In this document: positions 1 to 64,000 of the stretch, one piece after another
How positions within the stretch are numbered: position 1 is the stretch's first letter
How the letters are laid out: each line of letters opens with the position of its first letter
NCBI GenBank assembly: GCA_045120465.1
Contig: JBGVEW010000022.1
Location: 12,782 to 76,781 of the forward strand
Length of the DNA: 64,000 bases
Direction: 5' to 3'
From: Eubacteriales bacterium
GTDB lineage: Bacteria; Bacillota; Clostridia; Oscillospirales; CAG-272
Position numbers and translations under genes: made by a program
Notes under the pieces: generated by a model
What the model was told of the DNA's origin: nothing
Database searches by the model: none
What the model saw: only the letters and a program-made list of their open reading frames with translations

Positions 1-63
1 GAACGCCTTTTTTATGATATTCTCTACTTATAATTTTTATAGCAAAAGCAAAGGACGAAAAAA

Positions 64-1347
64 GTGAAAGATAAGTTTTTGTTAAAAACCGATGAGTCCG
101 TCCGCCTTTACGAAAGCGTTCGGGCGCTTCCCATCGTTGATTTCCACAATCACCTTTGTGTCGCAGACGTCAAGGCGAACAAGCGATACGACGATATCGT
201 TTCTCTGTGGCTGTCTCCCGACCCCTACAAGCACCGCCTGATGCGCATTTGCGGCGTTGACGAACACTACGTTACGGGGGATGCCGAGCCGTTTGAAAAA
301 TTCCGTAAATACTGTGAGATCTTTCCGTATCTCGCAGGGAATCCCGTGTACGATTGGTCGCGGATGGAGATGTCGGCGGTATTCGGGATCAACGACACGA
401 TCAACGGGCAAAACGCAAAAAGGATATACGATCGGGCAAACGAAATGCTCTCCTCCCCCGAATTTTCCAACAACGCGATCCTCTCGCGCTTCAACATCGA
501 ATACCAATCCCCCGTTGCAACGCTTTTGGAGGATCTTTCGGATTTCGACGGAAAAACCGTCGCGCCCTCCCTTCGGGCAGACGATCTTCTTGATCCTACG
601 GAGCAGCTCAAGGCGGCGCTTTGCGAAAAGAGTGGGATCTCCGTCACGGACGACGACTCGTATATCAACGCCGTGTGCGTGATGCTCGACCGCTTTGCGA
701 AAAAGGGCTGCCGCTTTGCGGATCATTCCCTTGACGCGGGATTCTTCCGCGAGGATACCGACGGCAAAAAAGCAAGCATGCTCGTCCGTCTTGGAAACGA
801 ATATGCCAAGCGCGGCTGGACCTTGCTCTTGCACGTGAACGCCAAGCGGACAACAAGCCCTCGCCTGCGCTCGATCGCAGGGCCTGCGGGCGGATTTGCC
901 GCCGTGGGAGAGAGCTTTGAGCTTTCATCGATCGCAGATCTCCTTGGCAAAATGGAAGCACGCGGCGCTTTGCCCGACACCGTCCTCTTCCCGCTCAACA
1001 TGAGCGACCAGGCACCGCTTGCCGTTATGCAGGGCTCGTTTTCCGAGGACGGCGTTCCCTCCAAGGTACAGCTCGGCCCCGCCTGGTGGTGGTGTGACCA
1101 TGCCTTCGGAATCGAAAACACGCTCCGCTCCATCGCATCTTTTGGCGCGGTGTCACAGTTTATCGGCATGACGACCGACTCCAGAAGCATTCTTTCCTTT
1201 GTCCGCCACGATTATTTCCGCAGATTGCTCTGCACGTGGATCGACAGACAGAACAGAGAGAGCGAATGGGAGCTTCCCTTCGAAACCTTGGAGGAGATCG
1301 TTCGACGGATCAGTTATCAAAACGCAAAAAATAAAATCGAAAAATAA
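64..1347 (+). CDS. uxaC: glucuronate isomerase
   Basis: 427-codon ORF with GTG start. The N-terminal PIVDFHNHL motif and the size are typical of UxaC. It is followed by SDR and UxuA-like genes. Confidence 0.85.
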   Translation: MKDKFLLKTDESVRLYESVRALPIVDFHNHLCVADVKANKRYDDIVSLWLSPDPYKHRLMRICGVDEHYVTGDAEPFEKFRKYCEIFPYLAGNPVYDWSRMEMSAVFGINDTINGQNAKRIYDRANEMLSSPEFSNNAILSRFNIEYQSPVATLLEDLSDFDGKTVAPSLRADDLLDPTEQLKAALCEKSGISVTDDDSYINAVCVMLDRFAKKGCRFADHSLDAGFFREDTDGKKASMLVRLGNEYAKRGWTLLLHVNAKRTTSPRLRSIAGPAGGFAAVGESFELSSIADLLGKMEARGALPDTVLFPLNMSDQAPLAVMQGSFSEDGVPSKVQLGPAWWWCDHAFGIENTLRSIASFGAVSQFIGMTTDSRSILSFVRHDYFRRLLCTWIDRQNRESEWELPFETLEEIVRRISYQNAKNKIEK

Positions 1348-1360
1348 AGGAGTGGACATT

Positions 1361-2209
1361 ATGGATTCATATTACCAGGGAAAGGTTGCCGTTGTAACGG
1401 GTGCGGCAGGCATTATCTGCTCGGAGGTAGCAAAGGATCTTGCCTCCTTGGGCATCTTCGTGGTTCTGGCAGACAGAGCGATCGAGAACGCGCAAAGGGT
1501 AGCCGATCAGATCAAGGAAGCAGGCGGTCAGTGCGCAACCTATGCGTGCGACGTCACCGACAAGGCGGCGGTCGACGCCTTTGCCGACGAGGTGATCAAG
1601 CAGTACGGCAGATGTGATTATCTGATCAACGGTGCGGGCGGAAACAACGCAAAGGCACAGCCGAAGATCGTCAAATTTGACCCCAGAGAATTGGACGAGG
1701 ACCGTCCCGAGTCGTTGGTGGGTCTTTACAACGTAGACATGCAGGCATTTGAGGGCGTCATTCGCTTGAATACCATGGGAACGGTCTATCCGCTGATGGC
1801 GTTCGCCAAATACATGGCACTGCAAGGCAGCGGCAGCATCGTCAACTTTGCTTCGATGAACACCTACTGCCCCTTGACAAGAAACTTTGCCTACGCCATG
1901 AGTAAGGCGGCGGTTGCCAATTTCACGCAAGCCTTTGCCGCGTACTTCGCTCACACGGGCGTGCGCATCAATGCGGTCGCTCCCGGATTCATCATCAACG
2001 ACAGAAGCAAGCTCATCCTCGGCACACCCGAGGAGGGACTGACCAAGAGAGGTCAGGACGTCATTGATCACACCCCCATGCAAAAGTTCGGAAAGGCAAG
2101 CGATATGTGCGGTACGATCCGCTGGCTGATCGACGACAGAGCCGCAGGCTTTGTAACCGGCATTACCGTACCCGTGGACGGCGGATTTTTGACGCTGAGT
2201 GGGGTGTAA
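1361..2209 (+). CDS. SDR-family oxidoreductase (probable mannonate/fructuronate oxidoreductase)
   Basis: ATG 1361 is preceded by AAGGAG. It has the VVTGAAGIICS Rossmann motif and the YAMSK Y-x-x-x-K motif. The track start 1199 overlaps uxaC and is rejected. Confidence 0.7.
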   Translation: MDSYYQGKVAVVTGAAGIICSEVAKDLASLGIFVVLADRAIENAQRVADQIKEAGGQCATYACDVTDKAAVDAFADEVIKQYGRCDYLINGAGGNNAKAQPKIVKFDPRELDEDRPESLVGLYNVDMQAFEGVIRLNTMGTVYPLMAFAKYMALQGSGSIVNFASMNTYCPLTRNFAYAMSKAAVANFTQAFAAYFAHTGVRINAVAPGFIINDRSKLILGTPEEGLTKRGQDVIDHTPMQKFGKASDMCGTIRWLIDDRAAGFVTGITVPVDGGFLTLSGV

Positions 2210-2212
2210 GAG

Positions 2213-3169
2213 ATGATCTTGACCGATTATTTCCGCTCAGCGCATGACGTAACGTGGGATTTTGCAATAGCCTCCGGCGTTCAGCACGGCGTTATCCGTC
2301 TGCCCGAGGACGGCAAATTTGACTACGCTGACCGCTCCCATTGGAATACCCTTGTAAAAAGATTCACCGATTTCGGCATCACGCCCGTTGCGCTTGAGCC
2401 CATGCCAAACGAGCTTCACGATCACATCAAGGCAGGCGACGACAAGCGCGATGAAAGCATCGAAAGGGTGATCTCCATGTTCCCGCACATGAGGGCACAC
2501 GGGATCGATACCATCTGCTTTAACTGGATGGCGCACATCGGCTGGCTGCGCACCTCGTCGGATTTCCCCGAGCGCGGCGGTGCCAGAGTGACCGAATTCA
2601 ACATGGCGGATTTCAAGCCCACAAGCGCAAGGATCACGGCGGACGAGCTTTGGGCAAACTACGAATATTTCGTAAAGGCGGTCGTTCCCGAGGCAGAAAA
2701 ATACGGGATCAAGCTGGGACTTCACCCGGATGACCCTCCCGTTCCCCGTCTTGGCGACGTGGAGCGCATCATGATCTCTAAGGAAAACATCAAGCGCGCG
2801 GTTTACGGGATCGTAAGCAGCGAAAGCCTTGGCATTACGATGTGTCAGGCAAATTACTTTATCATGGGCGAGGATCTGGAAAAGACCATCGCGGAATTTG
2901 CCGACCGCATCTTTATGGTGCATTTCCGCAACACCACGGGCGTTCCTGAGCATTTCCGTGAAACCTATCACGACAACGGGGATATTGACATGGCGGCCTT
3001 GATGAAGACCTACGTCAAAAACGGTGTCAACGTCCCCATTCGCGTCGATCACGTCCCCACCATGGCGGGCGAGATCTCCACGCTCCCCGGCTACGACGCG
3101 CTGGGAAGACTTTTTGCCATCGGTTACCTCAAGGGCATTCTTGATGCCTGCGGTGCCAACAACAGCTAA
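2213..3169 (+). CDS. uxuA: mannonate dehydratase family protein
   Basis: 318 codons. The TICFNWM and LHPDDPP motifs resemble UxuA. It sits in a uxaC-SDR context. Confidence 0.65.
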   Translation: MILTDYFRSAHDVTWDFAIASGVQHGVIRLPEDGKFDYADRSHWNTLVKRFTDFGITPVALEPMPNELHDHIKAGDDKRDESIERVISMFPHMRAHGIDTICFNWMAHIGWLRTSSDFPERGGARVTEFNMADFKPTSARITADELWANYEYFVKAVVPEAEKYGIKLGLHPDDPPVPRLGDVERIMISKENIKRAVYGIVSSESLGITMCQANYFIMGEDLEKTIAEFADRIFMVHFRNTTGVPEHFRETYHDNGDIDMAALMKTYVKNGVNVPIRVDHVPTMAGEISTLPGYDALGRLFAIGYLKGILDACGANNS

Positions 3170-3187
3170 TAAAGGAGGCATGGCTTT

Positions 3188-4681
3188 ATGATTCGAATTC
3201 AAGACCGTGTGATCAAGGAACAAAAGAATTTCTGGAGCGCGGCGCTCTTTCATCCCACCGATGCCGTAGAGGATCCGTGGGGCAGAAGAATCCTTGACCG
3301 TATCGCCGCAGACAAGGCGATCCAAACCGTTCGTGTTTACTCCATGTTTGAGGATATCGTTTATCTTGACGAGAACGGAAGGATTTGCTACGATTTTCGC
3401 CTGAGCGATCTTCGCCTTGACTACCTCACCTCCTGCGGCTTCAAGCTTCTCGTCGCCTACGCCGGCATGCCCGACTGCATCGCAAAAACAACGGCGAACA
3501 AGACCAGCGTCTCCAAAAACAAAACGCGCTACAAGGGCAAGATGTGGAACACCTCCGTGCCGCGCGACTATGCCGTTTGGGAGGAGCTTTGCTACGAATA
3601 TACCAAGCACAACATCGAGCGCTACGGCGAGGACGTTGTTGCAAAATGGCAGCTCCAATGCTTTAACGAATCCGACGTAGCCGCATTCTTTATGGGCGAT
3701 ACACCGGAGGATCTGTGGGAGGTGCGATGCGAGGAGTACTGCAAGCTGTACGAGGCATATGAGAAAGGCATCAGACGCGCCTCGGAAAAAATGACGATCG
3801 GCGGCCCCGCGCTCGCACACAGACAGGATTTTCTCGGCGCCTTTCTGGATTACGTCAAGGAAAATCATCTGCGTCTTGATTTTATTTCGCTTCACAATTA
3901 CGGCGCAACACCCGCGGAGCTGAACGACGGCTCGCGCAGGATCACCGTTGCCAACAACGTCAAGCGCCACAGAAAGTACGCGCAAAACATTGCCGCGCAC
4001 GGCTTTGAAGGCACCGAGATCGTCATCGACGAATGGGGCTTTGCAACGGGCGGCTTTTTGAACAGGGAGGAATGCCCTGCCCTGATGTTCCGCGAGACCG
4101 AGAAATTCGCCTCCTATTACGTCAAGCTGATCTCCGAGTTTATACAGAACGATTTTCACCTCTCGACCCTTATGATCTGCCTCTCGGGTCAGCACGAAAT
4201 GGTAGAGGATTTTTCGGGCTTCCGCAATTTCTTCACGCTCAACTTCATTGCAAAGCCCATCTACAACGCGCACCTTTTGGCATCACGCCTTAAGGAGGGG
4301 CTTCTTGCGGCAGAGGTGAGCGACCAAAGCCTGTTTACCGTTCCTACCAAAAACGAAAACGGCGAATACGCAGTCCTGTTGACCTACGCCTCGGAATACT
4401 TCGAGGCGGATATCCCCGACAAAGTGGAAGCGCTGACCTTTGACGAGGATATTACGGGCAAGGAAGTAACGGTTTGGCGCATCGACAAGAGCACGGCAAA
4501 TCCTTATGGCACGTGGATGCGTATGGGATGCCCCGAGATCGAAGGTGACGTGCTAAAGCTGCTTCTTGACGAGGGCCAGATCAAGCCCGTTTCGGTAGAG
4601 ATCGCAACGAGCAATTCCGTAATGCTTCCGCTCTCCCCCAACGCAACCTGTCTCGTTGAGGTGCGGAACGCGACAAATTGA
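3188..4681 (+). CDS. glycoside hydrolase, clan GH-A (GH39-like)
   Basis: 497 codons with TIM-barrel-type motifs CFNESD and VIDEWG. The family was assigned by eye only. Confidence 0.45.
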   Translation: MIRIQDRVIKEQKNFWSAALFHPTDAVEDPWGRRILDRIAADKAIQTVRVYSMFEDIVYLDENGRICYDFRLSDLRLDYLTSCGFKLLVAYAGMPDCIAKTTANKTSVSKNKTRYKGKMWNTSVPRDYAVWEELCYEYTKHNIERYGEDVVAKWQLQCFNESDVAAFFMGDTPEDLWEVRCEEYCKLYEAYEKGIRRASEKMTIGGPALAHRQDFLGAFLDYVKENHLRLDFISLHNYGATPAELNDGSRRITVANNVKRHRKYAQNIAAHGFEGTEIVIDEWGFATGGFLNREECPALMFRETEKFASYYVKLISEFIQNDFHLSTLMICLSGQHEMVEDFSGFRNFFTLNFIAKPIYNAHLLASRLKEGLLAAEVSDQSLFTVPTKNENGEYAVLLTYASEYFEADIPDKVEALTFDEDITGKEVTVWRIDKSTANPYGTWMRMGCPEIEGDVLKLLLDEGQIKPVSVEIATSNSVMLPLSPNATCLVEVRNATN

Positions 4682-4702
4682 CCGATTGAAAGGAAAACGA
4701 AC

Positions 4703-5617
4703 ATGAACTTTAACGACAGAGAAAAAATCATTGCTCTGACCCCTCTTTGGAAGGGAGAGAGATTCGCCGACGGTCGCCCCAAGGTCGCGGACAAGCACCT
4801 TGACGCGCTTTACAAAATGACTCTGGAGGAGGTTTGGAAGCCCATTTTCATCCTCGGCTATGAGCACCAGTTCGTCGGCGGTGGTCTTGCTCCCCTGCAA
4901 ACGCTCCATGACGACGGCAGAAAGCTTGTCGGACGCGCAGTGACCTGTACCTACGCCCCCACGCGCCCCGATCTGCAAACGGTGCAGTTCAATCGCGGCG
5001 CGGAGGATGGACTTCGCGGAAACTACAACCAGTGGGTGGTCGATTCGCTGGTCGAGCGCGACGTTATCGTGTGCGACATGTACGACAAGATCTACAAGGG
5101 CACGTTCCTCGGCGGCAATCTTACCACCGCGATCTACAACCGCACGAAAACGGGCGGCGCCGTTGTCTGGGGCGGCATCCGTGACGTTGAGCAGATGAAA
5201 AAGGTGCCCGACGTGCAGGTCTATTACAGAGGCATCGACCCCACTCCCATCCGCGAATTCGTGATGAAGGACTGGAACGACATCACCAGCTTCGGCGGTG
5301 CCGTGTGCCTGCCCGGCGACGTCGTGTTCGGCGCGGGCGGCGGTGTGCTCTTTATCCCCTCTCACTTAGTCCAGGAGGTCGTTGAGGGCGCGGCAAAAAC
5401 CCACGTCAAGGACGATTTCGGCTTTGAGATGATCAATCAAGGCAAGTTTACAACGGCGCAGATCGACCGCGCGACGTGGACCGAGGATATGCTGGATATG
5501 CTGCTGGATTGGATCAAAACAGACCCCAGAGGCGAGGAATACCGTGACCTGGATTGGTCACAGGAATACGACCTAGCGCGCAACGGCGACCCCAACGACA
5601 CGCAAACGATGCTCTGA
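4703..5617 (+). CDS. RraA / HMG-CHA aldolase family protein
   Basis: 304 codons with GRAVT, DVIVCD, GGNLTTA and GGIRD motifs typical of the RraA-like fold. Confidence 0.6.
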   Translation: MNFNDREKIIALTPLWKGERFADGRPKVADKHLDALYKMTLEEVWKPIFILGYEHQFVGGGLAPLQTLHDDGRKLVGRAVTCTYAPTRPDLQTVQFNRGAEDGLRGNYNQWVVDSLVERDVIVCDMYDKIYKGTFLGGNLTTAIYNRTKTGGAVVWGGIRDVEQMKKVPDVQVYYRGIDPTPIREFVMKDWNDITSFGGAVCLPGDVVFGAGGGVLFIPSHLVQEVVEGAAKTHVKDDFGFEMINQGKFTTAQIDRATWTEDMLDMLLDWIKTDPRGEEYRDLDWSQEYDLARNGDPNDTQTML

Positions 5618-5728
5618 TAAAGCCAACGCACAGCAGAAGGGGCTAAGTTAATGACTCAGACGGTCATTATGGTTTATCACCACAATGATGAAAACGAACT
5701 GTACAAAGCGAAGTAAATATGGTATAAT

Positions 5729-5800
5729 AAAGGAGCCGGGAAGGTCGTAAGGGGATTGGTATTTAACAAATCCGTGACTCAGACTGTTCAAGGCTCCTTT
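5729..5800 (+). ncRNA. candidate bridge-RNA-like stem-loop in the IS110 5' end
   Basis: AAAGGAGCC (5729-5737) pairs with GGCTCCTTT (5792-5800). There is an inner GGATT/AATCC stem and a large internal loop. Confidence 0.25.
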
Positions 5801-5903
5801 AGTGTACCACATAATGTTGCCGTAGAAATACGAGCACGCAGGACAGCCAACAAGATAAGAAAGGAGCCCATCGGCTCGAAATAACAAACTTCGGAGGTTA
5901 AAG

Positions 5904-6050
5904 ATGGAAGTAGTATACGAGCGATGCTGTGGAATTGACGTTCATAAAAATATGCTCATGGTTTGTATTTTTACAAGCGTCAGAAAAAAAGAGATAAGAG
6001 AATTTGGAACCATGACAGAAGATATTCAATTTCAACACTATTTATGCTGA
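5904..6050 (+). pseudogene. IS110-family transposase, N-terminal 48-codon fragment
   Basis: A GGAGG SD is followed by MEVVYERCCGIDVHKNMLMVC, the characteristic GIDVHK N-terminus of IS110 transposases. A premature stop follows and the rest of the gene is absent. Confidence 0.65.
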
Positions 6051-6341
6051 GAAAATAAAAAAGCGAAACATTCAATCCCTTGAAAAGTTAGGATTTTCAG
6101 TCTCGCTTTCTTAATTTTTCTTTTACATATCTTACTCGGCAAGCTCGTTTTTATGGGCTTGCTTTTTTGTTATGCTTTTTCTGTGCACCTGTTATTGGTT
6201 TTCAGGACAGCCCCATCTTCGTTCCCTTCCACGGCAAATTTCATCATGCGCAACAGCGCATTTCATGTGGCGCCGCAACATTTCATGACGAAGTCATTTC
6301 ATGCGCGAACGCGCATTTCATTTTCTTTTTCGGAGGGATCT

Positions 6342-6698
6342 ATGTCAAACAATATTTTGGTCGATCTGTCTATGGAATTTTCCGTTGCCATCGTCAATTT
6401 ATGCGACAGCATCAAAGGCAAATCCATTCTTACCAATCAAATTCTCCGAAGCGGGACAAGCATCGGCGCAAACATCCACGAGGCAAACTATGCACAAACG
6501 CCTCCCGACTTTGTATCAAAGCTCCAAATCGCACTCAAGGAATGCTACGAAACCGAGTATTGGCTTACCCTCTTTTCAAGAACAGGAATGATTGATGAAA
6601 ATACGTATAAACAATTCAAAACCGATTGCGGGAAAATCCGTCGAATTTTGATTTCCTCCATCAATACCGCAAAGGAGCATCATCAGCGAAGGAAATAA
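6342..6698 (+). CDS. four-helix-bundle protein (23S rRNA IVS protein / Avd-like family)
   Basis: 118 codons after a GGAGGG SD. The SIGANIHEA and ECYETEYWL patterns are typical of this family. Confidence 0.7.
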   Translation: MSNNILVDLSMEFSVAIVNLCDSIKGKSILTNQILRSGTSIGANIHEANYAQTPPDFVSKLQIALKECYETEYWLTLFSRTGMIDENTYKQFKTDCGKIRRILISSINTAKEHHQRRK

Positions 6699-6702
6699 AA
6701 AG

Positions 6703-6745
6703 TTGGACACATCATTTGCGTGCAATTGCGCGATGATGTGTCCAA
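6703..6745. repeat. H palindrome copy 1 (bidirectional terminator-like)
   Basis: TTGGACACATCAT-17 nt-ATGATGTGTCCAA, with an A-run before and a T-run after. It is identical to copy 4 over all 43 nt. Confidence 0.85.
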
Positions 6746-6776
6746 TATTTTTTTATTTTTCAGGATGGTTTTCAAG

Positions 6777-6938
6777 GTGAAAAAGCTAAAAATGGCGCGA
6801 GGTATAACGCTCACTTTCGAAGAAGGCTGCAACAAATATTTAGAGAATTGTCGTCAAAGGAATTTAAGAGAAGGCACTATCGAGCATTACAGGCAGAGCT
6901 ATGTGCAAGTTTGCAAAGTTTTTTATGTGAACTCTTGA
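6777..6938 (+). pseudogene. tyrosine recombinase/integrase, N-terminal fragment
   Basis: VKKLKMARGITLTFEEGCNKYLENCRQRNLREGTI looks like the start of an integrase N-terminal domain. It stops after 53 codons and is a near-duplicate of 13951-14100. Confidence 0.55.
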
Positions 6939-7028
6939 TTTAATAGATCGCACATGCTACAATATTTATGTTTATGTATTGAGAACGCTTTTTGATTCTT
7001 ACAGTATTTGTGAATTCAGGAGGAGATT

Positions 7029-8438
7029 ATGAAAAAGATCGCTGTTGTACACGGGGAGTGGAGTTCGGATGTAATGCGTCGTGCGTTTGCTTTGCTTAGC
7101 GAATTGATACTGGACTATACCTTTGAATATCCGGTTGGTCTCGATTGTGATAAGGCGGAAAACCTTGACGTTCTTTTGGAAAATTATCATCCTATTTACA
7201 TAGGAACAAAGCAAAATAACAGTTATATAAGAAGGAATTCGGATTTTTGTCTGCAACATCCCGAAGAATATGGAATAAACGTTTCAAACGGAAAGATAAT
7301 CGTCGAAGGATTTGATGACAGAGGTGTACTTTACGGTTGTATTGATCTTTATAATAAGTATTTTATCACACAGGAATATCCGCATAATGACAAATATGTG
7401 TTGCCCATAGAAAAATGGAGATTTGCTGATTATCGCTATTCGTCATATCCTTCCGTAAAAGAGCGTGGGATATGGACGTGGGGACATGTTATATATGATT
7501 GGCGCGGTTTTATTGACAATATGGTCAAGCTTAAAATGAACACGTTAACTGTCTGGAATGATTACCCACCCGTAAATGCGCGCGAGATGGTTGATTACGC
7601 GCACTCTTGCGGAATAAAAGTCATTTGGGGATTCCCTTGGCTTTGGGATACAAACTGCAAAAAGATACCGTTTGACAGGCTGTGTGAGTATAGCGAGGGG
7701 ATATTCCGAGGATATGATGAAGAATATCGAGATTTGCCGATTGATGGTATTTATTTTCAAACCGCTACCGAATTTGGCGAAGAAACCGTTGGCGGTATCA
7801 CGGTTGCCGAGGCTGTGACCGCATTCGTAAATCACACAGCAGCCTATTTTTATGAGAAATACCCCAATCTTGAGATACAGTTTGGGCTTCATGCCGAATG
7901 TGTTAAAAACAAGCTTGAATACATTGAAAAAGTTGATAAACGTATCAAGATCGTTTGGGAGAATTGCGGTTCATTTCCTTTTGCGTATATGCCGGATAGA
8001 CTGGAGGATTTCACCGAAACCGTGGATTTTGTAAAGCGAATCACGACGCTTCGGGGAGAAAATGAGCGTTTTGGGGCTGTTACTAAGGGGCTTACTAAGC
8101 TTGATTGGTCGGCTTTTGAACATCTTGAAGGTGCGATATGGACAGGAGTAAGCTCTAAGTTGATGAAAGAAAATCGCATTATTCGCAAACGCAAGATATG
8201 GCGCTATTTGCAAGCATACTGGTTAACAAATTCCGACAAGGCACTCGAGATGGTTCGAATCATGGCAAATCATACCCGCGGGAATACCACTATCACCGCA
8301 CTTGTTGAAGACGGAATGTTTGAGGAAAATATTTATTTTCCTGTTGCCCTGTTTTCAGAAATGTTATGGAATGCCGATGGCGATATAAAAAGCATAATAA
8401 ACGAGGTCGCTTTGCGTTCATACGTAGAGTTTGCATGA
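7029..8438 (+). CDS. hypothetical glycoside-hydrolase-like TIM-barrel protein
   Basis: 469 codons after an AGGAGGAG SD. The GFDDRGVLYG N-domain motif and RGIWTWGH / MNTLTVW barrel-like motifs are present. The gene is visibly AT-richer than its neighbours. Confidence 0.55.
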   Translation: MKKIAVVHGEWSSDVMRRAFALLSELILDYTFEYPVGLDCDKAENLDVLLENYHPIYIGTKQNNSYIRRNSDFCLQHPEEYGINVSNGKIIVEGFDDRGVLYGCIDLYNKYFITQEYPHNDKYVLPIEKWRFADYRYSSYPSVKERGIWTWGHVIYDWRGFIDNMVKLKMNTLTVWNDYPPVNAREMVDYAHSCGIKVIWGFPWLWDTNCKKIPFDRLCEYSEGIFRGYDEEYRDLPIDGIYFQTATEFGEETVGGITVAEAVTAFVNHTAAYFYEKYPNLEIQFGLHAECVKNKLEYIEKVDKRIKIVWENCGSFPFAYMPDRLEDFTETVDFVKRITTLRGENERFGAVTKGLTKLDWSAFEHLEGAIWTGVSSKLMKENRIIRKRKIWRYLQAYWLTNSDKALEMVRIMANHTRGNTTITALVEDGMFEENIYFPVALFSEMLWNADGDIKSIINEVALRSYVEFA

Positions 8439-8469
8439 TGTGATAATTTTTAGAATACTTCACATAAAA

Positions 8470-8677
8470 CACAGAGATGATGGGTCTGATCGGAGTCGGG
8501 GTATGACCGTTGCTGTTGCAGTTGCTATCGAAGAGGCAAGCAAGTAATCCTTGATTTATAAGGCTTTTTGAGATTTACAAGACTTCATTGGGGCTTTGTA
8601 AAACTCAAATCGCACAAAATTGAACAATAAAAAGTTGGACACATCATTTTGGAGATTTCTCCATATGATGTGTCCAA
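8470..8677 (+). repeat. R module copy A (candidate structured non-coding repeat, internally deleted) ending in H2
   Basis: It aligns with copies B, C and D from CACAGAGATGATGGG to AATCCTTG and shares the tail with copy B. Confidence 0.7.
8635..8677. repeat. H palindrome copy 2
   Basis: TTGGACACATCAT-TTTGGAGATTTCTCCAT-ATGATGTGTCCAA, with a flanking A-run and T-run. It lies between convergent genes. Confidence 0.85.
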
Positions 8678-8694
8678 TATTTTTCGTTGCTTGA

Positions 8695-8847
8695 TCAGTT
8701 ATAAAACGTTAAAAATGAACCTTTGGCATTTCTGTCGAGTCGTCCCCACCTGGAATGGTTGGCAACAGGGGCGTCGGGAGGCGCTTTGCAGGCCGTAACA
8801 CACGTCACCAACGCCAACACAACCAACAGAATAAAAAGCTTTTTCAT
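8695..8847 (-). CDS. small putative lipoprotein (50 codons)
   Basis: MKKLFILLVVLALVTCVTAC is a signal peptide with a lipobox-like VTAC. The ORF starts 3 nt after the micro-ORF stop. No clear SD. Confidence 0.3.
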   Translation of the reverse strand: MKKLFILLVVLALVTCVTACKAPPDAPVANHSRWGRLDRNAKGSFLTFYN

Positions 8848-8850
8848 AGC

Positions 8851-8982
8851 TTATTTGATGAAGGGGGTGGGGAGAAGGCTATGCTCTTCTCCCTCAAATC
8901 CGTCACTCGACGTCAGGACGTCGTCTGCACAAAGTGCAATCAACTCGACCGTTGGAATCACATATTCTTTTGTCATTCTCAT
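8851..8982 (-). CDS. acidic micro-ORF P1 (43 codons)
   Basis: A GGAGG SD lies 7 nt before the ATG, 13 nt downstream of the phosphoesterase stop. It shares the Y-x-x-P-x-[IV]-E-L...D-x-L-T-S-S motif with P2 at 18622. Confidence 0.5.
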   Translation of the reverse strand: MRMTKEYVIPTVELIALCADDVLTSSDGFEGEEHSLLPTPFIK

Positions 8983-8995
8983 ATCGATTCCTCCT

Positions 8996-11900
8996 TTACT
9001 GTGCGTTCCTGTACGCCTTGGCACTGACGCCGTAGCGATAGAGTGCTTTTGCCAGAGCCTGCATTTCCTCGTTCTGCGTAGCACCGTTGCACATTGCGTA
9101 CGCGTATGCGTTGACACTGTAGCTGATGCTTGCCACGTTCGTGCCGTCATAAAGCAGCTCGACCGTGTAAACGGTATCAAAATTGACCGCGCTGATGCCG
9201 TTGGTGCTAAGCTTATACGTGCCGTTTCCAAGGTGGATAAGATCAGAGAGCGCGTAGCTCGTTCCGTTGACCTTTACGGTCACAAGCGAGAAATCCTCAA
9301 CGTCGGCAAAGATCCTGATCACGATGCTGTTGACCGTATCAAAGCGCACGGTTGCCGACGAGAAGTGCAAGCTTGCATCGGTGTTGCCCGTCAGCGTCAT
9401 TGCGTCGCTCGCAACGGGAGTGACGGTCGAGGGGACGATCTCCTCCGTGCCGTCAAGAATTGCGCCATTGCCTGCGTAATCCTTGTAGTTCTGTGATGCT
9501 TGACCGTAAGACAGAAGATCTGCGATCAGGGTCTGCATCGCCGCATACTGTGCATCGGAAAGACCCAGCTGTGCCGCGCTCTTGGAAAGCAGATTCAAGC
9601 AGTTTTGCTTGATGCTGTAATCCTCCTGCGTTGCGTAAACCGTGTCTCCGACCAGAACCTCAGCGTCGATCAGATCCGCCATCTGCTGAGGCGCGATGCC
9701 GCCGAAGGTGAAGACGTATTCACCGTTTACGACCTTGTAATCGGTCACGGTGGTGGTCTGTCCGTTCATGGTGAAGCGGATCGCAAGATCTCCATTGTCC
9801 AGAATCGCGGGATTGACGACATTGACGTAGTAGTTAATCGCCAGATCCGCGCCGAGGTTGACAGAGGCGCCGGTGAGCTTCAAGTCTTCCGCAGGCTCCT
9901 CAACATCCCCCGTTATCGTAAAGCTATCCAGCACAAGACCGTCCGCTTGTCGAATAGTAACCACGAGGTTGTTCCCCTCTACGTCGATCACCGTATATGC
10001 CGGTTGGTATCTGTCGGGGGAGATGATCGTCATCATATTTTCTTCATTGAGTTCGGCAATACCGTCGTGGTTTGGTGCACAAGAACCGATGGTAGTGTAG
10101 ACCGTGCCGATACCCTTTTGGATCACATCGGGATTTTCCTTTGTCACGATTTGTCTGTTTTTCATCGGATAGGTTCTGGTTACGTGATGCATATGTCCGG
10201 AAAGCACGAGGTCCACTCCGTATTCCTCGATAATATCTACAAGCCATTCATTGTTATTGTTAGCGCCGCTCATATGATACGCGGGGCGGTGCGTCATCAG
10301 AATTGTCCATTTTGCATCCTGATTTGCTTGCAGATCCGCTTTTAACCATGCTCGTTGCTGCTGCATCAGCGCTTTGACGTTGTAGCGTCCCGTAGCACCG
10401 GAGTCAACCACGACAAAATGCACGTCTCCGTAATTAAAGGAATACACGGTCTCGTCGAGGTAATTTACGATCTCCGCACCTATGGGAGTTGCGTCCAGAA
10501 TCGCAGTCGTGTCGGTGTACGCCGCATCTCCGCCGTTGTTCGGGTGATTGAAGTACATATCAAAGAAATCGTGCTTGTCGTGCACACCGCCGCCGATGGT
10601 TGCAAAGTGTGGGATCTGTGTGACAATTCCGCCGAGCGACTTAAAGTACATGCCGTACTCAGCAGGAGCGTTGGTCTCCGTTATATCTCCCGTATTCAGG
10701 ATCATTGCGGGTGCGGTCTCCTTCAATGCCTGTGTGATCGCCACCTGTGAATACATATACGCCTTGGGACTGGAGCCTGTTCCTCCCCAGGTATATGCCT
10801 GATTGTCTCCAAAGGCAATAAAGGAAAAGTCGTCAACGTTTTCCTTTGCGGTGGTAAAGAAGTAGCTCTTGCTCCAATCGGTCTCCTCGTTTGTGCTATT
10901 CTTGATCCCCACCTTGTATTCGTATCGCGTGCTTGCCTTCAGCTCCGTAACGTCTGCCTTAAAGTAGGCTTCCGTATCGCTGAGCGATTCTTCTTCCTTG
11001 ATTGCATCAACGACCGACCAAGCGCTCTCGCCGACCGCACGGTACTTGATCGCCATTGCACCCTCGCCGATGAAGGATTCGAGTGCCGTCCAGGCAAACG
11101 CTCTGTCGTATCTTGCGTCGGTAAAGGAGGTTACGAGGTTGTATACGTTCGCGTCAAAGCCCTCGTAAACGGGCTCCTCGGAGAGCAGGGTATATTCATT
11201 CAACGTAACGTCTGCGTAGCTGATGCTTTCCTTCGATACGCTGTTCACGCCGTAAATTCCTACGGTAAAGTCTCTTACGGTCTCATCGATCCGCATACCG
11301 CGACGGATCGTGCCACCCTCGGGTAAGGTGACGGAGCAGAGCAACATTTTTTGTGAGGGATTGACGCGGGCATTGATGTGGTACGTTCCGTGCCCGTAGC
11401 TTCCCTTGTTCGCGCCGCCAAGCATACTCATACCGCTTTCCTTGATGGTGAGAAGCTCATAGTCACCCATCATTACCGCGGTAGCATCACCGTTGAAGGA
11501 AAGGTCACAGTCATAGATCGTTTCTTGCCCCTCGGGAACGCTCAGATCGGAGGATGCTACGAGCTCAAAGGCGTTGATCGCCGTGAATTTAAAGTTGCTG
11601 ATCTCTACCTTTCCGTCTTCACAGCGGAATACCCAGAATTTGCTGCATTCCTCATAGCTTGCGCCGGTAGGATCAACGGTGCGGGTGTATGCTCTGGAGT
11701 ATCCGTTTTCCGCGTTTGTGATCGAGGTATATATTGAGTCGGATGCCGTGGTGTTATTCCACGTCATCGTTACGGAATACGTCCCCGTACCGTAATTACT
11801 GTCAACGAGCTTTTTGCCGGAGGCAAGAATTGCTCCATCCGAGCTTCGGAACTGAGCGACGCCCGTCGTTCCGCCAAAGGTCATATTCAATTCACGCGTC

Positions 11901-12898
11901 CATGTGCTTTCGGTAATCAACGACTTGTTGTTTCCAAAGTCCGTGATATCCACGTTAAAGGAAATGCGATAGATTCCCTTGCTTTCAACGTTGGGGATAT
12001 TATCCCACCACAAGGATACCGAGTCGCCTTTTTTCATATAGAGCTTTCCGTTGTATCCGATCGGGGCTGTCGGAGTGTAATTGTACCCGTAGTTTGACGA
12101 GCTGGGAGGTGTTTGTTCAACCGTCCAGATCCCATCGCCCTCCGTCGTCAGGAAGGACTCGCCGATCTCCTCAAAGCCGGAAATGGAAAGTGCTCCGTCA
12201 GTAAAGGTGAAATTGGTGATTTCTACCGCACCGTCCTCACAGCGGAATGCCCAGAACGGGCGGCATTCCGCGTATGTCTCCGTGGTGTCATCAACGCTTT
12301 TCGTTTTTGTTGCATTGATCTCGTCGCCCTTGGTGACCGTGGTCGTTATCGTATTTGGGGAGACCGTAGTATCCCAAACGATCTTTACGGAATACGTATC
12401 CGATCCGTAGTTGCTTTCCGAAACACCGCTTCCGGACATCATAAGCTTTTTTGCGGTTGTGTGACAGCTTCGGAACTGAGCCGCATCATACCCTCCGCCC
12501 AAAAGAACGTTCAGCTCTCTTTTCCAAACGGATTCACTGATGAGGGATTTGTTGTTTCCATTGTCGGTGACATCAACGTCAAAGGAAAGCGTATACGTGC
12601 CCGTTTTCGCAACACCGGGGATCTTGCTCCAGTAAAACGCCGCGGAGTTACCCTCGGTTAAGGAAAGCTTGCCATCCGTGACTGTCGGTGCAGTCGGGTT
12701 ATACGAGGCGAAGTTGGTCAGCGACGTCTTTGGCTCTATTGCCCAAAGCCCCGAATTGAAGCTCTCCTCGTATACTACGTCGGGCTCATCGCTCGCGCTC
12801 ACTGCGCCTGCCATGATGCTGCTCACAGAAATCATTTGAACGAACATCACAAGTGTCAAGAAAACCGACAAAGCCTGTTTGATTTTTGATTTGTACAT
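8996..12898 (-). CDS. secreted multidomain metallophosphoesterase (calcineurin-like) with duplicated N-terminal jelly-roll-like domains
   Basis: ATG 12898 follows a GGAGGAAAG SD. The signal peptide is MYKSKIKQALSVFLTLVMFVQMISV. Motifs GDNQ, NTGDITE, HRPAYH and SGHMHH are present. Two paralogous ~190-aa domains share SF[DN]VD[VI]TD.GNNKSLI and FRCEDG.VEI[TS]NF. Confidence 0.75.
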   Translation of the reverse strand: MYKSKIKQALSVFLTLVMFVQMISVSSIMAGAVSASDEPDVVYEESFNSGLWAIEPKTSLTNFASYNPTAPTVTDGKLSLTEGNSAAFYWSKIPGVAKTGTYTLSFDVDVTDNGNNKSLISESVWKRELNVLLGGGYDAAQFRSCHTTAKKLMMSGSGVSESNYGSDTYSVKIVWDTTVSPNTITTTVTKGDEINATKTKSVDDTTETYAECRPFWAFRCEDGAVEITNFTFTDGALSISGFEEIGESFLTTEGDGIWTVEQTPPSSSNYGYNYTPTAPIGYNGKLYMKKGDSVSLWWDNIPNVESKGIYRISFNVDITDFGNNKSLITESTWTRELNMTFGGTTGVAQFRSSDGAILASGKKLVDSNYGTGTYSVTMTWNNTTASDSIYTSITNAENGYSRAYTRTVDPTGASYEECSKFWVFRCEDGKVEISNFKFTAINAFELVASSDLSVPEGQETIYDCDLSFNGDATAVMMGDYELLTIKESGMSMLGGANKGSYGHGTYHINARVNPSQKMLLCSVTLPEGGTIRRGMRIDETVRDFTVGIYGVNSVSKESISYADVTLNEYTLLSEEPVYEGFDANVYNLVTSFTDARYDRAFAWTALESFIGEGAMAIKYRAVGESAWSVVDAIKEEESLSDTEAYFKADVTELKASTRYEYKVGIKNSTNEETDWSKSYFFTTAKENVDDFSFIAFGDNQAYTWGGTGSSPKAYMYSQVAITQALKETAPAMILNTGDITETNAPAEYGMYFKSLGGIVTQIPHFATIGGGVHDKHDFFDMYFNHPNNGGDAAYTDTTAILDATPIGAEIVNYLDETVYSFNYGDVHFVVVDSGATGRYNVKALMQQQRAWLKADLQANQDAKWTILMTHRPAYHMSGANNNNEWLVDIIEEYGVDLVLSGHMHHVTRTYPMKNRQIVTKENPDVIQKGIGTVYTTIGSCAPNHDGIAELNEENMMTIISPDRYQPAYTVIDVEGNNLVVTIRQADGLVLDSFTITGDVEEPAEDLKLTGASVNLGADLAINYYVNVVNPAILDNGDLAIRFTMNGQTTTVTDYKVVNGEYVFTFGGIAPQQMADLIDAEVLVGDTVYATQEDYSIKQNCLNLLSKSAAQLGLSDAQYAAMQTLIADLLSYGQASQNYKDYAGNGAILDGTEEIVPSTVTPVASDAMTLTGNTDASLHFSSATVRFDTVNSIVIRIFADVEDFSLVTVKVNGTSYALSDLIHLGNGTYKLSTNGISAVNFDTVYTVELLYDGTNVASISYSVNAYAYAMCNGATQNEEMQALAKALYRYGVSAKAYRNAQ

Positions 12899-13022
12899 TG
12901 TCTTTCCTCCATTCAAAAAAGATTGTAACAACATTGTAGCACAGTTGCATTGACAAAACCTTACATCTGTGATACAATAAATTTAGGAAAACTACGATTT
13001 TTTGAAATTGGAGGATAGAAAA

Positions 13023-13835
13023 ATGAAGATTCAAACGCGCTACTCCGGATACAATTACGCCACATTCAGCGAATATTACGAAGGCAAGCACGGGTATCAG
13101 GAGCATATTCACCAGTTTCTGGAGGTCCATTGCGTTCTGGAGGGAGAGACCGTGATCACCGTTGGCGGTGCGGCGCAGGTTGCACGCGCGGGAGATCTCG
13201 TTGTAATCTTCCCTTTTCAATCGCATAGCCAATATACACCGGACTATTGCAAAATATGGGTAGGTCTGGCATCCATCTCCTATGTCAACGACCTGCTTTC
13301 CCGTGACCATTTCTGCGTTCCAGACAAAAACGTGTTCACACCCTGCCCCACAGCATTTGCCTACATCAAGGAACGTCTGCCGTCGCCTCACTGGATCAAG
13401 CGCCCCTCGTCCCTGACTAAGATTCGGTTCAGAATTACCAAGGCACTTTATTTTGTGATCCTTGACGAGTTTTTGCGTCAGGTAAAGATCACCTCCACGA
13501 GTATCAACACAACTGCGCTGACGGCGACGTATATGTACGTTAACGAGCATTATAGAGAAAGTAATCTTACATTGAAAAAGCTTGCCACCGCCATTGGATA
13601 CACGCCAAATTATCTCTCCTCCTGCCTTTCGTCGATACCGAATGCGAATTTTCGCGATATACTGAACTCGGCGAGAGTGGACCACGCAAAGAAGCAGCTC
13701 ACTTCCACAGACAAGCGGATTCTGGATATTGCATTGGAAAGCGGATTTTCCTCCGAAGCCGTCTTTTACGGTATTTTTGAAAAATTTGTGGGAATGACGC
13801 CAAGACAATACAGATTAGCAAAAAGGAATACGTGA
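13023..13835 (+). CDS. AraC family transcriptional regulator
   Basis: ATG follows a GGAGGA SD. It has a cupin-like N-terminus and a C-terminal HTH (ESGFSSEAVFYGIFEKFVGMTPRQYR). Confidence 0.85.
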   Translation: MKIQTRYSGYNYATFSEYYEGKHGYQEHIHQFLEVHCVLEGETVITVGGAAQVARAGDLVVIFPFQSHSQYTPDYCKIWVGLASISYVNDLLSRDHFCVPDKNVFTPCPTAFAYIKERLPSPHWIKRPSSLTKIRFRITKALYFVILDEFLRQVKITSTSINTTALTATYMYVNEHYRESNLTLKKLATAIGYTPNYLSSCLSSIPNANFRDILNSARVDHAKKQLTSTDKRILDIALESGFSSEAVFYGIFEKFVGMTPRQYRLAKRNT

Positions 13836-13876
13836 CTCGCGGCAAGCTATCATTTGTAATGCGAGCAACAAAAAAA

Positions 13877-13919
13877 TCGGACACATCATTTTGAGCTTTT
13901 GCTCTGGTGATGTGTCCAA
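13877..13919. repeat. H palindrome copy 3 (slightly degenerate arms)
   Basis: TCGGACACATCAT-TTTGAGCTTTTGCTCTG-GTGATGTGTCCAA, with an A-run before and a T-run after. Confidence 0.8.
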
Positions 13920-13950
13920 TATTTTTTTGTTTTCAAGGAGGATTTCCAAG

Positions 13951-14310
13951 GTGAAAAAGCTTAAAATGACTCGAGGCGTAACACTCACTTTTGAGGAGGG
14001 CTGCAACAAATATTTAGAGAATTGTCGGCAGAGAAATTTAAGGGAAGGTACTATCGGACACTACCGACAGAGCTACGTGCAATTCTATAAGTTCTTCGAC
14101 CCGAAGCTGCCTATTGAGGACATTGATGAGCAGACCTATAAGGACTACGTTTTGCATTTGAAATCGACTTTGGATAACGATGTTAGTTACATTTCAATAC
14201 TGAAAGGAACGTTATATTATGATTTATGCTTATTGCCGCGTCAGCACACAACATCAGAACGAAATATTTTCGTCTTTGTTAGTGTTACAATGGATGAAAG
14301 AGCAAAATGA
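13951..14310 (+). pseudogene. tyrosine recombinase/integrase, N-terminal fragment
   Basis: GTG follows an AAGGAGGA SD. VKKLKMTRGVTLTFEEGCNKYLENCRQRNLREGTIGHYRQSYVQFYKFF... stays integrase-like to about codon 80, then becomes unrelated sequence. Confidence 0.55.
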
Positions 14311-14389
14311 AAAAAATTTTCACACTTTTTATTATGCAAATACCTGTTTTTATAGCTTGCAAACAGGCGCGCGCTCGTATATTCCGTAA
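14219..14389 (+). pseudogene. serine recombinase (resolvase/invertase) N-terminal stub
   Basis: MIYAYCRVSTQHQN matches the Y-x-R-V-S-T-x-x-Q catalytic-serine motif. The resemblance is lost after about 14 codons. Confidence 0.35.
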
Positions 14390-14658
14390 GGCTGTACCGC
14401 AACATATATTCGCTGAAAACGGAAAGCTCCTTTATTTTTCCTTTTTTACTCTCATATCATTGACAAATGCACAAAATTACAAAAAAGGACGTTTATCCTT
14501 TCGGAAAGTACGTTTCACACCTTAAAAAGGAAGCACGCTTCATATATAATATAGACATCCCACTAAAGAAAGCGAAGGGAAAGCGTCTGCTTCCTCGCCG
14601 TTCCGCTTTGGAGCGCTTCCTTTGCGAATACGTAAACAAATCATATTTCATCGGCACA

Positions 14659-14700
14659 CAGAGCCGCCCCACTCCGATCCAAGGAGATGGGGCGGCTCTG
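14659..14700 (-). terminator. hairpin downstream of the LysR gene
   Basis: CAGAGCCGCCCCA...TGGGGCGGCTCTG forms a 13-bp stem. Confidence 0.45.
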
Positions 14701-14718
14701 CTTTCCGCCTCTTATGCG

Positions 14719-15567
14719 TCAAAAATCACAGTCGGCAAGATATTCAACGAAATCGTTCAGCTGGTCATCGAGGCTCCCCTGCTTGTAATACAGGCAAACG
14801 GAGCTGCTCAGGCGCATATCCCTGACGTCGAGATCAACCAACCCGCGCGGCGCGGGATCGAGCGCCGACTCGAGCCACAGCCCAAGTCCGACACCTGCGG
14901 CAGTGCTTTCCGTAAAGCACTGGCGGTCATTCGTTTGCAATACGATATTCGGATAAAACCCGGCGTTTTTACAGCAATCGAACAAAATGCTATTCGCCCC
15001 AAGCTCGATCTCCAGGGTAACGAATCTCTCGTTTCTCAAGTCCCGCATCGTAAGGGGCTTGCCGACAAGCGGGTGATCCGAAACCGCCTTGAAGCAAATT
15101 TGATAGTTTCCAAGCTCACGGCATCTGTATTCCGTGTAATCGTCGCAGGGCTTATCGATGATGATGTCATAATCAAAGCATTCCCGGTTGCTTGTGTCAA
15201 ACATTGCGATGAAATGCACGTTCGGATGAAGCTCTTGATATCTGAGCATCAAGCGGCTTACGTAATCCTGCATCGCAAGGATCAAAATCCGTATTTCCGT
15301 TTTCATCGGCTCTCGGTTTTTGATTTTGGAAACCGTTCGGTCAAGCTCCTCAAAAATAACGCCAAGCGAATTTTGAAGAAGCTTGCCGTTCTCATTCAAG
15401 GAAATGCGGTTGCTTTGCCTCTCAAAAAGCTTGCATCCAAGCTCCTCCTCAAGGCGCTTGATCGAAGCCGAGACGGAGGACGCGGGAATCATATACTTTT
15501 CCGCCGCCCTTGCAATGTTTTCATTTTTTGCGGTCTCATAAAAATACCGCAGCTGTAAAAGCTCCAT
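14719..15567 (-). CDS. LysR family transcriptional regulator
   Basis: ATG 15567 follows a GGGAGGGATG SD. MELLQLRYFYETAKNENIARAAEKYMIPASSVSASIKRLEEELG is a classic LysR HTH. Confidence 0.85.
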   Translation of the reverse strand: MELLQLRYFYETAKNENIARAAEKYMIPASSVSASIKRLEEELGCKLFERQSNRISLNENGKLLQNSLGVIFEELDRTVSKIKNREPMKTEIRILILAMQDYVSRLMLRYQELHPNVHFIAMFDTSNRECFDYDIIIDKPCDDYTEYRCRELGNYQICFKAVSDHPLVGKPLTMRDLRNERFVTLEIELGANSILFDCCKNAGFYPNIVLQTNDRQCFTESTAAGVGLGLWLESALDPAPRGLVDLDVRDMRLSSSVCLYYKQGSLDDQLNDFVEYLADCDF

Positions 15568-15730
15568 AATCATCCCTCCCATAGCCCTATCTCGAACGGG
15601 CTCTCTCCCATTATACCATATCCTTCGCAATATGGCAAGCATATTTTATTATATTCTTTACGTTATTACAAAAATGTGATATAATGAGTCCGTACCAATC
15701 CCCGTGAAAAAAATTATATGGAGGAAGCTT

Positions 15731-18610
15731 ATGAAAAAAAACACCCCAAAAGTCGTTTCCCTGGTACTGACCCTGGCGATGCTGATCGGCACGCTCCCGC
15801 TCGCCTTGTCGGTACGCACGGAAGCCGCATCGCAAACCACCGTCGGAGGTGTGGTCACCACCCCCGGTGCAACCGAGGTCCTGAAGTATTTCAAGGAGGA
15901 CACCGCCTTCGATATGTCCGAGAAGGTCAACGCCCCCATGACCTTTGAATTTGATCTTGCCGGATGCGGAAACATCGCCGGTGCCGTTTCCGGCGGCGTC
16001 ATCATCGGAAATTACAGCGAGGATGCATCCGCATATATCAACGTTGAGGCAGTGGACTACGGAAAGCTCATCGTTCGCGGCAAGCACACAAGCGGCTCGG
16101 AATGGAGGGCAACCTTCTATCAAAGCGAGGCCGACATCAGAACGAACGCGGTGCGTCATTATACCGTTACGGTAGGCTCCGGCTGGACAGGTGTCAGCCT
16201 GTACGTTGACGGAGCACACAAGGCAACCAGATATCCCGCCAGCATTACGCTCCCCACCGCCGCAGAATTTTCCCACCCCTTCAGAATCGGCGGCGACTAC
16301 CGCGACGGAAACACCAACTATTTCAAGGGACTGATCTATTCCGTGGCTCTCTTCAGCGACGTTCGCACCGCCGATGAGATCAAGGCGGATAAGAGCATAG
16401 CGAAAACGTGGAGCAGTGCTACGCACGGCTTGATTGCGGCGTATGACCTTACCAGAATGGGCAAGGCGGCTCTTCGAAATTACGCCGAAAGCGGAAACAG
16501 CTTGATCTATCATAACGAAAGCGGCATCCTGACGGAAAACTTCGGAACGTATGAAATCGATCAAAAATTCACCGACCATCTCGAAACGGTAGAGGCTTGG
16601 ATCTATTTTCCAAAATACTATTCCGGCAGCATCGGCGGCACGATCATCGGCAACTATCGCAGCTACAACGGTGCCCGCGCTATTTTTGAGATCTATAAGG
16701 ACGGCACGCCCCGCCTTTCCTACACCACCGAGTCCGGCACGACCGCATACCACAGATTTACCGACGTAGACGTGAGAACGGGAAGTTGGCAGCATATTGC
16801 CATTGTTCACGACGTTGCCAACAAGGAGGCACGCTGTTACGTAAACGGTGAGCTTCGCCAGACGATCTCGGGTGACACCGTTGTCGCCTACAGCGCAGAC
16901 ATCCTTGATAACAAATTTCTCATCGGCAGAGATACCGCTCTGCGTTATGCAAATGGCGACGGCGAATACTGGGAAAACAGAAAGGACCAGTATTTCAAGG
17001 GCTTTATCAAGGAGGTTCGCGCTTACTCCGACGTGAGAACCGCAGAGGAGATCGCAGAGGATTATCAGGGCTTCTTGAAATTGGCTGACAAACAGCTCCT
17101 TGCGGCATACGTGATCTCTCCGGAGGATGCATACGGCACTCTCAGAGATTTCTCCGGAAACGGCTATGACGCAGACTATCATCAGCTCCTTTGGGAAGAA
17201 GAGTACGTAAAGCCCATTGGGGATTATGCATACAGCCTTGCGGTGGTAGGTGACACACAAACCGTTACCGCCCAGAATCCAGAGCTTCTGAAAAACATCT
17301 ATCAGTGGATCCTCGAAAACAAAGAGGAAAAGAACATTCAGTACGTGATCGGACTCGGAGATATTACCGAGTACGGTGTGGACAAGGGACACGCAAACTA
17401 CGATGAAGCAAGAGCAAACGCAGAGTGGGCGGCGGCAAAGGAAGCGATCTCCCTCATGGACGGAAAGATCCCCTACTCCCTGATCCGCGGCGACGGTCAC
17501 GACGGCATTGAGCTGTTCAATCAGTATTTCGCTAACCACGCGGGATACACGCAGAACATTGCGGGATATTGCGAGGAGGGACGGATCGATAACGTTTACC
17601 ACACCTTCAAGATCGGAAGCGTTGATTATCTGCTGCTCTCCCTTGATCACGGAACCAAGGATCACGCCATCGAATGGGCAAACGAGGTGATTGCGTCGCA
17701 TCCCACGCACCGCGTGATCGTCACCACGCATCAGTATATCCGCGGCGACGGCTCGATGATCGTAACGGGAGAGTCCGGCTCCGCCTCTGCTTACGATCCC
17801 GCCAACAACAATGCAGAGGTCTTGTGGGAGGAGCTTTTGAGCAAGCATCCGAACATATTTATGGTCTTGTGCGGACACGCAAGTGCGGATGACGTCGTTG
17901 TTTCCAAGCAGATCGGTGACTACGGCAACGTGGTAACGCAGGTTCTCGTTAACCCCCAGACCATGGACGGCGAATATTACCAGGGCTCCAAGGGTATGGT
18001 AGCAATGCTCTATTTCTCCGAGGATGGAGAGAACGTGCAGGTACAGTATTACTCCACCCTGAAGGACACCTATCGCCCCACAAGCTCGTTCACGGTTTCC
18101 TACGGTGCTACCCGTATGCCCTCCTATGATAACATCGGCGAGGAGTACGTAATTGTTCAGAACGTGGAAAGCGGAATTTACTCCGTGGTGGAAAACACCT
18201 TCTTCACCTTCCTTGGCGGCTCTCTTCGCTACGGAGACGCAAAGGACGGCTTCGCCAACGTTCGTTTTGGATATCGGTTCAACGCGTCCGTGGATCTCGA
18301 GGCAACGACCTGGGGCTGGAGCTACGGTGTCGCAGGCTCGGGACATTCCAACTATACCGCGGGTGTGAATTACACGAGCGATACGAACGTCACCAATCTT
18401 GTGATCACCTCTGTCCCGGAGGCTTATTATTCTGCCGAGCTTGAAAGCCGTCTTGTCTTTGAGATCACCGTTGACGGCATCGCCTACAGGGTGTTTGATC
18501 GCGCGCGCACCAGAAGCATCCTCGGCATCGCCCAAAACATGGTGAACAACCCTACCGAACCGCAGGCGGCAAGGGACTACGCAGAAAAGATCGTCAATAC
18601 GTGTGCGTGA
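15731..18610 (+). CDS. secreted LamG-domain metallophosphoesterase
   Basis: ATG follows a GGAGGA SD and there is a signal peptide. Two LamG-like modules end in YFKGLIYSVALFSDVRTADEI and YFKGFIKEVRAYSDVRTAEEI. Phosphoesterase motifs VVGDTQ, GLGDITE and CGHASADD are present. Confidence 0.75.
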   Translation: MKKNTPKVVSLVLTLAMLIGTLPLALSVRTEAASQTTVGGVVTTPGATEVLKYFKEDTAFDMSEKVNAPMTFEFDLAGCGNIAGAVSGGVIIGNYSEDASAYINVEAVDYGKLIVRGKHTSGSEWRATFYQSEADIRTNAVRHYTVTVGSGWTGVSLYVDGAHKATRYPASITLPTAAEFSHPFRIGGDYRDGNTNYFKGLIYSVALFSDVRTADEIKADKSIAKTWSSATHGLIAAYDLTRMGKAALRNYAESGNSLIYHNESGILTENFGTYEIDQKFTDHLETVEAWIYFPKYYSGSIGGTIIGNYRSYNGARAIFEIYKDGTPRLSYTTESGTTAYHRFTDVDVRTGSWQHIAIVHDVANKEARCYVNGELRQTISGDTVVAYSADILDNKFLIGRDTALRYANGDGEYWENRKDQYFKGFIKEVRAYSDVRTAEEIAEDYQGFLKLADKQLLAAYVISPEDAYGTLRDFSGNGYDADYHQLLWEEEYVKPIGDYAYSLAVVGDTQTVTAQNPELLKNIYQWILENKEEKNIQYVIGLGDITEYGVDKGHANYDEARANAEWAAAKEAISLMDGKIPYSLIRGDGHDGIELFNQYFANHAGYTQNIAGYCEEGRIDNVYHTFKIGSVDYLLLSLDHGTKDHAIEWANEVIASHPTHRVIVTTHQYIRGDGSMIVTGESGSASAYDPANNNAEVLWEELLSKHPNIFMVLCGHASADDVVVSKQIGDYGNVVTQVLVNPQTMDGEYYQGSKGMVAMLYFSEDGENVQVQYYSTLKDTYRPTSSFTVSYGATRMPSYDNIGEEYVIVQNVESGIYSVVENTFFTFLGGSLRYGDAKDGFANVRFGYRFNASVDLEATTWGWSYGVAGSGHSNYTAGVNYTSDTNVTNLVITSVPEAYYSAELESRLVFEITVDGIAYRVFDRARTRSILGIAQNMVNNPTEPQAARDYAEKIVNTCA

Positions 18611-18621
18611 GGTAACGGTCG

Positions 18622-18768
18622 ATGAACAAAAAATACGAATCTCCCGAAATAGAGCTGCTTTGGTTGGCTCTTGACATCCTGACCTCGTCCCTGAACGCGT
18701 CGGACAATGACGTTCTCTTCGGTGACGGAAACAACGATGACAAACAGAATTGGGGACAGTACTACTGA
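18622..18768 (+). CDS. acidic micro-ORF P2 (48 codons)
   Basis: A GAGG SD lies 9 nt before the ATG, 11 nt after the phosphoesterase stop. MNKKYESPEIELLWLALDILTSS is related to P1. Confidence 0.5.
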   Translation: MNKKYESPEIELLWLALDILTSSLNASDNDVLFGDGNNDDKQNWGQYY

Positions 18769-18830
18769 ATTCTCCGAACGAAAGACACGTATCACACCAC
18801 CCAAGCGACAGCTTTAGAAAAGGAGCTCAC

Positions 18831-19931
18831 ATGAACGAAAAAAGATTAAAAACGGGCGTTGCCTATTACGGCAACAGAATGCTCAGCCACGCGATCACGG
18901 ACATGAAGGAGATCGTCAGAGCCGATATGGACATCGTGGTACATATGCTCACGCACAACGACATCGAGCGCAGCTTTTCGGTGATGAAGGATATTTTCAA
19001 GGCAACCGAGGCGGAGGGGCTTGAGATCTGGGTAGATAACTGGGGCATCGGCGGTGCTCCCGGCGACAAGGGACATTTCCTCGCTTACCACCCCGAGGCA
19101 CACTCCTATTACGGGGACGGAATGATGCATCCGATCCAGATCTGTCTGAATGCTCCCTCCTATCGCGAGTTCGTCAAGGATTGGGTAAACAAGGTTGCGG
19201 AGCTTGGCGGAAAAACGCTGTTCTGGGACGAGCCGAACATTCCGCACGTAAGGATCGCGGGCACCGACGATTACTACTCCGCATGCACCTGCCCCACCTG
19301 CCGCAAAATGTTCGAGGAGCGCTTCGGCAAGAGAATGCCCACCGTGATGGATGAGGACGTTGCCAAGTTCAGAAACGACGTGATCATAGAATACCACAAC
19401 TTTATCACGGAGTATGCCAATTCGGTAGGCATGAGAAACGTCGTTTGCTTTATGCCCTATCAGCTTTCGGGCATGGTGGCGCAAAGCAAAAAGGATCAGC
19501 TTCTCAATTTTGACATCGATGCCATCTGCGCGATGCCTTACGTCGATAACGTCGGCACGGATCCTTATTGGTACGGCAACGATACCAACTTAAGCTTGGG
19601 CGGCGCGCCAAGCGCTTACGAGTATAACTACAACGCGACGAAGCTTTGTCTTGAAAAGGCGGGCAAGCACGGCAAGGACCATAACATCTGGATCCAGGGC
19701 TACGACGCCCCCGCAGGAAGAGAGGAAGAGATCATCGAGGCTACCGAGGCGGTCTATGATGCGGGAGCCAGAACCGTGCTCTCCTGGAGCTACCGCGCTG
19801 CCGAGTCTCACTCCTACCGCTCTGCCAACGTCGAGCGTTCCTGGCTCTGCACGGTCGAAGGGATGAAGCGCATCAAATCCATGGAGCGCGATCGGATCCT
19901 TGCCGAGAACAGAAAGAAATACATGAAGTAA
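18831..19931 (+). CDS. hypothetical protein (possible TIM-barrel sugar enzyme)
   Basis: ATG follows an AAGGAG SD and starts a 366-codon ORF. No motif that I can assign. Confidence 0.55.
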   Translation: MNEKRLKTGVAYYGNRMLSHAITDMKEIVRADMDIVVHMLTHNDIERSFSVMKDIFKATEAEGLEIWVDNWGIGGAPGDKGHFLAYHPEAHSYYGDGMMHPIQICLNAPSYREFVKDWVNKVAELGGKTLFWDEPNIPHVRIAGTDDYYSACTCPTCRKMFEERFGKRMPTVMDEDVAKFRNDVIIEYHNFITEYANSVGMRNVVCFMPYQLSGMVAQSKKDQLLNFDIDAICAMPYVDNVGTDPYWYGNDTNLSLGGAPSAYEYNYNATKLCLEKAGKHGKDHNIWIQGYDAPAGREEEIIEATEAVYDAGARTVLSWSYRAAESHSYRSANVERSWLCTVEGMKRIKSMERDRILAENRKKYMK

Positions 19932-20057
19932 CCTCCACTGTCCGAGGATGGCGGCGCCCGATGCGCTCGCCCTCCTCGGACACTTGTTTTCTCCATGCGG
20001 TCCGTTTATGTAAATCCTGCCGAAAAATCAAAAAAAGTACAAAAAAAGCAAACTCTT

Positions 20058-20450
20058 TGACCACATCATTTACGGCGACATCAAAACGCGATATAATGTT
20101 TTCAGGAAATACGCAAACGATGTGTTCGGCGCAAAGATTTTGCAGTTCAAAAGGCTTGTTTTATAAGGCTTTTTATCATTTTAATGCGTCTCAAAGCTCA
20201 ATACCGCACAGAAATGATGGGTCTCATCGGAGCCGGCAACAACCCCATGGTTGGAAACAGCCGCAGGCTGTTTTGATGACATGTTGCAGTCGCAGTTGCG
20301 ATCGAAGAAGCAAGCAAGTAATCCTTGCGGCGTAAGTTTTTTGAGCTTTGCAAGGCTTCATAGGGGCTTTGTAAAAATCGAATTGCACAAAATTGAACAA
20401 TAAAAAGTTGGACACATCATTTGCGTGCAATTGCGCGATGATGTGTCCAA
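20058..20450 (+). repeat. R module copy B (promoter + ~300-nt non-coding core + H4)
   Basis: It has TTTACG-17 nt-TATAAT (20069-20097), core 20204-20327 and a covarying hairpin at 20255-20273. The tail is shared with copy A. Confidence 0.7.
20408..20450. repeat. H palindrome copy 4
   Basis: Identical to copy 1 and lies between convergent genes. Confidence 0.85.
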
Positions 20451-20472
20451 CATTTTTATATCAATCATTCTT

Positions 20473-21162
20473 TTAATTTCCATACACATTTTCAACGGTT
20501 ACCCCTTCGATGTGTCGGGCGTCGTTTGAGCCGATCAGCTTGGGATAAATAAGCGCGCCCTTTTCGTTCGACAGGCGCACCGTCGTGACCGAGGTATCGT
20601 CCAAATGCAAGAAGGCGCAGACCTGCGGAAGCGGGATATTGAACAGATGCGAAAACACCGCAGAGGAAGCGCCACCATGGCTGAAAACAGCAATCTTCTT
20701 GTCCACATCCTCTCCCATTACGCGGTAGTAGTCCTCCTCTCTTTGGTAGCCCAGCTCTGCAAGAAACGCATCAAAACCGACAGTCACACGCTCGACCTCA
20801 CGCACCACGGCACTTTGGCGATACGGCTCCATCTCTCTCCAATCACGATCCGGCTGTGGGATCCCCTCTGCAGCAAAATAGTTCGCCAGCTTCCAAGGGT
20901 GTGCATCGCAAAGGAGCGGTTCTCCGTCAAGCGAGCCCCAAGAAAGCTCACGCATAAAGTCGCAAGGGATCACGTCAAGCCCCAGCACCTGCGCCGTGTA
21001 TTCCGCCGTTTCCATAGCCCTTCCCTTGGTGGAAGAAAAGATCTGCTCAATTCCAAAATCCTTCAAATGCTCTGCCACCTTTGCAGCCTGCTTTTTACCA
21101 AGCACCGTCAAACAGTCGTTTTTGTAGTCCGGGTGTCCATGTCGTATAAAATAAAGAATCAT
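20473..21162 (-). CDS. histidine phosphatase family protein
   Basis: MILYFIRHGHPDY carries the RHG catalytic motif. 229 codons. Confidence 0.8.
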   Translation of the reverse strand: MILYFIRHGHPDYKNDCLTVLGKKQAAKVAEHLKDFGIEQIFSSTKGRAMETAEYTAQVLGLDVIPCDFMRELSWGSLDGEPLLCDAHPWKLANYFAAEGIPQPDRDWREMEPYRQSAVVREVERVTVGFDAFLAELGYQREEDYYRVMGEDVDKKIAVFSHGGASSAVFSHLFNIPLPQVCAFLHLDDTSVTTVRLSNEKGALIYPKLIGSNDARHIEGVTVENVYGN

Positions 21163-21203
21163 GAGTCTTCCCTTCCTTTAAAAATTCAATTCTTATATTG
21201 CTT

Positions 21204-22091
21204 TTAGAAATTCATCAGCATCAGTGCAACAAACGAAAGCACGATGCCAACCCCTGCCTTTGCGGTCAAGCGTTCCTTGAAGAAGAAGGTTGCCATTAGG
21301 GTGGAGAGAATCAGCGACGCCGCTTGGTTGATCGGATATAAGCGTGCGCTGTCAAGATACAATGCCGCCGTAGTTTTGAAATAAGAATTTGCAGTCAATG
21401 CCACCGCCATGATCAAAAGGTACACCGGCGCCACGCGGGTATGCCCATTTTGAAAGCCTACCCTCTCCTTGTTCGGGGAGAGGACGAAAAAGAGTGCCAA
21501 TACCAATGCGGCGATGATATAGGTGTAAAGATTGAAGATGGAGATCGGTACGTCGGGGGCAATGCGCACAAAGACCTTTTGCGAGGCATCCGCAATTCCG
21601 TTTGCAGCGCCGCAAAGGATCAGCAAAAAAAGCGAGGAGGGTGTCAATGCCGATTTGATGCTGTTGTTGTACGAGCACATGATATACGCCGCCGCCAACA
21701 AAACTCCAAAGCCGATCCACTGCCGTACGCCGATCGGCTCGAAAAAGATAAAGAGCGACAAAAGCATGGGGATCAGCGTTCCCAGCATCAAAAACACGTC
21801 GAGCATCATGTATGCGCTCTTTTTCACCGCCAGAAGCCAGCTGACCACGAAAAGTGCCGTGGCAACTCCCGAAACCGCGGAAGCAATCATCACCTGCTTC
21901 GTCAGAACGAGCGCTGGCGCATCCCCCATAACAAACAGAAGAAGGGTGCTGAAGGCCACACAAAGCAGCATACGAAAGAGATTGAGCAGCACGGCGCTTG
22001 TGGTGTTTTGCGCGAACCCGCTGATCTTTTTGCCGCAAAAGCCTTTGGTAGCACCCGCAAAAAGCGCGAGAGATAAAAGCAGGTAACCCAT
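21204..22091 (-). CDS. EamA/DMT-type membrane transporter
   Basis: 295 codons with about 10 hydrophobic segments in two halves. Confidence 0.55.
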   Translation of the reverse strand: MGYLLLSLALFAGATKGFCGKKISGFAQNTTSAVLLNLFRMLLCVAFSTLLLFVMGDAPALVLTKQVMIASAVSGVATALFVVSWLLAVKKSAYMMLDVFLMLGTLIPMLLSLFIFFEPIGVRQWIGFGVLLAAAYIMCSYNNSIKSALTPSSLFLLILCGAANGIADASQKVFVRIAPDVPISIFNLYTYIIAALVLALFFVLSPNKERVGFQNGHTRVAPVYLLIMAVALTANSYFKTTAALYLDSARLYPINQAASLILSTLMATFFFKERLTAKAGVGIVLSFVALMLMNF

Positions 22092-22094
22092 CGG

Positions 22095-23441
22095 TTATTC
22101 CACTACAACGGTACTGAGGCTCTGGGGCCGCAATTCAACGTACCACAGTGCCCCGCCAATCTCGATCTGCACCTGCATTCCGCGGTCGTTGGGGTTGACC
22201 AAAACGGCGATCCTTTTACCATCCTCTTTTTCGATCAGAACGCCCTCAATCACACGGTCGCACTGCGGATAGCGAGAAATACACATATTGAATGCCTCAC
22301 TGACCGATATGGGATAAATTTTGGACGCGGGTGACAGGTAGGGCGCAATGTGTGAAAACGCCTTGTACTGTCCGCTGTAGCGCAATTCGCCACTTTGTAA
22401 ATCCTTGGTCACAAAGCCACCGCAGATGCCGATATGAGGACCGACGTTGGGAGCGCCTAACTCGTCGAGGATCACGTTAAAGCCCATAAAGGAGCGATAC
22501 CCCATTTTGAGTGCCTTGATCGCCATCAAGCCCCACTTACACCAGTCGGTATCATAATTTTGAGTCAGCCGCGGTCCGCCTTCCGTAAAATGAAGCTCCA
22601 GCTTTGGAAAGCGTTCCAAAATGCAACGTGTTTGCTCGATCGCTCCTGCGTAATAATGGAACGAAACACCGTCACAGGCATCAAGCAGACCATCATAATT
22701 TTCAAGTGACCAGACAACGCGATCCACTCCATCAAAATTGTGGTCATACATCCAGATCTTGATATCAAGCGAATGCTCGGCAAATTTTTCGCGCATCATG
22801 CGAACAAAATTCGCTTCGGTTGCAGGATGCCAAGCGCAAGTCGGCATGTGTCCGTCTTTATTTTCAGGCTCATTTTGCGGCGTGATCGCTGAGATGCGGA
22901 TGCCGTAAGCCGCATAGCTTTGGACAAATTTCAAGATATAATTCGTATAGCATTCGAGATACTCGTCGCGCATATATCCGCCGCAGATACTGCCACCGGT
23001 CTTCATCCAATGCGGCGGACTCCAAGGGGACGCAAGCAGATATAGATCAGGATTGATCTCAAGGATCTCCTTGATCATGGGGATAATATACTTTTCATCC
23101 CGTTCTACCGAAAAATGCTTCAGCTCCGTATCAAAGGGAACGTCGTCGTAGGTGTAGATCTCGGGGGAATAATCGCAAGAACCAATGCAAATTCTTCCAA
23201 CCGACAGTCCAAGTCCCTCCTTGGAGTAAAGGTGATGCAACAGCGCGTGGCGCTCCTCCGCCTCCATTTGACTCAAGGTATAGCAAGACGACGGCGTAAT
23301 GCCAAGACCAAAGCCGTAAAAACCGTCGGTATATGCTTTTCCAACCTGTAGCATCTCCGCTCCGGGGACTCTCGGCGCCTTAAAAATTTCGCGTGCGGCT
23401 AAGGAATGCTCGCCAGACGTAAAATATTGTTTCCCTCTCAT
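22095..23441 (-). CDS. glycoside hydrolase family 30 (glucosylceramidase-like)
   Basis: The ASPWSPPHWMKT motif and the length are typical of GH30. Confidence 0.8.
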   Translation of the reverse strand: MRGKQYFTSGEHSLAAREIFKAPRVPGAEMLQVGKAYTDGFYGFGLGITPSSCYTLSQMEAEERHALLHHLYSKEGLGLSVGRICIGSCDYSPEIYTYDDVPFDTELKHFSVERDEKYIIPMIKEILEINPDLYLLASPWSPPHWMKTGGSICGGYMRDEYLECYTNYILKFVQSYAAYGIRISAITPQNEPENKDGHMPTCAWHPATEANFVRMMREKFAEHSLDIKIWMYDHNFDGVDRVVWSLENYDGLLDACDGVSFHYYAGAIEQTRCILERFPKLELHFTEGGPRLTQNYDTDWCKWGLMAIKALKMGYRSFMGFNVILDELGAPNVGPHIGICGGFVTKDLQSGELRYSGQYKAFSHIAPYLSPASKIYPISVSEAFNMCISRYPQCDRVIEGVLIEKEDGKRIAVLVNPNDRGMQVQIEIGGALWYVELRPQSLSTVVVE

Positions 23442-23575
23442 AATACACCTCTTTTTGTATTTTTTATCATTATACCACTAAAAAATAGCCTTTTCATTGG
23501 ATTTTTCACCATTCGTATTGTATTTTTCAACAAAGTATGGTACAATGAAACGCAATGCAAAGGAGGAACGGAATC

Positions 23576-24361
23576 GTGCAGGTACAAAAGGTTTTAAATT
23601 GGCTGAGCGCAACCGAGGATTTTCACACCACAAAAATATTGAAGCAGCATTGGAAGGAAAGCAAGTACAGCTACCGTACAGCCCCCCGCCCCGATTTTGG
23701 CATGCTGTTGGTGATAAAGGGCAGCATTGATTTCGTCACCGACGGCGAGGTGCTGACCGCGCGCGCAGGGAATCTCGTGTTCCTGCCCAAGTATAGCCGA
23801 TACGAGGCGTTTTTCATGGACGAGGCCGACGATCTGCTCGTTTCCTTTGACACGAGCGGTGAGGAAATTTTGCTCCACGCTCCGATCGTGCTCTCCGAGC
23901 GCACGCCCCTTTCGTGTGTGGAGCACTTTCGCGCGCTGGTGGAGGGGCATTTTTACAAAGAGCTGACACGGTTGCAAAAAAAAGGGCTGTTCTATTTGCT
24001 TTTGGACGCGGTCATAACGGAAGCGGAGGCACAGACGAACGAGCATCACCACCTGATCAATCAAGCCAAATCGCTCCTGCAAGACGCAAGCGCGCTGTCG
24101 GTCGCTAAGATTGCGAAAAAATGCGCCGTCAGTGAGAGCAGCCTGCGGCAGATCTTCAAGGCGCAAACGGGAATGACCCCCGCGCAATACAGAACCGACA
24201 TCAAACTGAAGCAAGCAGCCTATCTGCTCGAATCCACCGATCTGACGGTCTATGAAATTGCGGAAAAACTCAACTTTTTCGATGCGCCCTATTTTTGCAA
24301 GGTCTTCCGATCGCACATTGGTCTTTCGCCTATGGAATACGCAAGAGACAAAAAAATATGA
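23576..24361 (+). CDS. AraC family transcriptional regulator
   Basis: GTG 23576 lies after an AGGAGG SD; an alternative ATG is at 23555. The C-terminal HTH is YFCKVFRSHIGLSPMEYAR. Confidence 0.8.
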   Translation: MQVQKVLNWLSATEDFHTTKILKQHWKESKYSYRTAPRPDFGMLLVIKGSIDFVTDGEVLTARAGNLVFLPKYSRYEAFFMDEADDLLVSFDTSGEEILLHAPIVLSERTPLSCVEHFRALVEGHFYKELTRLQKKGLFYLLLDAVITEAEAQTNEHHHLINQAKSLLQDASALSVAKIAKKCAVSESSLRQIFKAQTGMTPAQYRTDIKLKQAAYLLESTDLTVYEIAEKLNFFDAPYFCKVFRSHIGLSPMEYARDKKI

Positions 24362-24398
24362 GAAGAAAATTGAATTCACGGTTTCCGCACCTCCTCAC

Positions 24399-24761
24399 CA
24401 AGGCCATTTTCCTTCAAGCAATCGCAAACAACTTGAAAAAGGCTTATGGTGCAAAGATTTTTGACCATGTCATGATTTTCTCAACGCCCTTCCCCCTCGC
24501 CTGCCGCACAGAGATGATGGATCTGATCGGAGCTGGCAACAACCCCATGGTGAAACAACCGCAGGTTGTTTTGATGACAGGTCGCAGTAGCGGTTGCGAT
24601 CGAAGAGGCAAGCAAAGAATCCTTGCGGCGTAAGGCTTTTTGGGTACCTTTGCAGGGGCGAACAGTGTTCGTCCGCGGGCGGTCAATGACCGCCCCTACA
24701 AAAACAAAAAAATAAAAAGTTGGACACATCATAAACGTATTTTCGCTTATGATGTGTCCAA
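24399..24761 (+). repeat. R module copy C (promoter segment deleted) ending in H5
   Basis: Core 24504-24625 with a hairpin at 24553-24571. It has a nested TGCAGGGG...CCCCTACA insert at 24651-24700. It lacks the ~110 nt that carry the promoter in copy D. Confidence 0.7.
24720..24761. repeat. H palindrome copy 5
   Basis: TTGGACACATCAT-AAACGTATTTTCGCTT-ATGATGTGTCCAA. Confidence 0.85.
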
Positions 24762-25124
24762 TGTTTTTTATTCAAATGTATCATTCAAAAACACTCTAAA
24801 GACTTCGGCGGAAGCCTTGAAGATCCCGACGTCATCAAGCTCTGCGGTTGCTCGAGGAACAGTTATTATAAGTATAAGAAAGGCTTGAAAGCGGAGATCT
24901 TTATATAAACAGGCGGCTCATTCTGTTTCGATCGCCTCTGTTTGGAATTCTATAGGCTTTCAAATGATTCTTGGGGGATGCGTAAAATTTTGAAATCTCG
25001 ATTGTGCATTTGGCGGTTTCTATAATATGGGCATCTTACCGGGGAACTATTTAGGATATGTTTGCGGGACGGAATGAAAGGATGAATGTGGTAACGTGAT
25101 ACTTTGTTATGATGTGGTTTTCTA

Positions 25125-25153
25125 TTGACTATAATCTTTCGAAGTGATATAAT
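25125..25153 (+). promoter_or_regulatory. sigma-70/SigA-type promoter upstream of the RHS gene
   Basis: TTGACT-17 nt-TATAAT. Confidence 0.45.
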
Positions 25154-25243
25154 GAAATCAGGAGGTGAGTCCAATGGTTTTCGTGGGTTGATCTTAAAAG
25201 AGAGTATGATCAAAACAATGAACCAAACAGAAAGGAGATAATT

Positions 25244-28200
25244 GTGAAATCTATCATTAAGAAGAATAGCAAGAAAGCCCTGTCTATGTTTTTGTCGTTT
25301 TTGATGATCTTTTATTTGATACCTGTGAGCGTATTTGCCTTGGACAATTCCAAAGAAGGCTTTGACACTCCTCAAACCAATATTACCAAAGAAGAAACAG
25401 TATTTGAACTCGAAGACCGTCGTGAGGAATCGGTCAAGCACTTCCGTTTTGACGATGGAAGCATCATGGCAGTTCAATATGACAGTGCCGTTCACCGAAC
25501 TGACGAAAACGGTGTGTGGCGAGATATTGATAACCGCCTTGCCGAAACGTCAAATGATATTTCTACATCAGACGCTCGTGTCAAATTTGTGAAGAAAACG
25601 ACGGGCAATGAAACATTGTTTGCATTGCATGAGGATAATAAGAAGATTACGCTTAGCCTTGACGGTGCAAACAAGAAGGTTTACGGACAAATTTCCAACC
25701 ATTCAGACGATGTGGATGCAACACAATTGCAAAAGCTGATGAATTTGGAAAATTTATCTGCAAGCATTCTGTATCCGGACATTCTTGACGGTGTCGATCT
25801 CGAGTATGTTGTTGTAGCAAACAATATAAAAGAAAATATTATTGTAAAAGAACGCACCGATGCGTATGCCTACACGTTTACAATGAGACTAAATCACCTG
25901 ACAGCATCTATGGAAGACTCGGGACAGATCGTGTTGGTCGCAGGTGATGGCGAAGTTTGCTATGTAATTCCCTCCGGTATGATGATGGATGCTGTTGGCA
26001 ATATATCGTATGCTGTTGACTATGTCCTGACAGATCTTGGGAATGGAAGTTACAGTTTAGGAATAACCGCTGATGATGAATGGATCAACGCAGAAGAACG
26101 TGTATTCCCGGTTACGATTGATCCGCCGATTTATCCGGCAAGTCAATATGGTGCAATCGATTTAACAATTTCACAAAGCAATTCTTCTTTTAACGATTGT
26201 GCAAGTGAAAATTTGATTGTCAGCAACTCTTATATCAGTTATTGGAAAGCAAACGATTTGCCGACATTGCCTGTTTCTGCATATATTACCGAGGCTACGT
26301 TTCATGCGCAGGTAAGTATGGGTGTTAATGATACGGCATATGTTGCGGTATATGATGTTCTTACGGCGTGGGATGATTCTCTTACTTGGGCTGATGTGAA
26401 CAAGACAACGTCGCCGGAAGGAAAACTGGCAAATGATTACACAGATTATTGTAGAATTGCAGCAAATTATGAATTCGATTCGTATTCATGGAATATTACT
26501 CCGATTGCTAAGAAATGGTATGCCGTTGAAAATTACGGCCTTGCGCTAAAGAAGGCACCCGGATTCAGTTTTTCCGAAGATCTTACATTCTCCTCGAACA
26601 ACCGGGATGGAAGCGAACCAATCCTTTGCATATCCTACGTGGATATGAAGGGGCTGGAGGACTACTGGTCGTATAGTTCGCAAAGCAACGGTTTTGCGGG
26701 GAGCGGTTCGATCAATCATGCAACGGGTGAATTAACTTATGTGATTCAAACGTTGAGCACGCTTGATTCGTTACTTCCTTTTACGCCAACATTGGTGTAT
26801 CAATCCTCGTTGGCAAATAAAAATTACGTTTACGGCAATGTGCAAACGCCGTATGTGTATCCGCATACGCCTGTTGGCTTTAAACTGAATATCCAAGAAA
26901 CTTTATTGGAAAAGCAGTATTTTGATGCCGAAGGATATCCAAAAAACATGTTCATTTTGGCAGATGCGGACGGTACGGAACATTACTTTATGCCCACGGA
27001 TGATAGTAGCGTTTATCATGACGAGGATGGGCTGCTTTTGGAACTAAAGACAAGCGGCTCGCTCCTCACCATCACGGATAGCGGTCATAACGTACGTGCT
27101 TTCCAAAAAAACACATCGTTTTCGCAGTTGGGAATCAAATCCGCGTGGTATTTGGAGAGTATTACCGATCAGAGTGGTAATAAAATCAGTTTTGCCTTTG
27201 ATTCTGCCAAGAGACCTACTGCAGTACAATTGACGCCCAACGGATTTACCACACCGATTGAGCAGCTAAAACTCGGATACGGCAGTTCCGGTAGGCTGAA
27301 TATCGTTTATAATCCGCATTCCAACGAGGCGGCAATTCTGCGCTATAGCGGAAGTCTGCTGCAAACCTTGATTCGAGCACACGGAAATGATGACGCTGTT
27401 TGGGCAGATTGGCAGACTTATGCCAACGATTCCACAACTGTAAACGCAAATATTACAGTAGATGCGCAAGCCTCCTACACCTATAGCAGCGGTCTTTTAA
27501 CGAAAACGCGCAACGAGCTTTCGCAGTATGAACTGAACTATAGCTACACCAACAAAAAGGTTACACAAATCACAGAAAAAGCGGGAGCTACGGCGGCACC
27601 TACAACCGGGCAAAGTGTAACGCTTAGCTACAACGCAACAAATACAGTTTTGCGCACGAGTGGCTCCGATGATGCGCTTGGAACCTCGGATGATTTGCTT
27701 ACCACCTATACGTTTGACTCCTTTGGTAGAGCAATCAACGCTTATACAACCGACGCCGGCGGCACACAGCTATACGGTGCATCAAGCGGAGAGTACGATG
27801 AGGAGAATGAAAAATCCAAGAACAGCTTGGTGCGCAGTACACAGGTGCAGGAACAGTCTCCGAATTATCTGTTAAACGGCGGGTTTGAAACGCAAGGGGC
27901 TCCTATTCCGAATTGGGCAAGCGATACATCCGAGAGAGATTCGCTGGGAACGTCCCGAGAGGGGGCAAATCATGGAGAAGCTTGTGTGCGAATGAGCGTT
28001 GCCGCGCAGGATACAACGTATAATCAGTTATTGCAATACGTCAATCTACCGGCGGGTACATATACGCTTACGATGAGCTATAAAACCAAGTCTGCACAGG
28101 GCGCGGCGTTGCGTATGACCATGAGCTCTATATACGATACGCAAGGTGTATATAAAGACGTAGCACTCAATTCCGCAAACTTGGAAACAACCTATCAGCA

Positions 28201-31200
28201 GGCATCGCTACAGTTTACGGTGCCTCAGTTAAGCAGTACAAGCGATCTTTCTTGCACCGTTATGATCGAACTGATTCTGACCGATCCGTCAGACGGATAT
28301 GCAATCGTGTGTGTGGATGACCTGATGCTTTCCAAATCCACGGGTGCGATGGCATACGACATGGTGCAATTGGGGCACTTTGAGGATACAAATTACAATG
28401 TAGGGATTCCACAGGTATGGTCAATGGGGCCCAATGGCAATGTTGTGGCAAGTAACACGATATTTGGAACCGTGTTGAAACTTACACCGCCATCCGACTT
28501 TACTTCATCTGCTTCCGCTATGCAAACCGTATATTCTGCGAGCTCGACACTGAAATCGCAATATGCAAGCGGAAGCGTGCCGCTCAATCCAATCTACTTT
28601 ACCGTTTCCGGATGGGCAAAGAGCACGGCATCGTCTTGGAATGCTGACGCAACATTCGCGATTCACATTCACCTTTGGTATTATAACGGTGTCAAGGATA
28701 TCGAGGGAGAGTCGATTTACTTCAACTTCGATAGAGGAACAACGGATTGGCAGTTTATTAGCGGAGGTTTCGTAACCGATCCGAGCAAGGGATTACTTTC
28801 TAAAATTTGCATAGAGCCGGAATATGGCAAACACCCGGGAATTGCATATTTTGATAATATCAGCTTGGTGCAGGATAGCGACGGTACATCGTTCTATAAT
28901 TACACCACCACGGGATACGTTGGTTGCTATCAAAACGGCGGAGAAAAACTTTGGTACGAGTATGATGCCTCTGATCGCCTGCTAACAATGGCATCCAACT
29001 ACGGTTACTTTATCGATTATGATTACGATTCCAATCATCGATTGACAGGGGAGGAGTATTTTACCCACCAAGGCGTAATCGTAAGCCCGAAGGAAAGCGG
29101 CGGCAGCGGTTATCACATTGAGTTTAAAGACAGAGACGAAAACGGAGCTCCCGATATTTCATCGCGGTATTGTTTTACGTATCGCTACGATATGTATGGA
29201 ATTCATTACAAAACCATCTCCCGTGACACGCAAAGCGGCAGTCAAACCATTGCAAGCTCCACGAATTATGCCGATTCCGTTCCGTATTTCGGCGCGCTTG
29301 CCACTTACACCGACGAAGCAGGCGGAGTCACGCGGTATTTCTACGACGAGACAAACGGCTATCTGCTCGCGGTGGCATATCCCGACGGCAACGGTGTCAC
29401 CTACCGATACGACGCGATTGGAAATCTCATTGAGGTGCTTCCCGCAAAGCTGGTCAATACAGGAACCGAAGATACCCCCGTATATGACTACGAGCTTACC
29501 GAGCTGGGAACCAACGTGGATTACGCCTACGACAGCGTTACCAAGCGCCTGACATCCATCAACACCGCAAGCACGCAATATACGTTTGTGTATGATGCGT
29601 TTGGAAATACGACGAGTATCACCAACAATACATACACGTTGGCATCCTACACGTATCACCCAAATAACGGAAAATTGGCAACCATGACATACGGAAACGG
29701 TCTTTCGGTGCAATATCAGTACGATGAACTTGACAGAATTTCCGAAATATGGTATAATACAGGTGCAAGCGGTGCGTTTGAGTTGGCGTACTCTTACGGC
29801 TACGATTATGCGGGGCGTTTGTATTCCGTTGAGGACCACACGGGTGGCGGAAACAGCATGGTCAACGTCTATGACCCGTTGGGGCGGCTGGTGCAGAGCT
29901 ACAACTATGACCCCGAGAGCAAAAATATGGACCTCTTGGTGGATTATATCTACGACGAGGAATCTAAGCTGATTCAAACGGCGTACGATCTTGCTTACAA
30001 CTCTCCCACGGGCATCACCATCGATAATGCGGCGCAGTACGATTACCAATATAACGTACACGACCAATTGTATCGGGTTTATGCGCGATTTGGCAACGTT
30101 GACGGACGCATTGACATTCTCAAAAACAATCTTGGACGGTTGGATGGAAGAACCTATCTCTTTGAGATGTTCGGTGTTCCCGTGTACTATAACGAAGTTG
30201 CGTATGAGTATGATTCTTCCAATGCAAGAATCGAAAGCATGTCCGTCACGCGCAGCATGACTCCGATGGATACGGGCGTAACCACCGAGTATCACTTGAC
30301 GTACGATGCAAACGGTAATATTACGCATATCCGTGACAAAAATGGGAACCTGTTGCATCAATACGCCTATGATACGTTGGGGCAATTGATTCGAGAAACC
30401 AATTATTCGGATAGCAATACTTCCACCGTATATCAATATACGTATAATGCCGCGGGAAATCGCACAAGGCAAAAGATTTCTATTTTGTCAACGACGGCAA
30501 CGTATTCCGGTGACCGTTTAACCAAGTACGGTTCCAACAGCATCTCGTATGATGAGCTGGGCAACGTCATTCAATTTTCCGCAGGTCTCAATCGGACGCA
30601 ATATGAATGGCAGGGGCGCCTATTGGTGGGTAGCAATCAGCGCGTTTCAAGTGTAACGACCACAACTACAGTGGTAGCAGCCTACACCTACAACTCCGAA
30701 GGCATCCGCACGAGCAAAACGGTAAACGGCATCAAGCACGAGTATATCCTCGATGGCAGTTGCATCGTGGCAGAAAAATGGGTCGAAAACAACGTCGAAT
30801 ACATGATGGTATTCTTGTATGACGATGCGGGTTCTCCCATTGGCTTCCTGTATCGCACAAGTGCGTATGCGCGAGGCACATACGATGCGTATTTCTACGA
30901 GAAGAATTTCTTCGGTGACGTTATCGGCATCTACGATGAAAGCGGTTCTTGTGTTGCAAAATACAACTACAACGCATGGGGCGTTTGCACTGTTCAGACC
31001 AATGTCGGTGGCATCGCAACGCTGAATCCCATTCGCTATCGCGGCTACTACTACGATACGCATACAGGCTTGTATTACCTGCAAAGTCGGTACTATAATC
31101 CGGATTGGGGTAGATTCATTAGCATGGATGACCCCGGGGTGCTTGGAGCTTCTCCCGAAGCACTTACCGACAAAAACCTTTACATCTATTGCGATAATAA

Positions 31201-31738
31201 TCCCGTTATGCGAGTGGATGAAGATGGGGAGTTTTGGCATATTGTAGTTGGAGCGGCTGTTGGGCTGTTTGCAAGATATATATCAGATGTTGCTCAAAAT
31301 ATTGCCGAAAAGAAAAATGGTTTAGATGTATTAAAGCCAAGCTCTTCTGTGGTGGATTATATTGCTGCCAGTGCAAGTGGAGCTTTAGCTGCGACTAGTG
31401 TAGGTGTTGTCGGTCAGTTCGTAGGGAATATGCTAATAAGTTCAACATCATATGTGCTTGAGCAAGGGGCTTCTAATAAAAATGTAGATACAACAGAACT
31501 GATGCTTGAAACAGTTGCAGGTGGTGTCGCTGGTTTGATTGGAGGAAAAGGCGCAAACGGAGCAAAGTTGTATGGTGTTGCCAAAAATGCAAAATTGCAT
31601 TTGAAAACAGCCGTTGCTACGCACAATATAGCACATTATTCCGCTCAAATACGCGCAGTACCAGATGCAATTTTTAACGGTTTTGTAAAAACAAATTTAG
31701 CGAATTTGTCTTCGTACGGAATAACGAATTGGAGGTGA
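25244..31738 (+). CDS. RHS/YD-repeat polymorphic toxin (WapA-like), Sec signal peptide
   Basis: GTG follows an AAAGGAG SD. 2164 codons with many YD repeats. The RHS core end is RYRGYYYDTHTGLYYLQSRYYNPDWGRF...NNPVMRVDEDGE, followed by a 168-aa C-terminal domain. Confidence 0.9.
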   Translation: MKSIIKKNSKKALSMFLSFLMIFYLIPVSVFALDNSKEGFDTPQTNITKEETVFELEDRREESVKHFRFDDGSIMAVQYDSAVHRTDENGVWRDIDNRLAETSNDISTSDARVKFVKKTTGNETLFALHEDNKKITLSLDGANKKVYGQISNHSDDVDATQLQKLMNLENLSASILYPDILDGVDLEYVVVANNIKENIIVKERTDAYAYTFTMRLNHLTASMEDSGQIVLVAGDGEVCYVIPSGMMMDAVGNISYAVDYVLTDLGNGSYSLGITADDEWINAEERVFPVTIDPPIYPASQYGAIDLTISQSNSSFNDCASENLIVSNSYISYWKANDLPTLPVSAYITEATFHAQVSMGVNDTAYVAVYDVLTAWDDSLTWADVNKTTSPEGKLANDYTDYCRIAANYEFDSYSWNITPIAKKWYAVENYGLALKKAPGFSFSEDLTFSSNNRDGSEPILCISYVDMKGLEDYWSYSSQSNGFAGSGSINHATGELTYVIQTLSTLDSLLPFTPTLVYQSSLANKNYVYGNVQTPYVYPHTPVGFKLNIQETLLEKQYFDAEGYPKNMFILADADGTEHYFMPTDDSSVYHDEDGLLLELKTSGSLLTITDSGHNVRAFQKNTSFSQLGIKSAWYLESITDQSGNKISFAFDSAKRPTAVQLTPNGFTTPIEQLKLGYGSSGRLNIVYNPHSNEAAILRYSGSLLQTLIRAHGNDDAVWADWQTYANDSTTVNANITVDAQASYTYSSGLLTKTRNELSQYELNYSYTNKKVTQITEKAGATAAPTTGQSVTLSYNATNTVLRTSGSDDALGTSDDLLTTYTFDSFGRAINAYTTDAGGTQLYGASSGEYDEENEKSKNSLVRSTQVQEQSPNYLLNGGFETQGAPIPNWASDTSERDSLGTSREGANHGEACVRMSVAAQDTTYNQLLQYVNLPAGTYTLTMSYKTKSAQGAALRMTMSSIYDTQGVYKDVALNSANLETTYQQASLQFTVPQLSSTSDLSCTVMIELILTDPSDGYAIVCVDDLMLSKSTGAMAYDMVQLGHFEDTNYNVGIPQVWSMGPNGNVVASNTIFGTVLKLTPPSDFTSSASAMQTVYSASSTLKSQYASGSVPLNPIYFTVSGWAKSTASSWNADATFAIHIHLWYYNGVKDIEGESIYFNFDRGTTDWQFISGGFVTDPSKGLLSKICIEPEYGKHPGIAYFDNISLVQDSDGTSFYNYTTTGYVGCYQNGGEKLWYEYDASDRLLTMASNYGYFIDYDYDSNHRLTGEEYFTHQGVIVSPKESGGSGYHIEFKDRDENGAPDISSRYCFTYRYDMYGIHYKTISRDTQSGSQTIASSTNYADSVPYFGALATYTDEAGGVTRYFYDETNGYLLAVAYPDGNGVTYRYDAIGNLIEVLPAKLVNTGTEDTPVYDYELTELGTNVDYAYDSVTKRLTSINTASTQYTFVYDAFGNTTSITNNTYTLASYTYHPNNGKLATMTYGNGLSVQYQYDELDRISEIWYNTGASGAFELAYSYGYDYAGRLYSVEDHTGGGNSMVNVYDPLGRLVQSYNYDPESKNMDLLVDYIYDEESKLIQTAYDLAYNSPTGITIDNAAQYDYQYNVHDQLYRVYARFGNVDGRIDILKNNLGRLDGRTYLFEMFGVPVYYNEVAYEYDSSNARIESMSVTRSMTPMDTGVTTEYHLTYDANGNITHIRDKNGNLLHQYAYDTLGQLIRETNYSDSNTSTVYQYTYNAAGNRTRQKISILSTTATYSGDRLTKYGSNSISYDELGNVIQFSAGLNRTQYEWQGRLLVGSNQRVSSVTTTTTVVAAYTYNSEGIRTSKTVNGIKHEYILDGSCIVAEKWVENNVEYMMVFLYDDAGSPIGFLYRTSAYARGTYDAYFYEKNFFGDVIGIYDESGSCVAKYNYNAWGVCTVQTNVGGIATLNPIRYRGYYYDTHTGLYYLQSRYYNPDWGRFISMDDPGVLGASPEALTDKNLYIYCDNNPVMRVDEDGEFWHIVVGAAVGLFARYISDVAQNIAEKKNGLDVLKPSSSVVDYIAASASGALAATSVGVVGQFVGNMLISSTSYVLEQGASNKNVDTTELMLETVAGGVAGLIGGKGANGAKLYGVAKNAKLHLKTAVATHNIAHYSAQIRAVPDAIFNGFVKTNLANLSSYGITNWR

Positions 31739-31742
31739 TTGT

Positions 31743-32237
31743 ATGATATATATACCTATCGTTATTTTGGTTTCTGGAATCAATGGGGTTTTAGCATATG
31801 GGTTCTATAAAAGTACTCTCTCTCCAAAAGATTGTGTTAAGTTGCCGAATTTTTATTTCTATTTTGGGGTTGTGTTTTCTTTGCTTTTTATGCTCCCTAT
31901 TGTTGGACTTGTCGCTGGCGAAAAGTTTTTCTATAAAGAACCTCTATTTTGGCTGTTTTTGTGCGTTGTCGTGCTTTTAATACTAATGGCAATCACGCAG
32001 GTGAATTGGAGACTTTATATAGGTGATGAAAGTTTCGTGCATCGTAATATATTTGGTGTTCGTCGGGAATATCGATATGATGAAGTCAAATATATTAAGC
32101 CACTAAAGCGTCTTGGTGATACAATCATCAAAATCGATGGCAAATTGCTTCCCATTGTGATCGACAAGTATGCCTTTGGGTTAGAGGAGTTCATTCGCAA
32201 ATACAATCGATACAAATTAAGCAAAAGCCCCAAATAA
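31743..32237 (+). CDS. putative immunity protein 1 (polytopic membrane protein)
   Basis: It starts 4 nt after the RHS stop with GGAGGTGA inside the RHS 3' end. It has three hydrophobic helices. Confidence 0.6.
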   Translation: MIYIPIVILVSGINGVLAYGFYKSTLSPKDCVKLPNFYFYFGVVFSLLFMLPIVGLVAGEKFFYKEPLFWLFLCVVVLLILMAITQVNWRLYIGDESFVHRNIFGVRREYRYDEVKYIKPLKRLGDTIIKIDGKLLPIVIDKYAFGLEEFIRKYNRYKLSKSPK

Positions 32238-32252
32238 TGGGAAAAACCCAAA

Positions 32253-32371
32253 AACCCCGCCCCGACTCCCCGTGAGTCGGGGCACCTTTTCTCTTGACAA
32301 GGCTTTAAAAATATGGTATGATAAAAATGTAATCAGCACTCCTTCCACTACAACTCCGAAGGCATCCGCAC
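32253..32371 (+). repeat. cassette-junction repeat J1 (hairpin + promoter + rhs junction)
   Basis: Contains hairpin CCCCGACT/AGTCGGGG (32260-32282), TTGACA-17 nt-TATGAT (32294-32322) and then CTACAACTCCGAAGGCATCCGCAC. It is duplicated at 35005-35128. Confidence 0.7.
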
Positions 32372-32381
32372 GAGCAAAACG

Positions 32382-33380
32382 GTGAACGGCATCAAGCATG
32401 AGTATATCCTCGATGGCAGTTGCATCGTGGCAGAAAAATGGGTCGAAAACAACGTCGAATACATGATGGTATTCTTGTATGACGATGCGGGTTCTCCCAT
32501 TGGCTTCCTGTATCGCACAAGTGCGTATGCCAAAGGCGTGTACGATGCGTATTTTTACGAGAAGAATTTCTTCGGTGACGTTATCGGCATCTACGATGAA
32601 AGCGGTTCTTGTGTTGCAAAATACAACTACAACGCATGGGGCGTTTGCACCGTACAAACCAATGTCGGCGGCATCGCAACGCTGAATCCCATTCGCTATC
32701 GTGGCTACTACTACGATACGCATACGGGACTTTACTACCTGCAAAGTCGGTACTATAATCCGGATTGGGGTAGATTCATTAGTCCTGATTGCTACGTGTC
32801 CACAGGTCAGGGGCTCCTTGGAAACAACATGTACTTATACTGCAATAATAATCCGGTAATGTATGTGGATCCAAGTGGGGAGAGTTTTGTTGGTGTCATT
32901 ATTGCTGGTGGAATTGGTTTCTTTGAAATAGCAAAAGCTACAGTCATTGCTGTTGGTGTTGTAATTACAACCATTGGCGTTGGCACCGCTGTGCTTCCAC
33001 AAGCTAAGGAACAAGTTGGCTTTCTACAGTCATTGTTTACTGCGTCAGATTCTGAATTAGACGATACTGGTGTGGAGTCTGTAGATTATCCAATAAAGAA
33101 CCGCGATTATAAGCAGGCTTATTTCCCGGTGAATCCATATGATTTTCATCCCAATGGACTTAAAATGAAATTTTATGCGGGAACTACGAATGGCGCGATT
33201 ATCAAATGGTTCTCTCCAAATGGCGTAGTAGTGTTTGAATGGAATGAGGATTGGCAACACGGATCTCATTATCATGCATTATTTCCTGAGTATGACGGAA
33301 ACCATCAAAAGAACGGACCGCATTATATAGCAGGAGAACCTGTGCCGGAACCATTTAACACGATTTATTTTGGAGGATAA
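32382..33380 (+). CDS. orphan RHS C-terminal fragment with alternative toxin domain (CT2)
   Basis: 32348-32782 is near-identical to 30688-31122 of the main gene. It has its own DPSGE boundary and a distinct 165-aa C-terminus. The only start is a GTG without an SD. Confidence 0.65.
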   Translation: MNGIKHEYILDGSCIVAEKWVENNVEYMMVFLYDDAGSPIGFLYRTSAYAKGVYDAYFYEKNFFGDVIGIYDESGSCVAKYNYNAWGVCTVQTNVGGIATLNPIRYRGYYYDTHTGLYYLQSRYYNPDWGRFISPDCYVSTGQGLLGNNMYLYCNNNPVMYVDPSGESFVGVIIAGGIGFFEIAKATVIAVGVVITTIGVGTAVLPQAKEQVGFLQSLFTASDSELDDTGVESVDYPIKNRDYKQAYFPVNPYDFHPNGLKMKFYAGTTNGAIIKWFSPNGVVVFEWNEDWQHGSHYHALFPEYDGNHQKNGPHYIAGEPVPEPFNTIYFGG

Positions 33381-33382
33381 CT

Positions 33383-33802
33383 ATGCGCATAGATAAACAC
33401 AATCTCCATTTGTTGCACACCAACGAAGTGTATGTTCATGATGACATATATGTAGGCATGCAATATGATTACGAAGCGAATTGCTTGGTTGTTAGGTTGC
33501 TTTCCGAAGATGAGACAAGGCAAAAGACGATTACATTTTATAATGTTCTTGGCTATCAAATGATTGCTTGTGATTTTTGGGGGAGATCTCCTCATGTTTT
33601 AAGTTGGGTATATAATCTTGAGGAGAGGCACTCTTTCTTAAAAGCAATCAGTGAGGAATGCAATGAATACCTTAATGAAGATATCATTCTTTCACGCAAA
33701 ATCGGGCATGGAGTTGAATATATAGAAACAATGTTTCTCATGTCATCTGGCGATAGATTGGTTGTAGCATGTGAGTATATTGACTATTGTTGTGACCTAT
33801 AA
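33383..33802 (+). CDS. putative immunity protein 2 (soluble)
   Basis: ATG follows a GGAGGA SD, 2 nt after the CT2 stop. 139 codons. Confidence 0.6.
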   Translation: MRIDKHNLHLLHTNEVYVHDDIYVGMQYDYEANCLVVRLLSEDETRQKTITFYNVLGYQMIACDFWGRSPHVLSWVYNLEERHSFLKAISEECNEYLNEDIILSRKIGHGVEYIETMFLMSSGDRLVVACEYIDYCCDL

Positions 33803-33814
33803 ATCGAGCATGGA

Positions 33815-34561
33815 GTGCTTTCCCGAATACTACGATTTCAACAAAAAATAATCTCAAAAGGCAAAATCCAAGGGTTAAGTTATAACCCCGAGCGGGGACG
33901 GTTCATCAGCATGGATGACCCCGGGGTGCTTGGAGCTTCTCCCGAAGCACTTACCGACAAAAACCTTTACATCTATTGCGATCATAATCCCGTTATGCGA
34001 GTGGATGAAGATGGGGAGTTTTGGCATATCGTGGTTGGGGCAGTTATTGGTATCGCAGCAAAATATGTGTGTGATGTTGTGGATAATCTTATGGATGGAA
34101 AGTCTGGATTGGAGATTTTAACACCACATTCTTCTGTCGTAGATTATGTAGCTGCCGGAGCAAGTGGAGCACTTGCCGCTACGGGGGTAGGTTTGGTCGG
34201 ACAAATTGCAGGAAATGCGGCGATTTCATCGATACAAGAAACAACGCACCAGTTGTTTGACGATACTGCCGGGGTGAATCTTGTTGATATTGCCGTCAAT
34301 ACTGTAGGCGGTGCTATCAGCGGTGTCGCCGGTGGAGCCGGAGCAAGTCTTGGTAATTCTAAAACTGCTATGACATTAGGCAAGCAATTAACCAAAAGAG
34401 TTTTTGGAAGAGGGGAATGGGGAAAAGCTTTCTCCTATTACTTCAAGAATATGAAAAATGGTGCTGGTAAATCTATATATTCAGGATTGTTGCAAGGCAT
34501 CTTGCAAGCAACCGCGATGGGGTTTGGATATTCTTGTGTAACAGGGGGCATAATGAGATGA
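33815..34561 (+). CDS. orphan RHS C-terminal fragment with CT3 toxin domain (paralogue of CT1)
   Basis: 33901-34037 is near-identical to 31114-31250 (RFISMDDPGVLGASPEALTDKNLYIYCD.NPVMRVDEDGEFWHIVVGA). The translation start is uncertain. Confidence 0.6.
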   Translation: MLSRILRFQQKIISKGKIQGLSYNPERGRFISMDDPGVLGASPEALTDKNLYIYCDHNPVMRVDEDGEFWHIVVGAVIGIAAKYVCDVVDNLMDGKSGLEILTPHSSVVDYVAAGASGALAATGVGLVGQIAGNAAISSIQETTHQLFDDTAGVNLVDIAVNTVGGAISGVAGGAGASLGNSKTAMTLGKQLTKRVFGRGEWGKAFSYYFKNMKNGAGKSIYSGLLQGILQATAMGFGYSCVTGGIMR

Positions 34562-34983
34562 TTGCATATATATTGGTACTGCTCTTGACAAACGGATTAA
34601 CATACTGGTATATACGTAATATGATTTATACGATTATTTGGTGTGATCAAAAAGCAAGATCCTGCAATGTTAGAAATTTGCGAAAGCATCGCTCAAAATG
34701 GCAATTTTTGCGCATGAAATGTTTTGAAACATATACAAACACGCATCGCAAAAATTTCCGTTTTTGGATCAAAGTCAAAGATTGTTTTCTAATACTCGAA
34801 TTATTGGCGATGGTGTTATTATTGATTATCCATTTGATCGCACCGATAGATATTGCCAATTCTATATCAAGCATTCTTCTAATACACGCGTGGATAATTG
34901 CTGTTATGATGATTTTTCAATCTGACTTCCATCACAATACCAAGTACGACCGCATCCGCCTAAAAAACATTCACAAAAAATGA
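34558..34983 (+). CDS. putative immunity protein 3 (membrane protein)
   Basis: An ATGA start/stop overlap with CT3. It has hydrophobic helices. 141 codons. Confidence 0.55.
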   Translation: MIAYILVLLLTNGLTYWYIRNMIYTIIWCDQKARSCNVRNLRKHRSKWQFLRMKCFETYTNTHRKNFRFWIKVKDCFLILELLAMVLLLIIHLIAPIDIANSISSILLIHAWIIAVMMIFQSDFHHNTKYDRIRLKNIHKK

Positions 34984-35004
34984 AGTAAAAAAAGTATAAT
35001 TTGT

Positions 35005-35128
35005 AACCCCGCCCCGACTCCCCGTGAGTCGGGGCACCTTTTCTCTTGACACCCCCTCAAAAATATGGTATGATAAAAATGTAATCGGCGCTCCTTCCCT
35101 TCCCCTACAACTCCGAAGGCATCCGCAC
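35005..35128 (+). repeat. cassette-junction repeat J2
   Basis: The same hairpin (35012-35034), promoter TTGACA-17 nt-TATGAT (35046-35074) and rhs junction as J1. No rhs sequence follows it. Confidence 0.7.
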
Positions 35129-35170
35129 AAATTCAAAAGCAGTCAGCTACTCATATTGTATTACCATTCA

Positions 35171-35629
35171 ACCAATCGCAAACAACTTTTGAACTTATTC
35201 CAAAGGCCATTCACAAATACATCAAAACGTGGTATAATGCATTCAGCAAAACCGAAAACGATGTGTTCAGCGGAAAGGATTTTGCGATGCGAATAAAGTG
35301 AAAAAGGCTTATGGTGCAAAGATTTTTTACCATGTCATGATTTTCTCAATGCCCTTTCCCCTCGCCTGCCGCACAGAGATGATGGGACTCATCGGAGCCG
35401 GCAACAACCCCATGGTTGGAAACAGCCGACAGGTTGTTTTGATGACATGTTGCGGTCGCAGTTGCGATCGAGGAAGCAAGCAAATAATCCTTGATTTAAA
35501 AGGCTTTTTGAGTTCTTGTAGGGACGATTCACGAATCGTCCGCGGGTCATTCGTAAATAACCCCTACAAAATTACAAATAAAAAAGTTGGACACATCATT
35601 TTGGAGTTTTCTCCTTGTGATGTGTCCAA
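35171..35629 (+). repeat. R module copy D (promoter + core + nested insert + H6)
   Basis: It has TTCACA-17 nt-TATAAT with a TG extension (35210-35238), core 35369-35493, a hairpin at 35420-35439 and a nested TGTAGGG...CCCCTACA insert at 35517-35568. Confidence 0.7.
35587..35629. repeat. H palindrome copy 6
   Basis: TTGGACACATCAT-TTTGGAGTTTTCTCCTT-GTGATGTGTCCAA. It abuts the stop of the convergent GH20-like gene. Confidence 0.85.
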
Positions 35630-35633
35630 TTTT

Positions 35634-37550
35634 TTATAATTTCATGCCGCCGTCCCAGGCGAACTCCTCGCCCGTGGCTTCTACTGTGTGCATTTGGGTT
35701 TGCTGATTGAAATCTACAGAGAATTGCAGCAGTTCAACCGAAATATCTTCTTTTCCTTGAACGGGAACGTACACAATAGATTGAATGCTTTTGTCGGGGA
35801 AGGGGTTTTCGTATACGGTTTCGTAGGCGAACCCATCCCGATATTTTACGGGCATGGTTGAGTAAGAAATCTCTCTCAAGCCCGAATCCTTGTAATCTTC
35901 ATCATAATATTTGCAGGAGATATTGCCGCCGTATCTCACAGGGAGATCGGCAACGCTTCCGTCGTTGTATGTCACTCTGTAATGACCGAGCAAATACTCC
36001 GAATCCACAATGAAAACGCCGTCGTAAAAGATTTTGTAATTGATCTTGTGGGCTGTGGTGTGGACGATTTTGATGCCTGATCGGATTCCCTTATTCTTAA
36101 TGCGATACGCCTCGCGAAAGGCCTTAAAATGCTTTTCTTCACATGACATTTTTCCAAAACGCTCGCACCAAAATGCATAAGCCGTTGAAATCAGCGAAAA
36201 GAATTGCCCGTTGCGTTGCATATACTCTTCGCCAAAAGAACCCCAATTGGAAACAAAACCGCCTAAGATTCCCTGCTTTCTTCGTTGATCCCAGCTTTCG
36301 ACGTTGATCGCATTTAAGTTTGCAAAATAGGTTCGAAATCCCCGTGAGTGATATACCTTATCGTACTCCTTGTTAAACCGATAGTACCAATGCAGTATTT
36401 CCACGTCGCGCGAAATAAGGTCTCGACAAGGAAAGAGGGCGTGGACGTGTGCATCTCCTTTGCCGTGCCCCGCACCTCCGATCGGCTCACCGCTTCCGGG
36501 ATAATAGCGCGCGTTCAGCAGCTTTTCACCCCACATCATCGTGCGTATGCCCTTTTCCTTCAAAAAGGCGTGGATGCGGTTGACGTCGTTTGCATACAGA
36601 ACAGGAGCAGGTGTAGATCTGCACCGTTTGCATATCCTGATGGAATAGGCTTCATCGTGTCCGATGTTGATCCTTGCAGGCTCAAAAACCTCGATCACCT
36701 CTTCCAGAATGTCAAATACATATCGATAAACATCCGGATGATTGGGGCAATACGAATCCGGATAAGCGTCATTTTGCCGCTCACTCAGATGCGGATAAGC
36801 CATAACAAGATAATCGCAGTGGCTTAAGGTCGGGCATTCCGGAATCACTTCAAGCCCACGCGAACGACAGTATTCCGCAATGTTGCGGCACTCCTCTTTG
36901 GTGAGGATATCCCCTTCGGCATTATCGCAGTGGATCGAGTTTTTGGGCCATGAGTAGGTTTTATGCTGGATTTCATGCGCCCTGCCCGAATATTGATGCA
37001 CATCCTTACAAAACGCAGACCACACCTCATTGATGCGCGGATGTCTGTCATATTGCATGGCACCGCCGACTTCCAAAATGATACTGTTGTATTTTAATTC
37101 CGATAAAAGATCTACCGTTTTGTAAAAATCACGAAGACCTTTTCTGGATGGCAGATATGCACGGTATCCTCTTGTTGCAAACAATGGATAATCATACAAA
37201 AATCCACGCTGAAGCTCTCCCGACGCATACAACGCGCACAAGGTAGATGCCGCGTAAATAAACGCACGCGCGCTTGCCGCCCATACCGTTGTTACGGTAT
37301 CCACCATGATAGCATACTCTTCGTCGTTCGCCGAGGGGCATCTGTATTTTCCGATTCTGTTGATCACATCCTTGTTCAAGCCGAGAACAAATCTGATTTC
37401 TTTGACCGTTCCGTTTTTCAGTGGCGTATTGCTGTCAATGAGTCGGCTGATACAATCCGAATACTGCTCTTCATCAAAAAGACATACGGTATTCTTTCCC
37501 AAGGACAATTTCTTTTTTTCTTTTTTATAAAGCTTCAAATCAAAAAACAT
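35634..37550 (-). CDS. glycoside hydrolase family 20-like (beta-N-acetylhexosaminidase-like)
   Basis: The INIGHDEAY motif resembles the GH20 H-x-G-G-D-E motif. ATG 37550 is preferred because a GGAGGA SD lies 7 nt upstream; an alternative ATG is at 37571. Confidence 0.6.
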   Translation of the reverse strand: MFFDLKLYKKEKKKLSLGKNTVCLFDEEQYSDCISRLIDSNTPLKNGTVKEIRFVLGLNKDVINRIGKYRCPSANDEEYAIMVDTVTTVWAASARAFIYAASTLCALYASGELQRGFLYDYPLFATRGYRAYLPSRKGLRDFYKTVDLLSELKYNSIILEVGGAMQYDRHPRINEVWSAFCKDVHQYSGRAHEIQHKTYSWPKNSIHCDNAEGDILTKEECRNIAEYCRSRGLEVIPECPTLSHCDYLVMAYPHLSERQNDAYPDSYCPNHPDVYRYVFDILEEVIEVFEPARINIGHDEAYSIRICKRCRSTPAPVLYANDVNRIHAFLKEKGIRTMMWGEKLLNARYYPGSGEPIGGAGHGKGDAHVHALFPCRDLISRDVEILHWYYRFNKEYDKVYHSRGFRTYFANLNAINVESWDQRRKQGILGGFVSNWGSFGEEYMQRNGQFFSLISTAYAFWCERFGKMSCEEKHFKAFREAYRIKNKGIRSGIKIVHTTAHKINYKIFYDGVFIVDSEYLLGHYRVTYNDGSVADLPVRYGGNISCKYYDEDYKDSGLREISYSTMPVKYRDGFAYETVYENPFPDKSIQSIVYVPVQGKEDISVELLQFSVDFNQQTQMHTVEATGEEFAWDGGMKL

Positions 37551-37833
37551 CTTGAATTCCTCCATACGCATTTACAAATGTCGAACGCGTATCGATCATA
37601 TTACGTATAACGAGCATATCATATTTGTTACGCTTTGTCAATAGAGATTTCAAGAAAAGATATGAAGAATTCAAAAAACCAAAGACGGAGGATTTCACAA
37701 TGAAAAAGCTGAAGATAACCGCTCAAAAATCGACCTTAAAAAAGGTTGCGACAAGCATCTTGAATACCATATCTTTTTTCGTTAGTCAGTTAAAATTGTG
37801 AATCTTTTGCGCCGTTTTATCAAAAAAAAGAAA

Positions 37834-37857
37834 ACGGTGCCACTTTCGCGGCACCGT
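37834..37857 (-). terminator. intrinsic terminator after the GH31 gene
   Basis: ACGGTGCC/GGCACCGT stem flanked by an A-run and a T-run. Confidence 0.6.
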
Positions 37858-37865
37858 AAAAAAGC

Positions 37866-40274
37866 TTATTTCCAATGCTTGATCTCGTTCCACCAAATCC
37901 CCTCAAATATGGGAAGCAGTTCCTTTGCATCGGGAGAATCGATCTCCAGGAACACGGGGATCTGACCGAGATTTGCCTTGACGGAAACGGTTCTTCCTCC
38001 CTCGACCGTCTCATCGGTGAGCAGGTTTTTCCACTTACCCGCCGGCAAATAGACCTCTCTTTCAAAGGTATTCTCGGTAAGGATCGGTGCGACAAGAAGC
38101 GCATCTCCGAGAAGGAATTCGTCGATGATGTCATATACCTTCGTATCCTTCAGATACTTCAAAACGGGGTGGCGCACAGGAGGCATACCCGTGTCACAGG
38201 CGATTCTCGAATACTTTTGCATATAGGGGATCAGCTCCTTGTGAAGCCCCATAAAGTTGCGGTAGATCGACTGTGCCTCGGGCGTCATTTCATAGGCATG
38301 TCTGACGTCTCCCATGGATTCCACGTTGGTAAAGAACGCGGTAAAGGCAACGCCACGGCAAAAGAGTGCCGATTCGTATTCACGTCCTATGGTATGATAG
38401 TTACAGCCGCGATACGCATAGCCGCTTACGTCAAAGGACATAAAGGGGATTCCCGAAAGTCCCGAGGTAACGACTGCTAACAGCTGGTCATCCAGCTTAT
38501 CGTACTGACGCGCTTGGTCACCTGCCCACATATAGGGAGATCGCTGTGAGCCGATACCGCCACCGCGTGAGAAGACCATAAAGCCGTCCGTTTTTCCTTT
38601 TTCCAGTTTAAAGCGGTTCATTCTCTTATAGAACTCGGAAATAAAGAAGGTAGGATATGCGTGATGCTCTGTTCCGGAAAGCAGCTTTTCCGGTTTTTTC
38701 CAGTGATAGTGCGTAACGGTATTGCCGTAAGGCACATCACCGTCGGGAAGGATCTCGCAAAAATCAATCTTTACACCATCAATGCCGATATCGATCATCT
38801 CGCCCCAGATCTCGTTAAAATACCAGTCCACCGCCTCGTCGTTGGTAATGTCCAGATATCTTGCCGAACGCATCTTACCGTCAGCACCCTTTCCGACGTC
38901 TGGGTTTTCGGCGGTTCCCATTACCCACGGGATATACGTCGTATTGTCAAAACGCTCTACCGTACCGTCGGCATTCTTGACCTCCACGTCCGCATGAACC
39001 CAGTAAGAATCCTTCATGCCGCGCTTATCGGGACGAACACGACCCAGCCCCATATAGACCATTGCGCGCAGACCGTGTGTATGCAACCAACTCACAGCCT
39101 TTTTCAGATCCGCCATTTTTTCCTCGCCGTTTGCCAAAAAGGCAGTGGGCCAGTTTGAGCCTTCCATATTGGCAGCATCCGGCTTAAGATCGGCCTCGAT
39201 ATACTTTGTCATGATGGTCTTGACGCTGCTTCCCAAGGGATTTAATCTACCTCTGGTTTTAAACCATTTGCCCTCGTCGTCCTTGACGTAGGCGAGCGCA
39301 TACGTCCCATCCTCCTTGCGATTGTAAAATCTTACCGCCGCCAAGCAAGCCTCCTCGCTTACCTCCTTGATCGAACGATAACCGTCACCGTCGGAGATGA
39401 AAAGCGTTTCCCAATCGGGATAATCCTTGATGGAATCACAGCAAAGGTCCTTTTCAAAATTGGCAAAATCCGGAGCATAACGGCAGATCTGCACGCCCTG
39501 CATCCAAGGCTTCGGCATATCTGCATGTCCCGAGATCTCGGTGTATCCGCGCAAAACGTCTTTGGGATCCTCCGTCGCATAGAAATAAGCATCCAAAGAC
39601 TTCGCATTCAAAGTGTACGACCATTCATCCGCCACGGTCGCACCGAAATCGGCAAGTCCGATCTCATAACGGTTGATAAACATACCGCCGCCGCGCGTGG
39701 TAAAGAAGAGCGGGATCACCGTATATGAAGTAGAGGAATTATTCCAACCGTCGCAGGTAAAAATTCTGACCTTCCTGCCGCGTTTGTTGGCAACGTCCAG
39801 TCGCTCTCCGCCTCCGTAAACTGCTTCATCAGGCGCAAGGCTTCCCTTGAGAAGATAGGCATCCGCGGTCGTCGAAAGCTCTGTGATCTCGATCTTCAAT
39901 TCACCGCTCGCAGAGTAAAACTGCAAGGACGGCTTATTTTCAAGCGAGATACGGACAGACGAACCGTCTCTCGCCAACAAAAGCACACCGCCCTCACACT
40001 CTGTCACCTGCAAACGCCCGTCGCAATCACGGTTTTCCTCACCAAGATAGCGGGAGAGCAGCTGTGCGCCGCCGATCTCCGAAAATTTTGCAGTACCGGT
40101 TTGGTTGGAACGAATTCTCCATCCCCTGACTCCCTCATTGCTGATGCGGACACCGATCCCGTCGGTGCTTTGGAAATAAAATGCCTTGCTTGTCCAAAAC
40201 GCCGTTTTGATCGCAGACGACGTGGGCAGCTCGACAGAAGTAGCTCCCTTTACAAAAAAACGTTTCTTTTCCAT
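37866..40274 (-). CDS. glycoside hydrolase family 31 (alpha-xylosidase/alpha-glucosidase-like)
   Basis: The GVKIDFCE (nucleophile region) and YMWAGDQ motifs are present. ATG 40274 follows a GGAGG SD. Confidence 0.85.
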   Translation of the reverse strand: MEKKRFFVKGATSVELPTSSAIKTAFWTSKAFYFQSTDGIGVRISNEGVRGWRIRSNQTGTAKFSEIGGAQLLSRYLGEENRDCDGRLQVTECEGGVLLLARDGSSVRISLENKPSLQFYSASGELKIEITELSTTADAYLLKGSLAPDEAVYGGGERLDVANKRGRKVRIFTCDGWNNSSTSYTVIPLFFTTRGGGMFINRYEIGLADFGATVADEWSYTLNAKSLDAYFYATEDPKDVLRGYTEISGHADMPKPWMQGVQICRYAPDFANFEKDLCCDSIKDYPDWETLFISDGDGYRSIKEVSEEACLAAVRFYNRKEDGTYALAYVKDDEGKWFKTRGRLNPLGSSVKTIMTKYIEADLKPDAANMEGSNWPTAFLANGEEKMADLKKAVSWLHTHGLRAMVYMGLGRVRPDKRGMKDSYWVHADVEVKNADGTVERFDNTTYIPWVMGTAENPDVGKGADGKMRSARYLDITNDEAVDWYFNEIWGEMIDIGIDGVKIDFCEILPDGDVPYGNTVTHYHWKKPEKLLSGTEHHAYPTFFISEFYKRMNRFKLEKGKTDGFMVFSRGGGIGSQRSPYMWAGDQARQYDKLDDQLLAVVTSGLSGIPFMSFDVSGYAYRGCNYHTIGREYESALFCRGVAFTAFFTNVESMGDVRHAYEMTPEAQSIYRNFMGLHKELIPYMQKYSRIACDTGMPPVRHPVLKYLKDTKVYDIIDEFLLGDALLVAPILTENTFEREVYLPAGKWKNLLTDETVEGGRTVSVKANLGQIPVFLEIDSPDAKELLPIFEGIWWNEIKHWK

Positions 40275-40343
40275 TGTAAACGCCTCCATAATACAGTTAA
40301 AAAATGAGAGAGTAGCACACTACTCCCTCCCATTTTATCATAT

Positions 40344-40544
40344 TCAATTTTGTTTGTCAACCTTTAAAATTTCAATTTTGACCTTTAAAGCATCCTGCGC
40401 GGAGGCAACGAACACACGGTAGTGAGCGTTGCGATTTTCCGCCTCGTTTGCCGAGATCCATTGCACCGAAAAATCATCACCCGACAGCCGCGCGCGGGAA
40501 AGCGTGCAACGATTGATCAGGTCTGCGTTCCACTGAATATCCAT
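40344..40544 (-). CDS. small hypothetical protein (66 codons)
   Basis: ATG follows a GAGGTGAGAGG SD, upstream of the GH31 gene on the same strand. Confidence 0.35.
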   Translation of the reverse strand: MDIQWNADLINRCTLSRARLSGDDFSVQWISANEAENRNAHYRVFVASAQDALKVKIEILKVDKQN

Positions 40545-40772
40545 CCTCTCACCTCTCTTTTCATCTGTTCTCATTATACATCCTTTTCCACCGTTTTTCA
40601 ATACCATGTCCGATTTTTGCATCATTCAAAAAATTCCGCATCGGAGAGTTCCTTTGAAAGTGACGGTGAATCTCCCGATCCAAAAGATACGTTTGGTATT
40701 GCATTTTAAAAGAAATTCGTGTATAATGGATTCGGACGTATGTTACACACCGATGCGGAAAGGGGGATTCCC

Positions 40773-40928
40773 ATGAAATTGATCGTCATTGGAGATTCCA
40801 TCACGGTCGGCACTTATACGGGAGAAAACGAGTGCTCTCCCAAATCGGTCGTGCACCTCAATCCCGCAGGACACCGCTTATACGCGGAATTCGTGTATGA
40901 GCAAATTCTGAAAGCAAGGAGCTCGGCA
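40773..40928 (+). pseudogene. collapsed SGNH/GDSL hydrolase remnant, in frame with the GH43 gene
   Basis: MKLIVIGDSITVGTY (block I) is joined directly to HLNPAGHRLYAEFV (block V). Blocks II-III are missing. Confidence 0.5.
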
Positions 40929-42371
40929 ATGAAAGAAATTTACCAATATAAGACCTACTGCAATCCGCTCTCCGTTCCCGACATCCCGCGCGGAATCGAC
41001 GGAAAAAACGCCATGGCGTGGAGCGGCGAACAGACGCGCGACTACCGCTCGATCGCCGACCCGAGCGTTCTGTACTTCGAGGGCAAATGGTATCTCTACC
41101 CCAGCTACGGAATCCTTTGGGAATCCGAGGATTTTGTCAATTGGAAGAGCATTCCCTGCACGCCCTACGAAGCCCCCGGCTACAGCCCCGCGCCTCTGGT
41201 GCATAACGGTAAGGTGTGGCTGGCGGTGCATTCCCGTCCGATGTTTGTGGCGGACTCTCCGCGCGGCCCGTTTACCGAGGTGGGCAATCTCGTAAAGCCC
41301 GACGGCACCGAGTTTACCGTTCTTGACCCCGCGCTCTTCAAGGATGACAACGGACGCATCTATCTGTACTGGGCGGATTTTGCGATCAACCCCGCAGGAA
41401 AAAAGGTTCTCGCCACGATGGGAGCGGAGCTTGATCCCGCACGTCCCAATCGCCTCATTACCGAACCGAAATTCCTGTTCGGATTTGACACCGCACATGA
41501 ATGGGAGCGATTCGGCGCGCACAATCAGGACGTCGAAAACGGCTGGTGCGAGGGACAGTGGATCATTAAGAAAAACGGCAGATACTATCTCATCTACTCC
41601 GGCAACGGCACGCAGTTTGAAACCTATGCGCAGGGCGTGTACTATTCCGACGAGGGGCCTCTTTCGGGCTTCACGTATCAAAAAAACAACCCGCTGACCC
41701 AACGCCTCCACGGGCTGGTCAGCGGCGCGGGACACGGTTGCGTGGTAGAGGGACCCAACGACACGCTCTGGGCTTTTTACACCGTGCGCATGTGCGCGGC
41801 ACACGTCTATGAGCGTCGCATCGGCATGGATCGCGTCTATATCGACGAAAACGGTGAATTGTACTGCAAGGGCATTACCGACACGCCGCAATACGCCCCC
41901 GGTGAAGTTCTTGAGGGAGATACGGGGCTGCTTCCCCTGACCTTTCAATTGCGTGGCAGAGTGAGGGCGAGCAGTATGCGCGAGGGGCATGAAAGCTTTT
42001 ACGCGCTGGAGCAGAATCTGAACACGTGGTGGCAGCCTGCGGACAGCGACCCTCTTCCCCAACTGACGGTGCGCCTTGCCGCCAACTACCGCGTATCCGC
42101 TTCCCGCGTCATCTGGCAGGATACGGGCTTGCATTACGACGCGGGCATTGTTCCCGGTCCTATCCAATACAAAATTGAGCTTTTGCAGGGAGAGGATTGG
42201 GTCACCCTGCTTGATTGCTCCGAGAATGACACCGATCTTTTGATCGATTACCGCACCTTCCCGTCGCAGTGCGGCACAGAGGCACGGCTGACCGTCCTCG
42301 GCGCGCCCGACGGCATTCGCCCCGGCGTTATCAGCTTCTCGGTTTTCGGAACGCGCGAAAACCAATCATAA
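40929..42371 (+). CDS. glycoside hydrolase family 43 with C-terminal discoidin (F5/8 type C)-like domain
   Basis: An AAGGAG SD precedes ATG 40929. The GKWYLYPSY and NGRYYLIYSGNG propeller motifs are present. The C-terminal module contains NTWWQP. Confidence 0.75.
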   Translation: MKEIYQYKTYCNPLSVPDIPRGIDGKNAMAWSGEQTRDYRSIADPSVLYFEGKWYLYPSYGILWESEDFVNWKSIPCTPYEAPGYSPAPLVHNGKVWLAVHSRPMFVADSPRGPFTEVGNLVKPDGTEFTVLDPALFKDDNGRIYLYWADFAINPAGKKVLATMGAELDPARPNRLITEPKFLFGFDTAHEWERFGAHNQDVENGWCEGQWIIKKNGRYYLIYSGNGTQFETYAQGVYYSDEGPLSGFTYQKNNPLTQRLHGLVSGAGHGCVVEGPNDTLWAFYTVRMCAAHVYERRIGMDRVYIDENGELYCKGITDTPQYAPGEVLEGDTGLLPLTFQLRGRVRASSMREGHESFYALEQNLNTWWQPADSDPLPQLTVRLAANYRVSASRVIWQDTGLHYDAGIVPGPIQYKIELLQGEDWVTLLDCSENDTDLLIDYRTFPSQCGTEARLTVLGAPDGIRPGVISFSVFGTRENQS

Positions 42372-42382
42372 GGAGAGACAGT

Positions 42383-43108
42383 ATGAAATTCATTGAAAAG
42401 CTTGCAAAAAAGCAAAACAACCTTTACGGAGCTGCCTCCGCAACCATTGCGTTCCTTGGTGACAGCGTCACGCAGGGCTGCTTTGAGATCTATGAATCCG
42501 GCAAAGCCATTGATACGGTATTTGACAACAAAAGCGCGTACAGCACGCGTATAAATGAAATTTTACATATGATGTTCCCCAAGGCGCATATCAACGTCAT
42601 CAATTGTGGCATCAGCGGTGACAACGCTCCCAACGGGCTCTCCCGTCTTGAGCGCGACGTCCTCCCCTTCAAGCCCGACCTCGTCGTGGTCAGCTACGGT
42701 CTCAACGATGCGGGACGGGGAGAGACGGGGCTTGCGGTTTACGTCAACGCATTGGACGGCATCTTCAAGCGCATCACAAACAGCGGCGCAGAATGCATTT
42801 TTATGACCGAAAACACGATGAACACAAACGTCAGCCCGCATATCACCAACGAACGCATCCGCGAGATCGCGGAGCGGATGATGAAAACGCAGAACAGTGG
42901 TATGCTGGAGCGTTACTTTGAGGCGGGAAAGGAAGTTGCGAACGCAAACGGTGTCAAGGTCTGCGATTGCTATACCAAGTGGAAGGCGATGATCGACGCA
43001 GGCGTGAACGTCACCGAGCTGCTCGCCAACAAGATCAATCATCCCATCCGCGAATTCCACTATCTGTTCGCTATCAGCCTTTTGGAGACCATGTTTGAGC
43101 TGAACTGA
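42383..43108 (+). CDS. SGNH/GDSL hydrolase
   Basis: An AAGGAGAG SD. Blocks FLGDSVTQG, GISGDNA, YGLNDA and NHPI are present. Confidence 0.8.
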   Translation: MKFIEKLAKKQNNLYGAASATIAFLGDSVTQGCFEIYESGKAIDTVFDNKSAYSTRINEILHMMFPKAHINVINCGISGDNAPNGLSRLERDVLPFKPDLVVVSYGLNDAGRGETGLAVYVNALDGIFKRITNSGAECIFMTENTMNTNVSPHITNERIREIAERMMKTQNSGMLERYFEAGKEVANANGVKVCDCYTKWKAMIDAGVNVTELLANKINHPIREFHYLFAISLLETMFELN

Positions 43109-43150
43109 TCGAAAAAATCATTCCGTTCGCAATCAAGCCAAAAAAACGGG

Positions 43151-43188
43151 GACACATCATTTTGGAGGTTTTCTCCACATGATGTGTC
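43151..43188. repeat. H palindrome copy 7 (shortened arms)
   Basis: GACACATCAT-TTTGGAGGTTTTCTCCAC-ATGATGTGTC, with an A-run before and a T-run after. It lies between convergent genes. Confidence 0.8.
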
Positions 43189-43193
43189 TTTTT

Positions 43194-43997
43194 TTATTTT
43201 GTTTTTCGATATTGAGAGGGCGTCATTCCTTCCCGCCGCTTGAACATCTTGATAAACTGCGAGGGGGTGGTGTATCCGCATTCGTAGCAAATTTCGAGAA
43301 TCGGGAGCGTGCTTTCCCTCAATAGGCTTTTCGCATGATCGATACGGGTGTCGTTTAACCAAGCCTTGAAGTTTTTTCCCACCTCCTTATGGAACAAACC
43401 GGAAAAATATGACGTACTGAACCCGCAAAGATGCGCAAGAGCCTCCATTGTGTAATTTTGCGACATATCGGAGAGTATGATCGTGATCGCTTTGGCAATC
43501 GGGGGGCTGATATAGGGGTTTTTATCGTCGATTCGTTCGCTGTATTCCAGCACGTCGCACAAAACGGCGTTCAAGGCGTGAAAAAGCTTCTTTTTGCGAT
43601 GGTTAGATGTTCCCACGTAGTCGGCGTAGAGCCTTTCTATGGCGCGGACGGTCTCCTCCGATGGGGAGAACCACGCGCGTGATGAAAACGAAAGCCTTGC
43701 GCGCAGCTCCGCATCAATGAAATTTTCGGAAAAGGAGATGATAAACGAGCCGGCATCTGCGGTGTCAAGAGACTCGATCTTGTGATAATCCTTGGGCGTC
43801 AGGAGGAAAAGGCAACTGTCGGATATTGGATAGATCGCGCCGTTGATGATGCATTTTCCTTGGCATTTTTGATAGAGAATGATTTCAAAATACTCGTGGC
43901 GGTGTGCGATGTAGCTCGTATCTCCGCTTTTTTTACGCACGTGAATATTTCCATCCTCCAGAAGATCACGGGAAAATTTATAGATATTCGTTTTCAA
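43194..43997 (-). CDS. AraC family transcriptional regulator
   Basis: A cupin-like N-terminus and a C-terminal HTH (ECGYTTPSQFIKMFKRREGMTPSQYR). Confidence 0.85.
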   Translation of the reverse strand: MKTNIYKFSRDLLEDGNIHVRKKSGDTSYIAHRHEYFEIILYQKCQGKCIINGAIYPISDSCLFLLTPKDYHKIESLDTADAGSFIISFSENFIDAELRARLSFSSRAWFSPSEETVRAIERLYADYVGTSNHRKKKLFHALNAVLCDVLEYSERIDDKNPYISPPIAKAITIILSDMSQNYTMEALAHLCGFSTSYFSGLFHKEVGKNFKAWLNDTRIDHAKSLLRESTLPILEICYECGYTTPSQFIKMFKRREGMTPSQYRKTK

Positions 43998-44130
43998 AAG
44001 CGTTGCCTTTCTTTCGATATTTTTGTTTATTATAGCATAAAATCAAAAGAAAAGCAAACTATATGCTAAAAAAAGAAAAGAATTTTAATCAAAAAGTATA
44101 GTAAAATATAAAAAAAGGAGGTGGAAGCGT

Positions 44131-46107
44131 ATGAAAAAACAATTTGGATTTGGTGCTGTTCTGAAGCTGACGCGCCATGATACGATGGAAAGCATCGAGG
44201 ATTGCTTTCAAAAAATGAAGGCCTGCGGAATGAACACGGTCGTCGTTTGGCCGGCGGCATTCTATTGGGAGGAAAAAAAGGAGGGATATCCCTTCAATAC
44301 GGGAAAGCAGCTTTTAACGCTTGCCGAAAAATATGATCTTGGGATCATTATGGAGCTGGCGGGGCAGCTTTCGGTGTTCGAGTACATTCCCGATTGGGCA
44401 ATGAAAGAGGAGTATCATCCAATCAAGCTTGGCGGTGAGCGCGAATACGGTCAGGACAGCTTTGGCTTTCTCAATTACTTTCATCCGGAGGTGGAGGAAA
44501 AGATCTGCGAACATTACCGCGCGGCGGCAATGGCGTACCGCGATTTTCCCGCTTTGATCGGATATGATATTTTTAATGAAACGATGTTCCGTTCCTTTGA
44601 CGAATATACGCTGGGCGCGTTCCGTGATTGGCTTCGTGAAAAGTATGGCACGATCGACCGCCTGAACGACGTATGGGAGCGCACCTACTCGAATTGGGAT
44701 CAGATCTCCTTTGAAAAATGGAAATGGATGAGCATTATGCCGGCGGCAGATTATGCAACGTTTCGAAAGGACTCCATCGGGATCTTTCTCAAAAAGTGGA
44801 GGGCGGCGATTGAGGAAATCGATGTATCTCACTTGATCATTGCAGACAACATTCATTCCACGCTCTCCCCCTCTTGCAACTACGCGCGTCCGCAGGACGA
44901 TTTTGGCTTAAAGGAAGCGGTGGGAAGCATCGGAATGTCCTTTTATCCAAAGGGCATGGGCGGAACGATGCCCACAGCGCGCCGTTGGGAGATTTTTGAC
45001 GGTTTTTTTGCGGCATCGCGGCGAGAGGGATTTTTGGTCTCCGAGATGCAAACGCATATTCAATCGCTCTTTAATTATAAAACCTGTGTTCGTCCCTATG
45101 AACTGAAGCAGTGGTGCTATGAGGCATTTGCAGGGGGTGCTAACGGCTTGATCTATTGGATGTGGCGTCCCTTTGACAGCGGCTTGCAAACGCTCGGCCG
45201 CGGACTTGTGGATTACCAAGGAAATCCCACCGAGCGGTACGATGCGGCAAAGAAAATCGGGCAGGCATTATGCTCATTGGGGACGATGAAGCCGTGTGCG
45301 GGACAGGTGGGCGTTTTGTACGATGCCATGAACGATGATTATTCCAGACAGATCGTAAACTCCTACTCGGTGGATGAAAACCTCTATTTGCTTTCTGTCT
45401 TAGGGGCATATCAAGCCATGTTCGACGAGAACGTGACCTGCGATATCGTAACGTGGGAGGAGCTTCACAAATACAAAGCGGTGATCCTTTCCAATCAGAT
45501 CGTGATGGATCAATCCCGCGCGGAGAAGCTTTGTACCTACGTAGAAAACGGAGGAACGGTCATCATCGACGGAAGATTCGGTTTCATCGGAGACACAGCA
45601 AAAGCCTTGCGTCAGCTCCCTGGCGGAGAGGCAAACCGCCTTATGGGGACAGCCTATCTGGATGCAGATTACGAGGGGCTTTCCTTCTCGTACAAGAATG
45701 AGACGATCAGCGGCTACTTCGGGCGCGAGCTGATGAAGGTGACCGACGGAGAGGTATTGGAAACGTTTGCGGACGGTTTTCCTGCTGTGATCAGAAAGAA
45801 ATACGGCAAGGGTACGGTGATCACCTTCCACACGCACGTTTGGTATGGCTATGGCAAGGGCGAGGCACCCTCTCACGGAAGGATCGCTAAAGCTCTGGCA
45901 GACGAATTTTCGCTTCGCACGTTTGCTCTCGAGGGCAACGTAAAGCTGCGCGTATGCGAAAACGGGCGGGAAAAGTATCTGTTCGTTTTCAACTACACCG
46001 ATCGGGAGCAAACCGCCAACATCACCCTGGACGGAAAATCGTTTGAGGTATGTGTTGCCGCAAACGACAGCATCATTTTACGCAAGGACGGATCGCTTTA
46101 TGAGTAA
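44131..46107 (+). CDS. glycoside hydrolase family 42-like beta-galactosidase
   Basis: 658 codons with a GMNTVVVWPAAFYWE start to the barrel and a trimerisation-domain-like VILSNQIVMDQSRAEKLCTYVENGGTVII. Confidence 0.65.
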   Translation: MKKQFGFGAVLKLTRHDTMESIEDCFQKMKACGMNTVVVWPAAFYWEEKKEGYPFNTGKQLLTLAEKYDLGIIMELAGQLSVFEYIPDWAMKEEYHPIKLGGEREYGQDSFGFLNYFHPEVEEKICEHYRAAAMAYRDFPALIGYDIFNETMFRSFDEYTLGAFRDWLREKYGTIDRLNDVWERTYSNWDQISFEKWKWMSIMPAADYATFRKDSIGIFLKKWRAAIEEIDVSHLIIADNIHSTLSPSCNYARPQDDFGLKEAVGSIGMSFYPKGMGGTMPTARRWEIFDGFFAASRREGFLVSEMQTHIQSLFNYKTCVRPYELKQWCYEAFAGGANGLIYWMWRPFDSGLQTLGRGLVDYQGNPTERYDAAKKIGQALCSLGTMKPCAGQVGVLYDAMNDDYSRQIVNSYSVDENLYLLSVLGAYQAMFDENVTCDIVTWEELHKYKAVILSNQIVMDQSRAEKLCTYVENGGTVIIDGRFGFIGDTAKALRQLPGGEANRLMGTAYLDADYEGLSFSYKNETISGYFGRELMKVTDGEVLETFADGFPAVIRKKYGKGTVITFHTHVWYGYGKGEAPSHGRIAKALADEFSLRTFALEGNVKLRVCENGREKYLFVFNYTDREQTANITLDGKSFEVCVAANDSIILRKDGSLYE

Positions 46108-47116
46108 CAAGGTATTCAAACAACTGCCCACGTTTGCACGGCGCACCTATCGCGGCGGAAAGCTGCTGCGGCAATTTTTAAGATTGGAATCCGCCCATGA
46201 CAACAATCTTCCCGAGGATTGGATCTCCTCCTTTACCGAGGCAAAAAACAAGGACGATCTCCCCAACGAGGGGATCACGCGCGTATTGACGGATCGCGGT
46301 GAGTGCTTGATCACCGATGCGGTAACCCCAGCAGAATTTGGCAAAGGACGCAACGCAAGCGGCGTTTTGATCAAGCTTTTGGATGCAGGCGAGCGTCTCG
46401 GAATTCAGGTGCACCCCACCAAGGAATACGCCAAAGTGCATTTTGGCACCCCTTACGGCAAAACGGAATGCTGGTATATCCTCGACACACGCGACGAGAA
46501 TGCCTGCGTGTACTTGGGATTTCAGGAGCACGTGACAAAAGCGTATTTTAAAGAATTGTTTGAACGACAGGACGTTTCCGCAATGCTTGACGCGATGCAT
46601 TGCTTTCGCGTCTCCCGCGGTGACGTGATCCTCGTAACCGCAGGTACCCCGCACGCCATCGGTGCCGGTTGCTTCCTCTTGGAAATTCAAGAGCCGACCG
46701 ACTACACGATGCGTGCCGAAAAGGTAACGGTGGCGGGCGAGGTGCTCACACCGCAGCAGATCCATTACGGTGTAGGAGAAGAGGCAATGCTGGATTGCTT
46801 CTCCTATACGGGAGGCAGCAAAGAAGAAATCAAGCAACGGCATTTTCTGCCTGCACGTGAAAGTACGGACGGATTGCTTGACTTGGTACGATACACGGAT
46901 ACGAGTTGCTTTGCCCTGCGAGAGATCAAGGGCGGCTCGTGTACGCTTTGTCTGCCCTTCTTTCTGACGGTCGTCGTCACCGAGGACGGTGGAACGCTCT
47001 CCTATGAGACAAACACCCTTCCCCTATCGCGCGGAGAAAAATATTTCATCGCCGCAGATACGGAGTTCACTCTGAAAAACGCCACCGCAGTACTTTGCTA
47101 TCCGCCAAAGGGATAA
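46100..47116 (+). CDS. manA: class I mannose-6-phosphate isomerase
   Basis: An 8-nt overlap with the upstream stop. The GIQVHP and TECWYIL motifs and a cupin HAIGAG are present. Confidence 0.7.
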   Translation: MSNKVFKQLPTFARRTYRGGKLLRQFLRLESAHDNNLPEDWISSFTEAKNKDDLPNEGITRVLTDRGECLITDAVTPAEFGKGRNASGVLIKLLDAGERLGIQVHPTKEYAKVHFGTPYGKTECWYILDTRDENACVYLGFQEHVTKAYFKELFERQDVSAMLDAMHCFRVSRGDVILVTAGTPHAIGAGCFLLEIQEPTDYTMRAEKVTVAGEVLTPQQIHYGVGEEAMLDCFSYTGGSKEEIKQRHFLPARESTDGLLDLVRYTDTSCFALREIKGGSCTLCLPFFLTVVVTEDGGTLSYETNTLPLSRGEKYFIAADTEFTLKNATAVLCYPPKG

Positions 47117-47186
47117 CATAAACCGTCGTTTCGAGGCAAACGCAACAAGAGCGGCAAATCCATCGCGGTCACAATATTTTTGGGGC

Positions 47187-47215
47187 TTGACTTACGCCTT
47201 GATTTGCGCTATAAT
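47187..47215 (+). promoter_or_regulatory. SigA-type promoter
   Basis: TTGACT-17 nt-TATAAT, 35 nt upstream of the 47250 start. Confidence 0.45.
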
Positions 47216-47249
47216 GGTAGTATCAGGATGAAACGAAAGGAGATCTGCT

Positions 47250-47855
47250 ATGAATTACTATCAGATCAAAAAGGTTGAAAAAGAAATCGATTGGACTCGC
47301 GTAGAGCCCTTGGAGATCGGATGCAGATATTTTGATACGCCCAAGGATTTGCGCGCATTTGCGCAGATCTGCTACAACGACGAAGGAATTCAGGTACACC
47401 TGTATGCAGAAAACGACGACGTAAGAGCGGTGGAAACGGGTGCGCTGGGCGCTCCCTACGAGGACAGTTGCCTTGAATTCTTCTTTGCCCCCATGGAGGG
47501 CGACGTTCGATATTTTAACATCGAACTCAACTCCAACTGCTGCCTTTACCTCGGTTTTGGCAGAGATCGCGGTGACCGCACCCGTCTGATCAACGACGAG
47601 GGCGACGAGACCCTTGCTCCCCGCGCGTCGCTGACCGAAACGGGCTGGGAGATCTATTACACCGTTCCCTACACGCTCATTCGCAGATTCTTCCCGGATT
47701 TTCAGATCACAAAGGGCAAAACGATGCGCGCAAACTGCTTTAAATGCTCCGATCTGACCGTTCCCGCAAATTATATGTCCTGGAGTCCCGTTACAACCGA
47801 GGACTTTACCTTCCACCGTCACGCTTGCTTTGGAATGATGGAGTTTGAGGGGTAA
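47250..47855 (+). CDS. CBM9-like (DOMON-like) carbohydrate-binding protein
   Basis: 201 codons. The EDSCLEFFFAP and YFNIELN motifs resemble CBM9-like proteins. Assigned by eye. Confidence 0.45.
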   Translation: MNYYQIKKVEKEIDWTRVEPLEIGCRYFDTPKDLRAFAQICYNDEGIQVHLYAENDDVRAVETGALGAPYEDSCLEFFFAPMEGDVRYFNIELNSNCCLYLGFGRDRGDRTRLINDEGDETLAPRASLTETGWEIYYTVPYTLIRRFFPDFQITKGKTMRANCFKCSDLTVPANYMSWSPVTTEDFTFHRHACFGMMEFEG

Positions 47856-47874
47856 TATAAAACAACAATCGCGG

Positions 47875-47984
47875 GGGAATTTCGCCCCTTGCGAGGGACG
47901 ACCAAGGCTCCGCCTTTGGAATCCGCAAACTTTTGAAAAAGTTTGATCAAAACCTTTGTCCAACTGACGAAAGCCTGTAGTTTT
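47875..47984 (+). repeat. E repeat copy 1 (MITE/REP-like intergenic element)
   Basis: It shares GGGAATTTCGCCC, a covarying hairpin (47927-47944) and AACTGACGAAAGCC with 63382-63492. Confidence 0.55.
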
Positions 47985-47995
47985 TTCTATCATTC

Positions 47996-48029
47996 AATCA
48001 CGGCAACCGATTTCTCGGTTGCCGTGATT
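47996..48029. terminator. bidirectional intrinsic terminator
   Basis: AATCACGGCAACCGA/TCGGTTGCCGTGATT forms a 15-bp stem, followed by a T-run. It lies between convergent genes. Confidence 0.6.
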
Positions 48030-48034
48030 GTGTT

Positions 48035-49102
48035 TTATTTTTTATAGTTGATCCAATCAAATTCATCAAGGAAGTACGCTCTCGTCCATGCGCGGTGTCC
48101 GTCCTTATCCTGCACCGTAACGCGGAAATAAGGCTCGCACAGCATATTCTCCTCAAACGATCCCTCAAAATACGAATGCATATCAAAGCATACACGCGTC
48201 AAGGGCTCATCCTCGGCTTTTTGGATCCTCGAAAAGCGTCGCTCGGTATTGACACGGATCATACTGACGTCGGAGCACTCTACCACCAGTGTCTCGCCAT
48301 CCAGATACAGCGAGTGGATTTCGGGACCCGTGGAGGAGTAAAAGTCACCCTTTTCAAGAGAATCCATCACCGCGCCGTACTCCAACGCGGGAGCTTTGAG
48401 CATCATCCAACCGCCAATGTAGCGTGCCGCTTCGGGACCACCGTGCATATCGTCGGTGGCAAGCGGAAATACACGCTCGCCCAGCTCCAACAGGTCGATC
48501 AGGGGCTGCTCGGTCTCCACGCGTCCGAGTCCTACAGAGCCGTTGTTGTGAACCTCAACGCTCCAAAAGCCCTTGAGCTCCGAGTAATCCACGTAGTTCT
48601 GACCCGAAAGTCCCGGATGATTCAGCGCGACCAGAAAGCCCTCTTCCTTGGCGCGGCGAAGGATATCGTTGACGCAGTCGTTGTTATACTCGCGCGGATA
48701 TTCGGTCTCCTTCATCGCGTCGGTGATGTAGGGAAGGCTCGATTTCCAATACAGATAGCTCATGGTAAAAAATGAGATATCCGTTTTTTCGGGATCTTTG
48801 GAAAGGATATTGAGGTGATACTGCTTGCTGTATCGGTAGGAAAGCCCGGGCAGGTTTTTGTTGACCGAGAGCTCTGCTCCCGTAATGGGAAGAAAATTCT
48901 CATCCCTTAAATCATTGTGCGGAATGAGCACCTCGTGGTCGGTGTATGCAACGATCGAATACCCCTGCCCCTGATACATCTTTTTGATCTCTTCGGGGGT
49001 TGCCAAGCCATCCGAGCAAGTGGTATGAACGTGCAGACAAGCCTTATAAAGATTGCCTGTTTCGGGCAATAAATATTGTTTCATCATCATGTTCCCTTTC
49101 AT
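48035..49102 (-). CDS. PHP-domain phosphoesterase
   Basis: The CLHVHTTCSDG and AYTDHE motifs are present. The ATG overlaps the upstream stop as ATGA; internal ATGs at codons 5-7 are alternatives. Confidence 0.65.
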   Translation of the reverse strand: MKGNMMMKQYLLPETGNLYKACLHVHTTCSDGLATPEEIKKMYQGQGYSIVAYTDHEVLIPHNDLRDENFLPITGAELSVNKNLPGLSYRYSKQYHLNILSKDPEKTDISFFTMSYLYWKSSLPYITDAMKETEYPREYNNDCVNDILRRAKEEGFLVALNHPGLSGQNYVDYSELKGFWSVEVHNNGSVGLGRVETEQPLIDLLELGERVFPLATDDMHGGPEAARYIGGWMMLKAPALEYGAVMDSLEKGDFYSSTGPEIHSLYLDGETLVVECSDVSMIRVNTERRFSRIQKAEDEPLTRVCFDMHSYFEGSFEENMLCEPYFRVTVQDKDGHRAWTRAYFLDEFDWINYKK

Positions 49103-51219
49103 GATTTACGGTACAGAGACGGGATCTCACGCTCGATCACGTCCTTCAAAAGCGCGATCTTCCACTCCAGATGTGCCGCGTCGCACATATATTCCATGCT
49201 CGGCTCGTATCCGAGGCGAGAGTCAAATTCGACCAGCGGAATTGTCGCCTTGGCGTTTTCCAGCTCTCGCTTGCAAATATTGGAGAGCTCATCCAGCAAG
49301 CGGTTGTATTCTGCCCCCGTTGCGCCATCCAGCATCTTTTTATACAGGAAGAATTCCTTGGCGTTGGCGGCGGTCATGGCGGTGTTTGCCATGAATTTTG
49401 CCACACCCCAGATGCGCATTGCGTTTTCGCGCTTTCTCTCCGGGATCGAATCGATCACGCGTTTTACGGTATCGCATCCCTTGTCAAACAGCTCGCTCGC
49501 CATTCGCATATTCTCAATTTCATAGCGGAATTTTGCGCGCTCCTCCTCGGTATCGATGATTCCCGACCACCATTCTCCGCGCAGATTGCTATATGCGTAA
49601 ACGGGATAGCAGATCTTGTTACCGCCAAAATGTGCGTAAGGAACGGTGGGAATCTCCACGTCGGTGTGGTCGAACAAAATAAAGGGATACGAGGGGCCAA
49701 TACGGCAGGGACCGTATTGGTCGTGATTGGTTGGGATCATGTGACCGATTGCGTCACTCCACTGCTTCATCGCTTGCATGACCTCGTCCGCATACTCCGG
49801 CGCGAAATCACGACCGACGATGCGGCGCAAGGTCTCTTCCATATCCACCCGCGGATAGTGGAACGCCCATTTGGCAAGATCCGAGATAAAGGAGGGTGAA
49901 AAACCGAAATGATGGCTGTCCATCGTTCCACAAAGTCCAAGCGTCTCGTGCGCATCGATCATCCCCTCATAGCGTTTCATCCATTGGTAAGGCGTGGGTT
50001 CGTAAGGAACGACACCAATGTCCCAGGTCAATCCTCCGGTATTGGTCATGGAATAAAAACGCAGACCGTTCTCCTTGGCAAACTGCCCCTCGGTGGTAAA
50101 GTAGTTACCGGGTCCCGGGAAGAACAGATTGTAGTCTGCCAAGCGCAAGGAAAATCCGTCCCGCTCTATCGTCGTTCCCATTTCAAAGGTGGCTTGCAGC
50201 GTAATATCCTTGGGCAAGGTATCAACGAGCGCCTTACGCGCCTCTGCATCGGCACGGCTCCAGTTGTAAGACCAAAAAACAATATCGCAATCCGGCTGAC
50301 GTTTGCGGATGATCCCCGAGATCATTTCCATCAGATCCTTGTAATCATAACAAGGATACCAACCGGGGTGCGGCTTATCGTTTACGACAAGCGGTTTTCC
50401 ATCCTTGCCGATGTTATCAAGGCGGCGGATGCCCTTGGAGTGCGTGTCCTTGGACGGGAATTCGCAAGATTCCCCGACAAAAACGATGCCCTTAAAACCG
50501 GGACATCTGTCAAAAAAGGTTCCGTACAAATTTTCGTAAAATTCCTCAGCGCCCTCGTCATCGGGATGCAGTCTGTTTGCAAGATAGCTGTAGGCATATA
50601 CGTCAATGCCCACCTCTGCCGCGCGATGGCACAGATCGTTAAAATCGTGGTATCCGTGAGGCGTAATGTCAACGTCATTGACAAATACAAGGATCGAAGA
50701 AATCCCCGCGTGCGCGATATTGAGCAGATGCTCCGTGGGATACATATCCAGCCCGTAGCCCGAATGCACCATGCGGGGATTGAAGAGCGAGGTTCGCACC
50801 GTATCGCACACCTCGGCAAACGGTCCCTCGCAAAGATTCATCACGTCCTCGAGGAAATAGCCTGCCTGTGCCGCCATGCGGCTGTTCGTGCCGCAAAGAA
50901 GGATTTGGTTCTCTGCCACCGCAAAGCGATAGGAATGCTCCCCGAGCGCGGGATCGACACCGTATGCGATGCGCGCCTGCTTGCCGTTCCATTCACTCTC
51001 ACGGATCATCTTGAGAGAGATCCCCATCGAGACGAAAAAATAATCCTCCAGATCCCTTGCGGCATTGCGAAGCACCGTGTCGGCACGGTCGGGCATCGTG
51101 ATACACCAATCCGACGTGACCTCAACGGATCCCGCGGGGCAAGTCTTGGAAAAGTCGCGTCTATCGTTACGGTGTACAATGGAATACCGTTTTCTGAACT
51201 CGTAATTGATCTCTTTCAT
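49099..51219 (-). CDS. hypothetical 706-aa protein (glycoside-hydrolase-like?)
   Basis: A long ORF with coding-like composition in an operon context. No motif I can name with confidence. Confidence 0.55.
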   Translation of the reverse strand: MKEINYEFRKRYSIVHRNDRRDFSKTCPAGSVEVTSDWCITMPDRADTVLRNAARDLEDYFFVSMGISLKMIRESEWNGKQARIAYGVDPALGEHSYRFAVAENQILLCGTNSRMAAQAGYFLEDVMNLCEGPFAEVCDTVRTSLFNPRMVHSGYGLDMYPTEHLLNIAHAGISSILVFVNDVDITPHGYHDFNDLCHRAAEVGIDVYAYSYLANRLHPDDEGAEEFYENLYGTFFDRCPGFKGIVFVGESCEFPSKDTHSKGIRRLDNIGKDGKPLVVNDKPHPGWYPCYDYKDLMEMISGIIRKRQPDCDIVFWSYNWSRADAEARKALVDTLPKDITLQATFEMGTTIERDGFSLRLADYNLFFPGPGNYFTTEGQFAKENGLRFYSMTNTGGLTWDIGVVPYEPTPYQWMKRYEGMIDAHETLGLCGTMDSHHFGFSPSFISDLAKWAFHYPRVDMEETLRRIVGRDFAPEYADEVMQAMKQWSDAIGHMIPTNHDQYGPCRIGPSYPFILFDHTDVEIPTVPYAHFGGNKICYPVYAYSNLRGEWWSGIIDTEEERAKFRYEIENMRMASELFDKGCDTVKRVIDSIPERKRENAMRIWGVAKFMANTAMTAANAKEFFLYKKMLDGATGAEYNRLLDELSNICKRELENAKATIPLVEFDSRLGYEPSMEYMCDAAHLEWKIALLKDVIEREIPSLYRKS

Positions 51220-51246
51220 AGGTTTGATTCCTTTCTTTTTTAAGGC

Positions 51247-52254
51247 TTACGCCATGGTTTCCAGCATTTTTAAGGTCACTTCGTATTGCGTGGGAAGTCC
51301 CGCGCAAAGCTTGCGGAATTCCTCCAGCATATATTCCGCCATGCGGTATTTTTCAAAGCCGCAGCTCCCCGCAATATGAGGGGTCAGAATGCAGTTTGGA
51401 AGATCGTAAAAGGGATTTTCCAAAAGCGGCGGTTCGGGGTCAGTCACGTCCAAAACGGCAACGAGATCCGCTCTTTGGCGCAAAACGTCGATCAGATCCG
51501 CCTCAACGACCTGCGCGCCTCTGCCCGTATTGAGAAAGGTCGCGTAGGGGCGCATGGATGCAAAATGCTCTCTCTTGAGCATCCCTTTCGTCTCGGCATT
51601 GTTGGCAAGGTGGTTGGAAACGACGTGACAGCTTGAAAACAGCTCGGAAAGGGCTACCTTTTGCACGCCAAGCTCCTCTGCCTTTTCCTCCGACAGGAAG
51701 GGATCGAACACCAACACGTCCATGTGATACGCCTTGAGCATTTGGATGACGAGTCTGCCGATCATTCCCGCTCCGATGATGCCGATCTTTACGTCATAGT
51801 TTCCGGGGTAATTGTCCACGAAGAACTGTCTCGCCTCGCCGTAACGGCGATCCTTTACCATAGGGGCGGACAGATAGTAGCCCTTGTTGGCGAGAAGGAT
51901 TTGCGCCACGGTGTACTCCGCCACGGGAACCGCGTTTGCCGCCCATGCCGAAAAGACCTTGACACCGCAATTTAAAAACGGTCTTGCGAAGAACTGCACC
52001 GTTCCCGCCGAATAAAAGACGGCTTTGAGCGACGGAAGATGTCGGCGGATCTCCTCCTCCGTCAAGGGTTCCAGCTCCCACGTTGAAAAAATGTATTCCA
52101 CGCCGTCAAACGCTCCGTTCCCCGACAGCAGATCCGCTTTGGAGTAAACGGTCGCATCCATATCGGCAACGGAGCAAAGCTCCTTGACGATCCGCTGTGG
52201 GTAAACCTCGTCGATCTTGGCAGGGTTGGCATTGTAAAATATGCTTTTCATCAT
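51247..52254 (-). CDS. D-isomer-specific 2-hydroxyacid dehydrogenase family protein
   Basis: An NAD motif GIIGAGMIGRLV, and TPHIAG near the C-terminus. Confidence 0.8.
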   Translation of the reverse strand: MMKSIFYNANPAKIDEVYPQRIVKELCSVADMDATVYSKADLLSGNGAFDGVEYIFSTWELEPLTEEEIRRHLPSLKAVFYSAGTVQFFARPFLNCGVKVFSAWAANAVPVAEYTVAQILLANKGYYLSAPMVKDRRYGEARQFFVDNYPGNYDVKIGIIGAGMIGRLVIQMLKAYHMDVLVFDPFLSEEKAEELGVQKVALSELFSSCHVVSNHLANNAETKGMLKREHFASMRPYATFLNTGRGAQVVEADLIDVLRQRADLVAVLDVTDPEPPLLENPFYDLPNCILTPHIAGSCGFEKYRMAEYMLEEFRKLCAGLPTQYEVTLKMLETMA

Positions 52255-52264
52255 GACCTCCGCA

Positions 52265-53674
52265 TCAGGTCATCGCACAGGTGACGCGACTGTAAATGTG
52301 ATTGTATCCGGCACCCATAAAGTGCTGCATTCTCGTGTGATAAGGATGCGAGAATTTCTTTTGGAAATATTCGGTTTCCACCGCATCGGCATCTCCCCAA
52401 ACGCGGACGATGCCCTCGTCGGGATAATAGACCATCAGCTGCTCGCCCGGATGATCGATCAGTTTCCCCGAGCGCACAAGTCTTGCCGTACCGCCAACGT
52501 ATGCGAGGAAGTTGCCGAAACGGTCGCGGATATATCCCGTTTTTTCATTGAACAGCCCATCCGACGCGTAAAACTCGTGGTAGCCGTCCCCGTCGAAGTC
52601 GATGGGCATATAGTGGGAACCGGGATACGGGAAGGGAGACTCCACCTCCTCACCCGTGATCGCGTCAAAGTAGAAGTGTCGAGGCTCGCGGAACTCCATT
52701 TTCTTTCCGTTGAACACGCGCTGACCGTAGCGCAGAGCCATGGCGATCTTGCGGCGATCCTCACCGATGTTTGCGATCCAGCCGTGGTGCATATGTCCGT
52801 ATTCCTCATCCACACCGATCCACACGCGCTCGCCTTTTTCGTTGTAGGTTACAACGCGCGGAACACCGGGGCGCTCATCGTCCTCGCGGCAGGTGAAGAT
52901 ATATTTCTTGCCGGTTTCGTCATCCACAAAGGGAAGAACCACGTCGGAGTGACCGAAATAGAGTCCGCGGTCGCCGCAATAGAGCTCTCTTCCGTCGTCC
53001 AGACTGATCACGCGCTCACCCCAGAACAATTCGTCAATTCCGTCCTCGTCAAAATCCAACACGGGGCAGGAATGACACGAGCGGCAGCCACCGTCGTGGT
53101 AGGGGATCGTCAGCTCCCAACGCTTTTGCATATCGGGGTTGTATACTTGCAGATACATATCGCGGTAGCAGCCCTGTGCCGTTACCAATACGGGCGTGCC
53201 GTGCACGTATCCGCCGATGAGGTAAAAGCGGTAGGCATGCGACATATTGAGTTCCTCTACGCTCTCGGGCCAGGGCCATGAACCCGTGACCTTACCCGTT
53301 AAGGGGTCGATGCGTTCCAGAACGCGCGCCTTGAGGCTAAAGGGTCTTTCCTCAGCGTGGTTGTTGACCAGCCAGATCTCGTCGATCCCGTCACCGTCGA
53401 GGTCAAAGGTGATAAACGGAGTGTACCATACACCGTTGATCGCGCCCCAGCCAAGGTCACGCTTCCATACCGGCAGCCCGCTCATCGTGTAAACCGCCAT
53501 CTTCAAGGTTCCCTTTGGGTAGTTAAAGCCCTCCTGCCAAGGGTCCTGATCGTGTGCCTCGGAATAGACGAATACCATTCCCTCGCCCAGCTCCTCTCCG
53601 AGATGGACGGATACCGAGCGCACGTGCTCCAGATGACTTCCCATATTGAATTCTTTCAAGCATTGAATATTCAT
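52265..53674 (-). CDS. FG-GAP-like beta-propeller protein (possibly PL11 rhamnogalacturonan-lyase-like)
   Basis: Repeated calcium-site-like DLDGDGIDE, DFDEDGIDE and DFDGDGYHE motifs. The family call is tentative. Confidence 0.45.
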   Translation of the reverse strand: MNIQCLKEFNMGSHLEHVRSVSVHLGEELGEGMVFVYSEAHDQDPWQEGFNYPKGTLKMAVYTMSGLPVWKRDLGWGAINGVWYTPFITFDLDGDGIDEIWLVNNHAEERPFSLKARVLERIDPLTGKVTGSWPWPESVEELNMSHAYRFYLIGGYVHGTPVLVTAQGCYRDMYLQVYNPDMQKRWELTIPYHDGGCRSCHSCPVLDFDEDGIDELFWGERVISLDDGRELYCGDRGLYFGHSDVVLPFVDDETGKKYIFTCREDDERPGVPRVVTYNEKGERVWIGVDEEYGHMHHGWIANIGEDRRKIAMALRYGQRVFNGKKMEFREPRHFYFDAITGEEVESPFPYPGSHYMPIDFDGDGYHEFYASDGLFNEKTGYIRDRFGNFLAYVGGTARLVRSGKLIDHPGEQLMVYYPDEGIVRVWGDADAVETEYFQKKFSHPYHTRMQHFMGAGYNHIYSRVTCAMT

Positions 53675-54060
53675 AGGTCTGCGTCCTTTCTTGATTGCAA
53701 GATCATTGTAAAATTCTGTTTTTTGAATCGGGGCAAACCAAGCCCCACGTACACACAGTATAACACAATGAACGCGCGTTGTCTATGCAAATTCTGCCAA
53801 GTCGTATGTAAATCCTGTCAAACCGCCTTTGTGGGAATGCCCTTGGAACGGTGGATTGAGGTTACCTCATTATAGCACAGAATCGAAGCAATGTAAACCT
53901 ACTTTTTTTCGTTTTTTGGGCAAAACCGCTTCTTTTATCGATTCTTCAAAATCATTTATCGATTCTTCAAATCGATTGATGGATTTTACAGATCGTTCGT
54001 TGGATTCTTCATCCCAAAGCGTTCGTTTTGGGATGATAACGGGAATCAAAATAAATCCAC

Positions 54061-54089
54061 TTGACGCGTATCGTAAATCGTGTTATAAT
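54061..54089 (+). promoter_or_regulatory. SigA-type promoter of the GH172-like gene
   Basis: TTGACG-17 nt-TATAAT with a TG extension. Confidence 0.5.
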
Positions 54090-54122
54090 GGCAGTATCAA
54101 ACATCAAAAGGAGGGATCTGAC

Positions 54123-55184
54123 ATGATGACCTATCTGACACAAAAAAGAGATATCGAGACCTTTTCGGTCTCTCCCGAAAACCTCACGGGAGAAAAAGGC
54201 CGCGGCGGCAGCACTCCCTTGGAGGAAGGAAGCGCCAAATGGGCGGCACGTGAATTGGGAACGGGCTGGAAGGTCAACCCCTATCTCGTGATGGGCGCGC
54301 AATCCACCACGGTTCTTGCAGACATCAAGGGAGAAGGTGCGATCAAGCACATCTGGATCACCGACAACGCAAAGCTCCCCCGTCAGCTCATTCTGCGCAT
54401 CTACTTCGACGGGCAAACGTCCCCTGCCGTAGAGGCACCCCTTTGGGACTTTTTTGCCAACACCGATCTCAACGACTACCGTCAGTTGACAAGCCTTGCG
54501 ATTTGCTGTAACCCGCGCCGCGCGATGAACTGCTACTTTGAAATGCCCTATTTCAAGGGCTTCCGCATCGAGCTGGAAAACCGCGGCGAGGAGGAGGTCA
54601 GGGTCTATTATCAGATCGATTGTGAAAAAAAGAAGCTCTCGCCCGATACGCTCTATTTCCACGCGCAATTCCGCCGCGTCAATCCCCTGCCCTTTAAGGA
54701 GGACTACGTGATTCTTGACAACGTCAAGGGAAGCGGTCACTACGTGGGCACGTTTTTACACTGGGGCGTCAAGTCGAACGGCTGGTGGGGAGAAGGAGAG
54801 ATCAAATTCTTCATCGACGGTGATACCGAGTATCCCACCGTTTGCGGCACCGGCACCGAGGACTATTTTTGCGGCTCCTACGACTTTGAGATCGATCACA
54901 AATACATCGAATTCTGCACCCCCTACGTCGGGCTCTCCAAGGTCGGCAAAACCGACGAGTGCTACGAATCGCAAAGAAGCTTTGATATGTATCGCTGGCA
55001 CGTTACCGATCCCATCTACTTCAAAAACGATCTCCGCGTTACCATTCAGGCACTCGGCTGGTACAAAAACCACGCCTATCAGCCCCTACAGGACGATATC
55101 TCCTCGGTTGCCTATTGGTATTCCGACAGCCTCTCCGACGTGTATCCCCCGCTCCCCGAGGGTCACGCTTTGGACGTGGTGTAA
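54123..55184 (+). CDS. DUF2961 / GH172-family protein
   Basis: ATG follows a GGAGGG SD. The ENLTGEKG...GAIKHIWIT...LRIYFDG...GEGEIKFFIDGD pattern is typical of DUF2961. Confidence 0.7.
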   Translation: MMTYLTQKRDIETFSVSPENLTGEKGRGGSTPLEEGSAKWAARELGTGWKVNPYLVMGAQSTTVLADIKGEGAIKHIWITDNAKLPRQLILRIYFDGQTSPAVEAPLWDFFANTDLNDYRQLTSLAICCNPRRAMNCYFEMPYFKGFRIELENRGEEEVRVYYQIDCEKKKLSPDTLYFHAQFRRVNPLPFKEDYVILDNVKGSGHYVGTFLHWGVKSNGWWGEGEIKFFIDGDTEYPTVCGTGTEDYFCGSYDFEIDHKYIEFCTPYVGLSKVGKTDECYESQRSFDMYRWHVTDPIYFKNDLRVTIQALGWYKNHAYQPLQDDISSVAYWYSDSLSDVYPPLPEGHALDVV

Positions 55185-55252
55185 AAGATCTCCGTCATTC
55201 AAAACAAAAAAAACAACGGCGGATCGCGCAAGAAACGATACCGATCAAACAA

Positions 55253-55312
55253 CGCCCACCGACAACGGAATCCTCCCAACGGAGGATTCACGCCATCGGT
55301 GGGCGTTTTTTT
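55253..55312. terminator. bidirectional nested-hairpin terminator
   Basis: An outer stem CGCCCACCGA/TCGGTGGGCG, an inner stem GGAATCCTCC/GGAGGATTC, and then a T-run. Confidence 0.6.
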
Positions 55313-55328
55313 TGTAAAAGTCGAAGCG

Positions 55329-56054
55329 TTACACCTCAACGACATCCGCGCCGAGCAAAATCGCCTCGCGCACGTCCTCGGGGTTGCGAATGTTGGCAAC
55401 GCCAAGACGCGCGTACTTTTTGACGCGCGCGCACACCTTGGGGGATGCCTTATCGCGGTCGGTCAGCCACGCAAAATTGGGTTTATCAAGATAAACGAAC
55501 ACGACGAGCCTCTCGGGACGAACCAACGAGCAGATCTCGCGGAGCTCTTCCTCCGTAGTACTGCCATCGTAGTTGATATACGCGTCGGGCAATCTTGCAA
55601 GGATCTTTTTGATGCGCTCGGGCTCACGCACGTTAAACTCGATAGGCACGTTGTATTTTGCAACCAGCTCCAACAAAGGATCCATCTCTTCGGTCTTGAT
55701 CTTTTTATCCAGATCCAAAAGCACGCCCGAGCCGTCCAGAAACTCCAAAAGCTCCTCCAAAAGAGGGATCCGCGTTCCCTTGAATTCCTCCCCCATGGCA
55801 ACTCCCGCATCCAGCTCCAAAAGCTCGGCGTAGGTCATGTCACACACGTTCATCGGCTTTTCAATACAGTGTCCGTCGGCATAACGGCAGGTGCGGTTGA
55901 CGGTTGAGTCATGTATCAGCACGATTTTTCCATCCTTGGTCAATTGCGGATCGGTTTCGATCTGCTCGTACCCCTCGGCAAATGCCTTGCGGAATGCGGG
56001 CATCGTATTTTCGGGCGTATAGTAAACACCGCCTCTGTGAGAACGGAATATCAT
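55329..56054 (-). CDS. glycerophosphodiester phosphodiesterase
   Basis: SHRGG...ENTMPAF...ETDPQLTKDGKIVLIHD matches the GDPD pattern. Confidence 0.8.
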   Translation of the reverse strand: MIFRSHRGGVYYTPENTMPAFRKAFAEGYEQIETDPQLTKDGKIVLIHDSTVNRTCRYADGHCIEKPMNVCDMTYAELLELDAGVAMGEEFKGTRIPLLEELLEFLDGSGVLLDLDKKIKTEEMDPLLELVAKYNVPIEFNVREPERIKKILARLPDAYINYDGSTTEEELREICSLVRPERLVVFVYLDKPNFAWLTDRDKASPKVCARVKKYARLGVANIRNPEDVREAILLGADVVEV

Positions 56055-56072
56055 AACGGTTTCCCCCTTTAT

Positions 56073-57116
56073 TTACTTTTCAAACTCGGTTCCAACCTTC
56101 GCGCGTTCGATGGTGCGAACGACCTCGATTGCCTGTGCGGAGGTGATGGGATAGGGCTTGTTGTTGCGATACGCGTCAAAGAAGTAATCCCAGATGACCT
56201 CGGTCTTACCGTCGGACGAGGGGAGCTCCTCTTCCTTCCATACCAGCTTTTCGCTGTTTCCGAACGCCGAGCCGGAACCGGGAGTCGCGGGATCTGCCTT
56301 GATATCCGCAAGCTCTGCGTCGGGATCGAGATACTTCATTTTAATGGTCTTGTTTTCATAAACCAGCGTTCCGCGCGTGCCGTACACCATGTATTCGGGC
56401 GTGCGGATCGCAACGCCGCCGCTGATCTCCATATCCACGATTCTGCCGTTGACGCCCTTGAACACCAGCTTGATGTGGTCCTCTGCGTCGCCAACCGCGG
56501 TAACGCGCTTGATATCCGAGAACATTTCGGTGTATGCACCGCCACAGAACTGGATGGCATGGTCAACGATGTGAGGACCCCAGTTGAGCAGCTGTCCGCC
56601 GCCAAACTCCTTGATGGTCTGCCAGTCGTTACGGCGCTGATAGCTGTTGCGCGCAAGACGCACCTCGTAAACGTTGCCGAGGATACCGGAATCGATGATC
56701 TCGTTGATCTTCAAAAATCCTTCCTCCAGGCGGCGGTTGTGACGGACGAACACCTTCGGCCCTGCGGGCTGGCTGCCGAGGCGAACCAATTCGCAAGCCT
56801 CCTCGTAGGTCTGGCAGAAGGGCTTTTCGACCAATGCGCTCTTGCCTGCCAAAAGCGCCATTTTTGCATGCGCATAGTGGTCGCAGGAACGGGTTGCGAT
56901 ATCAACAACCTCTACCTCGGGATCATTGATCATATCCTCAATATTCAGATATCCGCGGCAGCCGAAGGTCTTTTTAAATTCCTCAACGCGTTCGGGAATC
57001 AGGTCACACGCAGCAACCACCTGATATTTGTCGGGGCGTGCCAACAGGCAATCCTTATGCACCGTCATACCGATTCTTCCGAGTCCTACAACGCCGATTT
57101 TAATAGGCTTAGACAT
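56073..57116 (-). CDS. Gfo/Idh/MocA family oxidoreductase
   Basis: ATG 57116 follows an AAGGAGAA SD, then IKIGVVGLGRIG (Rossmann motif). Confidence 0.85.
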   Translation of the reverse strand: MSKPIKIGVVGLGRIGMTVHKDCLLARPDKYQVVAACDLIPERVEEFKKTFGCRGYLNIEDMINDPEVEVVDIATRSCDHYAHAKMALLAGKSALVEKPFCQTYEEACELVRLGSQPAGPKVFVRHNRRLEEGFLKINEIIDSGILGNVYEVRLARNSYQRRNDWQTIKEFGGGQLLNWGPHIVDHAIQFCGGAYTEMFSDIKRVTAVGDAEDHIKLVFKGVNGRIVDMEISGGVAIRTPEYMVYGTRGTLVYENKTIKMKYLDPDAELADIKADPATPGSGSAFGNSEKLVWKEEELPSSDGKTEVIWDYFFDAYRNNKPYPITSAQAIEVVRTIERAKVGTEFEK

Positions 57117-57291
57117 TTCTTTTTCTCCTTTTTTGAGGGGCGCACCGGTCCCCTTATTTTTCACCCCTATTATAACAAACACATTCGGATTTGTCAACCG
57201 TCCGCATCTTTTTTTGCGCATAACTTTTTCACCGGCTTTGACCGCTCGGACGATGCCCTCATATACTGCACAAAAAGCCTTGGAGGGATCT

Positions 57292-57960
57292 ATGCTTCCC
57301 AGTCATCTCTTTTCCCGTTGCGTTCACCACACCTACGTCCACGTAGAAAACGCGGCGGACTATGCCGTGGAGCGGCATGGCAGAACGCTTTACGTCTATC
57401 TCGAATGCTCAAACGGTGCGACCGATTGGAAAAACAACCTCGACTTTCCCGCTCGCCCCTACCGACGCATGGGGCAATCGGCTTGGTTTGCGCACCGCGG
57501 ATTTTTGCGCGTTTGGAAAACCTTGGAACGCTATCTTTGCCGCGATCTCCTCGACAAAGGGATCGAACAGATCGTTACGGTCGGCTACTCCCACGGTGCG
57601 GCTCTTGCGGTGCTTTGCCACGAATACGTCTGGTTCCACCGCCCCGACCTGCGGGATTCGATCTTTGGCTACGGCTTTGGCTGCCCCCGTGTATTCTGGG
57701 GACTCCGCCCCCCATCCTTGATGCGTCGTTGGGAGCGTTTTTTCGTCTTTCGCAACCTCGACGATCTCGTCACGCATCTCCCACCCGCCATCCTCGGTTT
57801 TTCACACGTCGGAACCCTCATCCCCATCGGTTTCCGCGGTCGCTATTCCCCCATCGATGCCCATCGTCCCGAAAATATCCTCCGCGAATTGGTGGCATGG
57901 GAGAACAGCGATGCAGCGGAAACGTCTGCGCTTTTTTCAATGGAGAACCTTGTTTTTTGA
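57292..57960 (+). CDS. class 3 lipase-like alpha/beta hydrolase
   Basis: ATG follows a GGAGGG SD. VTVGYSHGAALA is a G-x-S-x-G-type nucleophile elbow. Confidence 0.5.
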   Translation: MLPSHLFSRCVHHTYVHVENAADYAVERHGRTLYVYLECSNGATDWKNNLDFPARPYRRMGQSAWFAHRGFLRVWKTLERYLCRDLLDKGIEQIVTVGYSHGAALAVLCHEYVWFHRPDLRDSIFGYGFGCPRVFWGLRPPSLMRRWERFFVFRNLDDLVTHLPPAILGFSHVGTLIPIGFRGRYSPIDAHRPENILRELVAWENSDAAETSALFSMENLVF

Positions 57961-58012
57961 GGGATGAACTTCTTTCACGCAAGCGTTTTTACCTTTCCTG
58001 TTCGACGCAGAG

Positions 58013-58048
58013 GGGGGAGTCAAATGCGAAAACGCATTTGACTCCCCC
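58013..58048. terminator. bidirectional intrinsic terminator
   Basis: A perfect 16-bp stem GGGGGAGTCAAATGCG/CGCATTTGACTCCCCC followed by a T-run. It lies between convergent genes. Confidence 0.65.
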
Positions 58049-58073
58049 TTGGGATTCTTTTTTTACCGTTCCT

Positions 58074-59324
58074 TCATTGACATTTTGAACAACTCCTCGG
58101 TGCAAGGCGCGCCTTGGCAACCGAAACTTCGGCGGTTGGGAAGCAATAAAAGAGCTGATCTCTCTGTCCGATGCCGATCACGTCCCCGATCTCATAGAAA
58201 AAGTAATCGGAATTAAGACTATACGAAAAACGCGGCTTTTGCTCGTACTTCCACGATCCGTCCGCCCCCGTCAGCAAAAAGCCGTTTTCATCGTGCACGA
58301 GGTGTCCCTTTCCGACCATATACATCGCGCGGGAATCCACGATCATACCAACGTTCACTTCACAATCCAATCGGTACGTTCCTTCCTCCAATTCACGTCT
58401 GACGCACGCGCGTTGCCAATCGAACCAATCGGGAATATGGGAATATTCGGTCTCTCCCTCTCTCGCGCGCATCTCGCCAAGCTCGGTCATCTCCCAAGTC
58501 TTGCCGCACGTGTTACAAGAAAGAGTAATGCCCTCCCCCTTCATGTTTCCCTCCGCGCCGCAATGCGGACACTTGTATAGAACTCTCTCCAAGCCGTCCG
58601 CGCGGAAGCTCTCGGTGATCCTGACCTCTGCCTCGCGCTGACGCTTGAAATGATCGAACGCAAACGCCTCCTCCAGGATCGCGTCCAGCTCCTCGACCGA
58701 CTTTTGCTCGATCTCCTCGCGCGTCAACAGACAGCGGCGCGTCGCCCTCATGGGAACTTCGCGGTTTTTCAGCCCGTTATAAAGAGGTGTGCGCCAGAAC
58801 GCCCCCTCTGCGTAAATCATCAGCACGGGCACCTTTAACAGCTTTAAAAGTCCGCCCATTCTGCGCGGCAGAACCGTTGCGCGTCCGTCAAGGCTATACC
58901 CCGCCTCGGGGAACATCAACACGCTCGTCTTTTTCTTTTTGAGCATATACTCCATGTCGCGGATCAGGGACAGATCGCTGACGAATTTTTGCGTCGGGAT
59001 GCATCCGATCTGCCGCATCAGCCACCGCTTTCCCACAAAGCCGTCGGTAGTGGTGACGATTCCGTACGCCATCGGATACAGCATCTTGGAAGCGATCTCC
59101 ATATCCATAAAGCAGGAGTGGTTCATCAAGATCAGATACGGTCCCTTTCCCGCTTTTTTCAAATCCTCCTTTTCCGCCTTGAATCTGACCGATGCCATTG
59201 CAAAAAAGGAAAGCACGCGGATCAACGTGCGAAAAAACAAATTCGGACGCTTGGGCTTCTGCTTCTTCGGGCGCGGGAGTGCCGTAACCTTCTCATAAGT
59301 GCTTTCAATCGTCTTGATCTTCAT
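58074..59324 (-). CDS. PlsC-like lysophospholipid acyltransferase with zinc-ribbon-like insert
   Basis: LMNHSCFMD is the H-x4-D acyltransferase motif. CPHCG...CNTCG forms cysteine pairs. Confidence 0.6.
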   Translation of the reverse strand: MKIKTIESTYEKVTALPRPKKQKPKRPNLFFRTLIRVLSFFAMASVRFKAEKEDLKKAGKGPYLILMNHSCFMDMEIASKMLYPMAYGIVTTTDGFVGKRWLMRQIGCIPTQKFVSDLSLIRDMEYMLKKKKTSVLMFPEAGYSLDGRATVLPRRMGGLLKLLKVPVLMIYAEGAFWRTPLYNGLKNREVPMRATRRCLLTREEIEQKSVEELDAILEEAFAFDHFKRQREAEVRITESFRADGLERVLYKCPHCGAEGNMKGEGITLSCNTCGKTWEMTELGEMRAREGETEYSHIPDWFDWQRACVRRELEEGTYRLDCEVNVGMIVDSRAMYMVGKGHLVHDENGFLLTGADGSWKYEQKPRFSYSLNSDYFFYEIGDVIGIGQRDQLFYCFPTAEVSVAKARLAPRSCSKCQ

Positions 59325-59872
59325 AACGTTCCTGCATCTTTCTTTTTTAACTTTGTAACCATATTGTTAACTGCTTTTAGAATACCATACGTCTCGCCTT
59401 TTGTCAAGTGTTGTTTGTTCGTGGGGGATTTGTTTGTGGGGGATTTGTTTGTGGGGAAACTCTTGAAAGAGTTTCCCCACACCCCTTCAGAACTTTTACC
59501 GCGTTTTTATAGCGTACCCTCGGTGGGAATCGCTTTCAAAGTGCTCCCTCTTTTTCTGCTCTGCTCTCGGCAAAAGCGTTGATGCGGTACAGACTCTACT
59601 TGATTTCTTGCCCTCGCGCACTGACGGAGCAATAGCTCCCGCAAGCGTTTTGGTACCACTTCTCGCTGCGGCTCGGTCACGCTCGCGTTCTGACACCACA
59701 CCGTGGTGTCATTCATCCCGCTCGCGCCGCTTCGCTACCCAAAACGCTCACGAAAAGTAGTTTTGCGTGGTGCTTTTCCTCATTTTGCATTTTGCACTTT
59801 GCATTTTGCATTTCCCCCACTCCCACATTTCGTGTGTGGCGCTCCCTTGCACAAAAACTTTGCACACACGTC

Positions 59873-59901
59873 TTGACATTCGTGTGACAATGGAGTATAA
59901 T
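59873..59901 (+). promoter_or_regulatory. SigA-type promoter of proS
   Basis: TTGACA-17 nt-TATAAT. Confidence 0.5.
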
Positions 59902-59970
59902 AAGTATAATGTAATATTATGCGCTCTGCGCGCCGACGGTAAGGCGCGTGGACAGAAAGACGAGGTTCTT

Positions 59971-61413
59971 ATGGCAAAAAACAGTGAAAAGATGGTAGAT
60001 CAGATCACGTCTATGGACGTGGACTTTGGTCAATGGTACACCGATGTTGTAAAAAAAGCAGAGCTTGCCGACTATTCAGGCGTTAAGGGATGCATGATCT
60101 TCCGCCCCTACGGCTATGCGATCTGGGAAAATATTCAAAAGGATCTGGACGCAAGATTCAAGGCGTTGGGACATGAAAACGTGTATATGCCGATGTTCAT
60201 TCCCGAGTCGCTTTTGCAAAAGGAGAAGGATCACGTAGAGGGCTTTGCCCCCGAGTGTGCGGTGGTCACCATGGGCGGTCAAAATCAGCTCCCCGAGCGT
60301 CTGATCGTTCGCCCCACCTCCGAAACGCTGTTCTGCGAGCATTTCCGCTCCATTATCCAATCCTACCGCGATCTGCCCAAGCTCTACAACCAGTGGTGTA
60401 ACGTGGTCAGATGGGAAAAGACCACCCGTCCGTTCCTGCGCACGGCAGAGTTCCTCTGGCAGGAGGGGCACACCATGCACGAGACCGAGGAAGAGGCACG
60501 CCAAGAGACCCAACAGATGCTCAAGGTTTACGAGGACTTTTACGCAGAGGCTCTTGCAATTCCCGCTTACACGGGCAAAAAGACCGACAAGGAAAAGTTT
60601 GCGGGTGCTGAGGAGACCTACACCATTGAGCCGATGATGCACAACGGTGTCGCACTTCAGGGCGGTACCTCTCACTATTTTGGCGACGGCTTTGCAAAGG
60701 CGTTTGATATCAAGTTTACCGCGCGTGACAACACGCTCAAATATCCCCACCAAACCTCTTGGGGTGTTTCTACCCGTTCCATCGGTGCGATCATTATGAC
60801 ACACGGCGACGACAACGGTCTCATTCTCCCCCCCCGCGTCGCTCCCATTCAGGTCGTCATCGTTCCCGTTGCCCAGCACAAGGAGGGCGTGCTTGAAAAG
60901 GCTGCCGAGATCAAGGCAGAGCTTTCCAAGACCCTGCGCGTCAAACTGGACGACAGCGACAACTCCACGGGCTGGAAGTTCGCACAGTACGAGATGAAGG
61001 GTGTTCCGCTCCGTTTGGAGATCGGTCCCCGCGACATCGAAAACAACTCCTGCGTGCTGGTCAGCCGCGTAACGCGTGAAAAGACCTTTGTTTCGCTCGA
61101 CAACCTTGCGGAAGAAGTCGAAAAGGCACTGCAAAAGGTACACGACGAGCTTTACAACCGCGCACTGGAAAACAGAACCGCGCGCACCTTTGAGGCTCGC
61201 ACACACGAGGAATTCCTCGACATCGCAGAAAACAAGTCGGGCTACATCAAGGCAATGTGGTGTGGTGACGTTGCGTGCGAGGAGCAGCTGAAAGACGAAA
61301 CGGGCGGTGTCAAGTCCCGTTGCATCCCCTTCCATGAGGATCACCTTGCCGACACCTGTGTTTGCTGCGGAAAGCCCGCCAAGCATATGGTCATCTGGGG
61401 CAGACAGTATTAA
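59971..61413 (+). CDS. proS: proline--tRNA ligase (archaeal/eukaryote-like type)
   Basis: 480 codons. [32 protein letters not shown] and RPTSET are class II ProRS motifs. Confidence 0.9.
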
Positions 61414-61421
61414 GATAGCTT

Positions 61422-61457
61422 GATGGGGTTGCTTCGCACGCGTGAAGCAACCCCATC
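61422..61457 (+). terminator. 14-bp perfect hairpin after proS (no U-tract)
   Basis: GATGGGGTTGCTTC/GAAGCAACCCCATC. It is followed by GCACCCACAAACC rather than Ts, so termination activity is uncertain. Confidence 0.3.
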
Positions 61458-61489
61458 GCACCCACAAACCACAAAGAAAGGAGAACGCC

Positions 61490-62677
61490 ATGAACGGAAT
61501 CGTTTTAGAGGATCTTTTCGACCGTGTGCGCACGGTCGTCAAACGCATCGACCCCGTCCTGTTCGTATGCGCGACGCTCCTTTCTGTGATCAGCATCCTC
61601 ACCGTGTTCGGTGCGGTAGAAAACTTTGGAATGTCCAAGCTCCGTATGCAGGTTTTGATCTTTTTGATCGGTGTCATTGTCACCGTCATCATTTCCTGCA
61701 TCGATTTCCGCGTCATCGTGGATAAGCTCTGGATCTATATGCTGGTCGGCTCGGTTCTGCTCCTTCTCATCACGCTCGTGTTTGGAAGCACGGGCGAAAA
61801 CATGGAGACCTCCAACAAAAGCTGGCTCAAAATTCCCGGAACGGGATTGATGATCCAGCCCTCGGAGTTTATCAAATTCACCTTTATCTGCACCTTTTCC
61901 AAGCATCTGTTTGCCGTGAGAGACCACATCAACAAGCCGCTCTCCGTCCTGTTTCTGGGTGCACACGCGTTGCTCGTAGTGGCTCCCATTCTGCTCTCGG
62001 GCGACCTTGGTGTCGCGCTCGTCTATCTTGCCATCATCGGCATCATGCTCTTTTGCGCGGGGCTTCACCCCGGATACTTTCTCGGCTTCTTCGCCCTCTT
62101 GGTCATCCTCGCCCCCTACCTTTGGGATCATTTGGCACCTTATCAGCAGGAACGGATTCTCGTAGGCTTCAACCCCGAGCTTGACCCGATGGGAAAAGGG
62201 ATGCAACCGCTCCTCTCCCGTCAGGCAATCGCCGCGGGCGGGCTGATCGGCAAGGGGCTTCTCACAGGCGGATACTACGAGATCCTTCCCGCCTCGCACA
62301 CCGACTTCATTTACGCAACCGTTTGCGAAAAGTTCGGATTTTTGGGCGGTGCGGCAGTACTCCTGATCTTTATCGTCATGGTCGTACGCATCTTTATGCT
62401 CGCGCGGACGGCAAGCCAATCGGATTGCGGTGGGCTGATCTGCGTCGGCATCGGGGGGATGCTCATCGTTCAGATACTGATCAACATCGGTATGTGCTTT
62501 GGAATGTTACCCGTCATCGGCATCACGCTCCCCTTCCTTTCCTGCGGCGGTTCCTCCATGCTCGCCATCTTTATGATGTTCGGATTGCTCCACAGCGTTC
62601 ACGGACACTCCCACGCGGTACGGGATTTTGAAAGAGTTGACACCTTTGACATCGACGTTTCGCTTTTGGATTCATAA
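61490..62677 (+). CDS. FtsW/RodA/SpoVE family cell-wall polymerase
   Basis: ATG follows an AAAGGAG SD. It is a polytopic membrane protein with SEFIKF, HTDFIYA and LPFLSCGGSS motifs. Confidence 0.85.
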   Translation: MNGIVLEDLFDRVRTVVKRIDPVLFVCATLLSVISILTVFGAVENFGMSKLRMQVLIFLIGVIVTVIISCIDFRVIVDKLWIYMLVGSVLLLLITLVFGSTGENMETSNKSWLKIPGTGLMIQPSEFIKFTFICTFSKHLFAVRDHINKPLSVLFLGAHALLVVAPILLSGDLGVALVYLAIIGIMLFCAGLHPGYFLGFFALLVILAPYLWDHLAPYQQERILVGFNPELDPMGKGMQPLLSRQAIAAGGLIGKGLLTGGYYEILPASHTDFIYATVCEKFGFLGGAAVLLIFIVMVVRIFMLARTASQSDCGGLICVGIGGMLIVQILINIGMCFGMLPVIGITLPFLSCGGSSMLAIFMMFGLLHSVHGHSHAVRDFERVDTFDIDVSLLDS

Positions 62678-62740
62678 AAAGAGTCTCCCGTTCATAGGAT
62701 TTACCAGAAAAAATCTTTTGAACATCAGGAGGCTCTTTTT

Positions 62741-63223
62741 ATGTTTATTTATTCCATGCGTGCAGGCACCATCAAGCTCGTCGGCGTCATTTGCGTCGCG
62801 CTCACCGTACTCATCACCCTCATCGCGTTCGTCCCCGCCTATTCGGTCGCTTCCGACACTCCAACGGGGGCAGGCAACGAATACAACTATGATAAGATCA
62901 AAACCGCCGAGGATGCCGCGCATTTTCTCTCGCAATTCGGTTGGAGCGTAGAAGCCACCCCTGTAGAAACCCGAACGGTAACCATTCCCGCAGAGTTTGA
63001 CAAGATCTTTGCCTCGTATAACGAATTACAAAAGGAGCAAGGACTCAATTTGACCAAATATCAAGGAAAGGACGTGACACGCTATACCTTTGCGGTTACC
63101 AATTACCCGAATTTTGAAGGTACGGTCTATGCAAACGTATTGGTTTACCGAAACCGCGTGATTGGCGGAGACGTCTGCTCCGCCGACGTTTCGGGCTTTG
63201 TTCACGGGTTTGAAAAGCGATAA
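62741..63223 (+). CDS. DUF4830-like membrane-anchored protein
   Basis: An N-terminal TM helix, then the FLSQFGW...IPAEFDKIFASYNELQKEQGLNLTKYQGKDVTRYTF...IGGDVCS pattern. Confidence 0.55.
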   Translation: MFIYSMRAGTIKLVGVICVALTVLITLIAFVPAYSVASDTPTGAGNEYNYDKIKTAEDAAHFLSQFGWSVEATPVETRTVTIPAEFDKIFASYNELQKEQGLNLTKYQGKDVTRYTFAVTNYPNFEGTVYANVLVYRNRVIGGDVCSADVSGFVHGFEKR

Positions 63224-63260
63224 CTCATGTAAATACCGCCAAGCGCATTTGCGCTTGGCG

Positions 63261-63504
63261 CAGGTTATAGACCAAAGGCACTCGATTTGTTAATTTGCAA
63301 AAATTTGTTTGTTCCGCTTTTTCTTTTGACCAAGAAGGCGCAAAAGAAAAAGCTTGGCAAAAAGAAAAGCGCCGTTTTTGAGGGAATTTCGCCCTCTGCG
63401 GATGGCGACAAGGGCTCCTCGCCCTTGACCGCGCGAGCTTTTAAAAAAGCTCGACCAAAACTTTTTTCAAACTGACGAAAGCCGGTGGTTTCGTCTGCTG
63501 TCTG
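63261..63504 (+). repeat. E repeat copy 2 plus extension, inserted in a terminator
   Basis: Flanked by a 28-nt direct duplication ATACCGCCAAGCGCATTTGCGCTTGGCG (63233-63260 and 63505-63532). The core at 63382-63492 matches E1. Confidence 0.55.
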
Positions 63505-63540
63505 ATACCGCCAAGCGCATTTGCGCTTGGCGGTATTTTG
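63505..63540. terminator. intrinsic terminator
   Basis: ATACCGCCAAGCGC/GCGCTTGGCGGTAT stem followed by TTTT. Confidence 0.55.
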
Positions 63541-63558
63541 AAAAACGAACGTTTTTCC

Positions 63559-63747
63559 TTACGCCATACACCCGTCGGTCGCTTCCGAAATTTTGCAGAG
63601 CGTGTTGCCGATGCGATGCAGGACCGCGTTGGTTCTTCTTACCGCGCGCATCGCGCGGAACTTACGGCTGTTCCAAACGTTGACCGCCACCACGCCCAAC
63701 GTGATCGCACTCCCCACAGACGCCGCTACAATCCACATGGTATTCAT
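63559..63747 (-). CDS. small hypothetical membrane protein
   Basis: ATG 63747 follows a GGAAGG SD. One hydrophobic helix is followed by a basic tail. Confidence 0.3.
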   Translation of the reverse strand: MNTMWIVAASVGSAITLGVVAVNVWNSRKFRAMRAVRRTNAVLHRIGNTLCKISEATDGCMA

Positions 63748-63806
63748 TTTCACGTTGATTCTACCTTCCTTTCCTTTTGAAGGTAGTATGCCACACAACT
63801 CGCAAT

Positions 63807-64000
63807 TTATGCCTTTTCGGGCACAAACAGCTTTAAAAAGACGTTGGAGGATTGATCGGCAAATTTATGCGACGAAGTGCTCTCGCTCGTCACTTCGTTT
63901 TCGTTGTGATGGATGATTCCCGTTTTTTGGTATTCGGGGATCTTTTCCTCGACCAAACGGACAAAATCCGCAAGATTTGCCCACGTAGTCAGATAAATGC
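63807..64000 (-). CDS. C-terminal part of an unidentified CDS running off the window
   Basis: An open frame from the window edge (...YLTTWANLADFVRLVEEKIPEYQKTGIIHHNENEV...) to a TAA at 63807-63809. Confidence 0.35.
   Translation of the reverse strand, partial: IYLTTWANLADFVRLVEEKIPEYQKTGIIHHNENEVTSESTSSHKFADQSSNVFLKLFVPEKA

Follow-up and report, generated by a model that had tools for sequence, protein, structure and literature searches.

Between 6.7 and 43.2 kb of the 64,000-nucleotide stretch of DNA analysed here (the window), a palindrome with conserved arms and a variable centre recurs seven times among accessory genes. A sequence-only reading had taken these palindromes for bidirectional terminators and, from their architecture, possibly for lox- or attC-like recombination sites. 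Do they end transcripts, do they recombine DNA, and why is one sequence repeated at a single locus? We consider it probable that they are terminators borne by a family of genomic islands, stacked by integration at the 3′ end of a GGGtGRT gene (PF14057) and rearranged by later recombination.

The palindromes and their array

A search of the window for GGACACATCAT with at most one mismatch returned 14 matches on the two strands, forming seven inverted pairs that start at 6705, 8637, 13879, 20410, 24722, 35589 and 43150; shuffled sequences gave 1.2 ± 1.2 matches, and 0 of 100 shuffles reached 14. All seven palindromes first proposed are thus present. Their arms are inverted GGACACATCAT/ATGATGTGTCC, with a single right-arm mismatch in c3, c6 and c7, and the centres fall into the groups previously described: c1 shares its centre with c4, those of c2, c6 and c7 resemble one another, and c3 and c5 each have their own. 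Every copy folds into a lower stem of 13–14 bp, a small internal loop and an apical stem of 2–5 bp, so that the centres do pair with themselves as had been claimed; folding free energies lie between −23 and −30 kcal/mol (z-scores relative to shuffles, −6.3 to −9.0). The centre starts with TTT on one strand only, and by this polarity all seven copies point in the same direction. The A-run before and T-run after that had been noted for the window copies are found at 91% and 97%, respectively, of 134 instances. Together, folding energies and flanking runs support the terminator proposal: the palindrome is probably a strong Rho-independent terminator hairpin, and its bidirectionality is probable.

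Elsewhere in the window the arm sequence is absent, and the other perfect-stem terminators (47995, 63508 and 32259/35011) have no sequence in common with the palindromes, again in line with the sequence-only reading. Confinement of the arms to 6.7–43.2 kb holds for the window; upstream of it, however, the same genome has at least two further copies (L122 1603 and 4135), and the first 6.7 kb of the window therefore also lie within the array. In strain L122, whose sequence is 99.7% identical to window positions 1–8548, an intact GGGtGRT gene lies 3.9 kb ahead of the window start, with these two palindromes behind it.

The palindromes are embedded in longer repeats. The first, c1 (6703–6745, plus strand; centre TTGCGTGCAATTGCGCG; −28 kcal/mol), lies 4 nt past the stop of a 23S_rRNA_IVP-family gene (6153–6698), and about 32 nt beyond it begins a 5′ remnant (6777–6923, plus) encoding residues 1–48 of an Xer-like tyrosine integrase, 73% identical to the integrase of L010. 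A decayed GGGtGRT 3′ fragment (X′; 8474–8547, plus), reading ..TEMMGLIGVGV* and then out of frame VAVAVAIEEASK*, with core ATGACCGTTGC at 8503, precedes c2 (8635–8677, plus; centre TTTGGAGATTTCTCCAT). The cargo that follows (8996–13835) encodes a 1312-aa Metallophos protein (minus) and an AraC regulator (plus); strains L121, L122 and L123 lack window positions 8548–14280 and hence this cargo. The AraC gene stops 41 nt upstream of c3 (13877–13919, plus), behind which lies a second integrase remnant (13951–14205, plus; residues 1–84, 80% identical; the ORF extends to 14310) with only SAM-like N-terminal integrase domains in Pfam.

Farther on, a conserved island right-end segment (P-arm; 20048–20210, plus), with promoter-like CGATATAAT at 20078–20097 and homology to 35208–35368 and to loci L041, L051, L052, L100 and L104, runs into a GGGtGRT 3′ fragment (20211–20321, plus) made up of EMMGLIGAGNNPMVG, a 21-nt hairpin insertion (20255–20275), the core ATGACAT (20276) and the last 12 codons with their stop. 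Then comes c4 (20408–20450, plus), with the centre of c1 and the stop of a convergent His_Phos gene 22 nt downstream. Its cargo (20473–24361) comprises His_Phos, EamA and GH30 genes (minus) and an AraC gene (plus); in L016, a different species, it recurs at 96% identity, enclosed by two palindromes whose centres are different, and in L004 most of it stands directly behind an intact GGGtGRT gene and its palindrome. A further P-arm and fragment (24424–24619, plus), whose hairpin insertion (24553–24573) carries a compensatory change and whose stop codon is mutated to GAA, leads to c5 (24720–24761, plus; centre AAACGTATTTTCGCTT), a centre type found again in at least seven other species. Next are a Rhs/YD-repeat polymorphic toxin of 2164 aa accompanied by orphan toxin and immunity cassettes (25244–34983, plus), another P-arm and fragment (35208–35487, plus; TGGTATAAT at 35219–35238, hairpin insertion at 35420–35441, core at 35442) and c6 (35587–35629, plus), 4 nt from the stop of a convergent GH20 gene. 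The last cargo segment (35634–43108) holds GH20 and GH31 (minus) and GH43 and GDSL esterase genes (plus). Palindrome c7, which spans 43150–43189 (plus) rather than the 43151–43188 first given, is flanked by two convergent genes, GDSL (ending 41 nt upstream) and AraC (ending 4 nt downstream), with neither a GGGtGRT fragment nor an integrase remnant beside it.

Decayed GGGtGRT 3′ fragments thus precede four of the seven palindromes, and integrase 5′ remnants begin about 35 nt past two. The earlier statement that all copies sit at gene 3′ ends does not extend to c2 and c5, which are 200–360 nt from the nearest intact gene end with a pseudogene fragment intervening. Two features of the array run counter to the explanation that we favour: c1, c3 and c7 abut cargo genes without a GGGtGRT fragment, and several cargo segments follow the T-run directly, without an integrase remnant in between. 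At least eight mostly decayed islands with CAZyme, AraC-regulator and Rhs-toxin cargo have probably accreted in tandem to form the window; comparison with L122 puts the start of the array at the GGGtGRT gene that lies before the window, and the array differs between strains.

The island family and its integration site

More than 100 gut-Clostridia species have the same module: a GGGtGRT 3′ end followed by an untranslated region, the palindrome and an integrase gene. In a set of 128 palindromes drawn from about 100 species, GGGtGRT or a 3′ fragment of it is always upstream on the TTT-first strand, ending 36–230 nt before the hairpin, and the integrase N terminus begins about 45–60 nt past the hairpin start; some 45 of the 128 have no such fragment, abut cargo genes and are counted as lacking the integrase as well. 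In a second sample picked by integrase alone, the hairpin stands 18–40 nt upstream of the integrase start at 39 of about 51 evaluable loci, with a GGGtGRT gene or fragment upstream wherever the sequence suffices. Covariance model R1 scores the integrase strand higher for 50 of 51 hairpins, and N-terminal remnants like those past c1 and c3 occur at about 27 of 57 integrase-anchored loci. The islands belong to a widespread integrative family of gut Clostridia (Oscillospiraceae, Acutalibacteraceae and relatives).

Throughout the family the 13-bp lower-stem sequence, the 5′ UUU internal loop and the two-tier shape are retained, and the spacer between the arms varies from 15 to 21 nt. The 113 distinct centres from other genomes contain on average 5.35 pairs, compared with 3.44 ± 0.14 after shuffling and never more than 3.92 in any of 300 shuffle sets. 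Compensatory changes are present in both stems; across integrases down to 66% identity, the lower stem is identical or altered by compensatory pairs only. Convergent ORFs end within 50 nt in 38 of 96 instances. Conservation of the lower stem far above the need of a terminator hints at a further sequence-specific role and is another point against the explanation that we favour.

The islands encode a 312-aa Xer-like tyrosine recombinase that scores 55 bits against an integron-integrase model with a cut-off of 265 and is better matched by XerA, XerC and XerD. In phage and plasmid collections even the closest integrases show less than 32% identity, and we found no paper linking GGGtGRT to this clade. 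Neither the target gene nor the integrase clade is known from described systems.

Comparison of empty and occupied sites locates the crossover. In one species, defined by an identical GGGtGRT protein (P0130) and the same upstream genes, all three empty sites end in an ordinary native terminator without the palindrome, and all seven occupied sites have it; the palindrome therefore arrives with the island. The sequence switches at GGTATGAC/GTTGC, about 40 nt ahead of the GGGtGRT stop codon, that is, within the coding sequence and 110–270 nt upstream of the palindrome. Immediately past ATGAC, the density of synonymous mismatches between the occupied gene (X) and the empty-site allele rises from about 4% to 22–27%. 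When attL sequences are aligned across hosts, host-specific differences end at GGTATGAC, and everything rightward is constant, palindrome centre included. Moreover, identical copies of one integrase protein (P0114) follow GGGtGRT in genomes whose upstream gene order is unrelated, and the element, judged from these alignments, moves between hosts. At the attR ends of L131 and L135 the native terminators are ordinary, unrelated hairpins, and in L136 a single element has an attL palindrome unlike its attR palindrome. The sites as compared here indicate that the palindrome is carried beside the recombination site and is not itself the crossover site. Counter to the favoured explanation, not every comparison fixes the crossover to one nucleotide, the exceptions being L211, L213 and the X′ fragments of L135 and L136 at attR.

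These comparisons place island integration at the 3′ end of GGGtGRT, a highly conserved gene, with strand exchange near GGTATGAC/GTTGC. Each island entering the site carries, in this order, new copies of the last 13 codons, a 3′ untranslated region of 70–230 nt, the palindrome, the integrase gene 18–40 nt on, cargo and, at the far end, a P-arm with a GGGtGRT-like fragment. According to the literature, the GGGtGRT gene is abundantly expressed. The hairpin may end transcription of the rebuilt gene and may insulate or attenuate the integrase gene; the gap between hairpin and integrase start codon leaves no room for an integrase promoter of its own. From the structure of the array and known precedent, repeated integration at one gene would have stacked islands head to tail, and decay of integrases and GGGtGRT fragments would have left integrase-less segments resembling cis-mobilizable elements (CIMEs). 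Each junction is left with one palindrome, all of them in a single polarity.

Strain differences and alternative readings

Strains differ by entire segments of the array, and palindromes border accessory segments that are present in some strains and absent from others, as the sequence-only reading had anticipated. Several joints fall at the palindrome itself. L062 and L077 are 100% identical over 298 nt of left flank and diverge at the hairpin, L062 having a cargo segment between two palindromes where L077 has different DNA; L021 and L035 likewise share a left flank and then diverge. The right flank of L016 is 98% identical to that of c4 from the right arm on, and strain-level joints occur between L121 and L122 at the palindrome at 4135 and between L121 and the window at c4. 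Such joints inside the palindrome between near-identical flanks are not predicted by simple accretion with random deletion, and thus count against that part of the account. We suggest that the repeated modules of 40–300 bp (gene fragment, untranslated region, palindrome and integrase 5′ end) undergo homologous recombination and gene conversion, which would swap cargo segments and centres and bring hairpins right up to the ends of cargo genes. These modules are probably hotspots of such secondary exchange.

The same joints could mean that the palindrome is itself a functional recombination site, either a secondary att or module-exchange site for the Xer-like recombinase or the substrate of a hairpin- or cruciform-specific activity, with integrase-less, palindrome-bounded cargo exchanged between arrays in trans like integron cassettes or Acinetobacter pdif modules. 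Further points in its favour are that one cargo segment lies between differently centred palindromes in two species (window and L016), that one centre type is seen in unrelated flanks, that the distance from hairpin to integrase is short and fixed with arm changes that are compensatory only, and that ATGATGGGTCT, found where the att homology within GGGtGRT begins on the left, is similar to the arm ATGATGTGTCC and is the exact arm of some members, L163 among them. We nevertheless regard it as unlikely. Intact elements use the core inside the GGGtGRT gene, attB is free of the palindrome, attL and attR palindromes differ, and a spacer of 15–21 nt is ill suited to a fixed tyrosine-recombinase synapse on duplex DNA. 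The joints are scattered to both sides of the centre and as far as 20 nt beyond the arms, exactly as homologous exchange between short repeats predicts, and in some segment polymorphisms the break is at the X′ stop codon or within an integrase remnant rather than at the hairpin. The original recombination-site proposal is supported in part, by the proximity of a tyrosine recombinase gene and by the joints in or at the edge of the palindrome; the crossover lies in GGGtGRT.

Considerably less probable is an autonomous or trans-mobilised miniature repeat of the REP or MITE kind that invades A/T-rich gene ends, its link to the islands being secondary. In strain L129 a discrete 51-nt hairpin unit occupies window position ~47128, 4 kb outside the array, and is absent from the window and L128; this lone unit also runs counter to the explanation that we favour. 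Degenerate family members terminate unrelated genes (L120 4368), and the 45 or so instances without adjoining fragment or integrase would fit such a repeat. On the other hand, copies per genome are apparently few and grouped at a single locus, neither a RAYT nor an IS200-like gene was seen, and the L129 indel, the only one, has no clear target-site duplication. The fixed-distance hairpins at 39 of about 51 integrase genes and the palindrome-free empty sites show that the hairpin travels with islands.

lox, FRT and dif sites have a fixed spacer of 6–8 bp. An integron-like attC array or a lox-like array of canonical inverted-repeat core sites, suggested by the conserved arms with self-paired centres, by the match of GTTGGAC to GTTRRRY and by the adjoining tyrosine recombinase gene, is very improbable and is contradicted by a box order (GTTGGAC...GTCCAAC) that reads opposite to attC R″/R′, by an Xer-like rather than IntI recombinase and by the position of the crossover, as well as by the variable 15–21 nt spacer, the palindrome-free empty sites, the unlike attL and attR palindromes, a lower stem without extrahelical bases and inter-palindrome segments that carry multiple genes, in both orientations, together with regulators of their own.

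Comparison with known systems

Island-borne terminators stacked at GGGtGRT most resemble the tandem accretion of integrative elements and CIMEs at conserved gene 3′ ends, as described for ICESt1/ICESt3-related elements at fda in Streptococcus thermophilus and for IMEs at tRNA or ribosomal-protein genes (PMC5704250, section 2.3). In both, a tyrosine integrase targets a conserved gene 3′ end that the element restores, successive integrations leave direct repeats with gene-end fragments, older elements lose the integrase and keep the att-flanking repeats, and the composite array differs between strains. Here, by contrast, the target is GGGtGRT, the integrase clade is not one known from described systems, no conjugation or mobilisation genes were seen, and the sequence of an att-proximal terminator hairpin is conserved family-wide and forms a hotspot of secondary exchange.

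Composite tandem islands at the 3′ end of one conserved housekeeping gene, separated by short direct repeats in which the gene end is included, are also a feature of the staphylococcal SCC elements (SCCmec, ACME) at rlmH/orfX. These use large serine recombinases (Ccr), and their repeats are integration-site sequences (ISS) of about 15 bp, not hairpins; the present islands have a tyrosine recombinase and hairpins. Acinetobacter pdif modules, in which conserved inverted arms with a variable middle border exchangeable gene modules beside a tyrosine recombinase, share with attC sites and with our palindromes the arms, the variable middle, the module borders and the neighbouring recombinase, but the main crossover here lies away from the hairpin, and geometry, box order and recombinase clade do not fit. 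In form the palindromes are like intrinsic bidirectional terminators, with a stable stem-loop, a T-run directly after, an A-run before and a position between convergent genes or at a gene end. Ordinary terminators, such as the native ones in L131, L135 and L205, are idiosyncratic in sequence, whereas this palindrome has kept its lower-stem sequence, internal loop and shape across more than 100 species because it is carried by a mobile element.

A palindrome family with terminator features

At no more than one mismatch, the arm sequence GGACACATCAT matched the window 14 times, compared with 1.2 times in shuffles, and none of 100 shuffles reached 14. The matches form seven inverted pairs, starting at 6705, 8637, 13879, 20410, 24722, 35589 and 43150 (palindromes c1 to c7), bearing out the seven copies proposed in the sequence-only reading. 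Each unit folds in two tiers, a lower stem of 13–14 bp and, past a small internal loop, a short apical stem, with energies of −23 to −30 kcal/mol and z-scores of −6.3 to −9.0. The centres differ among copies as that reading described, and they are indeed self-paired: apical stems appear in the folds, and across the distinct centres from other genomes the mean is 5.35 pairs within the centre, versus 3.44 ± 0.14 after shuffling. The expected A-run before and T-run after the hairpin fit all seven copies. The claim that every copy sits at a gene 3′ end holds for five, whose nearest intact stop codon, on one strand or both, is no more than 41 nt away, and not for the remaining two. The other terminators of the window, which have perfect stems, proved unrelated in sequence to the palindromes, as had been proposed. 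A 49-nt inverted repeat at 63212–63260 and 63509–63557 (78% complementary, arms 248 nt apart) includes a terminator-like hairpin at 63508. No Rfam family matched the palindromes, and the whole window gave zero matches at gathering thresholds; matches near c4 at a permissive E-value were spurious microRNA hairpins far below those thresholds.

A pattern scan with exact arms, limited to one genome for each species, located the palindrome in at least 119 stretches, nearly all from metagenome-assembled genomes of gut or rumen Clostridia (Oscillospiraceae, Acutalibacteraceae and unclassified Eubacteriales). Among 134 instances, a T-tract (five or more T within the 12 nt that follow the hairpin) is present in 97% and an A-tract (five or more A within the 12 nt that precede it) in 91%. 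Beyond the window, the stop codon of an upstream ORF lies within 100 nt of the hairpin in 54 of 96 cases, and that of a convergent ORF within 50 nt in 38 of 96. With a stable stem-loop containing G+C, a U-tract after the stem and a position past the gene end, the palindromes have the sequence properties of intrinsic terminators; they are predicted to be Rho-independent, and the A-tract and U-tract would allow action in both directions. A generic terminator scan detected one of the seven two-tier hairpins, a count not above shuffles; because it takes only loops of 3–8 nt, it missed the other six and is uninformative.

The hairpin has a polarity. In 105 of the 134 instances the centre starts with TTT on one strand; on this strand the GGGtGRT gene (PF14057) or its 3′ fragment, starting near VEMMGLIG, always lies upstream, and the integrase gene, where present, begins ~45–60 nt past the hairpin start. 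Nearly all centres consist of TTT(T), a stem of 4–5 bp, a loop and 1–3 nt, and 118 distinct centres occur among the 134 instances. Since the exact-arm scan fixed the arms by design, we drew a second sample chosen by the integrase protein alone. Here a hairpin precedes the integrase start by 18–40 nt at 39 of about 51 evaluable loci, a pattern that persists down to 66% integrase identity, and the arms show compensatory variants (AGACACATCAT/ATGATGTGTCT, 11 times; AGACCCATCAT/ATGATGGGTCT; GGACACGTCA/TGACGTGTCC). A covariance model of the hairpin scored higher on the integrase strand for 50 of 51 hairpins. Among metagenome loci (L141–L197, proteins P0001–P0120), most integrase contigs are only 1–3 kb long, starting 100–300 nt before the gene; the repeated module of GGGtGRT end and palindrome seems to be where assemblies break. 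A degenerate family member, GGACACGGCA..TGACGTGTCC, lies ~0.9 kb before the window start (strain contig L120, 4368–4405), directly past the stop codon of a minus-strand AraC gene and 200 nt from a canonical palindrome.

The target gene, the integrase and the integration site

Repeat searches and alignments identified conserved sequence extending 100–350 nt upstream of c2, c4, c5 and c6 and ~200 nt downstream of c1 and c3. The upstream repeat shows third-position substitutions, translates as ..EMMGLIGAGNNPMVG..VAVAVAIEEASK* and is the C-terminus of the ~335-aa GGGtGRT protein (PF14057, E = 3e-181 for an intact copy), whose gene is present in the window only as decayed fragments, four 3′-end pieces. 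A non-coding RNA in the conserved 250–350 nt before these copies was rejected, because the third-position substitutions and six-frame searches show a decayed GGGtGRT coding fragment. As targets, tRNA and tmRNA genes are absent. In the literature, the GGGtGRT family appears in metaproteome studies of gut and rumen. The protein is extremely conserved, at 95–98% amino-acid identity between many 90%-identity clusters (L001–L119, P0121–P0240), and a conserved protein of ~230–238 aa without a Pfam match is always encoded upstream.

The repeat downstream of c1 and c3 is the 5′ part of a gene for a tyrosine recombinase and covers the SAM-like N-terminal domain; such N-terminal integrase remnants also occur at ~27 of 57 integrase-anchored loci. 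In many loci the intact gene directly follows GGGtGRT and the palindrome and encodes a 312-aa tyrosine recombinase (PF00589 plus the SAM-like domain). Its best model matches are XerA, XerC and XerD, all below cut-offs, with XerA the best PDB match; it is a simple Xer-like tyrosine recombinase. A phage or plasmid origin was rejected, as no relative above 32% identity was found in phage or plasmid collections. An identical integrase (P0114) stands behind GGGtGRT in genomes with mutually unrelated upstream genes, so it is part of a horizontally mobile element of ~9–11 kb. The intact 9–11 kb elements with integrase P0114 or P0071 (loci L131, L135 and L136) carry PARG-like/CTP-transferase, Sel1, serine-resolvase, HTH and Macro-domain genes, a cargo that looks defence- or anti-defence-like, unlike the CAZyme cargo of the window.

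In complete elements, attL comprises an intact GGGtGRT gene, the UTR between its stop codon and the palindrome, the palindrome itself and the integrase gene; attR is a repeat of the last 30 codons, 9–11 kb away in L131, L135 and L136. Three comparisons locate the crossover. When attL is aligned across hosts, host-specific differences end at about GGTATGAC. The stretch to its right is constant, from the last 13 codons through the UTR and the palindrome (one centre throughout) to the integrase gene, and is therefore element-borne. The native terminators displaced to attR of L131 and L135 are ordinary hairpins without similarity to the palindrome; the two palindromes of L136, at attL and at attR, are not the same. 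L051, L082, L213 and window copies 4–6 contain nested duplications of the final 13 codons, with the joint at GATGACAY|GTNGC.

The cleanest test, within one species, used ten contigs with an identical GGGtGRT protein (P0130) and the same upstream genes. At three empty sites (L205–L207) the palindrome is absent; no more than 81 nt past the stop codon come a native terminator (AAAAAACGAGCCGC..GCGGCTCGTTT) and the neighbouring gene. The seven occupied sites (L208–L214) each hold different DNA, with an integrase in three and other genes in the rest, and all seven have the element-type UTR and palindrome. Empty and occupied alleles switch directly after GGTATGAC. Synonymous mismatch in the GGGtGRT gene relative to the empty allele is ~4% over nt 1–900 and 1 in 58 over nt 901–958, and rises to 9–11 in 41 over nt 959–999, directly past ATGAC. 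The palindrome, lacking at empty sites and present at occupied ones, thus comes in with the island and is no part of the target site. Inspection by eye of the mapped crossover for a dif-like inverted repeat gave nothing convincing.

Several smaller features adjoin the att core. Three GGGtGRT fragments of the window carry a hairpin of 21–22 nt, AAACAGCCGCAGGCTGTTTTG, inserted just left of it (20255–20275, 24553–24573 and 35420–35441), one with the compensatory change AACAACC/GGTTGTT; L051, L082 and L213 have longer unrelated inserts at this position. A variant UTR consists of tandem short hairpins with CATGAATTG in strain-dependent copy number (L120–L123, ~1370–1600; L121 and L122, 13846–14045). 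The P-arms, conserved segments at island right ends, contain an extended −10-like promoter (CGATATAAT / TGGTATAAT) at 20078–20127 and 35219–35268 of the window, facing the att site and the integrase gene that comes next, with an arm-like GATGTGTTC 22 nt past it.

The probable accretion array and its junctions

Strain variants of the window were retrieved via its own proteins. One of these, L122, is 99.7% identical to window 1–8548 and has an intact GGGtGRT gene 3.9 kb before the window start, with palindromes at 1603 and 4135 between that gene and c1–c7 of the window; the array therefore begins at the target gene and takes in the uxaC–uxuA–GH39 block at the window's left. The segments between palindromes span 2–11 kb, with several genes on both strands and AraC or LysR regulators, and most lack an integrase. 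Pfam assigns their cargo to GH20, GH30, GH31, GH43, a GDSL esterase, AraC and LysR regulators, phosphoesterases and an Rhs toxin locus. The latter (25244–34983) comprises an Rhs/YD-repeat polymorphic toxin gene of 2164 aa, then orphan C-terminal toxin and immunity cassettes; it has 300-nt repeats at 30681–30980 and 32341–32640 (96% identical) and a repeated terminator-plus-promoter module at 32253–32346 and 35005–35098 (93% identical). Strains differ in content: L120 has an extra segment in place of the intact GGGtGRT gene of L122, and L121 has an integrase start after its c4 copy, where the window has a GH30 segment.

The proposal that palindromes mark breakpoints between strains stood in part. 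Junctions between otherwise near-identical sequences are often in or at the palindrome. In L062 versus L077 and in L021 versus L035 the junction follows a shared left flank (for the first pair 298 nt at 100% identity), and in L016 versus c4 it precedes a right flank of 98% identity. Against this, the presence/absence polymorphism of window 8548–14280 (Metallophos and AraC genes), which is missing from L121, L122 and L123, breaks at the stop codon of a decayed GGGtGRT 3′ fragment and at about 14280, not exactly at c2 and c3. L121 and L122 switch ~20 nt left of the hairpin; L120 and L122 have the same flanks with different centres, which is evidence of gene conversion, and the same centre is found in unrelated contexts and species. 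A centre tied to one flank, which would point to a single cleavage site, was rejected because the centre follows neither flank consistently. As junctions fall to the left or the right of the centre, at distances that vary, we ascribe them to homologous exchange and gene conversion among the repeated modules; a sequence-specific activity is a less likely source.

Two further observations agree with junctions in or at the palindrome. c1, c3 and c7 adjoin cargo genes directly, with no gene fragment between, and convergent genes end 4–22 nt past c4, c6 and c7. Contig L129 has at 2095–2145 (window ~47128) a lone degenerate hairpin unit of 51 nt, GGACACGTCA..CGACGTGTCC, with A/T-run, between convergent genes at 46043–47116 and 47223–47993; the unit is absent from the window and L128 and shows no clear target-site duplication.

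These analyses pinpoint a highly variable locus and its element family in abundant, mostly uncultured gut and rumen Clostridia, where islands with carbohydrate-active enzymes, regulators, toxins and defence-like genes pile up and are exchanged behind one conserved gene. The hairpin and gene-end fragment provide a short marker of island boundaries in metagenome-assembled genomes, and their repetition would account for assembly breaks at the locus. Because its target has been mapped, within a gene that is near-universal and very conserved, the integrase is a candidate tool for site-specific integration in bacteria currently lacking genetics.

The hairpin compared with known systems

Retention of the exact stem sequence of a terminator across an entire mobile-element family is a testable puzzle. 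The strictly conserved lower stem and the fixed 18–40 nt to the integrase gene, a gap without room for a promoter, suggest an extra role for the hairpin, which could attenuate or insulate the integrase gene or bind a protein. A more specific reading, which we consider rather unlikely, makes the hairpin a sequence-specific element of the integrase system. It would serve either as a recombination site, accessory or secondary, or as an operator or attenuator to which the Xer-like recombinase binds, possibly in its hairpin form. If true, integrase-less modules bounded by palindromes (CAZyme/AraC units, toxin loci) would be swapped between arrays, and the GGGtGRT locus of gut Clostridia would be a modular gene-capture platform, functioning like integrons or pdif modules with different parts.

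The earlier suggestion of a lox-like or attC-like site fails on five counts: the order of the boxes, the spacer geometry, the type of cassette, the clade of the recombinase and the position of the crossover. An attC site has the order R″ (RYYYAAC)...R′ (GTTRRRY), and its folded strand has extrahelical bases; the palindrome has the reverse order, GTTGGAC...GTCCAAY, and a perfect lower stem without bulged bases. Integrons use an IntI-type integrase, whereas the island integrase scores 55 bits against the integron-integrase model TIGR02249 (cut-off 265) and is nearer to XerA, XerC and XerD. Integron cassettes are mostly single promoterless ORFs in one orientation, in contrast to the multi-gene segments described here. 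Sites of the lox, FRT and dif type have inverted arms of 11–13 bp around a fixed overlap of 6–8 bp, whereas the palindrome spacer, measured between 10-nt arm cores, varies from 15 to 21 nt, and the crossover maps 110–270 nt away. REP or MITE repeats are dispersed in many copies over core intergenic regions, with a RAYT transposase or target-site duplications. Over the sequence covered, the window with its flanks, the copies group in a single array, one isolated 51-nt indel (that of L129) occurs, and no RAYT-like gene was seen.

The integrase beside its target gene, att repeats that include the gene end, empty as well as occupied sites and a decayed tandem are features of tandem accretion and cis-mobilizable elements (CIMEs). 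The system is thus of a known type, site-specific islands accreting behind a conserved gene, at its 3′ end. What sets it apart is a predicted terminator hairpin that moves together with the element, has the same sequence throughout the family and is present at every junction as a marker.

Follow-up and report, generated by a model that had tools for sequence, protein, structure and literature searches.

Hairpin-marked, decayed integrative islands probably stacked in tandem behind a GGGtGRT-family gene of an uncultured gut Clostridia bacterium

The two gene blocks at positions 6703-8677 and 13877-20450 of the analysed 64,000-nt stretch of DNA (the window) probably belong to an array, about 47 kb long, in which decayed integrative islands lie in tandem behind a GGGtGRT-family gene; the islands would have entered the tail of this conserved gene successively, the host being an uncultured gut Clostridia bacterium. 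Hypervariable loci of such a kind are known from elsewhere, but none has been described with this target gene, this integrase or this hairpin (H). The GGGtGRT-family gene, which is single-copy and conserved, belongs to this contig too, 3.9 kb upstream of the window, and directly precedes the first H, its stop codon being 198 nt before this H. With a complete open reading frame of 332 residues in this genome, the target gene is still intact after integration. The array contains at least six R-H units, in which R duplicates the final ~30 codons of the GGGtGRT gene (matching residues ~293-332), as well as three integrase stubs, distributed over 47 kb. Seven H copies are found in the window, including those at 24722, 35589 and 43150, which were missed in an earlier note on this DNA, and nine copies plus a degenerate one are found on the contig (two and the degenerate one upstream of the window). 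The remainder of the 2.59-Mb genome has one, diverged copy, and 10 of the 11 copies of the genome fall in this one 47-kb locus. The modules between the H copies are mutually unrelated; they consist of 1-10 genes, which occupy both strands, and come with AraC or LysR regulators of their own. Assembled from metagenome data, the genome is a draft of 121 contigs, in which the joins at repeats depend solely on the assembly.

When following the plus strand of the window, the lone hairpin H1 (6694-6756, palindrome 6705-6743), which has no R upstream, abuts the stop codon of a 23S-IVP-like gene and is followed by the 53-codon 5' stub of a Xer-like tyrosine integrase (6777-6938), with its GTG start 31 nt past the palindrome. 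Then come a cargo gene for 469 residues (7029-8438) with no match in Pfam, R module A (8474-8547), which is a copy of the GGGtGRT tail (EMMGLIG...EEASK, then the stop codon) with an internal deletion, a type-S1 spacer and H2 (8626-8688, palindrome 8637-8675). The cargo at 8996-13835 codes for a secreted metallophosphoesterase of 1312 residues (minus strand) and an AraC-type regulator (plus strand). H3 (13868-13930, palindrome 13879-13917) is again a lone hairpin, followed at the same distance of 31 nt by the GTG start of a second integrase 5' stub of ~80 codons (13951-14190) and by a serine-recombinase stub (14219-14389, MIYAYCRVSTQHQ...), and the cargo at 14719-19931 comprises LysR (minus strand), a Laminin_G_3/metallophosphoesterase protein of 968 residues and a DUF4838-like protein. 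A conserved element arm (20048-20210), in which a degenerate H-like inverted pair (20060-20069/20117-20126) encloses a promoter-like TTTACG-17-TATAAT, is located upstream of R module B (20211-20321). The latter is the gene tail in its R' form, into which a 26-nt hairpin is inserted at 20256-20281, and H4 (20399-20461, palindrome 20410-20448) has a core identical to that of H1. The H copies at 24722 and 35589 have an R module before them as well: the segment 24434-24759 consists of an element arm, R' module C (24511-24619), a type-S2 spacer and H5 (24722-24759), and the same order of arm, R' module D (35376-35487), type-S2 spacer and H6 (35589-35627) is found at 35219-35627, with an RHS-repeat toxin island (25244-35000) as the plus-strand cargo between H5 and H6. 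The array's last lone H is H7 (43150-43189), which is slightly diverged; all these arms, modules and hairpins are on the plus strand.

The end architecture that the earlier note had described for the two blocks, with H, 31 nt and an integrase 5' fragment at one end and R and H at the other, is confirmed, and the blocks are real, as parts of the larger array of R-H units and stubs. The segments of ~220 bp from H into the integrase, taken as near-duplicates, are homologous but not near-identical (83-85% identity over 175-213 nt); the two integrase stubs have 86% amino-acid identity. The identity of H1 and H4 holds for a 39-nt core, and for 61 of 63 nt when the flanks are included. Between the R modules A (8470-8650) and B (20207-20422) the identity is 82-92%, in three pieces that are collinear, and R, which had been regarded as the element's own module, is a duplicate of the gene tail that would contain the recombination region. 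The conserved 26-nt insert of the R' variant would truncate the protein, which makes it unlikely that the R' copies are functional gene tails that were displaced. The spacer, loop and arm types are reassorted among the copies.

The H copies have the form GGACACATCAT, 16-19 nt, ATGATGTGTCC, with an A-run on the 5' side and a T-run on the 3' side; no chance matches to this pattern are expected from shuffled sequence, and the reversed pattern, used as a control, is matched in 1 of 301 genomes. In this genome the arms are 11 bp long and 16-19 nt apart. Typical copies fold at about -18 to -27 kcal/mol. Their outer stem is conserved, with compensatory changes, and nearly invariant across genera; the internal loop is asymmetric and rich in T, and the variable inner stem folds much more stably than shuffled sequence (-3.3 versus -0.4 kcal/mol, p = 7e-15, 83 distinct copies), as expected of a hairpin under selection. 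By its stable hairpin, with a T-run after it and an A-run before it, H is predicted to be a bidirectional intrinsic terminator. A simple terminator scan flags the copy at 24722 alone, because the internal loops of the other copies fall outside its rule. An Rfam scan of the window gave no match, and a search of metagenome contigs with the exact H1/H4 sequence found nothing. Sequences similar to the H arm turn up again where R begins and, at fixed positions, within the conserved arm, and the arms of H are putative binding sites of the integrase. In the family, H is present in 54 of 301 genomes and in 30 of 97 genera, it clusters beside the GGGtGRT gene in the arrays examined, and its polarity is uniform within 11 of 12 arrays.

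The association of H, R and integrase is also observed in relatives, as seen in 77 public genome loci of Acutalibacteraceae/Oscillospiraceae gut MAGs. The usual order (62-66 of the 77 loci) is the 3' end of the GGGtGRT gene, a spacer, H, ~31 nt and a full-length Xer-like integrase of ~311 residues. H is located 28-52 nt upstream of the integrase match at 66 loci, at 66 no more than ~50 nt separate the integrase from H and ~250 nt separate it from the stop codon of the GGGtGRT gene, and R starts 160-180 nt before H at 62, with the whole gene present at 53. The flanks of full-length homologues, to which the earlier note had pointed, thus carry H and R at 62-66 of these loci. The full-length integrases are 311-340 residues long, with Pfam Phage_integrase and SAM-like domains (PF00589 at 3e-32, with SAM-like domains, for integrase L021); XerA, a XerC-like protein and XerD come out on top in the PDB, with IntI4 at only E = 2e-4, and the enzyme is a simple two-domain one in the Xer/IntI neighbourhood. 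The integrase is present in 21 of the 301 genomes, versus 54 with H arrays. Metagenome relatives of the integrase stub, mostly on contigs of 1-3 kb, added nothing beyond the link between H and integrase.

Intact elements of relatives define the geometry of the insertion. In G106, which is of the same genus, the gene tail is repeated directly and perfectly over 98 bp on either side of a 9.2-kb element with an intact integrase, H is present solely on the integrase side, and the distal repeat is followed by a different, native GC-rich terminator. The presence of H on one side only, with another terminator distally, places the crossover, as we infer it, in R, H being brought by the element. This agrees with the earlier argument against a crossover in the centre of H. 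It also revises the view of H as the element end, as H is found inside the element, between the replacement tail and the integrase, and the right-hand H of each block would therefore belong to the previous occupant of the site. Of the proposed family of integrative elements, the recombinase beside H at one end, R at the other and the decayed state of all copies in this genome are retained. The element of G134, 14.1 kb long, has R-H at both ends (repeat of 114 nt, 93% identity); besides an integrase and a resolvase it carries a SocA/Panacea gene and a restriction-modification system of type I. Its R copies differ at seven positions, all synonymous, and its two H copies are identical, with unrelated adjoining spacers. 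A resolvase gene is carried by intact elements in relatives, and the GGGtGRT tails of G134, G241 and G106 are intact, with mostly synonymous differences.

The same-genus genomes G226 and G276, which are not near-isogenic, have unoccupied sites, consisting of the gene and an unrelated terminator, with no H and no integrase. No circular contig, no excised circle and no empty site in a near-identical strain was found, and no conjugation or mobilization genes are seen in the elements here. Same-genus synteny does not give the right edge of the array: the genes downstream of the G106 element sit inside another contig of this genome (C109), so that there is no simple empty-site comparison with G106. 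The hexuronate cluster, which is located between two H copies, was considered as chromosomal backbone and rejected, since it occurs at different, H-less places in six other species, and contig C48 here has the empty site that corresponds to one of these six placements. The cluster is therefore a movable accessory module; these placements do not tell by which route it came into the array.

On the basis of these structures, the incoming element would be a circle, with an attachment region consisting of the conserved arm, R, the spacer, H, ~31 nt and the gene of the two-domain Xer-like recombinase. Recombination would occur within R, probably in its first ~38 nt, which contain ATGATGGGTC, agreeing with the H arm at 9 of 10 positions. 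Integration would leave the gene ending in the tail copy of the element, terminated by the element's H, with the integrase and cargo next, and the old gene tail would be pushed to the far end as the R repeat, along with its former terminator; repeated integration would then stack the islands in series. The integrase and the displaced R may subsequently decay by deletion, H being kept, possibly by selection, as a strong bidirectional terminator, such that lone H copies would be generated. The remnants form a nested series. Full R copies accompany 20 of 70 H sites and truncated ones 17, and 33 are without R; the truncated copies are mostly cut from the upstream side, 11 of them forming a clean series, and the integrase is found at full length, as remnants of 139, 72 and ~40 codons, and as the leader only. 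Furthermore, the first island has a cargo reading frame of 719 residues that runs in frame into an R remnant and stops there. As both R and integrase remnants are nested on H, the lone H copies are best read as surviving terminator hairpins of old insertions. Against this count the stubs at H1 and H3, which have no R upstream, five R-H units without integrase trace, the truncating insert of the R' copies and the identical H copies of G134 beside unrelated spacers, and the decay model requires several deletions that each stop exactly at the H edge. The distal H of G295 resembles a hybrid of two loop types, which, together with the reassorted spacer, loop and arm types, points to extra recombination at or near H.

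It is conceivable, at rather long odds, that the locus is an integron-like platform, in which H is an attC-like folded site, the Xer-like integrase captures and shuffles H-terminated cassettes, and integration in R merely moves the platform between hosts. As in integrons and in CALINs, attC clusters that lack an integrase, the module arrays are closed by hairpins with a conserved outer stem (here with the asymmetric T-rich loop) and a variable centre, a simple two-domain recombinase related to Xer/IntI is found at the array head, and many arrays are without recombinase, H-array genomes outnumbering integrase genomes. The 33 lone H sites directly follow a cargo-gene stop codon, some arrays of relatives have small modules of 1-3 genes and up to 17 H copies, and the pattern R-H-cargo-lone H-integrase is seen twice in this genome. 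In genus g47, homologous modules break within ~10 nt of H and have different ranks in different arrays, but the order of the shared modules is mostly collinear, which fits differential loss, and the graded R and integrase remnants are those that decay predicts. The cargo genes are on both strands with their own regulators, unlike co-oriented, promoterless single cassettes, and the one fresh insertion, that of G106, recombined in the gene tail rather than in the hairpin, its far end being without H. H reads 5' GTTGGAC ... GTCCAAT/C 3' on both strands, with the arms 16-19 nt apart, whereas attC reads 5' RYYYAAC ... GTTRRRY 3', in the reverse order, and the integrase scores 52 bits with TIGR02249 (cutoff 265) and 31 with NF011946 (cutoff 435). 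On this core-base polarity and these scores H was rejected as attC. If the integron-like reading were true nevertheless, the Acutalibacteraceae GGGtGRT locus would be an integron-like platform in Gram-positive anaerobes, with H-terminated modules captured, reordered and lost behind a highly expressed gene.

A multiplication of H as a REP-like hairpin by a RAYT of the IS200 type, with a secondary link to the integrase, is very improbable. In G246 and G292, RAYT-like genes (HxH and YxxxNP motifs; NCBIfam REP_Tyr_transpos, 71.5 bits) have H on either side, in G292 as two copies of opposite polarity, which is the exception to uniform H polarity, and fragments occur in G131 and G193; yet this genome, G106 and G135, which all carry H, have no RAYT homologue. 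The family occurs in 130 of the 301 genomes, with most of its closest members in H-less genomes, and H is confined to one locus rather than dispersed intergenically. The array of G135 does hold four identical H copies, but these are accompanied by R remnants and are therefore duplicated R-H units. After following it through the 301 genomes, RAYT was rejected as the driver of H. Least probable of all is that the repeats result from local segmental duplication of a native GGGtGRT terminator without a mobile element, or from metagenome assembly, to which the draft state of the genome could be taken to point. Many integrase-less genomes have a single H 50-100 nt past the GGGtGRT stop codon, but same-genus genomes without H have unrelated native terminators after this gene. 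H co-occurs with the integrase across more than 13 genera, its loop type tracking the integrase type and not the host genus, the modules between the H copies are unrelated to one another, and dozens of assemblies made independently show the same architecture. The GGGtGRT gene does not have H as its native terminator.

The reading as successive, decaying insertions has close parallels. The tycheposons of Prochlorococcus are tyrosine-recombinase elements that integrate in the 3' portion of a conserved gene, of which partial copies remain as repeats, with later arrivals pushing older elements deeper, fragmented integrases, extra partial target copies and adaptive accessory genes as cargo (bioRxiv 10.1101/2020.12.28.424599). 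All of these properties are shared by the array described here, of which the target is, unlike the tRNA target of tycheposons, the protein-coding GGGtGRT gene; the array resides in gut Clostridia, its integrase is short and resembles Xer enzymes, and H accompanies every integrase and outlasts it. The ssrA islands of Dehalococcoides are arranged in tandem within 100 kb downstream of a single-copy conserved gene, the tmRNA gene, each bounded by a 20-bp direct repeat of the gene 3' end, with the integration module at the edge adjoining the target; their integrase has been compared with Ccr-type (SCC) recombinases, and integrase-less islands have been read as products of accretion or decay (PMC3146451). 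Tandem islands, 3'-end repeats, a target-side integration module and integrase-less islands are likewise found here, but the repeat is ~98 bp of coding sequence together with a conserved hairpin. In Streptococcus thermophilus, the tyrosine integrase of ICESt1/ICESt3 and of cis-mobilizable elements targets the 3' end of fda, and integrase-less elements with retained att sites take part in tandem accretion. The targeting of the 3' end of a protein-coding housekeeping gene and the tandem accretion are shared with this group, which is conjugative or conjugative-derived and for which, to our knowledge, no H-like conserved hairpin has been described. With Xer-dependent elements and pdif modules the array shares a Xer-like recombinase and 11-bp inverted arms. 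Dif-type sites have two arms of ~11 bp and a central region of 6-8 bp, whereas the centre of H is 16-19 nt long and forms its own stem, and the recombinase gene belongs to the element rather than to the host.

The successive insertion of such islands would explain a hypervariable locus in about one-fifth of the sampled genomes (those with H) of a large uncultured family of gut and rumen Clostridia. The locus collects glycoside hydrolases, sugar-use modules with their regulators and an RHS toxin island, and in relatives also a restriction-modification system and a SocA/Panacea-domain (antitoxin-like) gene. The GGGtGRT tail, the H hairpin and the Xer-like integrase provide three markers for such islands in metagenomes, and the intact elements of G106 and G134 are candidates for mobility.

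The four palindromic hairpins that the earlier note had placed at the ends of two gene blocks (6703-8677 and 13877-20450), here H1 to H4, are borne out on re-examination at the same positions, as are the two integrase stubs, 31 nt 3' of H1 and H3, and the two R modules, 5' of H2 and H4. The motif GGACACATCAT-10-30 nt-ATGATGTGTCC is found exactly at four sites of the window, with none expected from shuffled sequence, and at three additional sites (H3 included), a single arm base is different, so that the window has seven H copies in total (H1 to H7, at 6705, 8637, 13879, 20410, 24722, 35589 and 43150). In the host assembly, a metagenome-assembled draft of 2.59 Mb in 121 contigs, the contig of the window (C22, of which the window covers 12782-76781) carries nine H copies, at contig positions 9086 to 55970, and a degenerate tenth at position 11851. 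Outside C22, this genome has only one H, which is diverged and is located on contig C69; H is therefore a locus-specific repeat and not a genome-wide one. This sole copy outside the array (C69:10112-10149) is located between convergent genes and has compensatory stem changes (GGACACGTCAT/ATGACGTGTCC), and its neighbours are paralogues of array cargo, coding for an EamA transporter, an AraC regulator and a giant phosphoesterase of which the tail is present.

The folding energy of typical H copies is approximately -18 to -27 kcal/mol. The outer stem of the hairpin, of 11 bp, is near-invariant; next come, moving inward, an internal loop on the 5' side that is rich in T, an inner stem that is variable and has 3-5 bp, and a terminal loop that is mostly TTTT. 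The hairpin is flanked by an A-run on one side and a T-run on the other. The inner segment folds at -3.3 kcal/mol, compared with -0.4 kcal/mol when shuffled (p = 7e-15, 83 distinct copies), and the outer stem shows compensatory changes, such as AGACAC...GTGTCT and GGACACGTCAT...ATGACGTGTCC. H is present in 54 of 301 genomes of the family and in 30 of 97 genera, with the reversed-pattern control matching in only one of the 301 genomes. In nearly every genome, the copies are grouped on a single contig, and in every array examined, they adjoin the gene of the GGGtGRT protein. The loop type of H tracks the integrase type and not the host genus. Of the 12 arrays examined, 11 have all their copies in one polarity, the exception being genome G292, where two H copies of opposite polarity surround a RAYT-like gene. 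A RAYT/IS200-like Y1 transposase gene (with MPDHIHV and YIHENP) with H on both sides is found at L058:9478-10236 (genome G246) and at L061:4681-5356 (G292); the G292 unit is located outside the array and has the opposite polarity, and RAYT-like fragments are also seen inside the arrays of G131 and G193. With H-flanked RAYT-like genes occurring in genus g47, RAYT was considered as the source of H and rejected, because the family occurs in 130 of the 301 genomes irrespective of H and is absent from the present genome and from G135.

Alignment of the regions 5' of all H copies shows that R is coding sequence. In the translated contig, a complete protein of 332 residues with the GGGTGRT motif, having the C-terminus ...VEMMGLIGAGNNPMVGMTVAVAVAIEEASK*, is encoded just 5' of the first H. 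The R modules match only residues ~293-332 of this protein, with no other match in the genome, and R thus duplicates the 3' end of the first gene of the array, a gene that is prominent in papers on gut and rumen metaproteomes. In the window, R starts at 8474, 20211, 24511 and 35376, and the last three copies are of a variant type (R') with a conserved 26-nt hairpin insert, which is also found in a relative of the same genus. This insert (AACAGCCGCAGGCTGTTTTGATGACA, at 20256-20281, at 24554-24579 and at the matching place within 35376-35487) folds as a small hairpin and is followed by stop codons; the R' copies are unlikely to be working gene tails. The 198-nt spacer from the GGGtGRT stop codon to the first H (C22:8888-9085) contains four or five CATGAATTG-type repeats, and a similar spacer is seen in another metagenome-assembled genome (L146). 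Two GC-rich hairpins in tandem, GGGCGAAC...GTTCGCCC and GGGCGTTC...GAACGCCC, make up another spacer type, S2, which occurs in several genera, being found at window positions 24620-24710 and 35490-35580, at the distal site of G134 and at loci L082 and L026.

From left to right on C22, the array begins with the GGGtGRT gene with its own R, followed by H, a highly decayed integrase stub and a 719-aa gene. The second unit has a partial R, H and a hexuronate cluster, the third has the lone H1, an integrase stub and a 469-aa gene, and the fourth has R, H2, a phosphoesterase gene and an AraC gene. Then follow the lone H3 with an integrase stub and cargo, three units headed by R' (with H4 and a module with a GH30 glycoside hydrolase, with H5 and an RHS island, and with H6 and glycoside hydrolase genes, respectively) and, as the ninth unit, the lone H7.

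A whole-genome search finds no full-length copy of the integrase in this genome. Among the 301 genomes of the family, 21 have an integrase match, approximately 12 of these with open frames of 314-463 aa, and in G134 and G172, the GGGtGRT tail is followed by a spacer, H, ~31 nt and the full-length integrase. A scan of public species genomes identifies 79 integrase loci, all in Acutalibacteraceae, Oscillospiraceae, Eubacteriales or Clostridia metagenome-assembled genomes from human, ruminant and deer guts. The association of this integrase with H and R, proposed in the earlier note from the stubs, is also seen in the flanks of full-length homologues in relatives: when considering the 77 loci with sufficient upstream sequence, H is located 28-52 nt 5' of the integrase match at 66, R starts 160-180 nt ahead of H at 62, and the GGGxGRT motif is present at 53. 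Short metagenome contigs agree with this pattern. At approximately 10 loci, a related integrase occurs in another context without H, for example, with a tRNA gene as its neighbour or inside a conserved AT-rich element. The ~80% identical integrases of several metagenome-assembled genomes (L096, L098, L099, L109 and L128), which have conserved AT-rich surroundings and neither H nor the GGGtGRT gene, may belong to a different element type using the same recombinase family. The integrase has a SAM-like and a catalytic domain, without an extra N-terminal arm-binding domain, and among solved structures, it is closest to XerA, an XerC-like protein and XerD; the NCBIfam models all score far under their cutoffs. 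A serine-recombinase stub (14219-14389) is located 3' of the second integrase stub. A full resolvase gene is present in the intact G134 element (L021:6092-6784) and in a homologous stretch of G241, so that the element may regularly include one.

The cleanest intact case is that of G106, of the same genus, where a 9.2-kb element with an intact integrase has a perfect 98-bp direct repeat at both ends, extending from GTGGAAATGATGG... through four bases beyond the stop codon. The only H of this element separates its proximal repeat from the integrase, and a GC-rich terminator of another kind follows the distal repeat. This one-sided H and the distinct distal terminator place the crossover within R and show that H is brought by the element. 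In G226 and G276, also of the same genus, H is absent and the native terminator is different in each; therefore, all H copies of the present genome are imports. The 14.1-kb element of G134, which encodes the integrase, the resolvase, a SocA/Panacea protein and a type I restriction-modification system (hsdR/S/M), has R-H at each side. Seven codons are different between its two R copies, all seven synonymously, and the R copies of G241 have five synonymous and two nonsynonymous differences; the extra R copies have thus functioned as real gene tails. The repeat starts at the same place in G106, G134 and G295, being GT(A/G)GAAATGATGG, and its first 38 nt, which are identical within each element, include ATGATGGGTC, matching the H arm at 9 of 10 positions. 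Arm-like half-sites are also found at fixed positions (~ -151 and ~ -94) in a conserved arm 5' of the distal R copies, among them 20060-20069 and 20117-20126 in the window. From these motifs, we infer that GACACATCAT is a candidate recognition motif of the recombinase.

Pattern rules assign the 70 H sites of 12 genomes to 20 with full, 17 with partial and 33 with no R on the 5' side, the R remnants forming a largely nested, left-truncated series (315, 227, 145, 141, 124, 120 ... 61 nt in G135). The integrase remnants 3' of H form the mirror-image series of full length, 139, 72 and ~40 codons and the leader only, and H is the fixed anchor of both. The 719-aa cargo reading frame of the first island (C22:9369-11528) reads in frame into a remnant of the GGGtGRT tail and stops there (...VVIEEASK*), taking its stop codon from the R remnant and its terminator from H. 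The lone H copies immediately follow the stop codon of a cargo gene or separate two convergent genes. Both remnant series would arise if dead DNA is deleted and the hairpin itself is retained. Serial insertion of R-recombining islands behind the GGGtGRT gene, followed by such decay with retention of H, accounts for the two blocks of the earlier note and for the lone H copies, without a second recombination mechanism.

An integron-like use of H, with recombination at the hairpin itself, appears improbable, and yet it would fit several observations. Spacer, loop and arm types are reassorted among the copies, one distal H of G295 combines two loop types like a hybrid, and G134 has two identical H copies beside spacers that are unrelated. 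The R' copies are unlikely to have functioned as gene tails in the past. The breakpoints of homologous modules in genus g47 fall within ~10 nt of H, and these modules differ in rank between arrays, although the module order in this genus is mostly collinear, which argues against the integron-like use. Given these misfits, some recombination at H, either homologous or integrase-mediated, may have occurred beside the insertion and decay of islands.

The islands carry genes for secreted metallophosphoesterases, for GH20, GH30, GH31 and GH43 glycoside hydrolases, for AraC and LysR regulators and for an EamA transporter, and an RHS toxin locus. The hexuronate cluster (uxaC through an RraA-like gene, window 1-5620) is located between two H copies here, and in six other species of the genus, it is found at different chromosomal sites without H; C48:47160-47281 of the present genome is the exact empty site of the G341 copy. 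High-copy repeats unrelated to H are seen at window positions 47860-47990, 59409-59815 and 63259-63512 and, past the window, at the contig end (C22:80037-80179). They have dozens of copies on many contigs, with 72-100% identity, and the last one is common to more than 10 contig ends.

ICESt1 and cis-mobilizable elements accrete at the 3' end of fda, and this accretion is also close to the present array. The closest known systems are the tycheposons (bioRxiv 10.1101/2020.12.28.424599) and the Dehalococcoides ssrA islands (PMC3146451), in both of which newer arrivals shove older elements along, and partial target copies and broken integrases remain. Unlike in these two systems, the target is here the GGGtGRT gene, the integrase is short and Xer-like, and there is a conserved hairpin that outlasts all other parts. 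The array is classed as a member of the known kind of island accretion at a target gene, distinguished by its GGGtGRT target, its integrase and its hairpin.

Follow-up and report, generated by a model that had tools for sequence, protein, structure and literature searches.

Micropeptide genes that trail very large surface proteins in gut and rumen Clostridia

Two Related Micropeptide Genes Follow Large Secreted Proteins

Why would two genes for very large secreted proteins that are not detectably similar each be followed, within a few nucleotides, by a related gene of fewer than 50 codons? This arrangement occurs within a 64,000-nucleotide stretch of Eubacteriales bacterium DNA (contig JBGVEW010000022.1; hereafter the window), and an original prediction, made from the sequence alone, proposed that the small peptides may be inhibitor or immunity peptides for a secreted phosphodiesterase or nuclease (barstar-like), export partners, or modified-peptide precursors. 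We found that both micro-ORFs exist exactly as described, and the underlying observation is therefore confirmed. P1 (8851–8982, minus strand) encodes 43 aa, with leader-like residues 1–26 (8905–8982) ending in D-V-L-T-S-S, the tail DGFEGEEHSLLPTPFIK at 8854–8904 and a stop codon at 8851–8853. P2 (18622–18768, plus strand) encodes 48 aa, with leader-like residues 1–23 (18622–18690) ending in D-I-L-T-S-S and a tail (18691–18765) that ends in a conserved NWGQYY.

P1 starts 13 nt after the TAA (8996–8998) of a 1312-aa ORF (8996–12934, minus strand; 1300 aa from an internal ATG), and its AAGGAGG ribosome-binding site (8990–8996, minus strand) overlaps that stop codon and lies 7 nt before the ATG. 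P2 starts 11 nt after the TGA (18608–18610) of a 968-aa ORF (15704–18610, plus strand; 959 aa from the ATG at 15731), and its GAGG ribosome-binding site (18609–18612, plus strand) overlaps the TGA and lies 9 nt before the ATG. Both large proteins have N-terminal hydrophobic, signal-like segments and Metallophos hits. In the 1312-aa protein the hit (E 2.9e-12) accompanies Pur_ac_phosph_N, with Pur_ac_phosph_N and Metallophos at residues 603–917, while in the 968-aa protein it is weaker (E 2.4e-4) and accompanies two Laminin_G_3 stretches. The two proteins are not detectably similar to each other by BLASTP (best E 0.39).

The flanking genes differ between the two sites. Starting 3 nt after P1 is a 50-aa lipoprotein-like ORF (8695–8847, minus strand; MKKLFILLVVLALVTCVTAC..). 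In relatives a 115-aa Cys-rich lipoprotein holds this position, so the window copy looks truncated. A hairpin followed by a T-run (8618–8682, minus strand; RNA fold −26.2 kcal/mol) is a likely terminator closing the unit of large gene, P1 and lipoprotein, although a consensus terminator scan missed it because of its long loop. P2 is followed after 62 nt, with no terminator between them, by a 366-aa gene (18831–19931, plus strand) with a weak DUF4838 hit, and the same order and spacing are kept in contigs carrying the related peptide P0006 (P followed by four digits denotes retrieved relatives).

Several lines of evidence indicate that the resemblance of P1 and P2 is more than chance. The peptides share 12 of 24 N-terminal residues (BLASTP E 5e-6), a motif search of all six frames of the window finds only these two, and a leader profile HMM built mainly from other genomes scores them at E 2.8e-11 and 3.8e-8, with the next hit at E 5. 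Both ORFs are called in public assemblies, and spacing and synteny are conserved in relatives. Finally, pN/pS is 0.31 for P1 against P0010 and 0.27 for P2 against P0020, with synonymous sites near saturation.

A Large Unannotated Family with Conserved N-Termini and Variable Tails

Word-indexed homologue searches with P1, P2 and their alignment found only 14 close relatives, and the wider family appeared only in an exhaustive HMM search, which returned 319 cluster representatives at E≤1e-3, nearly all 32–65 aa. A degenerate DNA pattern hit at least 120 genome blocks, against roughly 13 chance hits by our information-content estimate, and all 123 matches lie in ORFs of 29–59 aa. Nearly all members are from Clostridia, and cultured carriers include Anaerotaenia torta DSM 100431, Ruminococcus flavefaciens YAD2003 and Porcipelethomonas ammoniilytica. 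In metagenome contigs, a pattern search with subfamily A (to which P1 belongs; P2 belongs to subfamily B) gave 274 hits, none of which was confirmed by tblastn. No Pfam or NCBIfam model matches the family, and literature searches for its motifs and for the gene combinations described below found no description of it.

Members share an N-terminal region of roughly 24 residues (MKK-Y-x-x-P-x-h-E-h-h … D-h-h-T-x-S, where h is hydrophobic; a further x-h follows the first block) and a mostly acidic tail that is hypervariable between subfamilies and tightly conserved within them. The D, T and S of D-h-h-T-x-S are conserved in 96–98% of members, Y in 82% and P in 81%, while no tail position exceeds 38%. 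The Thr, present in 148 of 153 members, lies three residues before the end of the conserved block. Many tails are only 6–12 residues long, they have no universally conserved modifiable residue, and no conserved acidic position is seen relative to T-x-S. The tails nevertheless appear functional, as the tail is about 95% conserved between two loci (L031 and L113; L denotes loci from other genomes) whose upstream proteins are 26% identical. In addition, tails match the C-termini of the downstream lipoproteins better within a locus than between loci (permutation P about 0.001).

The Pairing Is with C-Terminal Modules, Not with Phosphoesterases

To determine what the peptides are paired with, we recorded the upstream neighbors of family members. 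Of 88 peptides, 54 lie 70 nt or less (median 14.5) after an ORF of at least 400 aa, against a background of 24% (p 1.7e-13), and 36 of 73 lie after an ORF of at least 800 aa, against a background of 4.2% (p 4e-30). About 39% of peptides, for example P0060, are not behind a large ORF. Of 31 full-length upstream proteins, 28 have a signal-like N-terminus. The claim that the pairing, and not a simple duplication, is what is conserved is supported. A specific tie to phosphoesterases or nucleases is not supported, because none of the 57 large upstream proteins from other genomes hits Metallophos. These proteins instead carry Listeria-Bacteroides repeats, BspA-type LRRs, DUF285, GLUG, subtilase, beta-helix and CotH domains, and many are non-enzymatic repeat or adhesin-like proteins.

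What recurs is a C-terminal module. For the relatives of P1, only the last ~294 residues of the upstream protein are shared with the window protein, and this holds upstream of both P0010 and P0019. In the 1312-aa protein this type-1 module comprises residues 1019–1312 (8999–9880, minus strand) and consists of two repeats of a predicted beta-sandwich plus a helical hairpin, ending ..ALYRYGVSAKAY... It is found in 43 of 88 upstream proteins, including the window's 1312-aa protein, and 45 of 51 ORFs ending in it are followed by a family peptide, although this last figure is biased upward because the loci were chosen by the presence of a peptide. Tail type tracks the type of upstream C-terminal module, while the leader stays the same whichever module type is upstream. 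An AlphaFold2 model of the module from a single sequence was poor (pLDDT 49.7), and PDB searches gave only weak Ig-like matches (phage tail protein V C-terminal domain, E 0.013).

A Probable Peptide-Processing and Export Cassette Adjoins Some Family Members

In 16 of 120 genome blocks the peptides sit next to a cassette encoding an HprK-like protein, a PqqD-type peptide-binding domain, an S26-like peptidase, an ABC exporter and a PF14907 (NTP_transf_5) nucleotidyltransferase. Because the blocks are at most 8 kb and are not centered on the peptide, this count is a lower bound. In locus L020 the PqqD domain matches PF05402 at E 4e-12 and the nucleotidyltransferase NTP_transf_5 at E 1e-40, whereas the HprK-like match is weak (ScmC, E 2e-4, below cut-off). 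The peptidase, of ~144 aa, matches TIGR02228 (E 6e-6), with NCBIfam scores below cut-off, and an alignment of 11 cassette peptidases shows conserved GDSMMP, VLHR and GDN boxes (Ser-His type) and no N-terminal transmembrane segment. The 586-aa exporter aligns to peptidase-containing ABC models only from about model position 140 onward, so it has no C39 domain, and the leader has no GG motif, which does not fit double-glycine (class II bacteriocin-type) leader peptides. Tandem peptide arrays precede the cassette, with five copies in L030 and three in L124. In Anaerotaenia torta DSM 100431 a large protein, a peptide and the cassette are encoded together in one locus (L145).

No class-defining modifying enzyme is recognizable. 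Neither an Asn-synthetase-like lasso cyclase nor a transglutaminase-like B2 leader protease was found in any cassette locus examined or among the window proteins scanned. No cassette homologue was detected in the 64-kb window with profile HMMs or within a few kb beyond its right edge, the only part of this genome covered. A weak S26-HMM hit antisense inside the window's GH39 gene was judged spurious. In another case, one MAG carries both a cassette with peptides (L063) and, on a different contig, an orphan peptide behind a 1252-aa protein (L079).

Proposed Function of P1 and P2

The original interpretation is partly supported, in that of the three roles offered, a modified-peptide precursor fits best. 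With moderate confidence, we interpret P1 and P2 as genuine, translated genes of a family of micro-proteins built like precursors of RiPPs (ribosomally made, post-translationally processed peptides), with a conserved leader and a hypervariable core. In this view, the PqqD-type domain, as an RRE (RiPP recognition element), would bind the leader, and a cytoplasmic S26/S24-like Ser-His peptidase would remove it after T-x-S. This cleavage site is inferred only from the small-residue −3/−1 rule of S26 peptidases and by analogy with lasso leaders. The HprK-like P-loop protein and the nucleotidyltransferase may decorate the peptide, and the ABC exporter would secrete it. P1 and P2 would be orphan copies processed in trans.

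Our analysis establishes that the peptide genes are placed immediately 3′ of genes for very large secreted surface proteins with translational-coupling spacing, and that the link is to particular C-terminal modules rather than to catalytic domains. Translation, leader binding, cleavage, modification and export are inferred from sequence and gene context, as is the idea that an exported tail acts on or with the module, to which the lipoproteins whose C-termini mimic the peptide tails also point. A more speculative possibility, which we consider unlikely on present evidence, is that exported tails are cognate ligands for the C-terminal modules of the proteins with which they would be co-translated, mimicking the C-terminal tail (…ELPFVPA-type) of a co-encoded, membrane-anchored lipoprotein with a long disordered linker. 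Together these parts would form a previously unrecognized, peptide-tuned system for tethering surface proteins to the envelope of gut Clostridia, or releasing them from it, serviced by a lasso-like RRE, peptidase and ABC cassette repurposed without a cyclase.

Oscillospiraceae, Ruminococcus, Acutalibacteraceae and Lachnospiraceae are dominant gut and rumen anaerobes, and their very large secreted proteins mediate adhesion and polymer breakdown. A family of hundreds of conserved genes under 60 codons, often below ORF cut-offs, is here statistically tied to those proteins and to a lasso-like cassette that lacks a cyclase. If the peptides are processed and exported, they would represent an undescribed RRE-dependent peptide class with many copies per genome, and if the tails engage the C-terminal modules, they would reveal how these bacteria control surface display. 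The leader HMM also provides an annotation rule, and the cultured carriers are strains in which the idea can be tested.

Alternative Explanations

Two alternatives remain possible, although we regard both as doubtful. First, the unprocessed peptide could be an intracellular partner of the upstream protein, made in step with it through translational coupling and binding its C-terminal module before or during Sec export as a holdase, anti-aggregation factor or export partner, without ever being exported itself. The tight 11–13 nt spacing, the strong adjacency, the tracking of module type by tail type and the lack of a cassette in the window are consistent with this view. However, the near-invariant part of the peptide is the leader, which resembles RRE-binding leaders and does not change with module type, both tandem arrays and single copies sit next to the cassette, about 39% of members are not behind a large protein, and the upstream proteins already carry predicted Sec-type signal peptides. 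Second, the peptides could be secreted signaling or antimicrobial peptides, processed and exported by the cassette, that merely ride on strongly expressed surface-protein operons. The cassette association, the leader-core layout, the several divergent copies per genome and the hypervariable tails agree with this, but hitch-hiking does not predict the specific link to a few module types, retention of the module with the peptide while the rest of the protein changes, or the resemblance of the tails to the C-termini of co-encoded, tether-like lipoproteins.

That P1 and P2 are classical lasso peptide precursors, with the leader cut after the T-x-S region and the core cyclized by a lasso cyclase encoded elsewhere, is very unlikely. 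A lasso core would have at least ~14 aa, with a fixed Gly/Ser/Ala/Cys at position 1 and Asp/Glu at positions 7–9. The P1 tail, counted from Ser26, has Glu at positions 7 and 8, and the leader and accessory genes resemble those of lasso clusters (see below). However, besides the lack of a cyclase and B2 protease in the cassette loci examined and in the window, many tails are shorter than this, and P2 and P0006 differ by a 4-residue indel directly after T-x-S, which would shift any ring register. Least likely is the inhibitor or immunity reading that led the original prediction, since, although both window partners carry Metallophos domains and the peptides are acidic, as many nuclease inhibitors are, none of the 57 large upstream proteins from other genomes hits Metallophos and the two window enzymes, unrelated beyond the fold, are followed by peptides conserved in the same leader.

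Other readings were considered and rejected. A type IV pilin-like signal is disfavored because acidic residues break the hydrophobic segment and the register differs, and graspetide TT…EE cores because no ATP-grasp enzyme was seen. An attenuator or leader ORF does not fit a position at the 3′ end of genes and conservation at the amino-acid level, and a read-through extension of the large protein does not fit the different frame and separate ribosome-binding site.

Comparison with Known Systems

The closest known systems are Firmicute lasso-peptide clusters of the paeninodin and pseudomycoidin type, including predicted rumen clusters, with a split B1 (PqqD-type RRE), an HPr-kinase-like kinase, a PF14907 nucleotidyltransferase and an ABC exporter (PMC7533575). 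Those precursors are likewise short, with a basic start, an aromatic-x-x-P-x-h-E leader and a Thr close to the cut site (three residues before the predicted cut), and the accessory set of PqqD, HprK-like protein, NTP_transf_5 and ABC exporter is the same. An hhalign comparison of our leader profile with 29 predicted rumen lasso leaders (PMC7533575) gave a probability of 78.5% and E 1.7e-5 over 16 columns. The present family differs in having an S26/S24-like Ser-His peptidase in place of the lasso cyclase and the transglutaminase-like B2 protease, and its leader is about 4 residues longer and ends in T-x-S. Its tails are often too short for a lasso and vary in register, and its precursors are scattered behind surface-protein genes instead of being confined to the cluster.

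PqqA/PqqD and other RRE-dependent RiPP systems, including Haft's SynChlorMet cassette (ScmC HprK-like, ScmD PqqD-like), also combine a small peptide with a stand-alone PqqD-family protein, and weak ScmC and ScmD matches were found in NCBIfam and Pfam. These matches are all far below the family cut-offs, no radical-SAM/SPASM enzyme is present, and the genomic context is different. Dedicated signal peptidases of the ER/archaeal type, such as SipW with TasA/TapA in Bacillus, resemble the cassette peptidase, which matches sigpep_I_arch and SipW models, has the Ser..His..GDN boxes and belongs to a system genetically tied to large secreted or surface proteins. Here, however, the peptidase has no N-terminal membrane anchor and is paired with a PqqD domain, and the micropeptides have no hydrophobic signal sequence. 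Finally, barnase-barstar-type immunity, or small inhibitors encoded after secreted nucleases, share a small acidic ORF directly after a secreted hydrolase gene, but the partnership described here is not with a nuclease or phosphoesterase family, and the conserved part of the peptide is leader-like rather than an inhibitor fold.

Two related micro-ORFs behind secreted proteins

P1 (8851-8982, minus strand, 43 aa) and P2 (18622-18768, plus strand, 48 aa) are present and translate as described in the original prediction, whose observation of two related micro-ORFs following two large secreted phosphoesterases is upheld. P1 begins 13 nt after the TAA of a 1312-aa ORF (8996-12934), with an AAGGAGG sequence overlapping that stop codon, and P2 begins 11 nt after the TGA of a 968-aa ORF (15704-18610), with a GAGG sequence overlapping that stop codon. 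Both large proteins start with signal-like hydrophobic segments and carry calcineurin-like phosphoesterase domains in different architectures, Pur_ac_phosph_N with Metallophos in the first and two Laminin_G_3 stretches with Metallophos in the second, and BLASTP revealed no similarity between them (best E 0.39). In contrast, P1 and P2 align over their first 24 residues at 50% identity (E 5e-6). A regular expression for the shared motif matches only these two places in all six frames, and a leader HMM built mostly from peptides of other genomes scores them at E 2.8e-11 and 3.8e-8, while the next best segment in the window scores E 5.

Several lines of evidence indicate that these are real genes. 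Public assemblies call both ORFs, and word-indexed searches retrieved 14 close relatives that fall into two subfamilies, subfamily A with the tail …GF[ED]GEEHSLLPTPF… and subfamily B with the tail …DNDVxFG…NDDEQNWGQYY. The 11-nt and 13-nt spacings and the gene order are kept on 18 and 7 independent contigs, and the order is also kept in a more distant subfamily-B locus, where the upstream protein is 72% identical. The pN/pS ratio is 0.31 for P1 against the relative P0010 and 0.27 for P2 against the relative P0020, with pS of 0.64 and 0.91, such that amino-acid sequence is conserved while silent sites are nearly saturated.

A large family of leader-like micropeptides

An exhaustive HMM search of 1.84 billion cluster representatives returned 319 proteins at E<=1e-3; all but one of 150 of them are 32-77 aa, most of them 32-65 aa. 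When 153 members were anchored on the motif D-h-h-T-x-S (h = hydrophobic), D, T, and S were present in 147-150 of them, and Y (126), P (124), and E (95) sat at fixed distances upstream, whereas after the Ser no residue exceeds 38% at any position. A degenerate DNA pattern for this block, scanned over one genome per GTDB species, hit at least 120 genome blocks, against about 13 chance hits expected from an information-content estimate, and all 123 matches lie in ORFs of 29-59 aa with a start codon a few codons before the Tyr. The hosts are almost all gut or rumen Clostridia (Oscillospiraceae, Ruminococcus, Acutalibacteraceae, Lachnospiraceae, and Eubacteriales) and include the cultured strains Anaerotaenia torta DSM 100431, Ruminococcus flavefaciens YAD2003, and Porcipelethomonas ammoniilytica. 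One 4.9-kb contig binned as Prevotella (block L027, JBJFGK010000030.1) carries two family peptides and a protein with a C-terminal module typical of Clostridia (type 1, described below), which is probably a binning error. Several MAGs carry more than one copy. No Pfam or NCBIfam model matches P1, P2, or typical members, and literature searches for the motif and for the gene combination found no description of the family.

Association with C-terminal modules of large secreted proteins

To determine what the upstream genes have in common, we examined 88 genome-derived peptides with at least 1.5 kb of upstream sequence. Of these, 54 lie <=70 nt (median 14.5 nt) after a same-strand ORF of >=400 aa, whereas 24% of other genes in the same loci are that long (p 1.7e-13), and 36 of 73 follow an ORF of >=800 aa, against a background of 4.2% (p 4e-30). 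A signal-like N-terminus is seen in 28 of 31 full-length upstream proteins. The adjacency is not universal, as the member P0060 (locus L146:10001-11943) is not behind a large protein but heads an operon with conserved unannotated 397-aa and 151-aa proteins, indicating that the family has at least one other recurrent context. The domain content of the upstream proteins is diverse, including Listeria-Bacteroides repeats, BspA-type LRR, DUF285, GLUG, subtilase, beta-helix, CotH, and GH38, and none of the 57 large upstream proteins from other genomes hits Metallophos.

What recurs is the C-terminus. A "type-1" module ending …YS…Y.Y…L…ALY.Y..A..Y is shared by 43 of 88 upstream proteins, including the 1312-aa protein of the window, while smaller clusters share other endings, and the 968-aa protein clusters with the upstream protein of block L105. 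In one 8-kb block (L076), two pairs of large protein and peptide with different C-terminal module types lie in tandem (3126-3242 and 7347-7460). Within the sampled DNA, 45 of 51 ORFs that end in the type-1 module are followed by a family peptide, although this figure is biased upward because the loci were chosen by peptide. Upstream of the relatives P0010 and P0019, the protein matches the 1312-aa protein only over its last 281-294 residues, at 60-62% identity. The conserved unit is therefore module plus peptide, not phosphoesterase plus peptide. A PDB profile search weakly suggests that the beta part of the module is Ig-like (E 0.013), and a single-sequence AlphaFold model was too poor to be informative.

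A PqqD, peptidase, and exporter cassette

A distant family member, P0069, is followed by five genes, which encode a 251-aa HprK/ScmC-like protein, an 86-aa PqqD protein (PF05402, E 4e-12), a 144-aa S26-like peptidase, a 586-aa ABC exporter without a C39 domain, and a 394-aa PF14907 nucleotidyltransferase (NTase; E 1e-40). Searches with phmmer recovered the same genes in the same order in 16 of the 120 genome blocks, a lower bound because the blocks are at most 8 kb and are not centered on the peptide. The cassette often follows a large protein plus peptide, or follows tandem peptide arrays, and in blocks L030 and L124 arrays of 5 and 3 divergent family peptides (L030:2314-3223 and L124:162-1446, minus-strand coordinates) lie directly beside the HprK-like, S26-like, and NTase genes. 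The peptidase family conserves GDSMMP, VLHR, and GDN and has no N-terminal membrane anchor. No Asn-synthetase-like cyclase or transglutaminase-like protease occurs in these loci. Variant cassettes are found in Acutalibacteraceae, where block L088 (116-7586) has an S26-like/NTP_transf_5 fusion (583 aa) next to Wzz/AAA_31 (BY-kinase-like), LysM with Secretin_N-like, and T2SSE ATPase genes, and block L117 has an HprK-like gene near a LytR_cpsA_psr gene, pointing to a cell-envelope context.

The window itself has no cassette homologue by profile HMMs or Pfam, nor does the sequence a few kb beyond its right edge. A weak hit of the S26-like HMM (E 1e-4, 17 bits) at approximately 4286-4552 (minus strand) lies antisense inside the GH39 gene 3188-4681 and was judged spurious. 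However, one Ruminococcus MAG has the cassette on one contig (L063) and an orphan peptide behind a 1252-aa protein on another (L079), so that action in trans is plausible but unproven for P1 and P2.

Variable tails and neighboring genes

Tails differ widely between subfamilies but are strongly conserved within them. The tail PGTETTPKEDNDGIWDFD… is about 95% identical between two loci (L031 and L113) whose upstream proteins are 26% identical, and this tail, PGTET(T/P)…DGIWD(L/F)…, also seen in blocks L060, L066, L108, L118, L119, and L130, is about 95% conserved although the upstream giant proteins are only 25-45% identical; SVRZ01 carries three copies in one MAG. Many tails contain an acidic stretch followed by [LM]-P-x-h-P, and P1 has …EEHSLLPTPFIK.

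Directly after the peptide there is often a small signal-peptide or lipoprotein gene, the product of which has a long acidic or Pro/Thr-rich linker and a C-terminus that copies the peptide tail. In block L078, for example, the peptide ends …GELPFVPAE and the lipoprotein ends …APIELPFVPAF, and small membrane-anchored proteins or lipoproteins ending in the same motif as the tail of the neighboring peptide (…ELPFVPA…, …NMT[DE]KG) were observed in L078, L037, L058, L063, L087, L098, and L027. Similarity between tail and lipoprotein C-terminus is higher within a locus than between loci (permutation P about 0.001). P1 is likewise followed 3 nt later by a 50-aa lipoprotein-like ORF (8695-8847, minus strand) and then by a strong hairpin with a T-run (8618-8682, minus strand, -26 kcal/mol) that is a likely terminator. 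Relatives of P1 have a 115-aa Cys-rich lipoprotein in this position, so the window copy looks truncated. P2 is followed 62 nt later, with no terminator between, by a conserved 366-aa gene. Elsewhere in the window (25244-35639, plus strand), a 2164-aa RHS-repeat protein is followed by a 164-aa DUF6560-like ORF and a run of small ORFs, an arrangement that looks like a polymorphic toxin and immunity locus.

Proposed function and relationship to known systems

Together, the analyses establish that P1 and P2 are real, selected genes of a large family with a leader and a variable tail, and that this family is tied both to large secreted proteins, through their C-terminal modules, and to a PqqD, S26-like, ABC, HprK-like, and NTase cassette. 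The activities that would connect these parts are inferred from sequence and genomic context, namely that PqqD binds the leader, that the S26-like peptidase cuts after T-x-S, that the tail is exported and possibly decorated, and that the tail acts on the co-expressed surface protein. The interpretation in the original prediction is partly supported, in that a modified-peptide precursor, one of the roles it offered, is the best supported option, whereas an inhibitor or immunity peptide for the phosphoesterase is not supported. Among the alternatives, an intracellular partner of the large protein retains the most weight, followed by a signaling or antimicrobial peptide that hitch-hikes behind the large protein, and then by a true lasso precursor. 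The phosphoesterase inhibitor or immunity peptide is the weakest of these.

The closest comparison is with lasso peptide clusters. The accessory set of the cassette is the one reported around Firmicute lasso clusters (PMC7533575), and the leader profile of the family aligns to the predicted rumen lasso leaders of that study with 78.5% probability (E 1.7e-5). We regard the family as a probable RRE-dependent precursor system that is related to lasso clusters but lacks a cyclase, and that differs in its unusual genomic coupling to surface proteins.

What the first reader, a model, noticed from the sequence alone, without database searches (positions are those of the whole stretch)
24399..35629. 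The entire RHS toxin island is bracketed by the two most similar R modules in direct orientation
R module C (24399-24761) lies immediately upstream of the RHS locus and R module D (35171-35629) immediately downstream. They have the same orientation and belong to the same subfamily: a shared 5' extension AAAAAGGCTTATGGTGCAAAGATTTT...CCCCTCGCCTGCCGCACAG and the same nested insert type. Each ends in an H palindrome. The interval appears AT-richer than the flanks. Homologous recombination between C and D would delete, or circularise, the whole toxin/immunity array as one ~10.8-kb unit. Alternatively the island may have arrived as a unit between duplicated R/H ends.
Basis: inference. Interest (0 to 1): 0.6.

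Follow-up and report, generated by a model that had tools for sequence, protein, structure and literature searches.

The report
RHS toxin island between integration-site scars
The two repeats around the RHS toxin island are leftover docking sites, copies of the tail of a conserved gene (GGGtGRT), left by a family of integrating mobile elements; the toxin island is most likely the cargo of one decayed element in a stack of such elements, an ordinary kind of genomic island at a little-known address.

Summary
R modules C (24399-24768) and D (35171-35640) are direct repeats, each ends in the H hairpin, and they bracket an AT-richer RHS island (43.7% GC against 50.2% for the genome).

"Most similar pair" is only partly true. 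C and D share a 96%-identical 77-nt arm and the longest alignment (346 nt, 81.5%). In the core, B-D is closer. In H, C pairs with X2 and D pairs with A.

- **What R is:** its core is a copy of the last ~95 nt of the GGGtGRT gene (PF14057), which lies intact 16 kb upstream. Six copies, all on one contig and one strand, cut ~40 kb into cassettes.
- **How it got there:** a relative carries an intact 9.2-kb element at this gene tail, flanked by a perfect 98-bp repeat in the order core-spacer-H-integrase. All nine close integrase homologues, across eight families, sit right behind a GGGtGRT gene or a copy of its 3' end.
- **Decay in this genome:** only integrase and serine-recombinase stubs remain. 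One stub lies directly after C's hairpin.
- **Variation:** relatives carry different cargo at both junctions, and none has this RHS locus.

Best reading: a tandem stack of decayed integrative elements, with the RHS island as one cargo.

The parts
24399..24434 (+). Left junction of module C. It includes the 16-mer CAATCGCAAACAACTT (24419-24434) that recurs at 35173-35188.
   Evidence: The same junction follows the AraC gene in relative G070.
24435..24511 (+). Precore of C. This is the right arm of the preceding His_Phos-EamA-GH30-AraC cassette.
   Evidence: 96% identical to D's precore and to the R module of G070.
24512..24619 (+). Core of C. It is a degenerate copy of the last ~95 nt of the GGGtGRT gene (EMMDLIGAGNNPMV / VAVAVAIEEASK), interrupted by a 28-nt hairpin insert.
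   Evidence: The changes between copies are synonymous-type.
24620..24711 (+). Spacer of C, with a nested mini-palindrome.
   Evidence: Matches to the corresponding piece of D's spacer are dispersed in relatives.
24712..24768 (.). H hairpin of C (stem 24722-24759). It looks like a bidirectional terminator.
   Evidence: The loop is 97% like X2's and of the same type as the H that precedes the intact integrase in G015.
24780..24908 (+). 3' remnant of a small serine recombinase (...DFGGSLEDPDVIKLCGCSRNSYYKYKKGLKAEIFI*).
   Evidence: It is 71% aa-identical to residues 189-233 of the intact 236-aa resolvase of G005:C23 (Pfam PF00239). Nucleotide matches are 78-81%.
25244..31738 (+). rhs gene, 2164 aa. 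It has a Sec-type signal, RHS repeats and a C-terminal toxin after ...GRFISMDDPGVL.
31743..32237 (+). Candidate membrane immunity protein, 164 aa.
   Evidence: weak DUF6560 match.
32253..34983 (+). Two orphan rhs C-terminal/immunity modules (32382-33380 with 33383-33802; 33815-34561 with 34534-34983). A hairpin-plus-promoter junction unit precedes them.
   Evidence: Repeats D1, D2 and D11. Translations.
35005..35128 (+). Second copy of the junction unit, an empty slot.
   Evidence: Repeats D11 and D13.
35173..35375 (+). Right arm of the RHS cassette: the 16-mer, the 5' extension with a near-consensus promoter (35210-35238), and the precore.
   Evidence: The same arm (ext5 and precore hits) precedes cores with different cargo in G070, G005:C197 and G005:C23; B and G015:C22 share the extension only.
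35376..35487 (+). Core of D. It is a GGGtGRT-tail copy with a 29-nt hairpin insert.
35488..35640 (+). Spacer and H hairpin of D (stem 35589-35626). This is the left end of the next cassette (GH20...).
   Evidence: The D-like R plus GH20 is conserved at 85-88% in G005.
20060..20461 (+). R module B: 5' extension, core with hairpin insert, spacer and H.
8470..8688 (+). R module A: core with an internal deletion, spacer and H.
6694..6930 (+). Lone H1 followed by a tyrosine-integrase N-terminal fragment.
13868..14270 (+). Lone H3, an integrase N-terminal fragment (Phage_int_SAM_5), and a serine-recombinase N-terminal stub (MIYAYCRVSTQHQNE).
43140..43198 (.). Last H hairpin of the array.

Best explanation
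The R modules are attachment-site scars. A family of tyrosine-integrase elements inserts into the last ~95 nt of the GGGtGRT gene (intact copy at contig C22 7885-8886, 16 kb upstream of C). Each element brings a replacement copy of the gene tail (the R core).

Each element also has a left arm made of a spacer, the H hairpin and the integrase. Its right arm is a promoter-bearing extension plus the precore.

Repeated insertions into the same core, followed by loss of the integration genes, built a head-to-tail stack of at least seven cassettes over ~47 kb. Most cassettes carry sugar-utilisation genes.

The RHS island is the cargo of one such decayed element. Its order is core C, spacer, H, a deletion that removed the integrase and the 5' part of the serine recombinase, the serine-recombinase 3' stub, the rhs/immunity/orphan array, the right arm, and core D.

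**Shown:** the origin of R from the gene tail; the architecture and target specificity of the element family; recombinase stubs in this array; and cassette turnover and sharing between species.

**Inferred:** that the RHS genes arrived inside the element rather than being added later; and that the unit could now move only with an integrase supplied in trans or by rare homologous recombination.
For: 1. **R comes from the gene tail.** The R core aligns to the 3' end of the intact GGGtGRT gene (Pfam PF14057, E=1e-190). Differences between copies are synonymous-type, giving VAVAVAIEEASK* in X1, A, B and D.
2. **Clustering.** All six R copies lie on one strand of one contig, and none lies on the other 120 contigs.
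3. **Intact element.** G045 has a 9.2-kb element flanked by a perfect 98-bp repeat of the gene tail. Its order is core-spacer-H-integrase...SprT-like-serine recombinase-cargo-core-native terminator.
4. **Target specificity.** Nine of nine integrase homologues at 58% identity or more (G015, G045 and seven other genomes, eight families) sit directly 3' of a GGGtGRT gene or core, most with H between them. Homologues at 43% or less do not.
5. **Stubs in this genome.** Integrase N-terminal fragments follow H1 and H3, and a serine-recombinase 3' stub follows C's H.
6. **Variable cargo.** After the same AraC junction, G070 has one R module and different cargo. G005 has a recombinase stub, H and other cargo. 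The D-like R plus GH20 of G005 is preceded by other cargo.
7. **Breakpoint in the core.** Similarity between C and the G070 module is 96% through precore and hairpin insert, then falls to 79% and 51%. The exchange point therefore lies inside the core.
8. **Sharing between species.** Integrase-less cassettes are 96-98.7% identical between species whose aspS/thiI genes are 76-86% identical.
9. **Foreign composition.** Island GC is 43.7% against 50.2% for the genome, and there is no close RHS homologue in 78 genus genomes.
Against: - No intact element carrying an rhs gene was found. RHS relatives elsewhere (47% aa identity or less) have no R, H or integrase nearby.
- The cores of C and D carry a hairpin insert with stop codons and are only 82-86% alike, so they may no longer be functional sites.
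- C lacks the 5' extension that its G070 counterpart has, which requires an extra deletion step.
- H1 and H3 have no core upstream, so not every boundary fits the simple model.
- The relatives are metagenome-assembled genomes. The 15.6-kb G070 contig could be mis-binned.
- No read data could be examined for excision junctions.
Confidence: 0.7

Rival explanations
1. The R/H-bounded cassette came first, and the RHS genes were added or swapped into it later by an unrelated event. Examples would be homologous replacement of older cargo, or rhs-driven recombination. On this reading the repeats do not record the arrival of the toxin genes.
For: - RHS homologues in other genomes are not linked to this element family.
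- The island has its own internal repeat system (D1, D2, D11).
- The integrase and most of the serine recombinase are deleted right at the RHS left border. That deletion could be the scar of such a replacement.
Against: - The RHS block lies exactly where cargo lies in intact elements, downstream of the serine recombinase and upstream of the right arm.
- No remnant of older cargo is visible between 24908 and 35173.
Confidence: 0.2
2. C and D act today as substrates for RecA-type homologous recombination, which deletes or circularises the 10.8-kb toxin/immunity unit.
For: - The repeats are direct, with a 346-nt alignment that includes a 77-nt stretch at 96%.
- An R-to-R block difference of 21.6 kb exists between G000 and G005 elsewhere in the array, with the junction inside R sequence.
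Against: - Overall identity is 81.5% and the longest exact tracts are 29 and 28 nt. From general knowledge of homologous recombination, this is poor substrate.
- No AraC-R-GH20 junction was found in 78 genus genomes.
- The G005 junction looks like a short-homology deletion, not clean homologous exchange.
Confidence: 0.1
3. R modules are functional small transcription units, running from a promoter in the 5' extension to the H terminator. They would have been duplicated because they encode a regulatory RNA or peptide, not as recombination scars.
For: - A near-consensus promoter (TTCACA-17-TATAAT with TG) lies at 35210-35238, and the terminator-like H lies ~350 nt downstream.
- The same extension is present in B, G070, G005 and G015 modules.
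Against: - There is no Rfam match.
- C, A, X1 and X2 lack the promoter segment.
- The long reading frames in R are not conserved between copies.
- The core is demonstrably the tail of a protein gene and is duplicated perfectly around an intact element.
Confidence: 0.03

Closest known systems
Tandem accretion of ICEs/IMEs and cis-mobilizable elements (CIMEs) at the 3' end of a protein gene, e.g. ICESt1/CIME at fda in Streptococcus thermophilus (reviewed in PMC5704250)
   Same: - Site-specific insertion into a gene's 3' end.
- The element supplies a replacement gene tail.
- Direct att repeats separate the stacked elements.
- Most units have lost their integration genes.
- A tyrosine integrase lies next to one att site in intact members.
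   Different: - The target is the GGGtGRT gene tail. No paper among the 13 that mention this family deals with integration, judging by the titles and abstract openings of the 10 listed.
- No relaxase or conjugation gene was recognised in the one intact 9.2-kb element examined.
- The att-proximal arm carries a strongly conserved hairpin (H).
- Cargo is mostly glycoside hydrolases, plus one RHS toxin array.
Dehalococcoides ssrA-specific genomic islands (PMC3146451)
   Same: - Many tandem islands lie within 100 kb downstream of one target gene.
- Each island is bounded by a direct repeat of the target's 3' end.
- The integration module lies next to attL.
- Some islands lack the module and were interpreted as cis-mobilizable.
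- Cargo is strain-specific.
   Different: - There the target is tmRNA with a 20-bp repeat and a large serine recombinase.
- Here the target is a protein gene with a ~95-bp repeat, and the machinery is a tyrosine integrase plus a small resolvase-type serine recombinase.
Rhs / WapA-type polymorphic toxin loci with orphan C-terminal/immunity modules
   Same: - A large RHS-repeat protein with a variable C-terminal toxin and a downstream immunity gene.
- Orphan toxin/immunity modules that share homology handles with the main gene.
   Different: That system explains the inside of the island only. It does not explain the R/H repeats that bracket it.
Integrons
   Same: A head-to-tail row of cassettes separated by recombination sites next to a fixed chromosomal point.
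   Different: - There is no IntI-type integrase and no attC fold.
- The sites derive from the target gene.
- Units brought their own integrases, as shown by stubs after H1 and H3 and by three stubs in G005.
- Cassettes are multi-gene with their own promoters.

Membership tests
Site-specific integrative element at the 3' end of a gene (tyrosine integrase) | Direct repeats that duplicate the 3' end of the target gene at both element ends | tested here: met
   C and D cores align to the GGGtGRT tail. A perfect 98-bp repeat flanks the intact element in G045.
Site-specific integrative element at the 3' end of a gene (tyrosine integrase) | Integrase gene next to one att site | tested here: not met
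   The RHS cassette has none. Only a serine-recombinase 3' stub remains. Integrase stubs occur in other cassettes, and intact genes occur in relatives.
Site-specific integrative element at the 3' end of a gene (tyrosine integrase) | Integrase family consistently linked to the same target | tested here: met
   9 of 9 homologues at 58% identity or more lie directly behind a GGGtGRT gene or core, across eight families.
Site-specific integrative element at the 3' end of a gene (tyrosine integrase) | Excision to a circle, with an empty site detectable | not testable with these tools
Two metagenome pattern scans gave 0 hits.
CIME (cis-mobilizable element) | Lacks integration and transfer genes but keeps attL and attR | tested here: inconclusive
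   Both cores are present, but each is interrupted by a 28-29-nt hairpin insert and they are 82-86% alike. Whether they still function is unknown.
CIME (cis-mobilizable element) | Can be moved by a related element's integrase | not testable with these tools
   The only evidence is indirect. Integrase-less neighbour cassettes are 96-98.7% identical across species whose housekeeping genes are 76-86% identical.
Integron | IntI integrase with attI, and cassettes ending in attC | tested here: not met
   There is no IntI. The sites are gene-tail copies, and units carried their own integrases.
REP/MITE-type dispersed repeat | Many copies dispersed over the genome in both orientations | tested here: not met
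   All R copies are on one contig and one strand.
Rhs polymorphic toxin locus | RHS repeats, a variable C-terminal domain after a conserved core end, an adjacent immunity gene and orphan modules | tested here: met
   PF05593 at E=1e-23. The ...GRFISMDDPGVL boundary recurs in orphan 33815-34561; orphan 32382-33380 shares the upstream RHS core. Repeats D1 and D2.

The most novel reading that the evidence does not exclude
The GGGtGRT gene tail may be a living, multi-species cassette-exchange platform of gut and rumen Clostridia. Integrase-less cassettes (CAZyme sets, and here an RHS toxin array) would be excised, shuffled and passed between species by integrases supplied in trans from incoming elements or phages. 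The promoter-to-hairpin unit inside each R module might make an RNA that controls the reaction.
Probability: 0.2. Interest if true: 0.65.

Novelty: new member of a known kind. Interest (0 to 1): 0.42.

Why it matters
The result explains a puzzling repeat family as the footprint of one integrase family with a new target, the GGGtGRT gene tail. This site is a hot spot where anaerobic Clostridia collect and exchange sugar-utilisation genes and, in this genome, an interbacterial toxin system.

Integrase-less cassettes that are near-identical between species with 76-86% housekeeping identity suggest the platform is still active at the community level. For annotation, it gives a simple rule: copies of the GGGtGRT tail followed by the GGACACATCAT hairpin mark island boundaries in this order.

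Tried and rejected
- Rfam scan of the window: no family.
- Exact-protein look-ups of both flanking genes (AraC, GH20): nothing on record.
- Two exact-pattern scans of metagenome contigs (AraC 3' end; rhs junction hairpin): 0 hits.
- Search for an rhs-carrying intact element through RHS N-terminal relatives in genome contigs. Seven loci were found at 47% aa identity or less, and none has R, H, integrase or resolvase nearby.
- Phage records: no integrase closer than 30%.
- Dispersed repeat (MITE or REP) reading of R: rejected, because all copies sit at one locus on one strand and derive from a gene tail.
- My first polarity guess, that R-H lies at the right end of each element: rejected after the G045 element showed core-spacer-H-integrase at the left end.
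- Coding reading of the ~112-124-aa frames across B, C and D: rejected, because they are not conserved between copies.
Full report
**1. Observation.**

C (24399-24768) and D (35171-35640) are real direct repeats. With A (about 8470-8688) and B (about 20060-20461) they form one family.

blastn and nhmmer against the whole 2.59-Mb, 121-contig assembly (95% complete) found two more copies just upstream of the window, at contig C22 ~8790-9140 (X1) and ~11498-11666 (X2). No copy lies on any other contig, and all copies are on the + strand.

Nine of the ten H hairpins in the genome lie within 47 kb of this contig.

The island between C and D has 43.7% GC against 50.2% for the genome. Only 2.2% of same-size windows are as low.

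"Most similar pair" holds for the 77-nt precore (96%) and for total alignment (346 nt, 81.5%). It does not hold segment by segment:

| Segment | C-D | Closer pair |
|---|---|---|
| Core-left | 86% | B-D 95% |
| Core-right | 82% | B-D 92% |
| Spacer | 61% | A-B 84% |
| H hairpin | 77% | C-X2 97%, A-D 92% |

**2. What R is.**

Six-frame translation showed that X1 is the true end of an intact 332-aa gene...AHVEMMGLIGAGNNPMVGMTVAVAVAIEEASK*. The gene is a full-length GGGtGRT protein (PF14057, E=1e-190).

A, B, C and D contain the same tail. Changes are synonymous-type, with VAVAVAIEEASK kept in A, B and D. In B, C and D a 28-29-nt hairpin insert carrying stop codons interrupts it.

X2 supplies the last residues and the stop codon of a 719-aa ORF.

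R is therefore a displaced copy of a gene tail, followed by a spacer and the H hairpin. H has a 12-bp stem that hardly varies (eight of its pairs are invariant), a variable inner stem with some compensatory changes, and flanking A and T runs.

**3. Mechanism, from relatives.**

- **Integrase stubs in this genome.** Directly after the lone hairpins H1 and H3 lie N-terminal fragments of a tyrosine integrase.
- **G015.** The syntenic GGGtGRT gene is followed by H and an intact 313-aa integrase.
- **G045.** A 9.2-kb element is flanked by a perfect 98-bp repeat, the last 94 nt of the gene plus AAAA. Its order is gene-core-spacer-H-integrase-small ORFs-SprT-like-serine recombinase-cargo-core-native terminator.
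- **Order-wide survey.** In 301 genomes of the order, every integrase homologue at 58% identity or more lies directly behind a GGGtGRT gene or core, usually with H between them. That is seven genomes plus G015 and G045, across eight families. Homologues at 43% or less do not.
- **A predicted viral contig.** One IMG/VR contig carries two such core-integrase units in tandem next to phage-like genes.

The R core is therefore the attachment site, and H with the integrase forms the element's left arm. The 5' extension plus precore, present with different cargo upstream in D, G070, G005:C197 and G005:C23 (B and G015:C22 share the extension only), is the right arm.

**4. The RHS island in this frame.**

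Twelve nucleotides after C's hairpin begins the 3' end of a small serine recombinase...DFGGSLEDPDVIKLCGCSRNSYYKYKKGLKAEIFI*. It is 71% identical to residues 189-233 of an intact 236-aa resolvase in G005.

Next come, in order:
- the Sec-signal RHS gene (25244-31738);
- an immunity candidate;
- two orphan toxin/immunity modules;
- an empty junction unit;
- the right arm (35173-35375);
- core D.

This is the cargo position of intact elements. The integrase and the 5' part of the recombinase have been deleted. No cognate integrase or resolvase remains anywhere in the genome.

**5. Empty-site and alternative-cargo test.**

- **G070.** A contig is 97.4% identical to 21781-24434. It has the same left junction, then a single R module with a D-type extension, a C-type precore (96%) and hairpin insert (96%), but a different core-right (79%) and spacer (51%). 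Unrelated cargo follows. The similarity breaks inside the core, as expected for exchange at an att site.
- **G005.** The same AraC cassette (96%) is followed by a recombinase stub, H and other genes. The D-like R plus GH20 (85-88%) is preceded by H, an integrase stub and unrelated genes.
- **G005, a larger difference.** G005 also joins the 719-aa-ORF cassette (98.7%) directly to the B-hairpin/AraC cassette. G000 has 21.6 kb between them, and the junction lies inside R sequence.
- **Housekeeping comparison.** aspS/thiI are only 86% (G005) and 76% (G070) identical to G000. These integrase-less cassettes were therefore shared recently between species.
- **The RHS locus itself.** None of 78 genus genomes has a close copy of it. 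RHS relatives elsewhere (47% aa identity or less) are not linked to R, H or the integrase.

**6. Verdict.**

The repeats are scars of a tandemly accreted stack of GGGtGRT-tail-specific integrative elements. The RHS island is most likely the cargo of one decayed, CIME-like unit (confidence 0.7).

Homologous C×D deletion is possible but weakly supported, because exact tracts are at most 29 nt and no recombinant was seen.

The closest described systems are ICE/IME/CIME accretion at gene 3' ends (PMC5704250) and the Dehalococcoides ssrA island arrays (PMC3146451).

Two earlier notes of this scan reached the same kind of reading for GGGtGRT-tail islands in other genomes. I reached mine independently from the data above.

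Caveat: the relatives are metagenome-assembled genomes, and single contigs may be mis-binned.

Noticed in passing
window 24640-24700 and 35505-35570: The spacers of C and D carry a mini-palindrome (TTGTAGGGACGATTCACGAATCGTCCGCGGG...CCCCTACAA). In this genome it occurs only here. In relatives G020, G006, G036 and G014, 26-31-nt matches are scattered over many contigs, like a REP- or MITE-type element.
   Followed up: partly
window 35210-35238 (also B, 20045-20100): The 5' extension of R holds a near-consensus promoter (TTCACA-17-TATAAT with TG) pointing into the core and towards H. A full R module is therefore a promoter-to-terminator unit of about 350 nt. Its function is unknown.
   Followed up: partly
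window 24550-24580, 35418-35448, 20252-20282: A 28-29-nt hairpin (AAACAGCCGCAGGCTGTTTTGATGACAT) is inserted in the middle of the att core of B, C, D and the G070 module. It puts stop codons in the gene-tail frame. The G070 module has a further 137-nt insert in the core.
   Followed up: partly
G005:C197 7300-13626 versus contig C22 9151-11513 and 33173-37145: Two integrase-less cassettes are adjacent in G005 but 21.6 kb apart in this genome. They are 96-98.7% identical, although housekeeping genes are 86% identical. This is a block gain or loss at R sequences plus recent inter-species sharing.
   Followed up: yes
L079 (IMG/VR UViG_3300018878_002442) 3175-12184: A predicted viral contig carries two tandem units of GGGtGRT-tail core plus integrase (77% and 69% identity). 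It also carries a resolvase 78% identical to the one in G005, and sits next to a holin-like gene and a large tail-fibre-like gene.
   Followed up: partly
contig C22 8890-9085 (upstream of the window): Between the stop codon of the intact GGGtGRT gene and its H hairpin lies a ~190-nt spacer with several copies of CATGAATTG-containing short repeats. No other R module has this.
   Followed up: no
contig C69 10112-10148: This is the only H-like hairpin outside the array (GGACACGTCAT variant). It sits right after an AraC-family gene.
   Followed up: partly
contig C22 9369-11528 (upstream of the window): A 719-aa ORF takes its last residues (…VIEEASK) and its stop codon from R copy X2. In G005 the same gene ends differently (…TVIER) because of the R-to-R junction.
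   Followed up: partly
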